A DNA stretch of 33,439 nucleotides from Kiritimatiellia bacterium (GTDB lineage: Bacteria > Verrucomicrobiota > Kiritimatiellia > RFP12 > UBA1067). The notes under the pieces are model-generated. The model saw only the letters and a list, made by a program, of their open reading frames with translations, was not told the origin of the DNA and searched no databases. Positions 1-33,439 of this stretch are shown here, one piece after another. Numbering within the stretch: position 1 is the stretch's first letter; every line of letters starts with the position of its first letter. The position numbers and the translations under genes were made by a program. Location of the stretch: the NCBI GenBank assembly GCA_017432385.1, contig JAFRJH010000202.1, positions 1-33,439 of the forward strand, read 5' to 3'.

Positions 1-1679
1 CGGCTGTCGCGGGCGAGCAGCACTGGGCCGCGCGTAAACGCCGCGTGATGGCCCACGACATGTGCGACGACCGGCATGTCGAAGGCGATCTCGACGACGT
101 CGCCAAGCTTCCACACGCGGTCCACAGTGAAGTACCCGCCCGGCCGAACGCCGCCGAGCGCCGACCCGTTCAGCTTCACCGCCGTCTTCTCGCTCCACGC
201 CGGAATGCGCAGGCGAACGGCCACAGGCCCTTCGGCATGGCTCACGATGCGGACGAACTCAGCGCGCGGATAGAGCGAATACATGTCGAAGGCGACCTTG
301 CGCCCGTCCGGCAGCGAGCCGTTCACAAGCGCCGAGCCGTAGAAGTTGAACTCCGCCGCACCGTCCTTCACGCGGAAGAACTTCCTGAGGAAGCAGAGGA
401 ACCCCCGCGGGCCGTTCGCCGTGCAGCAGTCGGTGTGCATGAAGCAGTGGTTCATGCCGTGCCAGCGGTTGCCGGAAAGCGGCGTGTAGGCCTCGAACTC
501 GGACCCGTCTGACTTCAGCGCGCCGAGATACGCGTTGTAGAACGTGCGCTCGAGCTGGTCCGCCCACTTCGTGTCGCCAGTGACGTCCAGAAGCTTCTCG
601 CAGAACCTCATCCAGGTCGTCGTCACGCACGTCTCCTGGAGGCGCTCGTAGGGAAGGTGCTGCTTCCCGGCGCCGTGGAACCACGCCTCGGAGCACGCGC
701 AGCCGCCCGCGAGGTTCACCTCCTCCTTCACGATGTCCTCCGCGGTCGTCACCGCGGCCCTGCGGATGTTCTCCAGCTCCTCGCCTTGGGCTTTGAGCCT
801 CGAACATTGGGCTTCCCAATACTCGAGCAGCCCCTGGTAGCAGCTCATCATCTCGTACGCCTTCGAGCGTCCGTGCCTGCACACGTACGCCCACTCGCCG
901 TCAGGCTTGTAGCCCGGGCCGTTCCGGTCGGCGACGGAAACGCCCTTGAGAGCGAGGTCGAGGAGCCTCGGCCCGTTCTCCGGCACGGTCATGCCCTTCA
1001 CGATGTACTCCGCGAAGTCGAGGTACTTCTTTTCCCCCGTCCGGTTGTAGAGCCACACTACGGGCTCGAGGATCGACGAGCTCGCGTAGCCCGACCAGTT
1101 CCCCGTCTGCCACAGCTCGCGCCCGCGCCTCCCGCCGGGCCCGAGCTCCCCTATCACGTAGTCGCAGAGCTTCATCGCGGCGTCCAGGGATTTCTTCGCC
1201 CCATCGCCGTTGCCGGCGTCCTTTGCAAGGTCGTGGTAGTGCAGCAGCCCCATAAGGGTGTACTTCATGCCCCACACATCCCAGCCCTCGCCGCAGCGGA
1301 GCTCGTCGGGGTAGTTGCCGATGTAGCCGTCTTCCTCCTGCGAGGCCAGAATTCTCCCGATGCCCCGCTCGATCTTGGACACGAGTCCTTCTCCAACTCC
1401 AACCTGAGGCTCCAACTTCGCATACGGCACGGCGGAGTGCATCCACTTGCCCCAGAACTCCGTCTGCCACCAGCCCCTCGTCTCGGTCTTCTCGATGACC
1501 GGCGCGGTGATGTAGTCTACGTCCGCCGCCGCAACGTGGCGCGAGACCATCGCGTCAAGCCTGGCGCCGAGGCGTCCCTTGAGGCGGACGGACCCGATTC
1601 CGTCGAGGGCATCCGCGGCTGCGATGTGCGCGCATACGGCCGCGAGTGCCAGCGATGCTGTTGTTGTCGGCAGACGCAT
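1..1679 (-). CDS. GH127-family beta-L-arabinofuranosidase-like protein, secreted; 3' end runs off the window
   Basis: Not in the ORF track; translated by hand from ATG 1679 (RBS AGGAGG overlaps the upstream stop at 1681-1689). MRLPTTTASLALAAVCAHIAAA signal peptide, then WQTEFWGKW, DGYIG, KAYEMMSCYQGLLE, QETCVTTTWMRFCEKL, ERTFYNAYLGAL, HTDCCTANGPRG. The ETC and CC motifs are typical of GH127/GH146. Confidence 0.85.
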   Translation of the reverse strand, partial: MRLPTTTASLALAAVCAHIAAADALDGIGSVRLKGRLGARLDAMVSRHVAAADVDYITAPVIEKTETRGWWQTEFWGKWMHSAVPYAKLEPQVGVGEGLVSKIERGIGRILASQEEDGYIGNYPDELRCGEGWDVWGMKYTLMGLLHYHDLAKDAGNGDGAKKSLDAAMKLCDYVIGELGPGGRRGRELWQTGNWSGYASSSILEPVVWLYNRTGEKKYLDFAEYIVKGMTVPENGPRLLDLALKGVSVADRNGPGYKPDGEWAYVCRHGRSKAYEMMSCYQGLLEYWEAQCSRLKAQGEELENIRRAAVTTAEDIVKEEVNLAGGCACSEAWFHGAGKQHLPYERLQETCVTTTWMRFCEKLLDVTGDTKWADQLERTFYNAYLGALKSDGSEFEAYTPLSGNRWHGMNHCFMHTDCCTANGPRGFLCFLRKFFRVKDGAAEFNFYGSALVNGSLPDGRKVAFDMYSLYPRAEFVRIVSHAEGPVAVRLRIPAWSEKTAVKLNGSALGGVRPGGYFTVDRVWKLGDVVEIAFDMPVVAHVVGHHAAFTRGPVLLARDS

Positions 1680-1680
1680 G

Positions 1681-4443
1681 TTACCTCCTGATGCGGTAGA
1701 CGTGGCGGAAGTGCGCCGGGTACGAATCGGAGAACTCGCCGTTATCGAAGGCGATCGTGCGGTTTTCGTAGAGCACCTCTACGACGCCCCTGCGCGGCGC
1801 CTCCGGCGGGAGCGTGAACGCAACCTTCCCGAGCGGCGAGGCGTCGATGTTGCATGTGAAGAGGTACCAGTCGTCGCCGCACTTGGACGTGCGGTGGCGG
1901 ACGAGCTCGGGTCCGACGGAGGCGCGCGCCGGCTCGCAGAGCTCCTCGGAGAGGATGTAGTCCTTGAGCTCCTGGACCTCGCGGTTGAAGTCCACCATAG
2001 CCTGCCAGTTCGCCTTGGACCCGACCATGTTGATGAACCACGTCACGCCCGAGCACCCGGCGCAGATCGCGCCCCAGCTCTGGGCGGTCTGCTCGCCGTA
2101 CGACGGCTGCTTGTAGTGGATTGAGTTCATCCCGGCGAGGAAGAACCAGCAGGGAACGCCGGGACGCGCCTTGAGCATCTCGTCGACGTTGCGGAGAACC
2201 TGGTCGACGGTGTTGAACTCCGCCGCGGTGAGGTAGGCGTCGAGCATGAATATGTCTGTCCTGAGGTCGGCGAACCTGCTCGGGAACCCGAACGTCGTGT
2301 TGTTCATCTGCACCGGCGTGTAGGGGAAGTGCTTCTTCTCCTCGATCATGAAGTCGCGAACCTCGTCGCTGGGGCGGGCGAGCTCGGGCTCGTCCGTCGC
2401 GACGCGGCTGATGATGTTGTCGTAGTGCATTAGCCGCGCACGCGTCTCGGCGCGCGTCTCGGTCTTGCCGTCCTGGTCCCCTGTCCAGAGGATGAAGTCC
2501 ATGCCGATGCCGCGCCCGTAGTCGAGCACGTCGACCGCCATGTCGGTGAGCTGCCTGTCCGAGAACGTGCAGAGGTGCGCATAGCGGAACCCGCGCTTCC
2601 TCATGATCTCGAGCTGCTCGTAGCGTCCGTTTTTGTTCTTGGGGTTTTCGCGGTTGAGAAGGCAGTTGGACGCCATCAGGACCTTCTCGCCGTTGTGGAT
2701 CACGGAGCGCGTGAAGCGGTTCACCTGCGTGGCTCCCTTCCAGAACGGAAGCTTCACGACCTCTACGGGCCAGTCGCGGCCGTGCGCCCGCACCGTGGCG
2801 GCGTTCGTGCCGCACGCCATCTTCGTGATGTCGAGCGAGACCTCCTCGAGCCTGCCCTGCTCGTCCCAGATGCGCCAGCGCGCCTCGGGCTCGTTCATGT
2901 AGAAGTCGAGCCTGCCGAGCACGACGGGCTTCGACTCCGACTTCTTCGCCGCCGCTACGCGCGACCACTTCTCGTAGACGTCCGCCGGCAGGTCGAGCGA
3001 CGCCCAGTACGCGTCGTCGCGGAAGTCGCCGCCTTTCGTGTAGGAGGTGCCGGGGCACTGCGGGTTCACGCTGTGGCGGTCGTTGCGCCCGAGGTTGAAC
3101 AGCCAGCGCCTGTCCATCCCGTTCTCGGCGATGTCGGCGAATGGAACGGTGACGAGGTACTCCACGGCGCCGCCCGCGTCGCGCGCCTGGACGGTCCAAG
3201 TCCCGTCCCACGACTTGTTCTCGCCGTAGGCGTCCGCGCGGCACCCGTTGGGCGCGCAGAAGAAATGGTAGTTCTTCTTCTCCTCCGTCGGGCGGAGGAG
3301 TATCTCCACGGAGTCGTTCATGCAGATCCCGGTGTCGTCCTTGAAGTACGGCTTGTGCGCGAGCTGCGAGGCGTCCTCGCCGAAGTTGCGGAAGCCTATG
3401 TAGAGCCTGTCGTCGTCGCACGCGAGGAACGCCTGCGTGCGGTTGAGCGGCTCCTGGCGCTTGATGTAGAACCTGCCGGCGTCCGCGGCGAACTTCTCCC
3501 ACGACGCGACGTCGACCGACGGCTTCACGCCGGAGGGGAGCTTCTTCACCTGCACGGTCGGCGGACGCTCCGCCTTCTCCTGCTTCCCGAAGCGCGACGA
3601 GTCGAGGTCGCTCGGGCGCCATTCGGTGGCCTTGTCGCCGAACTCGAGCTGGAGGTCGTCGAGCCAGATGCGGCCGTCGTACTTCCCGGGCTCGCGGACG
3701 CTGAAAGTGACGGGGCTGAAGATGCCAGGCGCGGGCATGTTGGTAGTCGACACCTCGTAGCGCGCCCATTCCGTCGTCAGGTCGAACGTGCGCCTGTCTC
3801 GCCCAAGCTCGACCGTGATCTGCATTCCGGGCTTGTCGGCCTTCATCCAGCCGGTGAATACGCCGTGGGCGCCCTTGCGGGTCGCGGTGCGCCAGGGGTA
3901 GAAGCTCAGCTGCCCCCAGAGGCCGTTCACGACGAGCCTGAGCGACTGGCTCCCGGAGTGCTTCTCGGCGGCGTCGACCTCGAAGCTTTCCGTCCACTTC
4001 TCGTACTCCTCGCCCGTGCGCTCGCGCCAGTTGAAGCTGCCGCGGTTGCAGTAGTACGGGGGAATGCCGTCCTCCGAGTGCTCGAAGCCGGAGTTGACGA
4101 TGAGGTTCGGGGATGCGTTCGCGTCCTCGGGAAGCGACACGACGACGTCGTCGACTATCCTGGCCTGGCCGCGCGCGGCGAACACGACGGCAGGGCTCTT
4201 CGCGCGTTCGCACTCGACGCGGTTCGGCCTGCGCTCCTCGCCCTCGACCCACTCCAGGACGTACTTCTCCGGCACTGCGCCGCGCCAGGTCGCCTTGGCG
4301 CCAGGCATCACGACGAGCCGCCCGCCTTCGCTCCTGATCTCGCCGTCCGCCTTCCAGTGCTCGGCGAGAGTCTGGTTCGTGGCGAAGTCGTCGGTGAACA
4401 CACTCATCGCGGCGGCAAGGGCAAACATGGATGCTATCGGCAT
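1681..4443 (-). CDS. Secreted multidomain carbohydrate-active protein: CBM4/9-like domain, CBM9/DOMON-like domain, C-terminal putative glycoside-hydrolase barrel
   Basis: 920 aa ORF with signal peptide and RBS GAGGAG. NLIVNSGFE...KHSGSQSLRL...LTTEWARY...WLDDLQLE is CBM4_9-like. TQAFLACDDDRLYIGF...NDSVEILLRP...VPFADI...FNLGRN is CBM9-like. ATDEP and VQMNN resemble clan-A TIM-barrel hydrolases. Family not assignable. Confidence 0.65.
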   Translation of the reverse strand: MPIASMFALAAAMSVFTDDFATNQTLAEHWKADGEIRSEGGRLVVMPGAKATWRGAVPEKYVLEWVEGEERRPNRVECERAKSPAVVFAARGQARIVDDVVVSLPEDANASPNLIVNSGFEHSEDGIPPYYCNRGSFNWRERTGEEYEKWTESFEVDAAEKHSGSQSLRLVVNGLWGQLSFYPWRTATRKGAHGVFTGWMKADKPGMQITVELGRDRRTFDLTTEWARYEVSTTNMPAPGIFSPVTFSVREPGKYDGRIWLDDLQLEFGDKATEWRPSDLDSSRFGKQEKAERPPTVQVKKLPSGVKPSVDVASWEKFAADAGRFYIKRQEPLNRTQAFLACDDDRLYIGFRNFGEDASQLAHKPYFKDDTGICMNDSVEILLRPTEEKKNYHFFCAPNGCRADAYGENKSWDGTWTVQARDAGGAVEYLVTVPFADIAENGMDRRWLFNLGRNDRHSVNPQCPGTSYTKGGDFRDDAYWASLDLPADVYEKWSRVAAAKKSESKPVVLGRLDFYMNEPEARWRIWDEQGRLEEVSLDITKMACGTNAATVRAHGRDWPVEVVKLPFWKGATQVNRFTRSVIHNGEKVLMASNCLLNRENPKNKNGRYEQLEIMRKRGFRYAHLCTFSDRQLTDMAVDVLDYGRGIGMDFILWTGDQDGKTETRAETRARLMHYDNIISRVATDEPELARPSDEVRDFMIEEKKHFPYTPVQMNNTTFGFPSRFADLRTDIFMLDAYLTAAEFNTVDQVLRNVDEMLKARPGVPCWFFLAGMNSIHYKQPSYGEQTAQSWGAICAGCSGVTWFINMVGSKANWQAMVDFNREVQELKDYILSEELCEPARASVGPELVRHRTSKCGDDWYLFTCNIDASPLGKVAFTLPPEAPRRGVVEVLYENRTIAFDNGEFSDSYPAHFRHVYRIRR

Positions 4444-4487
4444 TTCTCGCTCCTCGGTAGAATGGATGTTACGCAGTTTTCGCCGTT

Positions 4488-4535
4488 ATTATATATCCAG
4501 TACCTCAATCAGGCAATCCCTACAAAAGTAGGGAT
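4488..4535 (-). promoter_or_regulatory. Palindromic operator plus sigma70-like promoter P1 (920-aa gene and GH127)
   Basis: ATCCCTAC-AAAA-GTAGGGAT at 4516-4535; - strand TTGCCT (4516-4511), 17 nt, TATAAT (4493-4488). Confidence 0.85.
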
Positions 4536-4540
4536 GACGG

Positions 4541-5665
4541 TCACACCTTGAGGAAGGTGTTCTTGCGGTAGAGGAAGTAGAGGAAAAGCCAGCAGACGAC
4601 GACGTAGCCGAGATTCATCACGACGGCCTTCAGGTCGCCCAACGAACCGGGCAGGTTCCGCCACGACCATCCAAACAGAAAGTCGTTCGCATGGCCCGCC
4701 CCGATCACCTCCTGCGCCATGTAGATGGCGATGGAGTTCATCCCGATCACCTTGAGGGGGAACGCCCACTTCGAGCAGCCCAGGACATCCATGACGGCGT
4801 AGAACGCGAGGAAGAGGAACGTCGAGTACGCGCCGACGACAAGGACGAAGCTCGGCGACCACAGCGCCTTGTTGACCGGGCAGAACGGCGAGAGCGCGAG
4901 TCCTAGGGCCAGGAGCCCCGCGCCCGCCGCCGCGAGATCGAGGCACTTGCGCTTCGGCAAGACGCCGCCGCGGCGGACAAGCTCTCCCGCGAACATGCCG
5001 AGCATCGCCGTGACGACGGCCGGCACAAGGCCGGCGAAGCCCTCGGGGTCGAACAACGGCCGGTAGATGTGTCCGGCGGTGAGCGTGCGGTCGAGCCAGC
5101 ATCCGAAGTTGCCCTCCGGCGAGAACGGACTCGCGCCGGGCGGAGCGTCTGGCGCCAGGACGAAGCGCGTGAAGAGCGCGACGCCCGCGAGGATCGCCGC
5201 GGCGATTCCGATGCGCGCCTTCGTCCTGAACCTGAGGTAGAGCGCGGCCGCGGCGAACCAGGCCACGCCGATGCGCCCGAGGACGCTCCAGACGCGCAGA
5301 TGCGCGAAGTCGAAGCGGAGAAGCGGCCCGTCGTGCACGAGCCCCAGAAGGACCAGGAGCGCGCAGCGGCGCAGCGCCTTGAGCGCGATCTGGAGGCCCG
5401 TCGCCCCCTTTTCGCGGCTCTTCGCCGCCGAGAACGGGAATGTCACCCCGGAGAGGAAGAGGAAGGTCGGAAAGACCGTGTCCATGAAGTGGAGCCCGTC
5501 CCACGGAACGTGTCCGAACGACTCGCGGAAACCGGAGATCCCGAACAGCGACGCAATGGCTACGAAGAGGCCTTCGCCGCCCATGATGAAGAACATGTCG
5601 AATCCGCGCACGGCGTCGAGCGACGCCAGCCGTCCCGATCCCCTCGCCTCAGTCGTCCCTTCCAT
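4541..5665 (-). CDS. NagX / heparan-alpha-glucosaminide N-acetyltransferase-like (DUF5009-type) multi-pass membrane protein
   Basis: RLASLDAVRGFDMFFIMGG, HVPWDGLHFMDTVFPTFLF, SVLGRIG, FDPEG, NKALWSPSF, GMNSIAIY; many hydrophobic helices. Start placed at ATG 5665 (5683 is an alternative); the ORF-track start at 5746 overlaps the upstream gene. Confidence 0.85.
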   Translation of the reverse strand: MEGTTEARGSGRLASLDAVRGFDMFFIMGGEGLFVAIASLFGISGFRESFGHVPWDGLHFMDTVFPTFLFLSGVTFPFSAAKSREKGATGLQIALKALRRCALLVLLGLVHDGPLLRFDFAHLRVWSVLGRIGVAWFAAAALYLRFRTKARIGIAAAILAGVALFTRFVLAPDAPPGASPFSPEGNFGCWLDRTLTAGHIYRPLFDPEGFAGLVPAVVTAMLGMFAGELVRRGGVLPKRKCLDLAAAGAGLLALGLALSPFCPVNKALWSPSFVLVVGAYSTFLFLAFYAVMDVLGCSKWAFPLKVIGMNSIAIYMAQEVIGAGHANDFLFGWSWRNLPGSLGDLKAVVMNLGYVVVCWLFLYFLYRKNTFLKV

Positions 5666-5693
5666 CTGGTCGCCCTTTCCCATCGTCAGTGGT

Positions 5694-7469
5694 TTACTCG
5701 ACGACGATCTGGTAGAAGCACGTCGGCTCGTTCGGGTCGCGCGCAATCGTGAAGAGCAGTTCGCCCGCGCTCGCCGCAGGGGAGTCCATGGGCACGACCT
5801 GCGCGTCCTTCAGCCCTTCGAGGGTCGTCGACTTCCTGTAGCCGTAGAGTCGGCCGGCGAGGGCGTTGTCGATCGTGATCTTGATTCCGCCGCTTCCGTT
5901 GTCAAACCCGCTGATCGAGGGCTTGTAGCCTTCGGGGAGGGGGCCTGCCGGATCGACGGGGCCGTCGGAAGCACCGAACTCGCCCTGGTAGCAGCCGATG
6001 TCGACCTTGCCGTTGTAGAGGCGCGCATGCCCAGCCAGGTCTGTGGCGTCGTACATCCATTCGAGGACTACGCCGTGCGCGTTCAGCACCGAGCCGTCGT
6101 CAGGGCGGAAGTCGCCGTTCGCATAGTCCGCGAACTTGATGCCCTCGGCGTCGGCGCGGCAGGAGAGGTTGGAGCTGACGCCCGTGGCGTCGACGTTCGC
6201 GACAGCCATCAGGCCGGGATTCTCGGACACGTGCTGGAACACGCAGTTCGCGATCTGGACTCCAGCAGGAAGGCCGCTGTAGTGGAAGGCGATGCCGTAT
6301 CCGCCCTGCGTTATCCTTGCGCCGTCGCACGTCCATTCCGCGTTGCCCCAGAACACGCAGTTCTCAAGCAGCGGGGTCATCGAGTCGGCCTTGCAGAACA
6401 CGCCGCCGGCGTTGTCGACGAAAGTGCAGTTCACATAGGTGTCCGAGCCGAACAGCTGAATGGGAAGCTTGTTGCCGATGAAGAGCGTGTTGCGGCACTC
6501 TGGCGAGGACTGGGGATTGACCCAGGGGCGCGTCGAGATTCCGTTGACGGCATTGATGGCGTCGATGGCATCACCGCCCGCGACGAGGGCGTCGTACTTC
6601 GCCTTCGCCGTCCCATAGCAGTTGGAGACGACGCAGCGGTCGATGACGGAGCAGGCCTCTCCTACGAGCGGGCCCTCGCCGATGCCGGCGAACACGCAGT
6701 CCTCGACAAGGAGATGCGCCCTTCCGCCGGACTGCGACATGCAGATGATGCCGGTGGAAGTAGGCAGCGCCGCCAGTCCCATGTTCGAAAACACGCAGTT
6801 GGAGACGACCGACGAGCTGTGCAGCATCACGACGCTCCAGGCCTGACGCGTACAGGAGTCAAACGTCGAGTTCTCCACCCAGAAACTTCCGCAGACCGCG
6901 CCGCCCTGCGAAACAGTGTTGTCGCCGTGCGAACCGCAGGCCGTGAAGCCGCAGCCCGTGATGATCGGATATGCTGCGCGTTCCTCGATTCCGCCGCTGC
7001 CGACGGACGCGCCGTCGGACGTCGCAAGCGCGCCGGCGCGCTTGCCGTGGCAGTTTACGAACTCGCAGTCGCTGATCTCGAATCCGGACATGCCGCCGTT
7101 GCTCGACGAGACGTATACCGGGGCGTTGTCCGCGACGTCGGAGGCGTTCTGGAACGTCAGCCCCGAGATCTTGACCCCGGCCGCCTTCACGTAGAAGACC
7201 GCCGTGGAACGCGCCGGGCTCGCGGTCGCGCCGCCGTCGAGGATCGTCTGCCCCTTGCCGGCGCCGGCAATCTTGACGCCCTTCTCGACCGTGAGCTTGG
7301 CAGTGACGTCGTACGTCCCGGCGGCGAGGGTGATCGTGTCGCCGTCGCCCGCATCTGCCACCGCGGCGGCAAGGCCCGCAAAGTCGCTGACAGGGAAATC
7401 CGCGGCCATGGCGGCCGTCGAAATGCCCGCGGCAAGCGCGGTCCGAAGAATCAGTCTGCTTGTTTTCAT
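5694..7469 (-). CDS. Secreted right-handed beta-helix protein with choice-of-anchor-Q-like motif and shared CFYQIVVE C-terminal domain
   Basis: Start ATG 7469 (MKTSRLILRTALAAGISTAAMA, RBS AGAGGG). DGDTITLAAGTY...GAGKGQTILDG; repeated xNCxF/xDCxF beta-helix rungs; DLAGHARLYNGKVDIGCYQ; conserved C-terminal domain. Confidence 0.75.
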   Translation of the reverse strand: MKTSRLILRTALAAGISTAAMAADFPVSDFAGLAAAVADAGDGDTITLAAGTYDVTAKLTVEKGVKIAGAGKGQTILDGGATASPARSTAVFYVKAAGVKISGLTFQNASDVADNAPVYVSSSNGGMSGFEISDCEFVNCHGKRAGALATSDGASVGSGGIEERAAYPIITGCGFTACGSHGDNTVSQGGAVCGSFWVENSTFDSCTRQAWSVVMLHSSSVVSNCVFSNMGLAALPTSTGIICMSQSGGRAHLLVEDCVFAGIGEGPLVGEACSVIDRCVVSNCYGTAKAKYDALVAGGDAIDAINAVNGISTRPWVNPQSSPECRNTLFIGNKLPIQLFGSDTYVNCTFVDNAGGVFCKADSMTPLLENCVFWGNAEWTCDGARITQGGYGIAFHYSGLPAGVQIANCVFQHVSENPGLMAVANVDATGVSSNLSCRADAEGIKFADYANGDFRPDDGSVLNAHGVVLEWMYDATDLAGHARLYNGKVDIGCYQGEFGASDGPVDPAGPLPEGYKPSISGFDNGSGGIKITIDNALAGRLYGYRKSTTLEGLKDAQVVPMDSPAASAGELLFTIARDPNEPTCFYQIVVE

Positions 7470-7514
7470 GGCTGTATGCCCTCTGTTTGTTCCCGCGAGT
7501 CCGTTTGCGGTTAA

Positions 7515-7560
7515 ATTATCGCAAATATGCCGTTTTCCCACAATCCCTACAGATGTAGGG
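7515..7560 (-). promoter_or_regulatory. Palindromic operator plus promoter P2 (beta-helix gene and NagX-like gene)
   Basis: CCCTAC-AGAT-GTAGGG at 7545-7560; - strand TTGTGG (7543-7538), 17 nt, GATAAT (7520-7515) preceded by TGn (extended -10). Confidence 0.75.
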
Positions 7561-7590
7561 GTTCTGTGACTGGCACGCGTATGGTAAAAT
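7545..7590 (+). promoter_or_regulatory. Divergent promoter P3 for GH92, sharing the same operator; probably leaderless
   Basis: GTAGGG-G-TTCTGT (7562-7567), 17 nt, TAAAAT (7585-7590) preceded by TGn; ATG at 7597 with no Shine-Dalgarno. Confidence 0.7.
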
Positions 7591-7596
7591 GAAGTC

Positions 7597-9564
7597 ATGA
7601 AAAGATGGTCTGCCATAGGTCTCGCCCTGCTTCTGGCCGTCGGGGCGGAATCATCGCACGGCGAAGACGCCGCGTCGGAGATGGACGTCGCCGACCTCGT
7701 CGACCCAATGATCGGCACAGTCGGCACGGGGCATGTCTTCCCGGGGCCGTGCCGCCCGTTCGGAATGGTCCAGCCCTCGCCGGACACGGGAAACGGCTCC
7801 TGGACCTACTGCTCCGGCTACTGCGGCAACGACAGGGCGATCCGCCGCTTCTCCCAGACGCACCTCAACGGCACCGGGCAGGCCGCGCTCGGAGACGTCG
7901 GCTTTCTGCCTTTCTCTTCCGAGCCGCCAGGCGACCCGCGCGACGCCGCGCTCGCATTCAGCAAGGATCGCGAGCGCGCCTCGCTCGGCAAGTACGATGT
8001 CGCGGCGGAGGACGGGACCCGCGTCGAAATCGCCGCCGGACGACGTCTGGCGCATTACCGCGTCACTTTCGCCGCGGGATGCCCAGGCAAGGTTCTCTTC
8101 GACTTCCCCTACGGGCTCTACCGGCACGAACGCTATCTGCCGCTTCTGACGACGTCGTGCAAGGTCGAGCGCAAGTCCGCCACGACGTTCGAGGGAATCA
8201 ACCATTCCGACATATGGTGTCCGCGCGACATCGCCTATGTCGTCGAGCTCTCGCACGCACCCGCGTCGTGCCGGCGGCTGGACGGGCATGGCGCGGACAA
8301 AGGGCCGCAGTACCTCCTGGAGTTCGCGCCCGGAACAAGGCTGGAGATACTGGTCGCGCTCTCCGCGAGCGCCATCGAGGGCGCACGCCGGAACCTCGCC
8401 GCGGAGCGCGCGGCCGGATTCGACGAAAGGGTCGCCGAGACACGCGCGGAATGGCGCCGCTACCTGGGGAGGATCGACCTCTCCGGACGCGGAGCCGACG
8501 AGCGGAAGGCCCTCGCCACGGCCATGTACCATCTCTGCGTCCAGCCGAACCTGGTGTCCGACGACGGCGAAGCGCCGCGCTACTCTACGTTCTCGCTGTG
8601 GGACACGTTCCGCGACGCGCACCCCCTGTACGAACGGCTCGTCCCGGAGCTTGTCCCCGACTTCGTAAACTCCCTTCTCGCGCACTATCGCCGCTGGGGG
8701 TACCTTCCGCGGTGGGAGCTGTGGGGCCGCGAAACCAACTGCATGATCGGGTCGCACGCCGTGCCAGTGGTGGCGGACGCCATCGAACACGGCTTCGCGG
8801 GAATCGACGTGGACGAGGCGTACTCGGCGGTCAGGGCGACGCTCACGCGCGAGGAGCGGCCGGGCTCGGGGACGATGTCGGCAAGGCGCACCGACTGGTC
8901 CGTCTACGACAAGTACGGCTACTACCCCTGCGACCTCGTTCCGTGGGAAAGCGTCTCGCGGACACTGGAGTGCTGCTACGACGACTTCCGCGCGGCGCGG
9001 CTCGCGCGGCGCCTCGGCAAGGCGGAGGACGCCGACTTCTTCGAACGGCGCAGCTGGAGCTTCACCAACCTATGGGACGCGGCCTCGCTCTGCTTCAGGG
9101 CAAAGGACTCGCGGGGGCGCTGGCACGTACCGTTCGACCCGGCCAACTGCAGCCTGACGCACAACTACACGGAGGGCAGTCCGCTCCAGTATTCATGGTA
9201 CGTCATGCACCGTCCGGCATGGCTCATCAAGGCAATGGGCGGCAAGGAGGCCTTCGAGGACCGGCTCGACGCATACTTCGCGGGGACGCTCTGCCCGGGG
9301 TCGCCGAGAAACTACATCCAGGACGTGACGGGGCTCGTCGGCGACTACGCGCACGGCAACGAGCCAAGCCACCACGTCACGTCGTTCTACCGGCTGATCG
9401 GAAGGCCGGAGAAGGCGGCGGCGCTCGAGAAGCGCATCATCGCGGAATTCTACCGCCCGCGTCCTGACGGCCTGTGCGGCAACGACGACTGCGGACAGAT
9501 GAGCGCCTGGCTCATCCGCACGGCATTCGGATTCAGGACGACCACCTCGTCGCTGAAATACTGA
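7597..9564 (+). CDS. GH92 alpha-mannosidase (appears C-terminally shortened)
   Basis: VDPMIGT, GHVFPGPCRPFGMVQPSPDT, FSQTHLNGTG, YSTFSLWDTFR, ETNCMIGSH, SVSRTLECCYDD, YTEG, YAHGNEPSHH, GLCGNDDCGQMSAW; signal peptide. Confidence 0.92.
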   Translation: MKRWSAIGLALLLAVGAESSHGEDAASEMDVADLVDPMIGTVGTGHVFPGPCRPFGMVQPSPDTGNGSWTYCSGYCGNDRAIRRFSQTHLNGTGQAALGDVGFLPFSSEPPGDPRDAALAFSKDRERASLGKYDVAAEDGTRVEIAAGRRLAHYRVTFAAGCPGKVLFDFPYGLYRHERYLPLLTTSCKVERKSATTFEGINHSDIWCPRDIAYVVELSHAPASCRRLDGHGADKGPQYLLEFAPGTRLEILVALSASAIEGARRNLAAERAAGFDERVAETRAEWRRYLGRIDLSGRGADERKALATAMYHLCVQPNLVSDDGEAPRYSTFSLWDTFRDAHPLYERLVPELVPDFVNSLLAHYRRWGYLPRWELWGRETNCMIGSHAVPVVADAIEHGFAGIDVDEAYSAVRATLTREERPGSGTMSARRTDWSVYDKYGYYPCDLVPWESVSRTLECCYDDFRAARLARRLGKAEDADFFERRSWSFTNLWDAASLCFRAKDSRGRWHVPFDPANCSLTHNYTEGSPLQYSWYVMHRPAWLIKAMGGKEAFEDRLDAYFAGTLCPGSPRNYIQDVTGLVGDYAHGNEPSHHVTSFYRLIGRPEKAAALEKRIIAEFYRPRPDGLCGNDDCGQMSAWLIRTAFGFRTTTSSLKY

Positions 9565-9567
9565 AGC

Positions 9568-11694
9568 TCACTTCGCGGCCTTGAGGTCCTTCTCGCGGAG
9601 AAGGCGCCAGGCGTTTTCGCGGACGTCGTCCATGCCATCGCGGAGGTGGCCGCACGGAAGCGGGGAAAGGCGGACGAGATGCGTTGCGTGCCCGGGAACG
9701 GACGCCTCGTACCTGCCGAGGAACACGCCGACGTCCTCCTGCCGCCAGACGTCGCGGACGCGCCACTTGCACATCAGCCCCGCCGCCTCGAGGTCGAACG
9801 GCACGACCTGCTCGCGGTTCGACTTGTTGTAGAGCCCCGCGGCGACGGAGCCGTCGGAGAGCGGACGCGCCCAGACCTCCCATTCCTCCCCCTCGGCGAT
9901 GCAGCCTGCGCCCTTTCCGAGCGGATCCTGGTCGATCTCGATCACCTCGTCGTTCGACAGGAGCGAAAGAGTGAACGGATCGGCCTTCTCGAGGTCGCAG
10001 CCGATGAGCATCGGCGCTGCGAGGAGAGACCAGAGCGAGACATGCGTGTACTGCTCGTTCGGCGCGAGGCGCGAGGGGTTGCCTCCGTTCCAGCAGACGT
10101 TCCCGACGCAGAGCATGTCGGGGTCGTTCCACGCGCCGGGCTCGGTGTAGTAGAACAGCTTCTTCTGCTTCTCGATCGCCGCGGAGACCGAGCTCCACGT
10201 GTCGAAGACGTCGCCAGTCGTCCGCCAGCTCTGCGCACCCACAAGCCGCCCCCACGCGCTCACGTTCTCCATCCCGTACTGGCAGAGCGAGAAGTAGATG
10301 TCGCGTTCCTGGCGAGCGAGCGCACGCCCCATGACGAGGTACGGGTACATCGCGCGGTCGAGTCCCCTGCCGAACGCGACGTCGTCGTAGAAGCACCAGT
10401 CGTGCTTCAGGTAGTCGAACCCCCAGTCGGCGAAGGTCTTCGCGTCGAACTCCTCGTGCTGCCAGCTGCCGGCGGCTCGGCCGCACGTGAACGGACCGGG
10501 GCTGGAGTAGATGCCTGCCTTGAGGCCCTTGGCGTGGATGTAGTCCACAAGCCCCTTCATGTCGGGGAAGCGCCTGTTCGCGGCGATGCGGCCTTCGGCG
10601 TCGCGCAGGGGCCCTTCGAGGTCGGGATCCTCCTTTGCGCGCTCTGGGATGTTCTGCCAGAAGTCGTCGATGTTGACGTACGAGTAGCCGTGGTCCGCAA
10701 GGCCCGTCGCGACGAGCGCGTCCGCCGCCGCGCGCACCTTCGCGTCAGAGACGCTGCCGCCGAATGCGTTCCAGCTGCTCCATCCGAGCGCCGGCGTAAG
10801 GCCTATCTTCTCCCCGACCTTGATCGTCAACGTCTCCTTCGCCGTTCCACTGGAGTTCTCGGCGACAATCGCAACCTGGTATTCGCCTGGGTCCTTGATT
10901 GAGCCGGAGAGGACTTGCGTGGCGGGGTCGAACGACAGGTCCACTGGACGGCGTGCGCGGCCTGTCCGCCCAGCCGATGCAGCATCGAGGCCATCGCCCA
11001 ACGTTTCGACTTCCAGCCTCGAGCTTTGGACTTTCAGCCTCATCGGCCTCAGGCCGGTGACCGGGACGCGGTAGAGGATCGGCTTCCCGGGCCTGACGCC
11101 GTAGACGCGCGGGCCGTTCACGCGCGGCGATTCCGCCGCGGGCGGCGTGAGGATGCCAAGCTGGCGCGAAGTCCGCCTGACGTCGTTCGGAAGCATCGCG
11201 CCGTCGCGGTACGTGACATGGGCTTCGCCCCACACGGCGAACACGCCCTCTCCGGTTCCATCGACCGGGTCGACCGCGAGCGTCATCGCCTTTACGCCCG
11301 CAACGTCCACCTTCGCCTTGACCTCCTCCTTGTCGCCGAATGCCGTTGGCGGCGAAGTCCAGAGCTCCTTTCCGTCGCCCAGGACGCGCAGCACGACGGC
11401 GCCCTTCGCGCCGGAGCTGTCTACGCCGCAGGACGCCCCGAACTCGAGCGCGTCGCCGCCAAGCGGAATCTCCACGGCGAACGCCGCAGGCGTCCGGAGT
11501 CCGAAGAAATGCTTGTGAGCGCAGGTCGTGAAGCGCTTCTCTATGGCCGCGCAGGCAACCTCGACCTCGCCACTTCCGCGCACGACCTTAGAGACGTCGA
11601 ACTGCTCGCAGGGTATCTGCTGCTCAGCCCGGGCCGCAGTCCCGGCAAGCATGGCGCAAAAAAGACATGGAAACAACAACGCACTGTATTTCAT
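9568..11694 (-). CDS. GH27 alpha-galactosidase with N-terminal NPCBM/NEW2 and Ig-like domains
   Basis: Signal peptide; NPCBM-like GVD...VLGDGKELWTS; TPALGWSSWN, YVNIDDFW, FPDMKGLVDYIHAKGLKAGIYSSPG, DYLKHDWC, SWRTTGD, WNDPDML, EIDQDPLG; RBS AAGGAG. Confidence 0.92.
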   Translation of the reverse strand: MKYSALLFPCLFCAMLAGTAARAEQQIPCEQFDVSKVVRGSGEVEVACAAIEKRFTTCAHKHFFGLRTPAAFAVEIPLGGDALEFGASCGVDSSGAKGAVVLRVLGDGKELWTSPPTAFGDKEEVKAKVDVAGVKAMTLAVDPVDGTGEGVFAVWGEAHVTYRDGAMLPNDVRRTSRQLGILTPPAAESPRVNGPRVYGVRPGKPILYRVPVTGLRPMRLKVQSSRLEVETLGDGLDAASAGRTGRARRPVDLSFDPATQVLSGSIKDPGEYQVAIVAENSSGTAKETLTIKVGEKIGLTPALGWSSWNAFGGSVSDAKVRAAADALVATGLADHGYSYVNIDDFWQNIPERAKEDPDLEGPLRDAEGRIAANRRFPDMKGLVDYIHAKGLKAGIYSSPGPFTCGRAAGSWQHEEFDAKTFADWGFDYLKHDWCFYDDVAFGRGLDRAMYPYLVMGRALARQERDIYFSLCQYGMENVSAWGRLVGAQSWRTTGDVFDTWSSVSAAIEKQKKLFYYTEPGAWNDPDMLCVGNVCWNGGNPSRLAPNEQYTHVSLWSLLAAPMLIGCDLEKADPFTLSLLSNDEVIEIDQDPLGKGAGCIAEGEEWEVWARPLSDGSVAAGLYNKSNREQVVPFDLEAAGLMCKWRVRDVWRQEDVGVFLGRYEASVPGHATHLVRLSPLPCGHLRDGMDDVRENAWRLLREKDLKAAK

Positions 11695-11758
11695 CGCAAT
11701 CGCTCCTTCACTGAACGGCTACGCTGACGCCGTATTCCGTGGATCCGCCAAACCCGCG

Positions 11759-13657
11759 CTATCGTGCAACCGCCCGCAGCGACAGCGCAAGTTCCTCGCC
11801 AGGCTTCAGCTCGACGTACAGGTGTTCCGCCATGAGTCCGGCAATCGTCGTGAACGAACGGTCGCCGCGCTCCGTGCGGCGCACCTCGAGCGGGGCGGAA
11901 GACGTCACCACGAACCGCCGCCCTTCGCGGCTGACCGCCGCGCTGTTTCCGGCGACGTCGATCTCCGTGTCGTCTCCGCCGACGACAGGCAGGTAGTAGC
12001 GGCATGCGGCGGCGGCTTTCGCGCGCACCGAAACGCCCGTTTCGTCAAGCGCGTAGTCCAGGGCGAAAGCCGCACCCTTCTCGCCCTTCAACGACGTCAG
12101 CACCCCCTCGGCGCGATATGAGTAGACTCCGTTGTCCAGGCCCGACTTCACCTTGACGTCGAAGTCCTGCACGCTCGAAAAGCCGTCAGCCGTCTCCAGC
12201 CGCGGCGTCGTGGAGAGGATTTTCCGTTCGCGGCGCGTCTCCTGCTGGTTCGTCGGCTCGGCATGGAAGAAATCAGCCTGCGTCGCCGCGAGGAGCAGCC
12301 CCGCCCTCTCGTGCCAGAGCAGGGTGGGCGACCCTCCGCCGACGGAAAGCCTACGCGCAACGCCGGGGTAAATGTACGCGTCCGACGCGGAAAACGTCGC
12401 GCGCCAGGGCCCGACGGACGCCAGCTCAACGTCCATGCACGGATGCCGCGCCACGCGGTTGGAAAGTTCCCGCGGCATCGGCCCGTCGCCTGCGGATTCT
12501 GACGCGTCCCGGGCCATCACGACGTACTCGGCAAGCGCCTTTGCGTGGGTGAACGTCTGGTGCAGGCATGCCGGCTCCCCCGCGTCGCGGTAGTAGAGCC
12601 CGCCGTAGAGGAGTCCGTCGTCGCCAGTCATCCGTGCATGCAGTCCGACAACTCTTTCGGCCGCGCGGCGCGCCCACCCGACGCCTCGCTTCTCGAGCCT
12701 GGCGAGGAGAGGGAGGACGCCGTCAGCGGTGCGCGAGCCCGAATACGACCACTTGTACGCGCGCGAGCCCGCGCTGTTGTCGATTCCGCCGTCGGGAAGC
12801 ATGAACTCGAGATGCACCTTGGCCGATTCGACGACTGCGGACGCGAATTCCTCGTCCTCCAGCTCCTCGGCCGCCGCCAGCATCGCAGGAAGCGCCTCCT
12901 CGAGGTTGTATGCGATGTCCACGCCGGCACGCCCGCGCGCAGGCGTGCGCAGCTCCATCGGAACGCATTCGCCCATAAGCAGGCCGTCCGGCGAAATGAG
13001 CGGCTTGATCCTGCCCATGGCCTTCAGCGCCTCCTCGACGTACTTCGGCTCGTCCAGCCTATGGCCGGCCTCGGCCATCGCCTCGGCGTAGCTGCAGAGG
13101 TAGTTGACTCCTACCCTTTCGTACGTCTGCCGCTCCTGGAATCGGTCAAACAGCCACTTCGTCTGCCTCAGGTAGATGGCCTCGAGCTGCGAGCGGAATT
13201 CCCCGGGAAGCTTTTCGCCGAACTGCCGGAGAGTGCGCCCTATCGCCAACTGGCTGAACACGGTGATGAAGTTCCACGGCGTCATGTAGTCGTTCTGGTA
13301 CGACCCGTCGCCGCAGAGCATGTTTGCCTCGCACCACGCGATTGACTTGCGCGCAGCCTTGAGATATTTCCCGTCGCCGGTCCTGTCCCACTGCACGACG
13401 AACGGATACACGGCGTCGCCGATGCGTCCGTGAAGGCGCCCGCACGCGGAGCACGCCATCGCGCCGTCGAGCCCGCGGTCGTGCGGGAAGTCAAGCTGAT
13501 GCGCCATCATTCCGTCGCACCACCGCGCAAGCAGCCGCGCGGGCTCCTTGCAGCTGACGCGAACCGCCTTCGACGCATCGGCCTTCCCGCCGTCGGCCTG
13601 CTGCCCGGCGAATGCCGTACCCGCGGCGACAAGCGCCAACGTCAGCCATGTCTTCAT
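11759..13657 (-). CDS. Secreted uncharacterised protein, probable (alpha/alpha)-toroid plus beta-sandwich (lyase/hydrolase-like)
   Basis: Start ATG 13657 (MKTWLTLALVAAGTAFA). Helical-repeat pattern RTGDGKYLKAA, DEPKYVEEA; CSACGRLHGRIGDAVYPF, YNLEEALP, FMLPDGGIDNS, CLHQTFTHAKALA; beta-rich C-terminus. Confidence 0.6.
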   Translation of the reverse strand: MKTWLTLALVAAGTAFAGQQADGGKADASKAVRVSCKEPARLLARWCDGMMAHQLDFPHDRGLDGAMACSACGRLHGRIGDAVYPFVVQWDRTGDGKYLKAARKSIAWCEANMLCGDGSYQNDYMTPWNFITVFSQLAIGRTLRQFGEKLPGEFRSQLEAIYLRQTKWLFDRFQERQTYERVGVNYLCSYAEAMAEAGHRLDEPKYVEEALKAMGRIKPLISPDGLLMGECVPMELRTPARGRAGVDIAYNLEEALPAMLAAAEELEDEEFASAVVESAKVHLEFMLPDGGIDNSAGSRAYKWSYSGSRTADGVLPLLARLEKRGVGWARRAAERVVGLHARMTGDDGLLYGGLYYRDAGEPACLHQTFTHAKALAEYVVMARDASESAGDGPMPRELSNRVARHPCMDVELASVGPWRATFSASDAYIYPGVARRLSVGGGSPTLLWHERAGLLLAATQADFFHAEPTNQQETRRERKILSTTPRLETADGFSSVQDFDVKVKSGLDNGVYSYRAEGVLTSLKGEKGAAFALDYALDETGVSVRAKAAAACRYYLPVVGGDDTEIDVAGNSAAVSREGRRFVVTSSAPLEVRRTERGDRSFTTIAGLMAEHLYVELKPGEELALSLRAVAR

Positions 13658-13662
13658 CCCGT

Positions 13663-16600
13663 TCACTCCACTACGATCCGATAGAAGCAGCTCGTCTCAT
13701 CCACCGCCTTGGGAACCTCAAGCACCAGCGCCCCGTCCGCCGCCGCGAGCTCGTCAAGGTAGACGACCGGAGCATCATCGAGACCGGCGAGCGTCGCCGA
13801 CTTCTTGTAGCCATACCTTCGCCCCGAAGCGGCGTTGCCGATTGTTATCGACACCTTGCCGGCCCCTACAACGATCGGGTGTTCAACCCCTTCTCCGCCG
13901 ATTACCGGCGCCTCGGGTTCGGGCGTCTGGCCGCCCGTTCCGTCGTCCGGGAGCCCCGTCAGCTTCAGCGCGCAGATGCAACTGACGGTCGTGGCGGTCA
14001 CCGTTATGCCGAAGGCGGTCTTCGACGTCGAGGCGCCTCCGTCAGAGACGAGATAAACGGCACGCGACCCGTCGCTCAGCTTCGGACCAAGCGCAATCCC
14101 CTCGTACACGATCAGCTCGTACGGGCCGAACACGCTGCTTGGGCTCGACCCCGTGAACTCCAGAAAGCACTCCCCCTTGCCCACCGCCGAGAACGTCGCG
14201 TTCGTCAGCGCCGGGACGGCAGACACCTCGGTTGCCGCGGCAAATGCGCCCGTCGTAAGGCGGTAGATGCGGCAACGGCCGCACGTCGTCGTGCTGACTT
14301 CGCGTTCAAGGGCGAGGAGCGAACCGTCGGGGAGCGCGCAGAGCCCCGAGAGCCCGCTCTGCGCGGAAGTCGTACCGGCGCAGGAATCGCAGGTGTACGC
14401 CCACTCGCCCGCCGCCGTCCAGGCGTCCTGCGCCGCCGCGCGCACGAAGCGCGTCAGACGAACGACGGTGGCGACGTTCGTGTTGCCGCTCGACGACTCG
14501 CCGTCGCATGTAAGCGCCTGCTCGTTGGCGGTCCACATGGCGAGTCCGTCGGGGGAGATCGTCAACGCCTCGAGCGAAAGGTTGGAGCGGACCTTGTCGC
14601 GCTGGACCGATGGAACCGGCGCCGTGCGGCCAGTCGCGGAACCATCAAGGGCGAACTCGGAGATGGACGGCGGCGTCCATTCGGAGCTCACCCACAATGT
14701 GCCGGAGAGCGGATCACGCGCAAGCCCCTCGGCGTCGCGAAGTCCCCCTGGCGCAACCGCCGCGCCAAGCTCATGGCTCTCGATTGCGCCTGTCGCCGTA
14801 TTGATGCCAAGCGTCAACGGATAGATCTTCGAATCTCCGCCGTTGTCGTCATGGTCCTGCAAAACGTAGAACAAGCCGCCCTCGCCAGAATAAGCGATGC
14901 CGCCGCAGCCGTTTGCCCCGAAGGGATATTCCGCGATCTTCGCGAGAGACAGCATGTTGGTGGTGTCCGGTCCGGGGACGATCGGCTCGACAGGACCAGG
15001 CTCGTCGCCACCTGAACCGCCTCCAGAGCTCTCGCCAAGGTCGCGCACCTGGATGGCGGCGACGTAGCGCGCGGCGCCCGATCCGCCCATCTTGAACGTG
15101 ACGACGTGCGATGCGGCTTCCGCCGTGAACGAACCATAGACCGTCGCGCCGGACGAGCCGTTCCCGTTCTGGATGCTGACGGCTGGGAGATCTCCGATCG
15201 TAATGGATGGGTTGCCGAACGAGTTACGCGCCAGTATCTGCAGGAGATACGCGTGACCCGTCGTCAATCCCGAAAGCGTCAAATGGATTTCGCCCATCCC
15301 GGTGTCCACGCCGAAGTTCCAGGCCGTGCCAAGAAGCGAACTACTACCGGCATTCTCGTCCGCATTATTGAATGTCGGATTGAACGAGATGTTCGCGGAC
15401 GAAAGATCGGCACCTGCCTGAAACGTAACGCCGCCCAGAGTCCGCTCCGTCGAAGCGCCGCGATATGCATAGAGAAGCGTGCCGTCGGTCCTGAGCATCG
15501 TCTCGTCCGACGCAGGCAATGCCGCAACGGTCCAGGGGATCTGCGGCACTGGGCCGGGCTCGTCTCCGCCACCGCCGCCGCTGGTCGCCTGTACGACAGG
15601 ATAGTCGGCGTCGGCGAACGTCTTGTCGCCCGAGAGTGTGAAGACAACCGGGTTGCCGCTCAAGATCTCGTAGCCATCGGCCGCGGCAAAATTAACAGTT
15701 ACCTGCGTATTCGAGACAATCGTGTAGCTGCCCGCAACAGCCGCGACCGCGACGCCGTTCGTCGTCACCGACTGAAGAACAATCCCCGTCTTCGCGGGGA
15801 TTGTCAGCGAACATGTCGGCACAGGATCGGGATCGACGGGACCGGGCTCACCTCCGCCGCCCGATTCTCCGTCGGGGAGCTCGCGGACCTGTATGCCGTT
15901 GAGGGGGATTTTGCCGTCGACGTTGGAGAACGTAACCGTAACTTCCTTCGTGTTCCCCATGGCCGTGAAGGTCCCGGTAATGAGCGCGCCATACTTCCCG
16001 CTCGCCTCGTTCTCGCCATGGATATGCACTGGACTGCATCCGTTCACCGAAACGGTCATCTTGTTGTTCCAGTAGTTGTGCGAGAGGAACTGCACGAGAT
16101 AGTTTTTCCCGCCCGCGAGGCCTGAAAGCGTCAGCTTGAACGTGCGCACGCTCGAGCCGTTGTTGTTCCAGTACCAGCCGTTGCTAAGCATGACTCCAAA
16201 GTCGCCGCCGACTTCTTCGTTCATAAGTTCGCTGGTGAAGCTGTCGATGTTTGGCGCAAAGGCAACCTCCAAGGAACTGCCCTGGAGATTTACGTCACGC
16301 TCGAATTTGATTCCGTTGACCGTTCCGCCGTGGCTGGAATAGGCATAGAGAAGCGTGCCATCGGTACGGAAGGAACTGCCGGATGCATCCATCGGAGCCG
16401 AGGTCCAGACGTCGGAGGCAGCGGACGTGTTGACGTAGAAGACGACGGACTTCGTCTTCGTCCGCCCCTTGTCCGTAGTCATCGTCACCTCGCAGGTGTG
16501 GTTGCCGTCCGCAAGACCTTCAAGCGTGAACGAGCTGTCCGTCGTCTGGTCGGTTAGCGCCGTCACGGCGGAGGATGCGCCGTCGAGCTTGTAGGCGACG

Positions 16601-17529
16601 GAATACTTGGTCGCGGGGACCGAATTGGCGTCCGTGCCCAAGACCACGCCCGCGAGCGAGATCGTCGCGTTCGAACCGCTCGGCGCCGCGGTGAGCTCCG
16701 TGATGCGCGGATACTTCGGACGGTTGTTCGTCGCGCGGTTCTGCGCGAACAGCCAGACGAAGCGGTGGTTCGGCGCGCCCGCCGTGACGTCGTCGGTCCG
16801 GGAATAGCACGTCGTCCAGGCGTCGTGGGTGTTGTTCTCGAGCTTCTCGAAGATCACGTCCGACCCGAGCGCCCTGAGCGCCGTGACGATGCCCTCGGTC
16901 TGCTCGCATGGAATGGTCGGGTCGCCGCGGTTGTGGACGGCCAGGACCGGGACGTGCGCGATGTCGGCCGCGCAGGCGGGATCGCCGCCGCCGCAGCACG
17001 GCATCGCCGCGGCGAAGAAGTCGGGACGGCGGCAGATCGCGTCCCAGGTCCCGTGCCCGCCCATGGAGAGTCCGGTGACGTAGATGCGGTTGGCGTCGAC
17101 ATCCGCCATCGCGGCATAGGAGTCGAGGAGATCGAAAACAGCCACGAGAGCCGAGGACGGCTTGTCCACGAACGTGCAGGTTGTAGAATTCATGGAGAAA
17201 TCCGCCCACTTGACGTCGTTCGGACACTGCGGGACGAGAAGCTTGTAGCCGCTGGGAGCGCCCGCACCGTCGAGATAGCTCTTGATGTTCGTCATCTCGT
17301 TGATCGTGAACGAATTGTCGACGCCGCACTGACCGTATCCGTGAAGGAAGACGACTACCGGAACCTTGCCGCCATTCGGATCGGCCTTCGCCGCGACGCG
17401 GTAGGGAAGCTGCAGCTTGTTGGACGCAATGAACGTCTGTTTGACGAATTCGCCTTCGGCAGCAGCTGCGCCCATGTATCCGAGCGCAACGGAAACCGCC
17501 AGAACGAGACTCTTCTTGACCTTATTCAT
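13663..17529 (-). CDS. Secreted mosaic: alpha/beta-hydrolase esterase, Ig/FN3-like module F, module A, module B, module A, esterase-like-phytase beta-propeller, C-terminal domain
   Basis: Start ATG 17529 (MNKVKKSLVLAV, RBS GGAG). VFLHGYG, RIYVTGLSMGGHGTW (GxSxG), HNRGDPTIP, HDAW (complete triad). Phytase-like DAEGL, NLSLEALT, LLALERE, YEGIALGPKLSDG..LVSDG. Ends CFYRIVVE. Confidence 0.85.
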   Translation of the reverse strand: MNKVKKSLVLAVSVALGYMGAAAAEGEFVKQTFIASNKLQLPYRVAAKADPNGGKVPVVVFLHGYGQCGVDNSFTINEMTNIKSYLDGAGAPSGYKLLVPQCPNDVKWADFSMNSTTCTFVDKPSSALVAVFDLLDSYAAMADVDANRIYVTGLSMGGHGTWDAICRRPDFFAAAMPCCGGGDPACAADIAHVPVLAVHNRGDPTIPCEQTEGIVTALRALGSDVIFEKLENNTHDAWTTCYSRTDDVTAGAPNHRFVWLFAQNRATNNRPKYPRITELTAAPSGSNATISLAGVVLGTDANSVPATKYSVAYKLDGASSAVTALTDQTTDSSFTLEGLADGNHTCEVTMTTDKGRTKTKSVVFYVNTSAASDVWTSAPMDASGSSFRTDGTLLYAYSSHGGTVNGIKFERDVNLQGSSLEVAFAPNIDSFTSELMNEEVGGDFGVMLSNGWYWNNNGSSVRTFKLTLSGLAGGKNYLVQFLSHNYWNNKMTVSVNGCSPVHIHGENEASGKYGALITGTFTAMGNTKEVTVTFSNVDGKIPLNGIQVRELPDGESGGGGEPGPVDPDPVPTCSLTIPAKTGIVLQSVTTNGVAVAAVAGSYTIVSNTQVTVNFAAADGYEILSGNPVVFTLSGDKTFADADYPVVQATSGGGGGDEPGPVPQIPWTVAALPASDETMLRTDGTLLYAYRGASTERTLGGVTFQAGADLSSANISFNPTFNNADENAGSSSLLGTAWNFGVDTGMGEIHLTLSGLTTGHAYLLQILARNSFGNPSITIGDLPAVSIQNGNGSSGATVYGSFTAEAASHVVTFKMGGSGAARYVAAIQVRDLGESSGGGSGGDEPGPVEPIVPGPDTTNMLSLAKIAEYPFGANGCGGIAYSGEGGLFYVLQDHDDNGGDSKIYPLTLGINTATGAIESHELGAAVAPGGLRDAEGLARDPLSGTLWVSSEWTPPSISEFALDGSATGRTAPVPSVQRDKVRSNLSLEALTISPDGLAMWTANEQALTCDGESSSGNTNVATVVRLTRFVRAAAQDAWTAAGEWAYTCDSCAGTTSAQSGLSGLCALPDGSLLALEREVSTTTCGRCRIYRLTTGAFAAATEVSAVPALTNATFSAVGKGECFLEFTGSSPSSVFGPYELIVYEGIALGPKLSDGSRAVYLVSDGGASTSKTAFGITVTATTVSCICALKLTGLPDDGTGGQTPEPEAPVIGGEGVEHPIVVGAGKVSITIGNAASGRRYGYKKSATLAGLDDAPVVYLDELAAADGALVLEVPKAVDETSCFYRIVVE

Positions 17530-17560
17530 GGGCACTCCACAGGTTTGTGTTTACGCCCAC

Positions 17561-17606
17561 ATTATAAGCCAAACCACGCCCCTCCGCAATCCCTACAAAA
17601 GTAGGG
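17561..17606 (-). promoter_or_regulatory. Palindromic operator plus promoter P4
   Basis: CCCTAC-AAAA-GTAGGG at 17591-17606; TTGCGG (17589-17584), 17 nt, TATAAT (17566-17561). Confidence 0.85.
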
Positions 17607-17621
17607 GTGCCGACCTCGCCG

Positions 17622-20600
17622 CTATTCCACCACGATCTGGTAGAAGCAGCTCGGCTCGTTCGCGGCCTTCGGAATCTCGAGCGTCAGGATACCGTCTGCC
17701 GCAGCGGGATTCGCGAAGTACACGACCGTCGCATCCTTGAGGCCGGCGAGCGTCGTCGACTTCCTGTAGCCATAGGTGTGCCCTGACGCGGCGTTGCTGA
17801 TCGTGATCGACACCTTGTCGGATCCGACTACGATCGGACTTGCAACCCCTTCCCCGCCGATCACGGGCGCATCGGGTGCCGCGGCCTCGACAAAGACCGC
17901 CGTCCAGTCGTCCGTCGAATCCGCAAGCGGCGTCTCGTTGTCGAAGCGCGTCGCCTGGAGGGCGTAGCCGCCTTCGTCCGTCCGCGCATCGCACAACCCG
18001 AAGGTCAACTCGCCGAGCTGCACGACGGCACCCGTCTTGTCGATGATCTTGATGGCGATGCTACCGTTCGTGATCTTGGTCCATCCGACGTTCGCATAGT
18101 CTGCCTGGTCGAGGCGGAGGGATCCGTAGGCCGAAAGATCAACGTCGCCGAGGACAATTTTGCACTTGGGCACACTGCCTGCCTTGCCGCAGGAGATTTC
18201 GACGCCTTCGAGATTAACTGCGCTTGCGGAGACGTTCGTGATGACGATGAACTCGCCAAGGTCGCCGCCTCCGTTGAGCGTTGATCCGTAGATCGTGTGG
18301 AAGCGGAGATTCGCCTGGTCGGAATCGCCGATGTCGGGCTCCGTCGTAAGGACCTGCGTCGTGCCGTCGGGCGCGAAGATCTGCAGGACGGCCGTGTCGG
18401 AGAATGTCGCGTTGCCGACGATCACCTGGTCCGTGAGCGCATCCGAGTGTGCGGCTACGTAGGCGCGACGATCCGCTACGACGTAGATCGCGTCCTGTGC
18501 GTCGCAGACGGTGCCGGCGGGAAGCGTCCACTCGACCGCAGTCTTGAGCGTCCATCCGCTCATGTCGACGACCTCGTTGTTCCCGTTGGAAATCACGACC
18601 ACGCCGTCGGCGAGCCCCGAGAGGTCGACCGTGATGTTCGGCGCAAGCGTCTCAATCGGGCTCTGCGCCTCGGGGATGCCGGCGTTGAGGCGCGAGCCGT
18701 AGCCGACCGCCTTCGCCGTGTTCGTCACGGAGTGCGTCACATAGAGGTGCTCGCGGCGCGGAACGACGTAGTTGTTCCAGATGTCGTCGACACCGGCGGA
18801 GATCGTGGCGGGGCGCGACGAAGACGGCCAGACGTCGATGGCCTGCGCGGAGGAGTCGATCGGCCACTTCGCCGAATCGGCTGCGGCGTCAGCCGACATG
18901 AGCGCGACCATCTCGCGCATCTTCGCCATGACGGGCGTGTCCGACTCGGCAGTGCCGGGCTCCTTGAGCTCCTGGTCCATCAGCGTCCTGAGGCGGCGCA
19001 GGAACAGGCGGCGGAACTTCGTGGACTGGAGGACCGACTCGATGCCGTAGTTACTGTAGTCCCTTCCGGCCGCAGCGGCCATCGTGGTCGTCATAGCCGA
19101 GGAGGTGTAGCACTGGATGCGGTGTCCGCCATAGAGCGGATGCGACTTGAACCAGTCGTCCGTCGAAGAGATGCCGTTCTGCCCGAGCCCGGCGTCCCTG
19201 TAGAACTGCCCGAAGGTCTCGTTGAAGTCGTAGCCGAGTGGCATCCAGGTGCCGGTGCCGCGCGCCCCCTCCTTCATCTCCGGGTTATCGTAGTAGACGC
19301 AGATGTTGGCCCACACGTCGTCCATCTCCTGCGTGATGCGCGCGGAGGCGAGGTAGTTGAGCCACGCCGGAAGGTCGAACTTCTGGACGACGAACTTCGT
19401 GAGCGGGGCGTTGTCGAGTCCAGTCGGATCGGTCTCTTCGGAGGAGAGCGCCGCCGCCGTGGATCCGCTGACGTTCTGCACGCCGAGCTCGTAGATGGGC
19501 CCGCGCAGCTCGTTCTGGAGGACGGTGATGTTGGACTCGTCCTCGTCATCCGGCGTCTTCTTCTCGATGTCGCCCGCAAGGGTTCCGGAGCCGCTCTTCA
19601 TCGTGCCGACGTTCTTGTAGCCGTAGCCGTACTTGTCTAGCCCGTACACGTCCTCGATCAGCTCGTCGGTGAAGCGCTCGGTGTTGAACGCGAGCTGGTA
19701 GAACTGCCCGTTGAGGTTGCAGCGCACCGGGAAGTGGAACGGCGCGTTGTTGCCCATCCTGCGCCAGAGCCAGAACGCCATCATCTGGCGCAGCTTGCTC
19801 GGGTCGGCGTACTCGCTCGTGAGCGAGGTCTTGCGGATGCCGTCGATCGTCTCGCCCGTGACGACGTCGGTCATCGTGAGAGGGTGCGCCTTGGCGAACC
19901 TGAGGCCGTGGCTCTTCTTGGTGAAGTTTGCCGATGTGTTTCCGCGCAGGTCGATGCGGACGTAGTCGTAGTAGTTGGACGTGGAGGCGTCGTAGATCGC
20001 GACGCGTGCGCCGTTCGCCAGCGTGTAGTGCTGCTTGTCGTCCTTGTCGTAGTCCATCTGCGCCACGGACTGCGGGTCCGCGAACATGTGCCAGGTCGGG
20101 AGATGCTCGCTCACGAGGTCCGCGCCTGGCTCGATGATCGTGCCGTACCATTCGTAGCCGTCGTCCTTGTTGTTGAAGCTCGGGCTCGTCCATTCCACGC
20201 CCTCTCCGTCAGTGACAAGCACCTTCCACTGCCTCAGGTGCCCCGCCGCGGGGAAGTAGGACGCGGGAATCGTCGCCGTGTAGCGCGCGCCCCAGTTCTT
20301 GTCGCTCGCGTCGAGAGTCGACATGTCGACGGCGTTCGTGACGAGCGTCGCGTCGTCGAGGTCCTTGCGGTAGACGAACTTGATGGACGCGATCGCGTCG
20401 GCCGCGCGCGGCGCGGACGAGCCGTCGGGGTTCATCACGGGGTTGATCGGCAGCACGACGGCGTAGTCGGTCCCAGGAACGGCCGGCGGCACAGGGGCGG
20501 CGAACTCGCTTGCAAGGTCCGTCTTCTTTTTGTCCGCCTTCTCGTAGACCGGGCCCACGTTCGGGCCGATGCGCCTAAGTCCCGTCGTGTCGGAATTCGC

Positions 20601-23600
20601 CGTGCCGCGCGTCGGCGTCGGGCACATCCAGCGGCGCGTGCCCTCCCCTTCCGCCGCGTCGCCGACGATGATGGACCATCCTTCCGGGAGGTCGCTCGGC
20701 ACGACGACCGTGTCGACGACGTTCGAAATCTCGCCGCCCGGCGCGTAGTAGAGCCTCACGAACGGCGACTTCTTCGGGTTCACCTTGTCGCCCCACACGA
20801 GCACGCCCCTGAGGCTGTCCCCCATGACCATGGGCTTGCCGTCGAACGTGCCGTGCTCGAACGCGCTCACCGACCTGTCCTTGCTGTTCGAATAGCGCTC
20901 GGACGTGTAGAACACGGCGTGTCCATGCGGCTTGACGAGGAACCTCGGGAAGTTCCCCGCGCCGGCGGTGTCAGTCTTCTTGCCGCGATTCACGCGGATG
21001 AAGCGGTAGTCCGCGAGGTCGGCCCACTTGTCGGACGTGTTCTCGACCTCGACCCAGCCGGACTCGAGTCCGTTGACATCCATCCCCTCGAGTGCGCCGC
21101 GGTCAAGCGCGTCCGTCGGCTTTGGCATCACCTCGCTGATCCTGAGCATGCAGCTCGTGGCAATGTCCGCAGGGTCGACCTCCGGAGCCTCCTCCGGCAG
21201 CTCACGCACCTGGATGGCGCTCAACACGGTATAGACCGAGGAGACGAGCGAGAAAGTCTCCGTATCGCCGCCGGCAACAAACACGCCGACGAGCGAGCCG
21301 CCGTTCTCCCAGCCTTCGCCGTTCGCCCTCGCCGTGACGTCGCCCGGAGCCGTGAAGCGCGCACCCGCCGCAAACGAATCCTGCATGTTGAGTATCAGCT
21401 GCACGAGATACGTCTTCCCAGTCGAAAGCCCCTTCAGCGTCAGCGTCCGAGCGCCGGTCGAAGACGAAACCCAGCGGTGTCCGATCAGGTTCTGATACGG
21501 ATCAGCTGAATCCGAATTCATGTCGCGGTACATGTCGACGTCAAAGGAGAAGTTGACGTTGTTGTAGACCTCGCTCAGATTCTTATCCCCAAGTCCGGCG
21601 AACGGAACGGCGTTGACCGTGCCGGTACGGCGGGCGTACGCGTAGACGAGCGCGCCCGTTGTGCAGATCGTGTCTCCGCTCGCACTCATCGGCGTCGCCG
21701 TCCAACCGAGGCCCACCGGCGGAACCACGGGGTCATCCCCGCCGCCGCTCGTCGTCTGCACGACGGGATAGTCGGCGTCTGCGAACGTCTTCGCGCCAGA
21801 GACCGTGAAGACGACGGGATTGCCGCTTACAATCTCGTAGCCCGAGGCGGCGGAAAACGTAACCGTGACCTGCGTGTTCGACACGATCGAGTAGCTTCCG
21901 CCGACAGCTGCGACCGCAACGCCGTTCGTCGTCACCGACTGGAGCTGAAGCCCCGTCTTCTCTGGAATCGTCAGCATGCACACAGGCGTCGTCGGGTCGA
22001 CAGGATCGATCGGATCTTCGCCACCGCCGCCGCCACCTTCGCCGAGGTCGCGAACTTGGATTGCGTTAAGCGGCCTCATTCCAGACGACGCTGCGGAATA
22101 CGTGACGGTGAAGCTCGCCGTCGCGTCCGTGGCCGTGAATACGCCAACGATGGATCCGCCGTAGTTGTAGTTCACGCCGTCGTGCGTTCCGTGGATGTGC
22201 ACGGGCGTCGAGCCGTTGACCGAGACGAGCGTGCTGTTGGATGTCCTGTGAGAAACAAGCTGGACGAGATAGGTCCTGCCAGTTGTCAGCCCCTTTAGCG
22301 TAAGGGAGAACGAGAGCTCGCCGGACGCGGCGCCATTGTAACCCCAGTACCAGCCGCCCTCGAGCATGTGCCCGAAGTCGCCAGACACGCCCGCGTTCTG
22401 GAAGTCGCTGTTTACGCTCCCCGTGGGGGTGGGCGAAGCAGAAACCATAGCGGCACTGGTGAAATCAGAGGCCTTCGTGAAGGTCACGCCCCCAACCGTT
22501 CCGCCGCTGAACGAATAGGCATAGAGGAGCGTGCCGTCCGTGCGGATCGTGCTGCCGTCCGAAGCCATCGGCCCAGCGGTCCATCCGGCTTGCGGCGTCG
22601 GCCCTGGCTCCCCGCCACCGCCACCACCTTGGCTTGATGTCGCAATCGCGAAGGAGACGGACTTGGTCGCCGTCTTGTTCTTGTCGGTCGTGATCGTAAC
22701 AGTGCAGGTGTAGCTGCCGTCGGCGAGACCCGCAATCTGGAACGAGGCGGAAGCGCCGCTCTGGTTCGAAAGCGCCGTCACGGCGGAGGCGCCATTGAGC
22801 GAATAGGCAATAGAATAAGAGGACGCCGTAGCGCCCTCGTCATCCGTCCCCATCTCGATGTTGGAAAGCGAAATCGTCGCCGTGTCGTCGCTCGTGGTCG
22901 CCGAGGCCGTCCCGATCGACGGAGCGACGACCGTCGCCCCGCCGCCTTCGCCGCCACCGCCTTCGCCGCCACCGCCTTCACCGCCCGAGCCGCTACCTTC
23001 GCCGAGCTCGCGAAGCTGGATGGCCTTGACGAGGCATTTGCTGCCGGTGGTGGCGAACGTGACGGTCACGGTCTCCTGCGCGCCCGTCGCCTCGAACACG
23101 CGCGTGATGACGGCGCCGCACTTGTAGTCGTTCTGCTTGGTTGCCTCCAGCGGAGAGAGGTCGCCGGCGGAGATCGTGGTCGAGGAATTGTTCCAGTGGT
23201 TGGCGGCGAGAATCTGGACCAGGTACTTCTTCCCGGCCGTGAGCCCCTGGAGGGTGAAGGCAAGGTCCAGCGAGGAGTCGCTCTTCTCCCACACCCAGCC
23301 GCCGTTGAACACCGGGTTGTTCTCCGTCCAGCCCGCGCCGGTGTACGACGAGGGCGAGATCGTCGCCTGGTCCGAGCCCGGGAAGCCCGCGGAGAACGAG
23401 ACGCCGTTGACGGTGTGACCGGTGTAGCCGCGCGCGAAGACCTGCGTGCCGTCGCTGCGGAACGCCGAACCCGTCGCGTCCATCGGCGCGACCTTCCAGC
23501 CGACGGCGTCGGCCTGGGAGTCGACGAGGAACTTGACGCGCTTGACGGCGGATTTTACGATGCCGTCCGACGAAACCCAGACCGCGCAAGTGTGCCAGCC

Positions 23601-25295
23601 ATCGCCAAGGCCATTGAACTGAACCGAAGCCGACGAGCCGGTCTCCGTCGTGGAAAGCGCCACCTCGGCGCTTGCGTCGAGCTTGTAGGAGACCGTGAAG
23701 GACGATGCGGCCGCGCCGCTGGCGTCCGTGCCCTTCGCCACGCCGGAAAGCGCAATCGTCGCGTTCGTGCCGCTCACCTGCGCGGCGGCGGAGCCGATCG
23801 TCGGAAGCGCGACGGACGATGCGCCGGCCGTCGCCATGACGGACGAAATCGCGGGCGCGAGGATCTCCTCGTAGGCCTTGGTGGTCAGGTGGAGGAACTG
23901 GTCGGGATAGTCGCCGTTGCCCTGGAGGTACATCTCGCCCTTGTAGGTCCCGTCGGCGTTCATGAACTGGCTGCGCACGTCGACGAGGATGACGCGCTGT
24001 CCGTCGGCGAAGGTGCGGATGATCTCGTTCGCCGCCTGGTTGTTGGCGTAGTGCGCAGCGCCCTTCGCGCTGTTCTGCGCGTTCGTGTAGCCGTAGGGGA
24101 TGATCGGCATCAGGAGGACCTTCGACTCGGGATGCTTCTCGAGAACGAGGTCGAGCACCGCCCGCACGCCCGCGGCGATGTCAGCGGGATCCTCGCTCGG
24201 GTTCTTCCCGATGGTGTTGTTCGTGCCGATCAGCAGGTTGAAGAACTTCGTCGTGTAGCCGTCGATGCAGCCGCTCTTGAGGCGCCACAGCAGGTTCTCC
24301 ACGAAGTCTCCGGTCCGGCCGAGGTTCAGGACGTTGCCGCCTAGTCCGTTCATGGACGTGGCGCTATTCCCCTCCATCCACTTCTGCGTGAGGGAGTCGC
24401 CGAGGAGGACGATGTCGCAGCTTCTGCCGTTTTCGCCGATGAGCTTCACGTCGTCCTCGAACTTCCGCCAGAAGGCGTCCTGCAGGTCGGCGTTGGTCGC
24501 CGTCGGGAACGTCGTAATGCGGTCGATCTCGGGGCGCGCCGTCGCAACGAGGTCGGCGGGCATCGCGGAGCCGCTCGCCGCGGCGTTTACGTACGGCGAG
24601 ACCGCCTGGGCCCAGACTTCGTAGCCGGACGCGTTCAACGTGGCGCGGTCGGCGTTGAAGAGCGAGGTCTTCAGCGTGTGGTGGTCGGACTCGAGGAAGA
24701 GGTCCGACATGTCGACCCAGCTGCAGCCCTTCTTCTGAGCGTACGCGCGGACGTCGATGTTGAGGCGGTCGTTGCGCGGACGCAGCGGATCGGACTCGTC
24801 GAGCCCGCGGGGAAGCACCGCCTGCACGATGATCTTGGACGTGCCGAAATTCGTCAAGAGATAGTCGATGATCGCGCGGACGGCAAGGTAGGTCTTGCCC
24901 TCGGGCTCCTCTTTTTCGGTGTAGATCGCGGAGTTGTTGCCGCCGACCATGAGGAAGATAGCCTTGGGGCTGCCGAGCTCGCCGTTCTGGATGCGCCAGA
25001 GGACGTTCTCCGTGCAGTCGCCGTTGAAGCCAAGGTTGAACATCGCCTTGTCGCCGGCGAAGTGCGAGGCGAGCGAAGAAGCGCCCGTCGTCTCCCAGCC
25101 CTGCGTCAGCTCGTCGCCGATGAAGACGATGTCCTTCTTGACGGAGCTGTCCGAGAGCGCCGCGACCTTCTCGGCGTGGCGCGCCGTCCACCATGTGTCG
25201 AGGCGCGCGGCGGGCGTATTCGCGCGGAAGGCGGCGAAGGCGTTCAGTACGCCAAAGGCAACCAACAGAAAGAGGCTGTGCTTGATCGTATTCAT
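17622..25295 (-). CDS. 2557-aa secreted mosaic: two SGNH/GDSL domains, modules F-A-F-A-B-A, lamin-tail domain, CotH-kinase-like domain, further LTD-like domains, C-terminal domain
   Basis: Signal peptide and RBS GGAG. SGNH1 FIGDELTQGW/NLGFNGD/GGNN; SGNH2 LLGDSLT/GTNN/DQFLH. LTD LRISEVMP...WVEVENTS...DLADY. CotH RIDLRGNTS..TKKSH, NGQFYQL, WMPLGYDFNETFG. Ends CFYQIVVE. Confidence 0.85.
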   Translation of the reverse strand: MNTIKHSLFLLVAFGVLNAFAAFRANTPAARLDTWWTARHAEKVAALSDSSVKKDIVFIGDELTQGWETTGASSLASHFAGDKAMFNLGFNGDCTENVLWRIQNGELGSPKAIFLMVGGNNSAIYTEKEEPEGKTYLAVRAIIDYLLTNFGTSKIIVQAVLPRGLDESDPLRPRNDRLNIDVRAYAQKKGCSWVDMSDLFLESDHHTLKTSLFNADRATLNASGYEVWAQAVSPYVNAAASGSAMPADLVATARPEIDRITTFPTATNADLQDAFWRKFEDDVKLIGENGRSCDIVLLGDSLTQKWMEGNSATSMNGLGGNVLNLGRTGDFVENLLWRLKSGCIDGYTTKFFNLLIGTNNTIGKNPSEDPADIAAGVRAVLDLVLEKHPESKVLLMPIIPYGYTNAQNSAKGAAHYANNQAANEIIRTFADGQRVILVDVRSQFMNADGTYKGEMYLQGNGDYPDQFLHLTTKAYEEILAPAISSVMATAGASSVALPTIGSAAAQVSGTNATIALSGVAKGTDASGAAASSFTVSYKLDASAEVALSTTETGSSASVQFNGLGDGWHTCAVWVSSDGIVKSAVKRVKFLVDSQADAVGWKVAPMDATGSAFRSDGTQVFARGYTGHTVNGVSFSAGFPGSDQATISPSSYTGAGWTENNPVFNGGWVWEKSDSSLDLAFTLQGLTAGKKYLVQILAANHWNNSSTTISAGDLSPLEATKQNDYKCGAVITRVFEATGAQETVTVTFATTGSKCLVKAIQLRELGEGSGSGGEGGGGEGGGGEGGGATVVAPSIGTASATTSDDTATISLSNIEMGTDDEGATASSYSIAYSLNGASAVTALSNQSGASASFQIAGLADGSYTCTVTITTDKNKTATKSVSFAIATSSQGGGGGGEPGPTPQAGWTAGPMASDGSTIRTDGTLLYAYSFSGGTVGGVTFTKASDFTSAAMVSASPTPTGSVNSDFQNAGVSGDFGHMLEGGWYWGYNGAASGELSFSLTLKGLTTGRTYLVQLVSHRTSNSTLVSVNGSTPVHIHGTHDGVNYNYGGSIVGVFTATDATASFTVTYSAASSGMRPLNAIQVRDLGEGGGGGGEDPIDPVDPTTPVCMLTIPEKTGLQLQSVTTNGVAVAAVGGSYSIVSNTQVTVTFSAASGYEIVSGNPVVFTVSGAKTFADADYPVVQTTSGGGDDPVVPPVGLGWTATPMSASGDTICTTGALVYAYARRTGTVNAVPFAGLGDKNLSEVYNNVNFSFDVDMYRDMNSDSADPYQNLIGHRWVSSSTGARTLTLKGLSTGKTYLVQLILNMQDSFAAGARFTAPGDVTARANGEGWENGGSLVGVFVAGGDTETFSLVSSVYTVLSAIQVRELPEEAPEVDPADIATSCMLRISEVMPKPTDALDRGALEGMDVNGLESGWVEVENTSDKWADLADYRFIRVNRGKKTDTAGAGNFPRFLVKPHGHAVFYTSERYSNSKDRSVSAFEHGTFDGKPMVMGDSLRGVLVWGDKVNPKKSPFVRLYYAPGGEISNVVDTVVVPSDLPEGWSIIVGDAAEGEGTRRWMCPTPTRGTANSDTTGLRRIGPNVGPVYEKADKKKTDLASEFAAPVPPAVPGTDYAVVLPINPVMNPDGSSAPRAADAIASIKFVYRKDLDDATLVTNAVDMSTLDASDKNWGARYTATIPASYFPAAGHLRQWKVLVTDGEGVEWTSPSFNNKDDGYEWYGTIIEPGADLVSEHLPTWHMFADPQSVAQMDYDKDDKQHYTLANGARVAIYDASTSNYYDYVRIDLRGNTSANFTKKSHGLRFAKAHPLTMTDVVTGETIDGIRKTSLTSEYADPSKLRQMMAFWLWRRMGNNAPFHFPVRCNLNGQFYQLAFNTERFTDELIEDVYGLDKYGYGYKNVGTMKSGSGTLAGDIEKKTPDDEDESNITVLQNELRGPIYELGVQNVSGSTAAALSSEETDPTGLDNAPLTKFVVQKFDLPAWLNYLASARITQEMDDVWANICVYYDNPEMKEGARGTGTWMPLGYDFNETFGQFYRDAGLGQNGISSTDDWFKSHPLYGGHRIQCYTSSAMTTTMAAAAGRDYSNYGIESVLQSTKFRRLFLRRLRTLMDQELKEPGTAESDTPVMAKMREMVALMSADAAADSAKWPIDSSAQAIDVWPSSSRPATISAGVDDIWNNYVVPRREHLYVTHSVTNTAKAVGYGSRLNAGIPEAQSPIETLAPNITVDLSGLADGVVVISNGNNEVVDMSGWTLKTAVEWTLPAGTVCDAQDAIYVVADRRAYVAAHSDALTDQVIVGNATFSDTAVLQIFAPDGTTQVLTTEPDIGDSDQANLRFHTIYGSTLNGGGDLGEFIVITNVSASAVNLEGVEISCGKAGSVPKCKIVLGDVDLSAYGSLRLDQADYANVGWTKITNGSIAIKIIDKTGAVVQLGELTFGLCDARTDEGGYALQATRFDNETPLADSTDDWTAVFVEAAAPDAPVIGGEGVASPIVVGSDKVSITISNAASGHTYGYRKSTTLAGLKDATVVYFANPAAADGILTLEIPKAANEPSCFYQIVVE
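22942..22986. repeat. 15-bp tandem repeat x3 encoding a GGEGG linker
   Basis: ccgccttcgccgcca ccgccttcgccgcca ccgccttcaccgccc. Confidence 0.8.
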
Positions 25296-25327
25296 GAGGA
25301 CTCCACTGAGTTTCAGTTTGCGTCCCC

Positions 25328-25373
25328 ATTATATGGCAAAAGCCATCCTGCCGCAATCCCTACGAACGTAGGG
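25328..25373 (-). promoter_or_regulatory. Palindromic operator plus promoter P5
   Basis: CCCTAC-GAAC-GTAGGG at 25358-25373; TTGCGG (25356-25351), 17 nt, TATAAT (25333-25328). Confidence 0.85.
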
Positions 25374-25390
25374 GGCGAGCCTGCACATGA

Positions 25391-28219
25391 CTACAGCCCC
25401 TCGACGAGGAAGCTGAGGCTGTACTCGCCACTCCCGATCATGTTGTCGTCGTGAGGCTTCGCACCCCAGCTGTTGTCTCCGCCGACGCCCATCTGGACTG
25501 CGTCGACATTGACGGTGATCGAATCCCCCTCGGATATGGACCATTGGTGCTTGACCTTCTCCAGCGAGGACTGCGGATAGGGCCACGCGTTGAAGCAGAC
25601 TGGCGCGCCGAGCGCGGTAATCTTCACAGACCTTCCCTTTCCGTCGCCGAAGGATATCCAGCGGCAGTCCGTGCGGTAGCCCTGCTCGCCCGGCTCGATG
25701 TAGTTGTCGGGGTTGAGGCGGCGCTCCGGATAGTCGATGCGTCCGTTCTCCCGCGCGAGGCCGCCGACGAGCCCTACGGACGCCTTCCAGACACCGAGAA
25801 GCGCGGCAGTGCGGCGGTCGGAGTAGTTCTCCCAGGGACCCAGTCCGTACCATTCCACTTTCGCCATGTCCTTCGGAATCGTAAATGTGACGCCGATGCG
25901 CGGCACGGGTGAATGATTTTCGCCGATGACGACCTTGAGTTCCACGAGATAGCACTTCTCGGACCTCGAGACCTTGAAGTCAGCACTGCACCCTTCCGGG
26001 AGTTCCTGGGCCTCCGTCGCGTCCTTCCACTCCCTGCACTGTTTCGCCATGTCCCATCCTCGGTCGTTGTCGATCGGCGCGCGCCAGAAGTTCATCCTGA
26101 ACGGATGCTCCGCAACGACCTCTGCGGCAGGCACGGCGACGGGCTCGAACGGCTTCGCGAACTGGTCCATCGCCGCGACGTCGGCACGTCCGCCCACGTC
26201 TGGGTCGATTTCACCGCGCACGAACAGGAACGTGATTGCGTCTCCGTCCGGAACTCCGTGGAGTCTGATCTCCTTCGCGGTGTCGGGCTCGAAGCCCTTG
26301 ACGTCAAGATGCCCGCTCTTGACGAATTTGCCGCCTTTTCTGACAATCCAGTGCGCGCCGAGACTGTCGAGAGTCGAGAATCGGTAGGCGTTGTATATCT
26401 TGGCGGTCTTCGTCTTCCAGTCCCACGAATCGACATGGACAGGCTGATAGGCGTGCTTGACCTCGAATGCCCCAGGATGGTACGTGCGGTCAGAGGCGAG
26501 AATGCCGTTGCAGTTGAAATTGTCTCCGTGGGGCCTCTCGCCGAAGTCGCCCCCGTAGGCGAGCCACGTCCCGCGTCCGTCGGTCTTCCAGAGCGCCTGG
26601 TCGGCGAAGTCCCAGATGAAGCCGCCCTGCATGGACGGATGCCTCCTCACGAGGTCCCAGTAGTCCTGGATGTCTCCGCAGGAGTTGCCCATCGCGTGCA
26701 TATACTCGCAGAGCACATAGGGCTTCTTCGGATTCTTCTTGACGTAGCCCTCGACATGCCAGGGCCTCGCGTACATCGGGCACTTAACGTCGCTGTGGTC
26801 GGAATCCTGCGCGCCCTCGTACTGGACGGGACGCGTCGCGTCGACAGCTTTCATCGCCTCGTATTCATCCTTCATCGCCGGACCGTCCCCACTCTCGTTG
26901 CCGAGCGACCAGATGACCACAGACGGATGGTTGCGGAAAGTCTTGACCATGTTCACGCCTCGTTCGACTATGGCGTCGCGATAGAGGGGATTCTTGGGGA
27001 GCACACCCTCCGTCTCGCCGTGAAGGCGCGCGCCATGCGCCTCGACGTTCGCCTCGCAGACGACGTAGATGCCCTCGCGGTCGCAGAGCTCGTACCACGT
27101 CGGGTCGTTAGGATAGTGACATGTCCTGACCGCGTTGATGTTGAGGTCATGGAATATCTCGATGTCGCGCTTCATCCCCTCGAGCGTTACGGCGTAGCCG
27201 GTCGCCGGCTCCATCTCGTGGCGGTTGACGCCCATGAAGAGCGCCCTCTTCCCGTTGATGTAGATGACCGAGTCCCTGATCTCGACTTTGCGGAATCCGA
27301 AGGCGACGGGATAGACTGACCCTCCCGCCGCCACCGTCTCGTAGTACATGTTCGGCGACTCGGAGCTCCACAGCTTCGGGTTGTCGTACTTCTTCTCGAG
27401 AAGCGTCTTCCCCTCCGCGTCGCGCACGGCGAGCGTGCCCGTTCCGAAGTCGTCGGAGAGCTGCGCCTCCACGATGATGTCTTGCGGGGCGCCCCTGCCC
27501 TCTGCGACAAGCCACACGTCGCGGAAGATTCCCGAGAGGCGCCAGAAGTCCTGGTCCTCGAGGAACGTTCCGTCGCAGTGCTTGAGGACCTCGGCCTCGA
27601 GCGCGTTATCGCCGTCCTTCAGGAACGGCGTGACGTCGAACTCCGCCGGAAGGCGGCTGTCCTGGGAGTAGCCGACATCCTTGCCGTTGACGCGGAGGAA
27701 CAGCGCGGAAGACACGCCGCCGAAGTGGATGACGACGCGGCGTCCTTTCCAGTCGGCGGGCACGGTGAACGAGCGCTTGTAGAGTCCGACCGGATTGCGG
27801 AAGTGGTAGCTCGTGTATTCCTTCGGCGGCTCGACGTATGGATCGCCCTCGTTCCACCCGTGGACGGGATATATCGCGTTCGTGTAGAGGGCCGGGTCGT
27901 ACTTCCCCTGCAGCTGCCAGCAGCCGGGAACCGCGATCTTTCCCGTCTTCTCCCATTCCTTCGCGTAGAAGTCGTGCTTCCACCGGAAGTCCCATTCGCC
28001 GTTGAGCGACTGAAGCCACTTCGACGCAGTGCGCGGCACCTCCCCTTTCGCGACGGCGAGCGCCACTGCCTCAGACTCGCACGGCACGACGATCGACCGC
28101 GCGGGCAACCGGTTGATCTGCGTTACGTTTGGATCGCGCCAGACCTCCTTGGCTCCCTGAGCCGCCGCTAGCGAGAACGCAAGCGGCAAGGACAGGGCCA
28201 ATACCAGCCATGTTCCCAT
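25391..28219 (-). CDS. GH2 beta-galactosidase (LacZ-like)
   Basis: SLNGEWDF, HFGGVSS, SQDSRLPAEFD, EDQDFWRLSGIFRDV, GVNRHE, NAVRTCHYP, NHPSVVIWSLGNE (acid/base), CEYMHAMGNS (nucleophile), GGFIWDFADQ, QMGVGGDNSWG. Start ATG 28219 with RBS GAGGGG just after the upstream stop. Confidence 0.93.
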   Translation of the reverse strand: MGTWLVLALSLPLAFSLAAAQGAKEVWRDPNVTQINRLPARSIVVPCESEAVALAVAKGEVPRTASKWLQSLNGEWDFRWKHDFYAKEWEKTGKIAVPGCWQLQGKYDPALYTNAIYPVHGWNEGDPYVEPPKEYTSYHFRNPVGLYKRSFTVPADWKGRRVVIHFGGVSSALFLRVNGKDVGYSQDSRLPAEFDVTPFLKDGDNALEAEVLKHCDGTFLEDQDFWRLSGIFRDVWLVAEGRGAPQDIIVEAQLSDDFGTGTLAVRDAEGKTLLEKKYDNPKLWSSESPNMYYETVAAGGSVYPVAFGFRKVEIRDSVIYINGKRALFMGVNRHEMEPATGYAVTLEGMKRDIEIFHDLNINAVRTCHYPNDPTWYELCDREGIYVVCEANVEAHGARLHGETEGVLPKNPLYRDAIVERGVNMVKTFRNHPSVVIWSLGNESGDGPAMKDEYEAMKAVDATRPVQYEGAQDSDHSDVKCPMYARPWHVEGYVKKNPKKPYVLCEYMHAMGNSCGDIQDYWDLVRRHPSMQGGFIWDFADQALWKTDGRGTWLAYGGDFGERPHGDNFNCNGILASDRTYHPGAFEVKHAYQPVHVDSWDWKTKTAKIYNAYRFSTLDSLGAHWIVRKGGKFVKSGHLDVKGFEPDTAKEIRLHGVPDGDAITFLFVRGEIDPDVGGRADVAAMDQFAKPFEPVAVPAAEVVAEHPFRMNFWRAPIDNDRGWDMAKQCREWKDATEAQELPEGCSADFKVSRSEKCYLVELKVVIGENHSPVPRIGVTFTIPKDMAKVEWYGLGPWENYSDRRTAALLGVWKASVGLVGGLARENGRIDYPERRLNPDNYIEPGEQGYRTDCRWISFGDGKGRSVKITALGAPVCFNAWPYPQSSLEKVKHQWSISEGDSITVNVDAVQMGVGGDNSWGAKPHDDNMIGSGEYSLSFLVEGL

Positions 28220-28224
28220 ACCCC

Positions 28225-31200
28225 TCACTCCACAACGACCTGGTAGAAGCAGCTCGGCTCGCCCGCCACTTTCGGTATCTCAAGCGTCAGTACGCCGTCG
28301 GCTTCGGCAGGATCGTCGAAATAGACCACCTCGGCGTCCTTGAGGCCGGCAAGCGTCGTCGACTTCCTGTAGCCGTAGGTGTGTCCCGCTGCGGCGTTGC
28401 TGATCGTAATGGCGACCTTGTCGGACAACACCGCAAACGGCACATCAACCCCCTCCCCGCCGATCACCGGCGCATCGGGCTCCACGGGAGCGCCCGCCGG
28501 CAGCTCCCGCACCTGGATGGCGTTGAGCGCACGCCATCCGGCGGGGCCGGAATACTTGACCGCAATGTCCTCCGTCGTGCCCGTCGCATCGAAGACACCG
28601 ACAAGCGAGGCGCCGTACTTGTTGGTGTCGCGCATGGCCATCGGCTCGAGATCACCGGCGCTGATCAGCGCATCGCTCCACTTGTTGTGCGCGAGGACCT
28701 GAACGAGATAGCGCTTTCCGGCCGTCAGCCCCTTGAGCGTGATCGTCAGCGTGCTTGTTGTGTTGGCCCACTTCCACGAGTTCTTCAGCATCGTGCCGAA
28801 GTCTCCGGTCACGCTCTCGCTGCCCGAGCTGCCGTCCGTCTGCGCCAGATCCGGCGAAACCGCCGTGTAGGTCGTATTCAGGTCGGCGTCCGCGGCGAAG
28901 GCAATTCCGTTGACCGTCACCGACTGGACGGCGTAGGCGTAGAGAAGCGTCCCGTCCGTACGGAAAACGGTCCCTTCCGCATCCGCAGCCCCGCCGGTCC
29001 AGCCAGTCTCGACGGAACCGCCGCCGCCACCGCTCGTCGCCTGCACGGTCGGATAGTCGCCGTCGGCGAACGTCTTGTCGCCCGAGAGCGCGAAGACGAC
29101 CGGGTTGCCGCCCGTGATCTCGTAGCCCGAGGCCGCGACAAACGTCACCGTGACCTGCGTGTTCGAAACGATCGAGTAGCTGCCCGCAACCGCCGCCACC
29201 GCGACGCCGTTTGTCGCAACGGAATCAAGGACAAGTCCCGCCTTTCCGGGAATCGTCAGCGTGCAGACGGGCGTCGCCGGATCGACAGGATCGACCGGAT
29301 TCTCGCCACCGCCACCACCCTCGCCGAGATCGCGCACCTGGACGGCGTTGACCGGCCGGTCGCCGTTCGAGCCGGAAAAGAGGATCTCTACATCCTGCGT
29401 CTCGGCCGAAGCAGTGAAGGTGCCAGTCATAAGAGCCCCGTACTTGCCGCTGGCTTCGTCGGAGCCGTAGACATGCTGCGATTCGCAGCCATTGGCGGAG
29501 ACCAGCATGCTGCCGCTCCAGTGCGTGTGCGAGAGGATCTGCACCAGATACCGTTCCCCCGGCGTCAGGTTCTTCAGCGTCAGCGTCACCGCCTTGGTGT
29601 CCGTCGACGAATCCGTCCACGTCCAGCCATTGCCGAGGATGAGTCCGTAGCCACTATCCGAAACTCCCTCGTTCATCAGGCCGCCGTCGAAGCCGGTAGC
29701 CTCCGGCGTGAAGGCGATTTTGTGGGAGGAATCAAGAGGCAGAGCCCGCGTGAACGAGACGCCGTTGACGGTCTGTCCCTGCGCCGCATAGGCGTAGACC
29801 AGCGTGCCCTCCGTGCTGAACTTCGCGCCGGCGGCGTCCATCGGTTCGGACGTCCAGCCGACCGGCGTCGGCGGCGGCTCGCCAATCCTGAAGTTGACGG
29901 ACTTCGCCGCGGACGTCTTGTTCGCGTCGGTCATGATCGTCACCGCGCAGGAATAGACCCCGTCGGCGAGATCGGCGATGTCGAACGTAGCCGTCGAGGC
30001 GGTTTGGCCCTCGAGCGCGGCCACGTCAGGCGCATTGGTCAGCGAGTAGAAAACCGAATAGGAGGTCGCCGAAACGCCTCCGTTGTCGGTTCCCATCTCG
30101 ATGCCCGAAAGCGAGATCGTCGCCGTCGTGCCGTTCGTCGAGACGGAAACCGACCCGATCGACGGCGCGACAACCGGCGCCGGCGGCGTGCCGATCCGGA
30201 AGGAGACGGACTTCGCCGCGGAGGTCTTGTTCTTGTCTGTCGTGATCGTCACCGCGCACGTGTATTCGCCGTCCGCGAGACCGGAGATCGTGAACTGCGC
30301 GGACGCACCGGTCTGGCCCGTAAGCGCGGCTACGGACGCCGCGTTGTTGAGCGAGTAGGAGACGGAATAGGAATTTGCGCTCTCACCGGCATCGTCCGTC
30401 CCCAGCACGATGCCCGAGAGAAAAACCGTCGCCGCCGTTTCGTTCGTCGTGACGGTGACCGAGCCGACCTTGGGCTGGACTACGATCGGCACGCCGCTCT
30501 CGCCGAGGTCGCGCACCTGGATGGCGTTGATGCCGTAGTTTCCGTCGGACGTGATCGTGAACGTCTTGGTGGACTCAGTTGCCGTAAAGGTCCCCGTCAG
30601 CGCGCCGCCGCAGGACCAGCCGTCGCCGTAGACCTTGATGAAATTCGGATCCCAATACGACTCCTTGATCCAAACATGGGCCTTGCTGTCACTGTTGTAG
30701 TTGCGATAGCCGAATATCTGAACGAGGTAGCTACGTCCAGCCGTGAGGTTCTTGAGCGTCACCGCCTTGTCGCCCTGGTTCGCCCACCAGCAGCGGTTCA
30801 GGAGGTCGTAGTAAGCGCCAGAGATGCTGCTCGGAGCCGACGCGCCGGAGGTCTGGTTGTACGGCCAGGAAATGTCGCCCGAGATGTTCGCGTTGTTGTT
30901 CCCGGCAGCCGCGAACGTAACGCCATTGACCGTGCAGGCCGAGGGCGCATACGCATACTTGAGTGTGCCGTCCGTGCGAATGGCGCTTTCGTCGGTCGGC
31001 AGCGGGCTCGCGTACCACGGCTCGGTCATCGTGAAGTCGAGCAGCGTCACGAGCTCCTTGTTGTCCGCCGTCGTGACGGTCACCTTGCAGGTATGGTCGC
31101 CGAGGGCGACATTCGGGATCACGAACGACTTCCTAACGCCCGTCTGGTTGGAAAGCGCACGTGTCTTCGCGCCGCCGTCGAGCTCGTAGTCAATCGCGTA

Positions 31201-32151
31201 GGACGTCACGGCGTTCGCGTTCGCGTCCGTTCCGAGGTTGATGCCGAAGACCGTGATCGTCGCGGAGCCCGCGCCGTCCGCGTTCGGAGCGGCCTTGGCG
31301 TAGCCGAGCGAGGGATCCGCCACGTGCGCCTGGCCGGCGGGAACCGAGAGATACTTGTGCATCGCGTTGGTCAGCGCAGGCTTCCAGAAATCCGAATAGG
31401 TGAAGAATTCCGGATGGAGGCAGAGTCCCACGGCGTCGTAGCCGCCGTGGCCGCCCTCGCGGTAGCAGACCTTGTCGGGCATCGAATTCTGCTGGAGGTA
31501 CTGGCTGCGGAGGTCCACCCAGAACACGCGCTTATTGTCGACGAACTGGAGGATGTAGTCGTTGACCGCCTCGCTCATGGCCGTCACTTCGGCCGCTTCG
31601 AAGTACCTGCTGTCGAAGCTGTAGGGGAGGATCGGCATCAGGAGGATCTTCGCGTCCGGATGCTTCGTCGCCATCTCGCAGAGCATGAGCCGGATCGACT
31701 CGGCGACATCCTCGGCGCGATCGGCGTGCTCGTTGTGGTCGATGCACTTCTGGTGGCCGTTGTTGATGCCGATCATGAGGGTCATGTACTTGGTGGTGTA
31801 CCCCTCGAGGGCGCGGTCTCTGAGACGCCACAGGATGTTCTGGACGCGGTCGCTGCCGATGCCCATGTTGAACGTCTTCGTGTTGTTGGGGTTCCCGTCG
31901 AGGCTCAGGTTCGGATTGCTGTTCCAGAAGTCGGTGATCGAGTCGCCGAACAGGACGATGTCGAAATCCTGGCCCTGGCTCTTCTCGATGTCTTCCTTGT
32001 AGTGGTTCTTGTGGTAGTCGTCCGTGCGCTCCTTCGGCGTGCACGGCTCCGAACTGTGGTCGGATCCCGGCACCTGGGTGCCTATTGTATCTCCGACGGA
32101 AACCAGCGTCAGGGCCGCGGCCAACACGGAGAGTACTGCTTTGATTTTCAT
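28225..32151 (-). CDS. Secreted mosaic: SGNH/GDSL esterase, modules F-A-F-F-A-B-A, C-terminal domain
   Basis: Start ATG 32151 (MKIKAVLSVLAAALTLV, RBS GAGG; 32169 is an alternative). LFGDSITDFW, NMGIGSD, MIGINN, LCLHP. Ends CFYQVVVE. Confidence 0.85.
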   Translation of the reverse strand: MKIKAVLSVLAAALTLVSVGDTIGTQVPGSDHSSEPCTPKERTDDYHKNHYKEDIEKSQGQDFDIVLFGDSITDFWNSNPNLSLDGNPNNTKTFNMGIGSDRVQNILWRLRDRALEGYTTKYMTLMIGINNGHQKCIDHNEHADRAEDVAESIRLMLCEMATKHPDAKILLMPILPYSFDSRYFEAAEVTAMSEAVNDYILQFVDNKRVFWVDLRSQYLQQNSMPDKVCYREGGHGGYDAVGLCLHPEFFTYSDFWKPALTNAMHKYLSVPAGQAHVADPSLGYAKAAPNADGAGSATITVFGINLGTDANANAVTSYAIDYELDGGAKTRALSNQTGVRKSFVIPNVALGDHTCKVTVTTADNKELVTLLDFTMTEPWYASPLPTDESAIRTDGTLKYAYAPSACTVNGVTFAAAGNNNANISGDISWPYNQTSGASAPSSISGAYYDLLNRCWWANQGDKAVTLKNLTAGRSYLVQIFGYRNYNSDSKAHVWIKESYWDPNFIKVYGDGWSCGGALTGTFTATESTKTFTITSDGNYGINAIQVRDLGESGVPIVVQPKVGSVTVTTNETAATVFLSGIVLGTDDAGESANSYSVSYSLNNAASVAALTGQTGASAQFTISGLADGEYTCAVTITTDKNKTSAAKSVSFRIGTPPAPVVAPSIGSVSVSTNGTTATISLSGIEMGTDNGGVSATSYSVFYSLTNAPDVAALEGQTASTATFDIADLADGVYSCAVTIMTDANKTSAAKSVNFRIGEPPPTPVGWTSEPMDAAGAKFSTEGTLVYAYAAQGQTVNGVSFTRALPLDSSHKIAFTPEATGFDGGLMNEGVSDSGYGLILGNGWTWTDSSTDTKAVTLTLKNLTPGERYLVQILSHTHWSGSMLVSANGCESQHVYGSDEASGKYGALMTGTFTASAETQDVEILFSGSNGDRPVNAVQVRDLGEGGGGGENPVDPVDPATPVCTLTIPGKAGLVLDSVATNGVAVAAVAGSYSIVSNTQVTVTFVAASGYEITGGNPVVFALSGDKTFADGDYPTVQATSGGGGGSVETGWTGGAADAEGTVFRTDGTLLYAYAVQSVTVNGIAFAADADLNTTYTAVSPDLAQTDGSSGSESVTGDFGTMLKNSWKWANTTSTLTITLKGLTAGKRYLVQVLAHNKWSDALISAGDLEPMAMRDTNKYGASLVGVFDATGTTEDIAVKYSGPAGWRALNAIQVRELPAGAPVEPDAPVIGGEGVDVPFAVLSDKVAITISNAAAGHTYGYRKSTTLAGLKDAEVVYFDDPAEADGVLTLEIPKVAGEPSCFYQVVVE

Positions 32152-32180
32152 GACATGCCTCGCTTTCATTTTACGATGAA

Positions 32181-32226
32181 ATTATAGGCGAAAATTCACA
32201 ACCTCGCAATCCCTACAAATGTAGGT
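32181..32226 (-). promoter_or_regulatory. Palindromic operator plus promoter P6
   Basis: CCCTAC-AAAT-GTAGGT at 32211-32226; TTGCGA (32209-32204), 17 nt, TATAAT (32186-32181). Confidence 0.85.
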
Positions 32227-32231
32227 GGCGT

Positions 32232-32870
32232 CTAGTTGACGATAATAACCCCGCCGCTGGTCCCTGGTGCGTTCTCGGCCAGCTCCCGCACCTGGATGGC
32301 GTTGATCAAAGCCTGCCCGCTGTACGAGATCACGAACTCCTCCGTCGCGGCATCGGCTGTGAACTCGGCGGACAGCGAGCCGCCGTATTCCCAGCCGGTT
32401 CCGCCGTAGTGAATAACGGCAACCCCATCCGGAGCCGTTGCGGTCTGCGTAGTGTAATCATTGCGGAACGCAATCATCTGGACGAGATACTTTTTCCCAA
32501 CCTCAAGATTATTTAGTTGTATCTTCCGGCCTTTGGCAGACGCCCACCAGGGATGCTCAAGCATATCCTTATAGCCTCCGCTTTCTGTATCACCAGGCGC
32601 AGTAGCACCGGAAGTTCCGGCTCCTCCGGAAGCCTCCCAAACGACACAGTTCTCGGTATTGATGATTTTGTCCCCGACTCCGACAAACTCAACGCCGTTG
32701 GCCGTGTAGTTTCCGCGCGCGTAGGCGTACTTGAGCGTGCCATCGGTGCGGATCGACGTACTGCTTGCGGTGAGCGGCGTACCCGTCCATGTAACGTTGA
32801 ACGCGGCGCCCGCGGCGAGAGCCGACATCGCAACGAGAGCCGCACATGCGAACGACGCGACTGATTTCAT
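32232..32870 (-). CDS. Small secreted protein made of a single module A plus a short C-terminal tail (GTSGGVIIVN)
   Basis: Start ATG 32870 (MKSVASFACAALVAMSALAAG, RBS AAGGAG). TWTGTPL...IRTDGTLKYAY...YLVQ...NAIQVREL aligns with the eight modules in the large proteins. Confidence 0.85.
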   Translation of the reverse strand: MKSVASFACAALVAMSALAAGAAFNVTWTGTPLTASSTSIRTDGTLKYAYARGNYTANGVEFVGVGDKIINTENCVVWEASGGAGTSGATAPGDTESGGYKDMLEHPWWASAKGRKIQLNNLEVGKKYLVQMIAFRNDYTTQTATAPDGVAVIHYGGTGWEYGGSLSAEFTADAATEEFVISYSGQALINAIQVRELAENAPGTSGGVIIVN

Positions 32871-32938
32871 GACGATGATGCTCCTTTCCTTGTGGGCAGT
32901 GCGGATGCATTGCCACCTTCTGCACGACTTGCGACACA

Positions 32939-32984
32939 ATTATAGACGAAGCCAGGGACCATGGCAATCCCTACAAAAGGAGGG
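32939..32984 (-). promoter_or_regulatory. Palindromic operator plus promoter P7
   Basis: CCCTAC-AAAA-GGAGGG at 32969-32984; TTGCCA (32967-32962), 17 nt, TATAAT (32944-32939). Confidence 0.82.
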
Positions 32985-33001
32985 GGCGTCCGCCCCGGAA
33001 G

Positions 33002-33439
33002 TCAGTCTACCGGAGCGCAGTTGACGCCGTGCGCGACGAGGGCGCGGCGGTGAACGCGGGCACGGCGCGCGAAGTCCGCGAAGCCGGGCCTGCGCTCGCC
33101 CAGCCAGAACACCTCGGCGAGGGCCAGCATCCGCGGCCACGCCTTCCACTGGAGGTCGTACTCGTTCCAGGTGTACTCGGTCCAGTTGTTGCCCTGTCCG
33201 CCGAGGACATGGACGCGGGCGCTCTCCGGAACCCCGGCGCAGGGGTCGAACGAGTAGCACCTCTCCAGCGTCGTCCTGCCGCAGATGTACATGAAAGGAT
33301 CCTCCTCAAGGCCCTGGCCGTAGTCTAGGTAGCAGTAGCTCGTGGGCGTCATGACGACGTCGTGCCCGCGGGCCGCGGCCGCGGCGCCGGACACGAGCGC
33401 CTGTCCCCCGCCGACACGACCCACGCGCCAGCACAACCC
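33002..33439 (-). CDS. GH20 beta-N-acetylhexosaminidase, C-terminal part (5' end outside the window)
   Basis: CWR...GHDVVMTP..YCYLDYGQ...CYSFDP...VLGGQGNNWTEY...WPRMLALAEVFW. Confidence 0.9.
   Translation of the reverse strand, partial: GLCWRVGRVGGGQALVSGAAAAARGHDVVMTPTSYCYLDYGQGLEEDPFMYICGRTTLERCYSFDPCAGVPESARVHVLGGQGNNWTEYTWNEYDLQWKAWPRMLALAEVFWLGERRPGFADFARRARVHRRALVAHGVNCAPVD

Follow-up and report, generated by a model that had tools for sequence, protein, structure and literature searches.

Seven promoters in the 33,439-nucleotide stretch of DNA analysed here (the window) share a 16-base palindrome, CCCTAC-N4-GTAGGG, one base from the -35 hexamer, and together with promoters on a second contig, C116, they probably form a local, activating two-component regulon. 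With moderate confidence, we take the palindrome to be the operator of a dimeric NarL/FixJ-type response regulator (GerE helix-turn-helix), likeliest a 207-aa protein encoded on C116, with class-II-like activation. The system reads as a further case of a known type, a local two-component regulon, in an uncultured Kiritimatiellae gut bacterium, whose genome (G000, the source of the window) is a 2.74-Mb draft of 355 contigs, 83% complete.

A search with CCCTACNNNNGTAGGG, allowing at most one mismatch, retrieved six palindromes from the window, against a mean of 0.02 and a maximum of 1 in 100 dinucleotide shuffles. They are the same six reported in a previous sequence-only reading of this DNA, all located between open reading frames, as described there, and each with a signal-peptide gene downstream. 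Each copy is composed of two hexamers and a 4-nt spacer; four are perfect and two have one mismatch each (ACCTAC in P5 and CCCTCC in P6, minus strand), in both cases in the promoter-distal half, again in agreement with that reading. The identical minus-strand geometry that it had described, a 46-bp plan of palindrome, A, TTGnnn, 17 nt and -10, is present at 6/6 sites, and its count of seven promoters also held, six on the minus strand and one on the plus strand that shares the palindrome at 7545. The -10 is TATAAT at five of the six minus-strand sites and GATAAT at 7545. The predicted promoters, and the units that they would drive, are:

P1, 4488..4533, minus strand: palindrome 4518-4533 (minus-strand sequence CCCTACTTTTGTAGGG), A 4517, -35 TTGCCT 4511-4516, 17-nt spacer, -10 TATAAT 4488-4493; operon 3..4443 (minus), a secreted protein of 920 aa that matches no Pfam family (1681-4443), then a GH127-like beta-L-arabinofuranosidase (3-1679, running off the contig).
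P2, 7515..7560, minus strand: palindrome 7545-7560, A, -35 TTGTGG 7538-7543, 17-nt spacer, -10 GATAAT 7515-7520; operon 4541..7469 (minus), a right-handed beta-helix protein (5694-7469) and an ORF (4541-5746, start not fixed) with only a weak DUF5009 match.
P7, 7545..7590, plus strand, divergent from the palindrome of P2: G 7561, TTCTGT 7562-7567, 17-nt spacer, TAAAAT 7585-7590; gene 7597..9564 (plus, ATG 7597), GH92 alpha-mannosidase family (Glyco_hydro_92, E = 1e-114).
P3, 17561..17606, minus strand: palindrome 17591-17606, A, -35 TTGCGG 17584-17589, 17-nt spacer, -10 TATAAT 17561-17566; operon 9568..17529 (minus), a 1288-aa esterase/phytase-like protein (13663-17529), a 635-aa protein matching no Pfam family (11759-13666) and an alpha-galactosidase (Melibiase_2, plus an NPCBM domain; 9568-11694).
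P4, 25328..25373, minus strand: palindrome 25358-25373, A, -35 TTGCGG 25351-25356, 17-nt spacer, -10 TATAAT 25328-25333; gene 17622..25295 (minus), a 2557-aa secreted protein that combines two GDSL acylhydrolase domains with one lamin-tail and one CotH domain.
P5, 32181..32226, minus strand: palindrome 32211-32226, A, -35 TTGCGA 32204-32209, 17-nt spacer, -10 TATAAT 32181-32186; operon 25391..32169 (minus), a 1314-aa GDSL/Fn3 protein (28225-32169) and a GH2 beta-galactosidase (25391-28228).
P6, 32939..32984, minus strand: palindrome 32969-32984, A, -35 TTGCCA 32962-32967, 17-nt spacer, -10 TATAAT 32939-32944; gene 32232..32870 (minus), a secreted protein of 212 aa that matches no Pfam family.

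Every transcription unit that starts in the window carries the site (7/7), as had been claimed, and each opens with a signal-peptide protein, the leading proteins being mostly glycosidases and esterases. In the P3 operon, the 64-nt gap ahead of 9568-11694 contains a ribosome-binding site and no promoter-like hexamers; for the 1314-aa protein, the second ATG, at 32151, is the likelier start. An independent promoter scanner recovered three of the six minus-strand promoters, P1 (4516..4488, 10/12 matches), P5 (32209..32181) and P6 (32967..32939, 11/12 matches), and missed the other three because their -35 hexamers, with only 3/6 matches to TTGACA, fall below its threshold. P7 is the weakest of the seven, given its low matrix score (17.6, plus orientation), and its mRNA may be leaderless or very short-leadered, since the ATG lies 6 nt past the -10. 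The perfect TATAAT boxes, to which the sequence-only reading had drawn attention, turned out to be the ordinary -10 of this organism, since promoter-like sites across G000 commonly consist of TTGnnn, 17 or 18 nt and (TGn)TATAAT.

A matrix scan of G000 yielded nine sites, six on the contig of the window and three on C116, with all other matches scoring at shuffle level, which does not support the genome-wide glycan regulon suggested earlier. The strong sites are all oriented toward genes for signal-peptide proteins, and none was found within genes or between convergent genes, the latter a placement that the earlier reading had named as evidence against itself. It had also proposed checking for fixed spacing to the -10: among sites of G000 and of a second genome, G013, collected with a pattern that excludes the -10, the spacer is 17 nt in 8/9 G000 sites and in 7/8 distinct G013 sites, the two exceptions having 18 and 16 nt.

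No regulator gene was identified by a Pfam scan of the ORFs of the window, which is in line with the first inspection. Elsewhere in G000, on the separate contig C116, genes for a HisKA_3 kinase and a REC plus GerE response regulator diverge from an additional palindrome copy, the kinase gene starting 42 nt from it with transcription pointing away:

Candidate regulator, G000:C116:31148-31771, minus strand: 207 aa (Response_reg and GerE in Pfam), directly downstream of a 605-aa sensor kinase (HisKA_3 and HATPase_c), whose periplasmic domain of ~330 aa matched no Pfam family.

Among proteins of known structure, VraR, NarL, DesR and DevR are closest to the regulator. The earlier proposal of a dimeric NarL/FixJ-type activator is consistent with the form of the site, its fixed register and this candidate, from which we infer binding and activation. 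In the mechanism that we propose, the kinase would detect a glycan-derived signal outside the cell and phosphorylate the 207-aa regulator, a dimer of which would occupy both hexamers, covering roughly -52 to -37 and leaving a single base before the -35 hexamer; with hexamer centres 10 bp apart, both would lie on one face of the helix. The dyad centre is at ~-44.5 if transcription begins at the predicted start, 7 nt past the -10. The bound dimer would then aid a sigma-70-type RNA polymerase, by class-II-like activation, at the seven window promoters and at three on C116 (ten in all), so that secreted glycosidases and esterases would come under one local regulon.

We considered whether the palindrome could act in RNA, as a 3'-end hairpin of the upstream transcript serving as terminator, stabiliser or insulator between co-directional genes. 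Five of the six window sites do follow an upstream co-directional gene, 8 to 30 nt past its stop codon, and the 6-bp stem appears in the best fold at four of the six (5 pairs at a fifth). However, the stem is followed by ATTGC and not by a T-run, the reported terminator-like sites are never formed by the palindrome itself and occur at shuffle level (7 vs 11.9; 13 vs 10.2), and fold z-scores are only -0.4 to -2.5, the palindrome at 32969 being unpaired. Moreover, the sites at 7545 and at 33628 of C116 are between divergent genes, outside the predicted transcripts, and a hairpin would not account for the single-base distance to the -35, which makes an RNA role very improbable. Just upstream of the 32969 palindrome there is another stem, 32983-32996, whose T-rich tail runs into it.

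Conservation was assessed in 41 genomes, among which, G000 aside, only G013 has many sites (9). In three orthologous promoter pairs of G000 and G013 (proteins 82, 78 and 46% identical) alignment persists only at both half-sites, R-TTG, -10 and ribosome-binding site, with the spacing kept, and the rest has diverged; the G013 orthologue of P1, for instance, retains its two half-sites as well as ATTG and TATAAT, 17 nt apart as in P1, in an otherwise diverged region. P5 was also footprinted against its G013 orthologue. Descent of the six copies from recent duplications of a promoter cassette or a small mobile repeat, without a dedicated regulator, could draw on the paralogy of three downstream genes (13663-17529, 17622-25295 and 28225-32169, 46-49% identical over ~590 aa) and on the often similar spacers of a second group of genomes described below. 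Nevertheless, the window flanks and 17-nt spacers are unrelated, the functional boxes alone being common; these boxes were kept between species while other intergenic DNA diverged, and zero copies occur within genes or between convergent genes. We thus regard duplication as a highly doubtful explanation.

G013 is also the only one of the 41 genomes with a kinase more than 50% identical to that of C116 (57%, 735 bits; next best 43%, 472 bits), and this orthologue adjoins a site on G013:C160. The synteny of site, kinase and regulator is kept in G013 and G041, which are near-identical at these loci, so that this type of site is syntenic in two lineages only. The regulators of G000, G013 and G041 have in common the helix VRDYLKTTF, found in 0/10 other G000 paralogues extracted. 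In a second group (G018, G043, G045 and the L038 genome) the core hexamers are identical and many copies have similar spacers, but the regulator helix is MVKEHLTS, so the link from helix to hexamer is not one-to-one; in G018, G043 and L038 the two-component genes are 1.7 to 2.6 kb from a site. There is a small chance that the palindrome is recognised by a different dimeric transcription factor, whose gene lies elsewhere and may be in the unassembled 17%, and that the adjacency on C116 is coincidental. The absence of a regulator from the window, the fragmentation of G000, the different recognition helix paired with the same core hexamers in the second group, and G042, a 1.4-Mb draft with one site and a best kinase match of 39% identity, fit this possibility. 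Against it stand the synteny in G000, G013 and G041, the proximity of the two-component genes in the second group, the fact that no further DNA-binding gene turned up next to the sites, and five paralogous pairs in G000 that each adjoin a palindrome of their own.

In fact, 5/10 upstream regions of paralogous kinase/regulator genes in G000 contain a different 6-N4-6 palindrome, directly adjoining a TTG hexamer with a -10 after it. Target genes beside these pairs encode glycoside-hydrolase domains in 3/4 cases scanned (GH16 twice, GH5 with AXE1), the fourth encoding LamG and DUF2341 domains; one GH16 target adjoins a pair in which the palindrome was not seen. We infer that the regulon is one of several parallel kinase-regulator-palindrome modules. 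In 191 pattern-defined G000 promoters, some of them inside genes, palindromes cluster directly at the TTG (offset 0 nt, 13 cases) or one base away (1 nt, 7 cases), against 0 to 7 at each of the remaining upstream offsets. The offset is invariant within each palindrome subfamily, and in paralogous families with offset 0 the dyad centre would be -43.5, with the start 7 nt past the -10. A TTGA-type -35 occurs in 0/20 palindrome promoters vs 56/171 others (Fisher 0.001), and a TGn extension in 5/20 vs 93/171 (Fisher 0.017), values that overstate the difference because related promoters are not independent; this deficit is a hint of activation.

Judged against E. coli, these promoters seem complete (TTG, 17-nt spacer, perfect -10) and might not need an activator. 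A dimer at -52 to -37 could instead be a repressor that, by blocking sigma region 4 or the alpha C-terminal domains, excludes RNA polymerase from strong promoters until a glycan signal releases it; this would suit the TTG, 17-nt spacer and perfect TATAAT, the general strong promoter form of G000. Yet repressor operators have no need of a fixed register, the palindrome overlaps neither the -35 nor the -10 hexamer, and its promoters are poorer than others in consensus -35 and TGn. Besides, NarL-type regulators of catabolic loci under sensor kinases are usually activators. Repression is, on balance, unlikely.

The activator that we favour has the REC plus GerE plan and HisKA_3-type partner kinase of NarL, VraR/LiaR, DesR and DevR (E = 3e-37 to VraR, 1e-29 to NarL), and its receiver residues align with those of VraR. 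It differs in a modest best identity, in the helix VRDYLKT where those proteins have V-K-x-H, and in its putative 6-N4-6 site, that of NarL being a 7-2-7 heptamer arrangement. LuxR and TraR boxes are located near -42 to -45, and FNR sites are centred at -41.5. As in class II promoters in general (CRP/FNR, LuxR, TraR), a fixed-register dyad lies directly upstream of, or touching, the -35; here, however, the predicted centre is ~-44.5 (-43.5 in the offset-0 families) without -35 overlap, compared with -41.5 for CRP in the excerpt consulted (PMC3950696). An excerpt on Bacillus subtilis ComA describes a homodimer-bound box, TTGCGG, 4 nt, CCGCAA, that is likewise a hexamer inverted repeat with a 4-nt spacer, in a regulator site adjoining the -35 region, with the first half-site better conserved than the second (PMC4797271). 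The hexamer here is GTAGGG, and the inverted repeat itself abuts the -35, whereas that of ComA is further upstream of a separate direct repeat beside the -35; moreover, ComA responds to a peptide quorum signal, in contrast to the putative glycan signal here, and the phyla are unrelated. ComA belongs to the NarL/FixJ family, with a tetrahelical HTH.

Bacteroidota polysaccharide utilisation loci, regulated by hybrid two-component systems, SusR or ECF sigma/anti-sigma pairs, similarly place a dedicated envelope sensor per glycan locus beside secreted glycoside hydrolases. They differ in having a hybrid kinase with AraC output, as opposed to a classical two-protein system with GerE output, and in SusC/SusD, families absent among the 18 window and 4 C116 ORFs scanned. 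Within Kiritimatiellota, an excerpt on Pontiella agarivorans mentions HisKA_3 kinases, along with response regulators, in the vicinity of GH and sulfatase genes (PMC10880615).

We identified six copies of the palindrome CCCTAC-N4-GTAGGG in the window (starting at 4518, 7545, 17591, 25358, 32211 and 32969), as the sequence-only reading had claimed: a search for CCCTACNNNNGTAGGG allowing one mismatch gave six matches, against 0.02 expected from 100 shuffles. The window is one complete contig, C76. The 46-bp plan described for these sites was recovered in all six, which read, on the minus strand, palindrome, A, TTGnnn, 17 nt and TATAAT (GATAAT at 7545), and both mismatches indeed lie in the promoter-distal half. 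With its 6-N4-6 form, the site is a short inverted repeat that would suit a symmetric dimer. The core boxes of these promoters combine a perfect -10 hexamer (again with the exception of 7545) with an optimal spacer; an independent hexamer scanner recovered three of the six, and the other three were missed because their TTGCGG or TTGTGG -35 hexamers fall below its 4-of-6 rule. The 32969 site is a hybrid of two palindrome families (CCCTCC..GTAGGG). It is directly preceded, on the minus strand, by a stem-loop (GGGGCGGACGCCCC, 32983-32996), the sole terminator-like feature adjoining a site, and the T-rich spacer of the palindrome comes next.

The gene downstream of each window site has a signal-peptide start. 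The products recognized by Pfam in the window are the following, several other window proteins having no Pfam family match:

Glycosidases: GH127-like, GH92, Melibiase_2 alpha-galactosidase with NPCBM, GH2 and a GH20 fragment
Other products: large GDSL esterases, one of which has lamin-tail and CotH domains, together with a beta-helix protein
Further product: a dienelactone-hydrolase/phytase-like protein

Between sites, neighbouring genes either overlap or are separated by 2-64 nt. Since these genes have no promoter-like boxes between them, the window resolves into seven transcription units, six from minus-strand promoters and a seventh, the GH92 gene, on the plus strand. Clustering of genes and their neighbourhoods, and nothing else, relied on a crude gene caller that missed 5694-7469 and 32232-32870 and mis-stranded several regulator genes. 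The GH92 promoter uses the opposite side of the palindrome at 7545 and reads G, TTCTGT, 17 nt and TAAAAT, with the ATG 6 nt on (window 7585-7599). On contig C116, the ATG of a kinase gene discussed below lies 1 nt past a TGGTAAAAT box (about 33586-33600), with a GTG two codons further, and both the GH92 and the kinase transcripts may be leaderless or have a very short leader. Three RNA runs each contained 0.05-0.06 of the sampled words; their assembled contigs are mostly 90-95% alike, probably derive from relatives and yielded neither transcript starts nor ends. No SusC or SusD family, the pair that marks Bacteroidota-type PULs, was found among the window ORFs and the four C116 ORFs scanned.

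The suggestion that the motif marks a genome-wide glycan regulon was not borne out. The draft genome (2.74 Mb in 355 contigs, 64% G+C, 83% complete) was scanned with a position matrix built from its own sites and those of the related genome G013, so that the scores of these sites are circular; eight sites scored 33-37.5, and a ninth, degenerate yet well-formed (C116 26617-26636), scored 20.4. All other matches scored as in a shuffled genome, which had 5 matches at 14 or above, and the regulon in this incomplete draft therefore comprises nine palindromes on two contigs. All nine face a gene start; the scatter expected of a REP-like element is absent, and a REP- or MITE-like repeat was rejected on this orientation and on the lack of extra matches above shuffle level.

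A role of the palindrome as an RNA hairpin or terminator is unlikely, as the stem has no T-run behind it, fold z-scores range from -0.4 to -2.5, terminator-like sites occur at shuffle level and two sites lie between divergent genes. An intrinsic terminator was rejected, the sites lacking the combination of G+C-rich stem and T-run.

A search of 41 related genomes with the 20-base pattern gave matches in four: the present genome, G013 (nine matches, eight distinct), G018 (one place, counted on both strands) and G039 (one mismatched match). A longer pattern including the -10 hexamer, by which spacing was fixed by construction, retrieved 29 loci from 185,579 species genomes, where fewer than about one is expected by chance under uniform base composition; 13 are titled Kiritimatiellae or Kiritimatiellia and 16 "uncultured bacterium" only, with no other named taxon among the 29. 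In three promoter pairs compared between the present genome and G013, whose downstream proteins are 82%, 78% and 46% identical, the alignment is limited to the two hexamers, R-TTG, the -10 hexamer, the ribosome-binding site and some of the start region, with the length of the spacer also kept. Judged from these alignments, the boxes are the footprint of selected protein-binding elements and not of recent duplication. The unrelated flanks and spacers likewise make a mobile or duplicated cassette unlikely. A second group (G018, G043, G045 and the genome of locus L038) has a longer palindrome, about CCAACCCCTACC..GGTAGGGGTTGG, which places the TTG of the -35 hexamer itself within the dyad, and TGGTAAAAT as -10 hexamer (L021-L048, G018:C55 9088-9103); there, the spacers of many copies are alike, which suggests promoter-plus-gene duplications.

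On C116, a palindrome occupies 33628-33643, and the gene of a divergently transcribed 605-aa protein starts 42 nt away. It is the first of two genes, kinase then regulator, that overlap by 4 nt:

L020:7769-9586 (G000:C116:31771-33585), minus strand, sensor kinase with HisKA_3 (7.5e-14) and HATPase_c (7.3e-13) by Pfam
L020:7149-7772, minus strand, 207-aa regulator with Response_reg (2.7e-24) and GerE (5.1e-14) by Pfam

The kinase begins with a signal or membrane anchor, continues with about 330 aa of periplasmic sequence and a membrane helix, and ends in HisKA_3 and HATPase_c. In its structure model (pLDDT 81), a long transmembrane and signalling helix spans residues 351-430, and the periplasmic part (residues about 25-350) forms three beta-rich modules (about 40-127, 156-234 and 258-344). 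This part matched no Pfam family; a PDB fold search matched the cytoplasmic kinase core only, and the hits in a protein atlas were unnamed clusters, with a weak hint of an OB fold (scores 0.78-0.79). Judged from the enzyme set, galactose, arabinose, mannose, N-acetylhexosamine or acetylated units would be candidate signals for the sensor. The closest solved relatives of the regulator are VraR, NarL, DesR and DevR, and its receiver motifs LLVDDH, VVIMDL, ILTT and IVKK align with the same motifs of VraR, the acidic pocket and the aspartate, presumably the phospho-acceptor residue, being kept.

The kinase has an orthologue in G013 (57% identity, 735 bits; the next best match in the 41 genomes has 43% and 472 bits) and no other clear orthologue among these genomes; in G013 it also adjoins a site, on contig C160. 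The same site-kinase-regulator arrangement occurs in G041, but G041 hardly differs from G013 at these loci and is therefore not an independent lineage. The helix VRDYLKTTF is common to the regulators of these three genomes and is found in none of the ten other regulators extracted from the present genome. It may be that a different regulator, encoded elsewhere, binds the site: the second group shares the core hexamers, flanked there by longer symmetric stretches, yet its regulators have the helix MVKEHLTS, and G042 has a site and no close kinase found in its 1.4-Mb draft. The earlier guess of a NarL/FixJ-type protein has gained a candidate of the right domain composition beside a site, and from synteny and co-occurrence we infer that the C116 regulator is probably the protein that binds CCCTAC sites. 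A family of about 396-aa proteins was also considered as regulator and set aside, since a palindrome is unlike the site usual for AraC-type proteins and none of its members adjoins a CCCTAC site. It comprises 19 paralogous genes in this genome (e.g., C293 6416-7603) and resembles, by eye, a sugar-binding-protein-type domain fused to an AraC-type tail.

We propose that a GerE-type symmetric dimer would occupy the two hexamers, whose centres are 10 bp apart, and that, with a transcription start 7 nt past the -10 hexamer, the dyad would be centred at -44.5, touching the -35 hexamer without covering it. The promoter-like form found across the genome is TTGnnn, 17 or 18 nt and TATAAT, often with TGn before the -10 hexamer. 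TTGnnn-17/18-nt-TGnTATAAT examples occur on C37 (about 21995), C105, C233, C297 and C347. The weight given earlier to perfect TATAAT boxes has to be withdrawn, because the same -10 hexamer occurs in promoter-like sites all over the genome and is the norm of the organism. Nor is CGYAAA after the window -10 boxes regulon-specific, as CGCAA-like bases lie 5-8 nt past the -10 hexamer in many promoters of this genome. Near tRNA-like or housekeeping genes, a subset of promoters has an A/T-rich stretch and then CCCCC immediately 5' of TTGCGC. Near-identical stretches (…CTTATTGATATAGTAGAA TTGATA…TATAAT…) on C18, C42, C337 and C350 are probably the ends of a repeated mobile element.

In a set of 191 promoters defined by pattern matches, related members of which are not independent, 6-N4-6 palindromes (at most one mismatch) peak at 0 nt (13 palindromes) and 1 nt (7) from the -35 hexamer, the remaining upstream offsets holding 0-7 each. 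Relative to the predicted hexamers, the 1-nt set is the CCCTAC family, with seven of its seven sites in the pattern set, and the 0-nt set is made up of the CCCCTC..GAGGGG, CCCCCC..GGSGGG, TTATAC..GTATAA and CTGCCC..GGGTAG families. Palindromes of these 0-nt families, directly abutting a TTG -35 hexamer, are found at:

C20, about 29560
C302, 4802-4817
C1, about 13046
C87, about 14782
C205, C296, C324, C348, C23, C289, C312 and C194

Another family, CCCTCC-N4-GGAGGG (C1 7622-7637, C316 4369-4384 and C345 1231-1246), is followed by GTTTTC, with TATAAT 25 nt past the palindrome.

Palindrome promoters have a TTGA-type -35 hexamer in 0/20 cases, versus 56/171 for the others, and a TGn extension in 5/20 versus 93/171. 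Because the register is invariant, the core hexamers are spared, TTGA-type -35 hexamers are absent and TGn is less frequent, these sequence features favour a regulator that activates rather than represses. Repression of otherwise strong promoters is a possible reading, since the core promoters look strong, and it is the same register, spared hexamers and missing TTGA-type boxes that speak against it.

Several of the palindromes at 0 nt adjoin paralogous HisKA_3 kinase and GerE regulator pairs. Kinase matches number 0 to 25 per genome (14 in the present genome and 25 in G013), and five of ten regions examined upstream of paralogous kinase or regulator genes in the present genome (on C116, C194, C289, C302 and C225) have a different palindrome abutting a TTG hexamer and a -10 hexamer. 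Pfam scans of neighbouring target genes gave GH16 for two of them, GH5 with AXE1 and LamG for a third and LamG with DUF2341 for a fourth; no palindrome was seen at the C175 pair, neighbour of one GH16 gene. The closest paralogue in G006 has CCCCAC-TAAA-GTGGGG, also at a 1-nt offset. Just 5' of the start codons of several paralogous kinase genes lies a conserved GGAAATATGAGAAACTAT-like stretch (C194 about 2290, C302 about 4750, C225 about 690 and C175 about 25710), at a varying distance from the palindrome and possibly the own promoter of these kinase genes. We tentatively suggest, with somewhat less than even confidence, that the genus may run its glycan-degrading genes through an expanded NarL-type two-component set, in which each enzyme locus would have a previously undescribed periplasmic three-module sensor and a private 16-bp palindrome in a subfamily-specific register, 0 or 1 nt from the -35 hexamer, a modular code that would be the functional counterpart of Bacteroidota PUL regulation. 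If so, a one-sensor, one-palindrome, one-enzyme-locus code would be readable straight from sequence.

The phylum Kiritimatiellota comprises bacteria, uncultured or hard to grow, that degrade polysaccharides in guts and sediments. Should the reading of the CCCTAC sites hold, it would provide a promoter consensus for this group, make a sensor, a regulator and about ten target promoters assignable from sequence alone, and allow same-glycan enzyme genes to be grouped in metagenome-assembled genomes, even across contig breaks. The paralogous GerE regulators, with their different hexamers, are a natural series for the study of DNA recognition. Our search of the open literature found nothing on the CCCTAC motif or on any Kiritimatiellae or Kiritimatiellota promoter or operator. 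For RcsB boxes beside the -35 hexamer, the same literature yielded only a statement that places CRP at -41.5. In Pontiella (Kiritimatiellota), HisKA_3 kinases and response regulators are noted near glycoside hydrolase and sulfatase genes (PMC10880615). The ComA box has the same 6-N4-6 plan as the CCCTAC site (PMC4797271). Class II promoters have their activator site next to the -35 hexamer, or overlapping it, at a fixed distance; the CCCTAC sites lie at 1 nt from the predicted hexamers. Known precedents exist for the type of regulator, for the geometry of the site and for its position in the promoter, and the new elements are the hexamer, the organism, its regulon and the sensor domain.

Follow-up and report, generated by a model that had tools for sequence, protein, structure and literature searches.

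A single-copy, C-terminal FN3-like domain on diverse exported proteins of Kiritimatiellia: a possible surface-retention module

Why should four large exported proteins, encoded at one locus of an uncultured rumen Kiritimatiellae bacterium and carrying different cargo, all close with the same small domain? The question is raised by a window of 33,439 nucleotides (the whole stretch of DNA analysed), which belongs to an assembly of 2.74 Mb that is 83% complete. The four proteins are here called p1 to p4 (Table 1). An earlier note had read their common ending as an export or anchoring tag analogous to those of the type IX secretion system (T9SS).

Table 1. Features of the four genes, in window positions; the last codons of the four CFYxxVVE peptides end at 5697, 13666, 17625 and 28228.
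Feature	Positions	Strand	Evidence
p1, 591 aa, secreted pectate-lyase-like beta-helix + C-terminal domain	5694..7469	-	ORF from Met start; Pfam Beta_helix E 1.8e-11; stop codon 5694-5696
C-terminal domain copy 1, 87 aa, ...TCFYQIVVE	5697..5957	-	motif scan; HMM match to ORF residues 617-703, 0 residues after
p1 signal-peptide-like N-terminus, about 23 codons	7401..7469	-	by eye
p2, 1288 aa, alpha/beta-hydrolase esterase + 2x ~180-aa module + Phytase-like + C-terminal domain	13663..17529	-	Pfam DLH, Abhydrolase_2, Phytase-like E 6.9e-40
C-terminal domain copy 2, 87 aa, ...SCFYRIVVE	13666..13926	-	motif scan, HMM
p2 signal-peptide-like N-terminus, about 24 codons	17458..17529	-	by eye
p3, 2557 aa, 2x SGNH/GDSL + 3x ~180-aa module + LTD + CotH + C-terminal domain	17622..25295	-	Pfam; module copies
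C-terminal domain copy 3, 87 aa, ...SCFYQIVVE; copy used for model	17625..17885	-	motif scan, HMM; AlphaFold2 of 17625-17909
p3 signal-peptide-like N-terminus, about 22 codons	25230..25295	-	by eye
p4, 1314 aa, SGNH/GDSL esterase + Ig-like modules + 3x ~180-aa module + C-terminal domain	28225..32169	-	Pfam; module copies
C-terminal domain copy 4, 86 aa, ...SCFYQVVVE	28228..28485	-	motif scan, HMM
p4 signal-peptide-like N-terminus, about 26 codons	32092..32169	-	by eye

A six-frame motif scan found exactly four peptides that end in C-F-Y-x-x-V-V-E followed by a stop codon, all on the minus strand, and the ending is indeed, as had been proposed, one and the same domain of about 87 aa that lies flush with the stop codon in all four proteins. 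In an alignment of the last 95 aa, 32 columns are invariant (including YGY-K-S-TL-GL and CFY--VVE) and copies 2 to 4 are 41-48% identical to the first; since the most divergent pair gives a BLASTP E of 6e-23, the copies are homologous rather than alike by chance. The domain was found to have no Pfam or NCBIfam model. In Pfam, three of the four C-terminal pieces had no match at E<=10, and the remaining one gave a sub-threshold match to a Big-like family (E 0.037, 14.7 bits for a cut-off of 27), while NCBIfam gave none at E<=1; at these thresholds neither database matched a T9SS-tail model to the four full proteins or to their 95-aa ends. At E<=1, Pfam fn3 (PF00041) matched none of the 29 copies in an alignment of the family, and at E<=10 none of the four copies of the window, and the fibronectin rows of a PDB profile search were non-significant (E 0.37-1.3). 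There was likewise no significant match to a characterised carbohydrate-binding module (CBM), the best Foldseek rows being CBM21 and Big_2-CBM56 chains (E 0.26-0.31), and one member of the 29-copy alignment matched Cbm74 at E 0.22. No PEP-CTERM, LPXTG, SLH or T9SS model of Pfam or NCBIfam matches the four proteins, in keeping with the earlier note, which had seen no such signal in the sequence; they close with an 8-residue strand and an acidic final residue, and not with a hydrophobic helix and a basic tail. PEP-CTERM occurs elsewhere in the genome, on two small ORFs. No paper describing the domain was found in the literature.

The claim that the four cargoes differ holds in terms of their Pfam content (Beta_helix in p1, DLH and Phytase-like in p2, two GDSL with LTD and CotH in p3, GDSL in p4), but three of the scaffolds are not independent because p2, p3 and p4 have in common a module of about 180 aa (two, three and three copies, respectively), which is also encoded by one stand-alone gene. 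Since these three proteins are paralogous scaffolds with other common modules, part of their shared ending reflects common descent. Each of the four genes had also been placed first in its transcription unit. This agrees with the gene arrangement for p1, which is divergent from the GH92 gene, but not for the other three, which sit behind a gene on the same strand at distances of 62, 95 and 92 bp; a scan for consensus promoters and terminators gave no information on transcription units. The gene that follows p2 (11759-13666) begins with a GTG that overlaps the p2 stop codon by 4 nt, and the GH2 gene (25391-28228) overlaps the p4 stop codon in the same way.

How strictly is the domain terminal, and how widely is it used? 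A census assembled from public data, whose first search covered whole proteins and was thus free of positional bias, comprises 115 near-complete copies. All but one of these (114/115) lie 0-12 residues from the C-terminus, the exception being internal; each protein has a single copy, and none is N-terminal or in tandem. The final strand is flush with the stop codon in 56/115 copies, but the others have 1-12 further residues, and this trait of the window proteins therefore extends to part of the family only. The domain is chiefly one of Kiritimatiellia, in which carrier genomes encode 1-13 copies each, and 264 of the 301 sampled genomes of the phylum had no domain match. The copy numbers, four strong and one or two weaker ones in its own genome and 13 in the richest relative, do not support a proteome-wide signal. 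Nor does the conserved Cys fare well as an attachment site, since this position is Cys in 49 of the 115 copies, Gly in 37 and Val in 13. The positions that are kept across the wider family (N39, G43, Y46, L54 and F89) look like core and turn positions of a sandwich rather than a binding patch, and no conserved cleavage motif was seen in the copies.

An AlphaFold2 model of copy 3 is a beta-sandwich with a pLDDT of 95.9. The segment P-x-A-P-V-I-G-G, which had been taken for a Pro-rich linker, belongs to the domain in this model (pLDDT 96), where it is the start of strand A. In structure searches, dozens of FN3 chains (for example PDB 7jgu, 4lpu, 3mpc and 1cfb) match model residues 10-95 at Z 5-6.4, with the FN3 strand order A to F retained (Z 5.2-6.3, rmsd 2.7-3.1 A over 69-76 residues), and an Ig domain of SiiE matches at Z 6.7-6.9, although Z-scores of 5-7 are middling and fall in a range that the search tool itself rates as common. 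In single-domain FN3 targets of 90-97 residues, namely 7jgu_A and the four Tencon entries 4lpu_A, 4lpw_A, 4lpv_B and 4lpy_A, only residues 1/2-74/75 pair with model residues 10/11-95, and model residue 95, which pairs with target residue 74-75, is the last one. Since these alignments reach only strand F, the domain appears to be an FN3-like sandwich that ends at the equivalent of strand F and in which strand G is missing, so that one edge of the sheet would stay open beside the carboxyl end. In the internal copy, what follows the domain is an Asp/Gly/Pro-rich stretch and not a strand. The domain thus has in common with FN3 (PF00041) the A-F fold and a Pro-x-x-Pro segment at its start, but differs from it in having no counterpart of strand G by alignment ranges and in being terminal and single, whereas FN3 is usually internal or in tandem. 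The predicted fold is otherwise a generic FN3/Ig sandwich without a specific structural neighbour, and its likeness to the T9SS C-terminal domains is therefore one of position and size only; no such domain was among the matches listed by Foldseek and the other structure searches.

The carriers are varied in kind. They include SGNH, AXE1 and other esterases, pectate-lyase-like beta-helices, CotH+LTD proteins, and proteins with NAGLU, LamG, discoidin (F5_F8_type_C) or BspA-LRR domains; among them are adhesin-like proteins with Beta_helix_3 or BspA LRR_5 repeats, six of which are in tandem in one relative. At least eight unrelated architectures bear the domain, including non-enzymatic LRR and beta-helix-repeat proteins. 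By a crude hydrophobicity test, signal-peptide-like N-termini are present in 73 of 81 long carriers with a Met start, the other eight of which look like fragments, and the Sec signal peptides ascribed to the four window proteins were borne out by eye. Among the six-frame ORFs of the whole assembly the HMM built from the four copies matches only these four, and the GH127, GH92, GH27 and GH2 genes of the window therefore lack the domain, as the earlier note had observed, although they do encode signal peptides. Outside the window, the genome encodes a paralogue of p1 (30% identity over 500 aa, E 4e-48) that stops 12 residues past a common DIGCY motif in a different, short tail, where p1 has a linker and the C-terminal domain instead. 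Because p1 and its paralogue carry different endings, C-terminal endings are exchangeable appendages in this organism. The tail of the paralogue is of a short, alternating hydrophobic type, Gly-h-x-h-x-h-Arg, that closes 33 of 6934 long ORFs where 1.9 would be expected (some 30 other secreted proteins).

Taken together, the terminal position, the single copy, the unrelated cargo, the export N-termini, the fold, the swapped endings and the module-free glycoside hydrolases point tentatively, at a probability of roughly 0.4, to a non-covalent surface-retention or docking module, that is a cell-surface address. The domain would be a modular end-handle by which Kiritimatiellia mark their large exported enzymes and their adhesin-like proteins for the cell exterior. 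We infer a scenario in which the carriers would be exported by Sec via their N-terminal signal peptide, would pass the outer membrane by some system (the genome encodes five secretins) and would then be held when the open-edged FN3 module docks non-covalently onto a component of the envelope. The exo-glycosidases of the locus, which have a signal peptide but not the module, may stay periplasmic in a division of labour. The low copy number, the core-like conserved residues and the three paralogous carriers speak against this, as does the fact that FN3/Ig modules are frequent passive spacers in carbohydrate-active enzymes, and no partner, dedicated translocon or reading machinery for the domain was identified in the analysis. 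A functional parallel would be the dockerins, which attach cellulosomal enzymes to a cell-bound scaffold and are likewise small, mostly C-terminal modules of many carbohydrate-active enzymes. However, dockerins consist of calcium-binding EF-hand-like repeats, whereas the present domain has an unrelated, beta-sandwich fold, no known cohesin-like partner and a diderm host.

The spacer role of such modules leads to a plainer explanation, which is on the unlikely side: the domain would be an ordinary FN3-like module with a structural or substrate-binding role (a spacer, a stabiliser or a weak glycan binder) that has become terminal through descent and domain shuffling in a few modular enzyme families and has no addressing role. 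A generic fold with no specific neighbour, core-like conserved positions, a low copy number with many carriers being tandem paralogues, and the plentiful internal FN3/Ig-like modules of the same proteins would all be consistent with it. It is difficult to reconcile with the census, since passive FN3/Ig modules are usually internal and in tandem, while here 114 copies are terminal and each is the only one in its protein; with the number of unrelated architectures, some of them non-enzymatic; with the replacement of the domain by a different tail on the beta-helix paralogue; and with the non-significance of the CBM matches. Considerably less credence is given to another idea, a purely hypothetical one, that the module is an acceptor whose missing strand is supplied in trans. 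Chaperone-usher pilin subunits are Ig-like domains without the C-terminal G strand, and the resulting groove beside strand F is completed by a donor strand. By analogy, the carriers would be linked in chains, either among themselves or with proteins that have a free terminal strand, the Gly-h-x-h-x-h-Arg tail being a candidate donor. The module does stop where strand F of FN3 stops, this tail with its alternating hydrophobic strand and terminal Arg is over-represented, and homologous beta-helix cargo bears one ending or the other. Yet the two endings may just as well replace one another as pair up; P-x-A-P-V-I-G-G, which the model places against the domain with high confidence, may itself cover the open edge; and, in contrast to the pilins, the analysis revealed no chaperone, usher or donor strand, and the incomplete domain is here attached to large enzymes rather than forming a whole subunit. 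Overall, this reading is very improbable.

The remaining explanation is that of the earlier note, an export signal proper: the folded sandwich would be recognised by an outer-membrane translocon and perhaps then cleaved or attached, a T9SS-like function in a lineage apparently without T9SS. Like the type A C-terminal domains of Bacteroidota (Por_Secre_tail, PF18962/TIGR04183), the present one is predicted to be an all-beta sandwich of about 80 aa and is found at the extreme C-terminus, one per protein, on diverse cargo with Sec signal peptides, and the five secretins could serve substrates that are as yet unassigned. However, the type A models have no sequence match to the four full proteins, the four 95-aa ends or the 29 aligned members, the present sandwich is predicted to be one strand short, and its carriers, in Kiritimatiellia and not Bacteroidota, amount to a handful per genome rather than dozens. 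The variable Cys and the lack of a visible cleavage motif also count against this explanation, and type II secretion is not known to use a C-terminal domain signal. PF18962 and PF14349 (SprA_N) had no match in the 83%-complete genome, which is weak evidence because 14 control genomes were matchless too. On balance, an export signal proper is improbable. A precedent for the preferred surface-retention reading comes from Akkermansia muciniphila, which belongs, like the present organism, to the Verrucomicrobiota in the wide sense. Its sulfatase Amuc0953 is reported to combine a type-I signal peptide with a beta-sandwich at the C-terminus; a whole-cell assay placed the enzyme at the cell surface, with activity on whole cells and none in the medium, and it is described as anchored 'by an unknown mechanism' (bioRxiv 10.1101/2025.09.11.675649). 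The authors also suggest 'a comparable system' for Akkermansia, which would favour the export signal; the cargo there is a sulfatase, and a kinship of its domain with the present one would be putative (bioRxiv 10.1101/2025.09.11.675649).

If the preferred reading, a surface-retention or docking module, is carried one step further, the two kinds of ending could belong to an undescribed display system of rumen and gut Kiritimatiellia for large surface enzymes and adhesins, which would read exchangeable C-terminal endings, either the G-strand-less FN3 module or the Gly-h-x-h-x-h-Arg tail. The open FN3 edge would then serve for docking or recognition, a component of the outer membrane or the surface being bound there through beta-strand augmentation. 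This is a rather doubtful possibility, but, if true, such a system would be a counterpart in the PVC lineage of T9SS C-terminal-domain sorting, built from different parts.

The ending shared by p1 to p4, the four minus-strand genes of the window that bear it, is real. In a six-frame scan, C-F-Y-x-x-V-V-E followed by a stop codon was found in exactly four peptides, all on the minus strand, an alignment of the last 95 residues of the four proteins has 32 invariant columns, including the motifs quoted in the earlier note, and the two most different copies of this ~87-aa C-terminal fibronectin-III (FN3)-like domain (the end-domain hereafter) match each other in BLASTP with an E of 6e-23. Pfam agrees with the cargo originally described for the four proteins (see the table), and their N-termini, judged by eye, resemble Sec signal peptides in that a hydrophobic stretch and small residues come after a basic residue. 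Since an HMM of the four copies found no match beyond p1 to p4 among the six-frame ORFs of the whole assembly (2.74 Mb in 355 contigs, 83% complete), the GH127, GH92, GH27 and GH2 genes of the window, identified by Pfam, lack the end-domain, as had been stated.

The four carriers are not all independent. Their cargo does differ, but p2, p3 and p4 are partly paralogous scaffolds because they have in common a ~180-aa module, present in three copies each in p4 and p3, two in p2 and one in a stand-alone gene. This module has no Pfam family, only partial fn3-like matches on the segment L-x-x-L-x-x-G-x-x-Y-L-V-Q. Similarly, the claim that each domain-bearing gene leads its transcription unit stands clearly only for p1, but p2 to p4 each lie 62-95 bp after a same-strand gene; a scan of 5000-18000 for consensus promoters and terminators gave no usable signal for transcription units. 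At the other end of these genes, the stop of p4 overlaps the GTG start of the GH2 gene (25391-28228) by 4 nt (28225-28228), and that of p2 overlaps the GTG start of a 635-aa ORF (11759-13666) also by 4 nt (13663-13666), which suggests translational coupling. Neither this minus-strand ORF, which has a signal-peptide-like start, nor a 920-aa one (1681-4443, minus strand) matches a Pfam family at E<=0.01, in a locus otherwise rich in glycoside hydrolases and esterases.

Domain-bearing genes and related features of the window
Feature	Position	Strand	Description
CFYxxVVE endings	5697, 13666, 17625, 28228	-	six-frame scan
p1	5694-7469	-	591 aa; pectate-lyase-like beta-helix (Pfam)
p2	13663-17529	-	1288 aa; alpha/beta-hydrolase esterase and Phytase-like domain (Pfam)
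p3	17622-25295	-	2557 aa; two SGNH domains, LTD and CotH (Pfam)
p4	28225-32169	-	1314 aa; one SGNH domain (Pfam)
Stand-alone ~180-aa module gene	32232-32870	-	secreted 212-aa protein

The position of the end-domain was surveyed by running the four-copy profile against 1.84 billion representative proteins, each read at full length, which returned 58 proteins at E<=0.001; a word-based search among longer proteins with a wider alignment of 29 copies added 65 more. When 122 fetched proteins were re-scored with the wider HMM, 119 matched and 115 held at least 60 of the 91 profile positions. Left out were P0021, P0036 and P0046 (no match to the wider HMM, and multi-stretch partial matches in repeat proteins with the four-copy profile), P0051 (partial matches to Ig-like repeats) and P0033, P0039 and P0048 (broken or short pieces with fewer than 60 profile positions). 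The expected C-terminal position was borne out, with 0-12 residues following the end-domain in 114 of the 115 near-complete copies (none at all in 56), and every one of the 115 proteins has a single copy. The only internal copy lies at residues 400-479 of P0057, a public metagenome protein of 1563 residues. Here an Asp/Gly/Pro-rich stretch comes after the end-domain and leads to a GDSL-type region, so two genes may have been fused or a stop codon overlooked. Signal-peptide-like N-termini are widespread, a crude test being passed by 73 of the 81 long carriers that start with Met, while the eight failures look like fragments. The conserved Cys proposed as an attachment site, in contrast, has to be abandoned at the level of the whole family: the terminal Phe is preceded by Cys in 49 of the 115 copies, by Gly in 37, by Val in 13 and by Ala in 8, making Cys a subfamily trait.

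According to Pfam, carriers comprise GDSL, DLH with Phytase-like, Beta_helix, and CotH with LTD proteins in the window, NAGLU and LamG-with-CotH proteins among public sequences, and F5_F8_type_C and AXE1 proteins for two further, weaker copies elsewhere in the same genome. A related genome of complete quality (G029), which has 13 copies in all, adds carriers with Beta_helix_3 repeats and one of the BspA-type LRR kind; six of its domain-bearing genes, all encoding Beta_helix_3-repeat or BspA-LRR proteins, are in tandem within 17 kb (G029:C6:166500-186400, locus L041). Close copies on named public contigs come from rumen MAGs that bear the labels Kiritimatiellae, Lentisphaerae or Verrucomicrobia. 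A copy was found in 13 of 41 related genomes with the narrow profile, made from the four window copies, and in 37 of 301 sampled genomes of the phylum with the wide one, namely in 7 of 12 from the same family, 9 more from the same order and 12 more from the same class, with only 8, weak, elsewhere. There are 1-13 copies per genome, among at most 16 candidates scored in each.

No curated family covers the end-domain. The four C-terminal ends have no NCBIfam match at E<=1 and nothing above noise in Pfam at E<=10, and the 29 aligned members yield no significant family, only single sub-threshold Pfam matches in one member each (E 0.018-0.27). AlphaFold2 produced from this alignment a confident all-beta model (mean pLDDT 95.9, pTM 0.81), with predicted strands at residues 26-28, 32-40, 46-51, 73-80 and 89-94. 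In this model the segment regarded in the earlier note as a separate Pro-rich linker belongs to the fold. Foldseek found no match in the PDB at E<=0.001, its best row being a PECAM-1 Ig domain (E 0.045), while alignment-based structure searches retrieved a SiiE Ig domain (Z 6.7-6.9) followed by dozens of FN3 domains (Z 5-6.4). None reached a Z of 8, and values in this range, common by the tool's own grading, define a fold class rather than a relative; neither a T9SS C-terminal domain nor a CBM is among the matches listed.

Although the model was used to its last residue, single-domain FN3 targets of 90-97 residues (7jgu_A, 4lpu_A, 4lpw_A, 4lpv_B and 4lpy_A) aligned only from residue 1/2 to residue 74/75. 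In such scaffolds, strand F ends at this point, with the FG loop and strand G filling the rest, and because of these alignment ranges the end-domain looks like an FN3 domain that stops after strand F. It thus has a predicted FN3 fold, but no Pfam fn3 match and apparently no seventh strand. Its conserved P-x-A-P start corresponds to the usual FN3 beginning. A PDB profile search returned non-significant rows only; the register suggested by its weak fibronectin rows, with I-T-I-x-N-x-x-x-G-x-x-Y on the FN3 E-F motif, disagrees with the structural alignments, and the structural register was preferred. ESM Atlas neighbours come only from Verrucomicrobiota clusters (scores 0.91-0.93).

Another ending exists in this genome. 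Of its 6934 stop-terminated ORFs with a length of 150 aa or more, 33 close with the pattern [G/P]-h-x-h-x-h-R-stop, where the internal frequency of the motif would predict 1.9; most of these 33 ORFs encode large secreted-looking proteins, for example at G000:C116:33605-35227 (locus L025). Among them is a beta-helix protein paralogous to p1 (30% identity over 500 aa, E 4e-48), in an alignment that runs from just past the signal peptide to a common DIGCY motif. Beyond this motif the paralogue has no more than 12 residues left and closes with the short tail, whereas p1 has its linker and FN3-like domain. Homologous cargo can therefore bear either ending, and the two behave as exchangeable appendages. 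Pairing the end-domain with the last 55 residues of this paralogue gave a complex-prediction score of 0.00 in two runs without controls, the fold of the paralogue piece being itself uncertain, and this score speaks neither for nor against binding. As for export-related genes, the 2.7-Mb genome has five secretin (PF00263) genes, on C40, C253, C234, C139 and C341, and PEP-CTERM occurs in two small ORFs (C351 and C22). The T9SS tail model and SprA_N had zero matches in this 83% complete genome, in searches whose controls were silent too.

What might such a domain do? We place it tentatively among the C-terminal beta-sandwich address or anchor modules, and favour, with a probability of roughly 40%, a putative role as a non-covalent handle for surface retention or docking. 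The position rule, the single copy per protein and the cargo variety fit address or anchor modules and not passive FN3 spacers; the carriers are the large proteins that attack polymers or resemble adhesins, whereas the locus exports its exo-glycosidases without the end-domain; a different terminal tail can take its place; and the apparently open strand edge beside the carboxyl end would offer a plausible docking surface. The same position rule, single copy and varied cargo count against the view that the end-domain is an FN3 cap, passive or glycan-binding, left at the terminus by descent, which we consider rather unlikely even though low copy number, core-like conservation and the paralogy of three carriers speak for it.

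A true export signal seems improbable to us, and donor-strand completion of the domain in trans very improbable. The end-domain is like the T9SS C-terminal domain in placement and cargo logic, but has no match to the T9SS sequence model. The original proposal of a lineage-specific, T9SS-analogous export or anchoring tag is thus upheld in part: C-terminal position, signal-peptide-like carriers and the lack of a curated model agree with it, Cys attachment does not. The surface-retention handle that we favour has a functional precedent, and only that, in an Akkermansia sulfatase. This enzyme is reported to have a type-I signal peptide and, at the C-terminus, a domain resembling that of T9SS cargo in an AF3 model; its activity is associated with whole cells and absent from the medium, the authors invoking anchoring by an "unknown mechanism" (bioRxiv 10.1101/2025.09.11.675649).

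A literature search by titles and abstract starts found no paper describing the end-domain, which is uncatalogued, nearly always C-terminal, apparently incomplete in fold and swappable with another tail on homologous cargo. Kiritimatiellia abound in the rumen and gut, where they degrade fibre and mucin, and the finding bears on how PVC-group bacteria without a T9SS place large polysaccharide-degrading enzymes on or beyond the outer membrane. Should the end-domain be no more than a passive FN3 cap, what would be gained in practice is a missing Pfam/NCBIfam model. Otherwise, the family could be a sequence marker by which surface or extracellular enzymes of Kiritimatiellia are told apart from their periplasmic ones, and could help to trace the missing machinery.

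Follow-up and report, generated by a model that had tools for sequence, protein, structure and literature searches.

A repeated module with a predicted malectin-like fold, probably a new family of sugar-binding domain, on secreted esterases of a Kiritimatiellia bacterium

Introduction

Kiritimatiellae are common, uncultured glycan degraders in ruminant guts and, to our knowledge, little is known about how they stay attached to their substrates. Type B/C jelly-roll CBMs (CBM22, CBM6, CBM35, CBM61, and CBM4) are non-catalytic modules carried by glycan-active enzymes, and new CBM families of known fold are described regularly. Malectin/CBM57 domains (PF11721) are found in animal malectin (PDB 2K46, 9IKP) and, as C-terminal domains, in GH2 beta-glucuronidases of Bacteroidota (PDB 5UJ6/6D50, 6ED1, and 8DHL). 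The malectin-like ectodomains of the plant CrRLK1L receptors (FERONIA, ANXUR1/2; PF12819) occur in tandem and are packed as a fixed pair. Malectin-like domains of plant receptor kinases also bind peptides and proteins, so that a sugar ligand is not guaranteed by the fold. Last, AGA-YXIM_GBD (PF21254), the N-terminal galactose-binding-like domain of Bacillus subtilis YxiM (PDB 2O14), is a jelly roll sitting on an SGNH esterase.

Here, we analysed a 33,439-nt stretch of DNA from a rumen Kiritimatiellia bacterium, referred to as the window, in which an earlier note had pointed out a repeated module. Its predicted shape is nearest to malectin-type modules, and for that reason we propose that it probably represents a new family within a familiar type of sugar-binding domain.

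Results and discussion

Four genes carry the module. They were delimited from their translations and, for the first three, Pfam matches.

13663..17535, minus strand, gene for P0001 (1290 aa)
17622..25295, minus strand, gene for P0002 (2557 aa)
28225..32169, minus strand, gene for P0004 (1314 aa)
32232..32870, minus strand, standalone gene (212 aa, ATG at 32870), 100% identical to P0006 (212 aa)

The earlier note had counted nine copies of a ~170-aa module in these proteins (2+3+3+1) between 15037 and 32789. A motif scan and HMM envelopes reproduced this count, with copies of ~175 aa occupying 15034-32801 on the minus strand. E values in the following list come from a six-frame search of the whole genome.

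15034..15543, minus strand, module copy P0001-2, aa 665-834, E 2.6e-55
15874..16419, minus strand, module copy P0001-1, aa 373-554, E 9.5e-78
21195..21716, minus strand, module copy P0002-3, aa 1194-1367, E 2.8e-62
22041..22595, minus strand, module copy P0002-2, aa 901-1085, E 7.5e-71
22998..23510, minus strand, module copy P0002-1, aa 596-766, E 1.9e-61
28498..29013, minus strand, module copy P0004-3, aa 1053-1224, E 4.3e-68
29323..29868, minus strand, module copy P0004-2, aa 768-949, E 1.4e-73
30502..31029, minus strand, module copy P0004-1, aa 381-556, E 1.4e-65
32277..32801, minus strand, module copy of the standalone protein, E 1.3e-60, used for the AlphaFold model

All nine six-frame matches fell on this contig (E 1e-55 to 1e-77), and the search found no further copy elsewhere in the 2.7-Mb, 83%-complete genome. 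BLASTP related the nine copies to one another in 36/36 pairs at E<=5.8e-9, with 26-49% identity over 172-188 aa. Their alignment contained 18 invariant columns (W5, G21, A26, T33, F39, W85, L96, L99, G102, Y105, L106, Q108, G140, F147, A149, Q170, R172, and L174), and the intervening stretches were variable. The set conserved family-wide (W5, G21, A26, NGVxF, L99, G102, Y105, Q108, G143, F150, A152, and NAxQxR) lacked acidic residues and had few aromatics other than in strands, and neither a common ligand site nor a Ca2+ site was readable from the module sequence. The Gly/Pro linkers said to delimit the modules were directly visible in the translations.

The three long carriers start with a signal peptide, as read from the translations. 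In P0001, it is followed by an alpha/beta-hydrolase esterase (DLH/Abhydrolase_2, aa 51-242; match to esterase 3doh, E 1.3e-33), an Ig-like domain, two modules with a 75-aa domain between them, a Phytase-like domain (aa 876-1165), and a C-terminal domain shared by the long carriers. P0002 shows two SGNH/GDSL domains (Lipase_GDSL_2, two stretches), Ig-like domains, three modules, then LTD, CotH (aa 1781-2112), LTD (three stretches matched the LTD model in this protein), and the shared C-terminal domain. It matched PAF-acetylhydrolase Ib (E 1e-13) and sialate O-acetylesterase 6njc (E 9e-8). P0004 is arranged as one SGNH/GDSL esterase (Lipase_GDSL_2, aa 73-232; PAF-AH Ib match, E 1.7e-7), Ig-like domains, three modules, and the same C-terminal domain. 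As for the fourth gene, the description given earlier, namely a signal peptide, a module, and a short tail, agrees with its translation, the tail being 14 aa. A ribosome-binding site, AGGAAAGGAG, precedes its ATG, and the database form of the protein (P0006, 212 aa) begins at an internal ATG. The standalone protein had 72 matching proteins, down to ~48% identity, of which 64 were 195-225 aa long. A lone copy behind a signal peptide, with 72 proteins matching it, bears out the view of the module as an autonomous unit.

AlphaFold2 modelled the standalone copy as an all-beta jelly roll of 15 strands and one short helix (pLDDT 93.7, pTM 0.91; all five models at least 92.0). In a structure search run independently of Foldseek against 48,161 chains, malectin/CBM57-type domains made up four of the best five rows: the C-terminal domain of Bacteroides uniformis GUS-2 (Z 12.1, rmsd 3.0, 139 aa), Tannerella GUS (Z 10.2), FERONIA (Z 10.2), and B. 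dorei GUS (Z 9.6). The other row was YxiM (Z 9.6), and Xenopus malectin ranked 10 (Z 7.9). When Foldseek's top 999 chains were re-aligned, ranks 1-14 were all of malectin/CBM57 type (Z 9.6-12.1), among them 6d50 (Z 12.1), 5y92 (Z 11.3), and human malectin 9ikp (Z 10.8, rmsd 3.0, 143 aa). Next after this group came YxiM (Z 9.6), an SGNH esterase whose N-terminal domain is of sugar-binding type, and CBM22, CBM61, and CBM35 reached Z 7-8. Protein-language-model neighbours bearing a family name, to be taken as leads only, were AGA-YXIM_GBD (0.86) and Malectin (0.83 and 0.82). The module is thus predicted to adopt a malectin-like beta-jelly-roll, the fold type of CAZy CBM57. The model agrees with the beta-sandwich carbohydrate-binding-type module proposed in the earlier note, which had malectin among its candidate folds and had called for AlphaFold and a structure search; in that search, malectin-type domains come first.

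How does the module compare with the described systems? With Malectin/CBM57 it would share the predicted fold (Z 9.6-12.1, rmsd 3.0-3.3 over 139-144 of the 175 residues of the model), and also size (~170 aa) and attachment to carbohydrate-active enzymes. Motif order is collinear, 'G..Y.V.L' corresponding to 'G..YLVQ' of the module and the last strand 'SAIEV' to 'NAIQVR'. The names CBM57/malectin-like are given to the C-terminal domains of 5UJ6 and 6ED1 in a preprint. In contrast, the sequence relation was without significance, and the module has a conserved set of its own. Pfam Malectin matched 0/32 module family members at E<=10. The same model had no match in the bacterium's own genome, while it did match 38/200 other genomes of the phylum and the Bacteroides thetaiotaomicron positive control. 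Comparing 308 non-redundant modules with 23 Malectin domains from phylum genomes, hhalign returned 144 collinear columns with a probability of 3.1% (E 0.014), the Malectin profile being shallow; an earlier 4-sequence profile had given 0.9%.

The CrRLK1L ectodomains were similar in fold (Z 10.2-11.3, rmsd 2.6-3.4, 137-150 residues) and, like the module, occur in tandem. However, they are eukaryotic receptor ectodomains in a fixed pair, whereas the modules are spaced apart by flexible linkers in bacterial secreted enzymes, and a sequence match was absent. AGA-YXIM_GBD, the nearest named language-model cluster, aligned with Z 9.6 and rmsd 2.7, but over fewer residues (125), and its profile matched 0/32 members and 0/61 genomes of the order, own genome included. 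Type B/C CBMs belong to the same beta-sandwich class and have a role like the one proposed here; yet their structural match (Foldseek E 1e-4 to 3e-3, Z 6.2-8.0) was clearly below that of the malectin group, with sequence match absent.

The earlier note had been unable to place the module in a named family, and this held: Pfam and NCBIfam models, as well as PDB sequences, went unmatched beyond a ~30-residue FN3-like motif, and profiles A1 and A2 retrieved no CBM from among PDB sequences. No functional name was attached to any of the eight clusters examined, and no description of the module was found in the freely accessible literature searched.

Fibronectin type III (PF00041) was considered as an assignment and rejected. 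It matched 11/32 members (best E 0.008), over only ~25-40 residues around 'L.gLt.G..Y.v' as against ~85 aa for the full domain, and FN3-like PDB matches were confined to query positions 80-133 of the 175-aa, 15-strand module.

The module family is real but sparse. At E<=1e-10 its profile retrieved 596 representative proteins, including some false matches of fibronectin type, and the family was present in 15/300 other genomes of the phylum and 1/24 other genomes of the genus. Among 57 family members scanned, seven carried GDSL or DLH esterase domains and three further ones a different catalytic or enzyme-like domain, namely a GH29 fucosidase, a beta-helix, or an Exo_endo_phos domain. As many as 26/57 had no other Pfam domain, so that "appendage of enzymes" is only part of the story. 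Module proteins of G040, a relative belonging to a different family, carry GDSL, or two GDSL plus DLH, and a separate Phytase-like gene adjoins: the same domain set as in the window is retained but joined differently. Distant members are module-only: they begin with three to four copies, continue with a C-terminal part resembling a solenoid, and finish with a short hydrophobic tail that has K/R at its end.

A possibility was that the module moulds the active site of the esterase or controls access to it rather than binding independently, as the N-terminal sandwich of CE2 does for its esterase. The best structural neighbours are indeed enzyme-fused domains, including that of the SGNH esterase YxiM, and the CBM57 of BdGUS contributes a loop to the active site according to a preprint. 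But Ig-like domains and Gly/Pro linkers part the modules from the esterases, modules come two to three per chain or alone, and they are also found in proteins with no catalytic Pfam domain. We regard an accessory role in catalysis as the least probable of the readings weighed in this study.

Glycan binding through diverging loops is the reading that we favour. Positional orthologues of each window copy were 51-94% identical, versus 26-49% between copies, and residues of the variable loops were conserved among 38 non-redundant standalone orthologues. As far as such sequence comparisons go, this fits the idea put forward earlier that variable loops give different specificities. The copies could instead bind a glycan on the surface of the cell itself (capsule or lipopolysaccharide), thereby holding the enzymes on the cell while catalytic domains recognise the substrate; SLH or cell-wall-binding repeats retain proteins on cells elsewhere. 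The distant module-only members do resemble cell-surface proteins, and the predicted fold would still be of the sugar-binder type. However, nine diverged, separately maintained paralogues are easier to reconcile with several ligands than with a single self-glycan, a one-module protein secreted on its own has no cargo to anchor, and the patchiness of the family within the genus makes a general envelope role unlikely. Retention at the envelope seems to us improbable for these reasons.

The shared C-terminal domain noted earlier is present in the three long carriers, and is predicted to be a small FN3/Ig-like sandwich (best Z 6.3).

13666..13920, minus strand, C-terminal domain of P0001, 85 aa, from alignment A3, predicted FN3/Ig-like sandwich
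17625..17879, minus strand, C-terminal domain of P0002, 85 aa, from sequence alignment
28228..28482, minus strand, C-terminal domain of P0004, 85 aa, from sequence alignment

The modules might bind this domain, or another protein of the locus, in a cohesin-like manner and thereby build scaffold-like multi-enzyme platforms. They are repeated on long proteins that share the domain, which had only four strong matches in this genome, and a relative (P0142) consists of a signal peptide, one module, and the C-terminal domain. Moreover, plant receptor-kinase malectin-like domains join protein/peptide complexes, as the title of PDB 6a5e indicates. Against this, the relative G040 lacks the C-terminal domain altogether despite its 11 modules, genomes without modules contain weak copies of it, its generic sandwich is unlike a dockerin, and both partners would sit on the same chains. 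No dockerin, cohesin, or Sus family was found by Pfam in the 16 window ORFs scanned. The cohesin-like alternative raised in the earlier note gained no support, and for the ORFs scanned the result fits its statement that the system is neither Sus-like nor a dockerin cellulosome. Cohesins were absent from the 50 structure matches listed, in which malectin-type folds ranked first, both folds being jelly rolls. A complex prediction between the module (alignment A2) and the C-terminal domain (A4) scored 0.00, a "no answer" that weighs neither way. Overall, we judge such assembly to be very unlikely and retain glycan binding as the preferred reading.

A palindrome, CCCTAC-N4-GTAGGG, lies upstream of all four module genes within a common 65-nt promoter region.

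17543..17607, no strand, promoter region (repeat D10) upstream of P0001, palindrome CCCTACAAAAGTAGGG at 17591-17606
25310..25374, no strand, promoter region upstream of P0002, palindrome at 25358-25373
32163..32227, no strand, promoter region upstream of P0004, palindrome at 32211-32226 with 1 mismatch
32921..32985, no strand, promoter region upstream of the standalone gene, palindrome at 32969-32984 with 1 mismatch, TTGCCA-17-TATAAT

With at most one mismatch, six sites were observed in the window versus 0.02 expected. The genome held six exact sites, two of which are elsewhere and flank a HisKA_3 kinase and a Response_reg+GerE regulator. Since the palindrome is common to the module genes and to this NarL-type two-component system, located on another contig, the set is probably switched on together. 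Of the co-regulation claimed earlier for the four genes, the shared palindrome and promoter region are confirmed, and joint control is what the motif suggests. Glycosidase genes (GH2, GH20, GH27-like, GH92, and GH127) flank the locus.

Collectively, we consider it reasonably likely that the module binds glycans, has no catalytic role, and folds on its own into the predicted malectin-like shape, forming its own sequence family outside Pfam and NCBIfam models. The repeats, the family, the predicted fold, the accompanying domains, and the common motif are results of the analysis, whereas we infer sugar binding, the ligand, the surface location, and co-regulation. Arrays of two or three old, diverged paralogues, on Gly/Pro linkers and Ig-like spacers, would stand behind secreted esterases of SGNH (O-acetyl-esterase-type) and alpha/beta-hydrolase kinds. 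Each copy would grip a sugar epitope via its variable loops, and several different copies per chain would provide avidity and breadth. The esterases would thereby be kept on a plant or host glycan that bears ester groups, ready for the neighbouring glycosidases to dismantle, and the one-module secreted protein may act as a free lectin in the same system. A more ambitious version, which we put forward tentatively and hold to be less likely, is that the module is a distant offshoot of the malectin fold and represents a new family of CBMs, whose diverged paralogues read different O-acetylated/esterified glycan epitopes. Combined with the very large carriers of several esterases, the free lectin, and a NarL-type switch of its own, this family would amount to a Kiritimatiellae way of glycan capture without SusCD-type transport or a cohesin-dockerin scaffold.

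The module is not a new principle. Once catalogued, it would allow annotation of giant "hypothetical" proteins, offer a clue to what a conserved set of esterases acts on, and widen the CBM repertoire by a family. The nine natural paralogues at one locus would offer a compact series for relating loop changes to shifts in specificity.

Incidentally, almost no RNA contigs from ruminant guts fell on the standalone gene, which is uninformative either way. On the P0004 gene, contigs of 79-376 nt, 90-100% alike, came from four libraries of four studies. They are only a hint of transcription of P0004 or close relatives, with DNA carry-over possible. A search for related loci with a single protein found one locus, in an uncultured genome from the rumen.

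Organization of the locus and of the nine module copies

The window, one 33.4-kb contig with a G+C content of ~65%, comes from a 2.74-Mb genome in 355 contigs that is 83% complete. In the species-genome collection, the one related locus lay in an uncultured genome from the rumen. Metagenomes from the guts of cattle, sheep and other animals contained near-identical DNA. The share of sampled words present was 31-98% in 14 DNA-type runs, of which one may be the source. Positions 13663-32939 are occupied by five long genes:

P0001, minus strand, 1290 aa: two modules
P0002, minus strand, 2557 aa: three modules
P0003, minus strand: GH2 beta-galactosidase, without modules
P0004, minus strand, 1314 aa: three modules
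Standalone gene, minus strand, real start at the ATG at 32870, 212 aa: one module

The remainder of the contig encodes GH127, GH92, a GH27-like alpha-galactosidase with NPCBM, a beta-helix protein, GH2 and a GH20 fragment. Two minus-strand ORFs in this glycosidase cluster, of 920 aa (1681-4443) and 635 aa (11759-13666), gave nothing in Pfam even at E≤0.5. Incidentally, short contigs (79-376 nt) of four ruminant-gut RNA libraries from four studies matched the P0004 gene (28225-32169) at 90-100%, DNA carry-over being possible.

The count of nine copies (2+3+3+1) made in the earlier note was confirmed at the coordinates given there. A motif scan found the RTDGTLxYAY ... NAIQVR[ED]L pair twice in P0001, three times each in P0002 and P0004 and once in the small protein; HMM envelopes delimited nine units of 170-185 aa; and copy-versus-copy BLASTP was significant for 36/36 pairs (E 7e-63 to 5.8e-9, identity 26-49%). 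In the nine-way alignment, 18 columns were invariant and the other copies were 27-38% identical to the standalone one. Searching the whole genome in six frames returned the nine window copies only. The Gly/Pro-rich linkers described previously could be read directly in the translations, as could N-terminal segments resembling signal peptides. All three large proteins also carry a ~75-aa inter-module domain (CxLTIP...GYE[IV]..GNPVVF..., at 15572-15867, 21739-22034 and 29024-29319), which had no match in a Pfam search. Its copies share 72-81% DNA identity, far closer than the modules to each other, and it may have been recently homogenised or be strongly constrained.

A sparse sequence family with maintained paralogues

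No Pfam or NCBIfam model covered the modules in the full proteins. When the nine copies, then 32 family members, were scanned one by one at E≤10, nothing recurred except a weak, partial FN3 match (3/9 copies, 11/32 members, best E 0.008-0.023). Module profiles run against all PDB sequences aligned only 25-45 residues, in common with titin and fibronectin FN3 ('L.gLt.G..Y.v' motif), and none of the standalone protein clusters examined bore a functional name. Weak FN3 matches aside, these Pfam scans bore out the view that the module has no named Pfam family.

The nine-copy profile, searched against representatives among 1.84 billion proteins, matched 2107 representative proteins at E≤1e-3, 596 at E≤1e-10 and 124 at E≤1e-30. 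Some low-ranking matches were FN3-repeat proteins aligned at positions ~80-130 only, and 10 of 221 matching proteins examined had no full-length module; family members hold 1 to 14 full copies. The family occurred in 2 of 40 relatives (1/24 in the genus, 1/16 elsewhere in the order) and, at E≤1e-8, in 15 of 300 further genomes sampled across the phylum, and copies tend to cluster within such genomes (9 and 11 copies). The family is genuine yet sparse and patchy among genomes.

Extraction of 407 copies gave a set of 308 non-redundant ones, across which W5, G21, A26, N-G-V-x-F (35-39), L99, G102, Y105, Q108, G143, F150, A152 and N-A-x-Q-x-R (173-178) were kept, positions ~40-72 and ~110-140 being free. 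Other representative proteins include positional orthologues of each window copy, with identities of 51-94% that lie well over the 26-49% between copies. The 'variable' loops hold many residues conserved at ≥80% across a set of 38 non-redundant orthologues of the standalone protein (57-85% identity). Judging from these alignments, the window copies are old paralogues, each maintained, and the pattern fits distinct, selected loop functions but is no proof that a ligand is bound.

Predicted fold of the module

With the nine copies plus 23 standalone relatives as input, AlphaFold2 modelled the standalone copy with a pLDDT of 93.7 and a pTM of 0.91, as 15 beta-strands and one short helix. Foldseek gave weak matches only (E 7e-5 to 3e-3, TM≤0.54): CBM6, CBM4, CBM22, ANXUR ectodomains and the B. 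uniformis glucuronidase. An exhaustive aligner put the B. uniformis GUS-2 C-terminal domain first (Z 12.1, rmsd 3.0, 139 residues). Next in rank were Tannerella GUS and FERONIA (Z 10.2), with B. dorei GUS and B. subtilis YxiM behind them (Z 9.6). When the Foldseek list was re-aligned, glucuronidase C-terminal domains, malectin-like domains of ANXUR/FERONIA and human malectin (Z 10.8) filled all of ranks 1-14; YxiM and the CBM of a pectate lyase came after, and CBM22, CBM61 and CBM35 reached Z 7-8, which the tool rates as common for unrelated sandwiches. The C-terminal domains of 5UJ6 and 6ED1 are termed 'CBM57 or malectin-like' in a 2026 preprint. Language-model neighbours bearing a name were AGA-YXIM_GBD (0.86) and Malectin (0.83 and 0.82), as leads only. 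The model and its structural neighbours agree with the earlier proposal of a carbohydrate-binding type of beta-sandwich, malectin being among the folds then named, and the predicted fold is malectin-like.

We also considered CBM57 membership by sequence. The Malectin HMM had zero matches in the module genome, although 38 of 200 other genomes in the phylum were hit. When a profile built from 308 modules was aligned with a shallow one of 23 Malectin domains from phylum genomes, 144 columns were collinear, at a probability of only 3.1%; 'G.Y.V.L' and 'SAIEV' of Malectin fell, in order, on 'G..YLVQ' and 'NAIQVR' of the module. Because of the silent HMM and the low profile probability, the module was not assigned to CBM57. 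It is a separate sequence family with a predicted fold of CBM57 type, and possibly a very remote relative.

Domain company and proposed function

In the window, the family-named domains beside the modules (Pfam and NCBIfam) were a DLH/alpha-beta-hydrolase esterase, SGNH/GDSL (two plus one), Phytase-like, CotH and LTD. Matches of the SGNH domains were to PAF-acetylhydrolase Ib (E 1e-13 to 2e-7) and, less strongly, to a sialate O-acetylesterase (E 9e-8). For the esterase of P0001 the match was PDB 3doh (E 1e-33). By eye, the first SGNH domain of P0002 (aa 58-226; 24618-25124) reads GDELT, versus GDSLT/GDSIT in the second domain and P0004. Since Glu replaces the nucleophile Ser, this domain may be esterase-like and non-catalytic. 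Further along P0002 (aa ~1370-2557; 17622-21190), a CotH kinase-like domain between lamin-tail domains is joined to the esterase-module chain, an unusual partner for glycan esterases.

Among 57 family members scanned at E≤1e-5, 7 carried GDSL or DLH esterases; GH29 fucosidase, beta-helix and Exo_endo_phos occurred on 1/57 each, and CHB_HEX_C, Laminin_G_3 or Listeria-Bacteroides repeats on others. No other family was found on 26/57, many of which combine three or four modules with a C-terminal part that is solenoid-like and a short hydrophobic tail with K/R as its last residue. The distant relatives P0100, P0104, P0124, P0129 and P0141 have 3-4 N-terminal modules and ends such as GLLLIFK, GLVLLFR and GFLILLK. 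In G040, a genome from a different family within the order, the domains carried by module proteins are again GDSL (1529 aa) or two GDSL plus DLH (1879 aa), and a separate Phytase-like gene adjoins them; these are the domains of P0001, P0002 and P0004, fused in another arrangement.

We favour, with reasonable though not high confidence, a non-catalytic glycan-binding module of malectin-like fold and own sequence family. Multi-specific arrays of it would keep secreted O-acetyl-type esterases on esterified glycan, and it would also serve as a free lectin (the standalone protein) and in module-only surface proteins. That the modules instead retain proteins on the cell's own envelope glycan seems unlikely, and an accessory function at the active site most improbable. 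The module makes a good candidate new CBM family, is useful for annotation and brings no new principle.

The shared C-terminal domain

An 85-aa domain ending in CFYQ[IV]VVE closes four proteins:

13666-13920, minus strand: P0001
17625-17879, minus strand: P0002
28228-28482, minus strand: P0004
5697-5900: beta-helix protein (5694-7787)

Elsewhere in the genome there was one weak match. With only 4 strong copies, this tail is therefore not a general sorting signal. Modelling gave a small sandwich of FN3/Ig-like type (pLDDT 87.8; the four further models 70-72), whose best Z, 6.3, is generic. The tail was found in the module-bearing congener G013, was absent from the module-rich G040 and had weak copies in genomes without modules. 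Module and tail are therefore independent of each other, evidence against their forming an obligate pair. The cohesin-like alternative raised earlier gained no support, and protein-protein assembly by the modules is very unlikely.

A palindrome upstream of the module genes

A 65-nt upstream region is common to all four module genes and contains the palindrome CCCTAC-N4-GTAGGG, of which the window has 6 sites at ≤1 mismatch (0.02 expected):

4518-4533, 7545-7560, 17591-17606, 25358-25373, 32211-32226 and 32969-32984: palindrome sites

Two of them precede the 920-aa ORF and GH92. The palindrome adjoins a TTGCCA-17-TATAAT promoter; on the contig, at least six promoters have it directly next to their -35. 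As a motif, the common operator of the earlier note stood; given the shared region and the sites, including those by a regulator pair on C116, another contig of the genome, co-regulation is plausible. Exact palindromes numbered 6 genome-wide, 4 in the window and 2 on C116 (locus L046):

2629-2644 and 7670-7685 of C116: flanking a HisKA_3 kinase and a Response_reg+GerE (NarL-type) regulator

Together, the sites look like one small regulon over two contigs.
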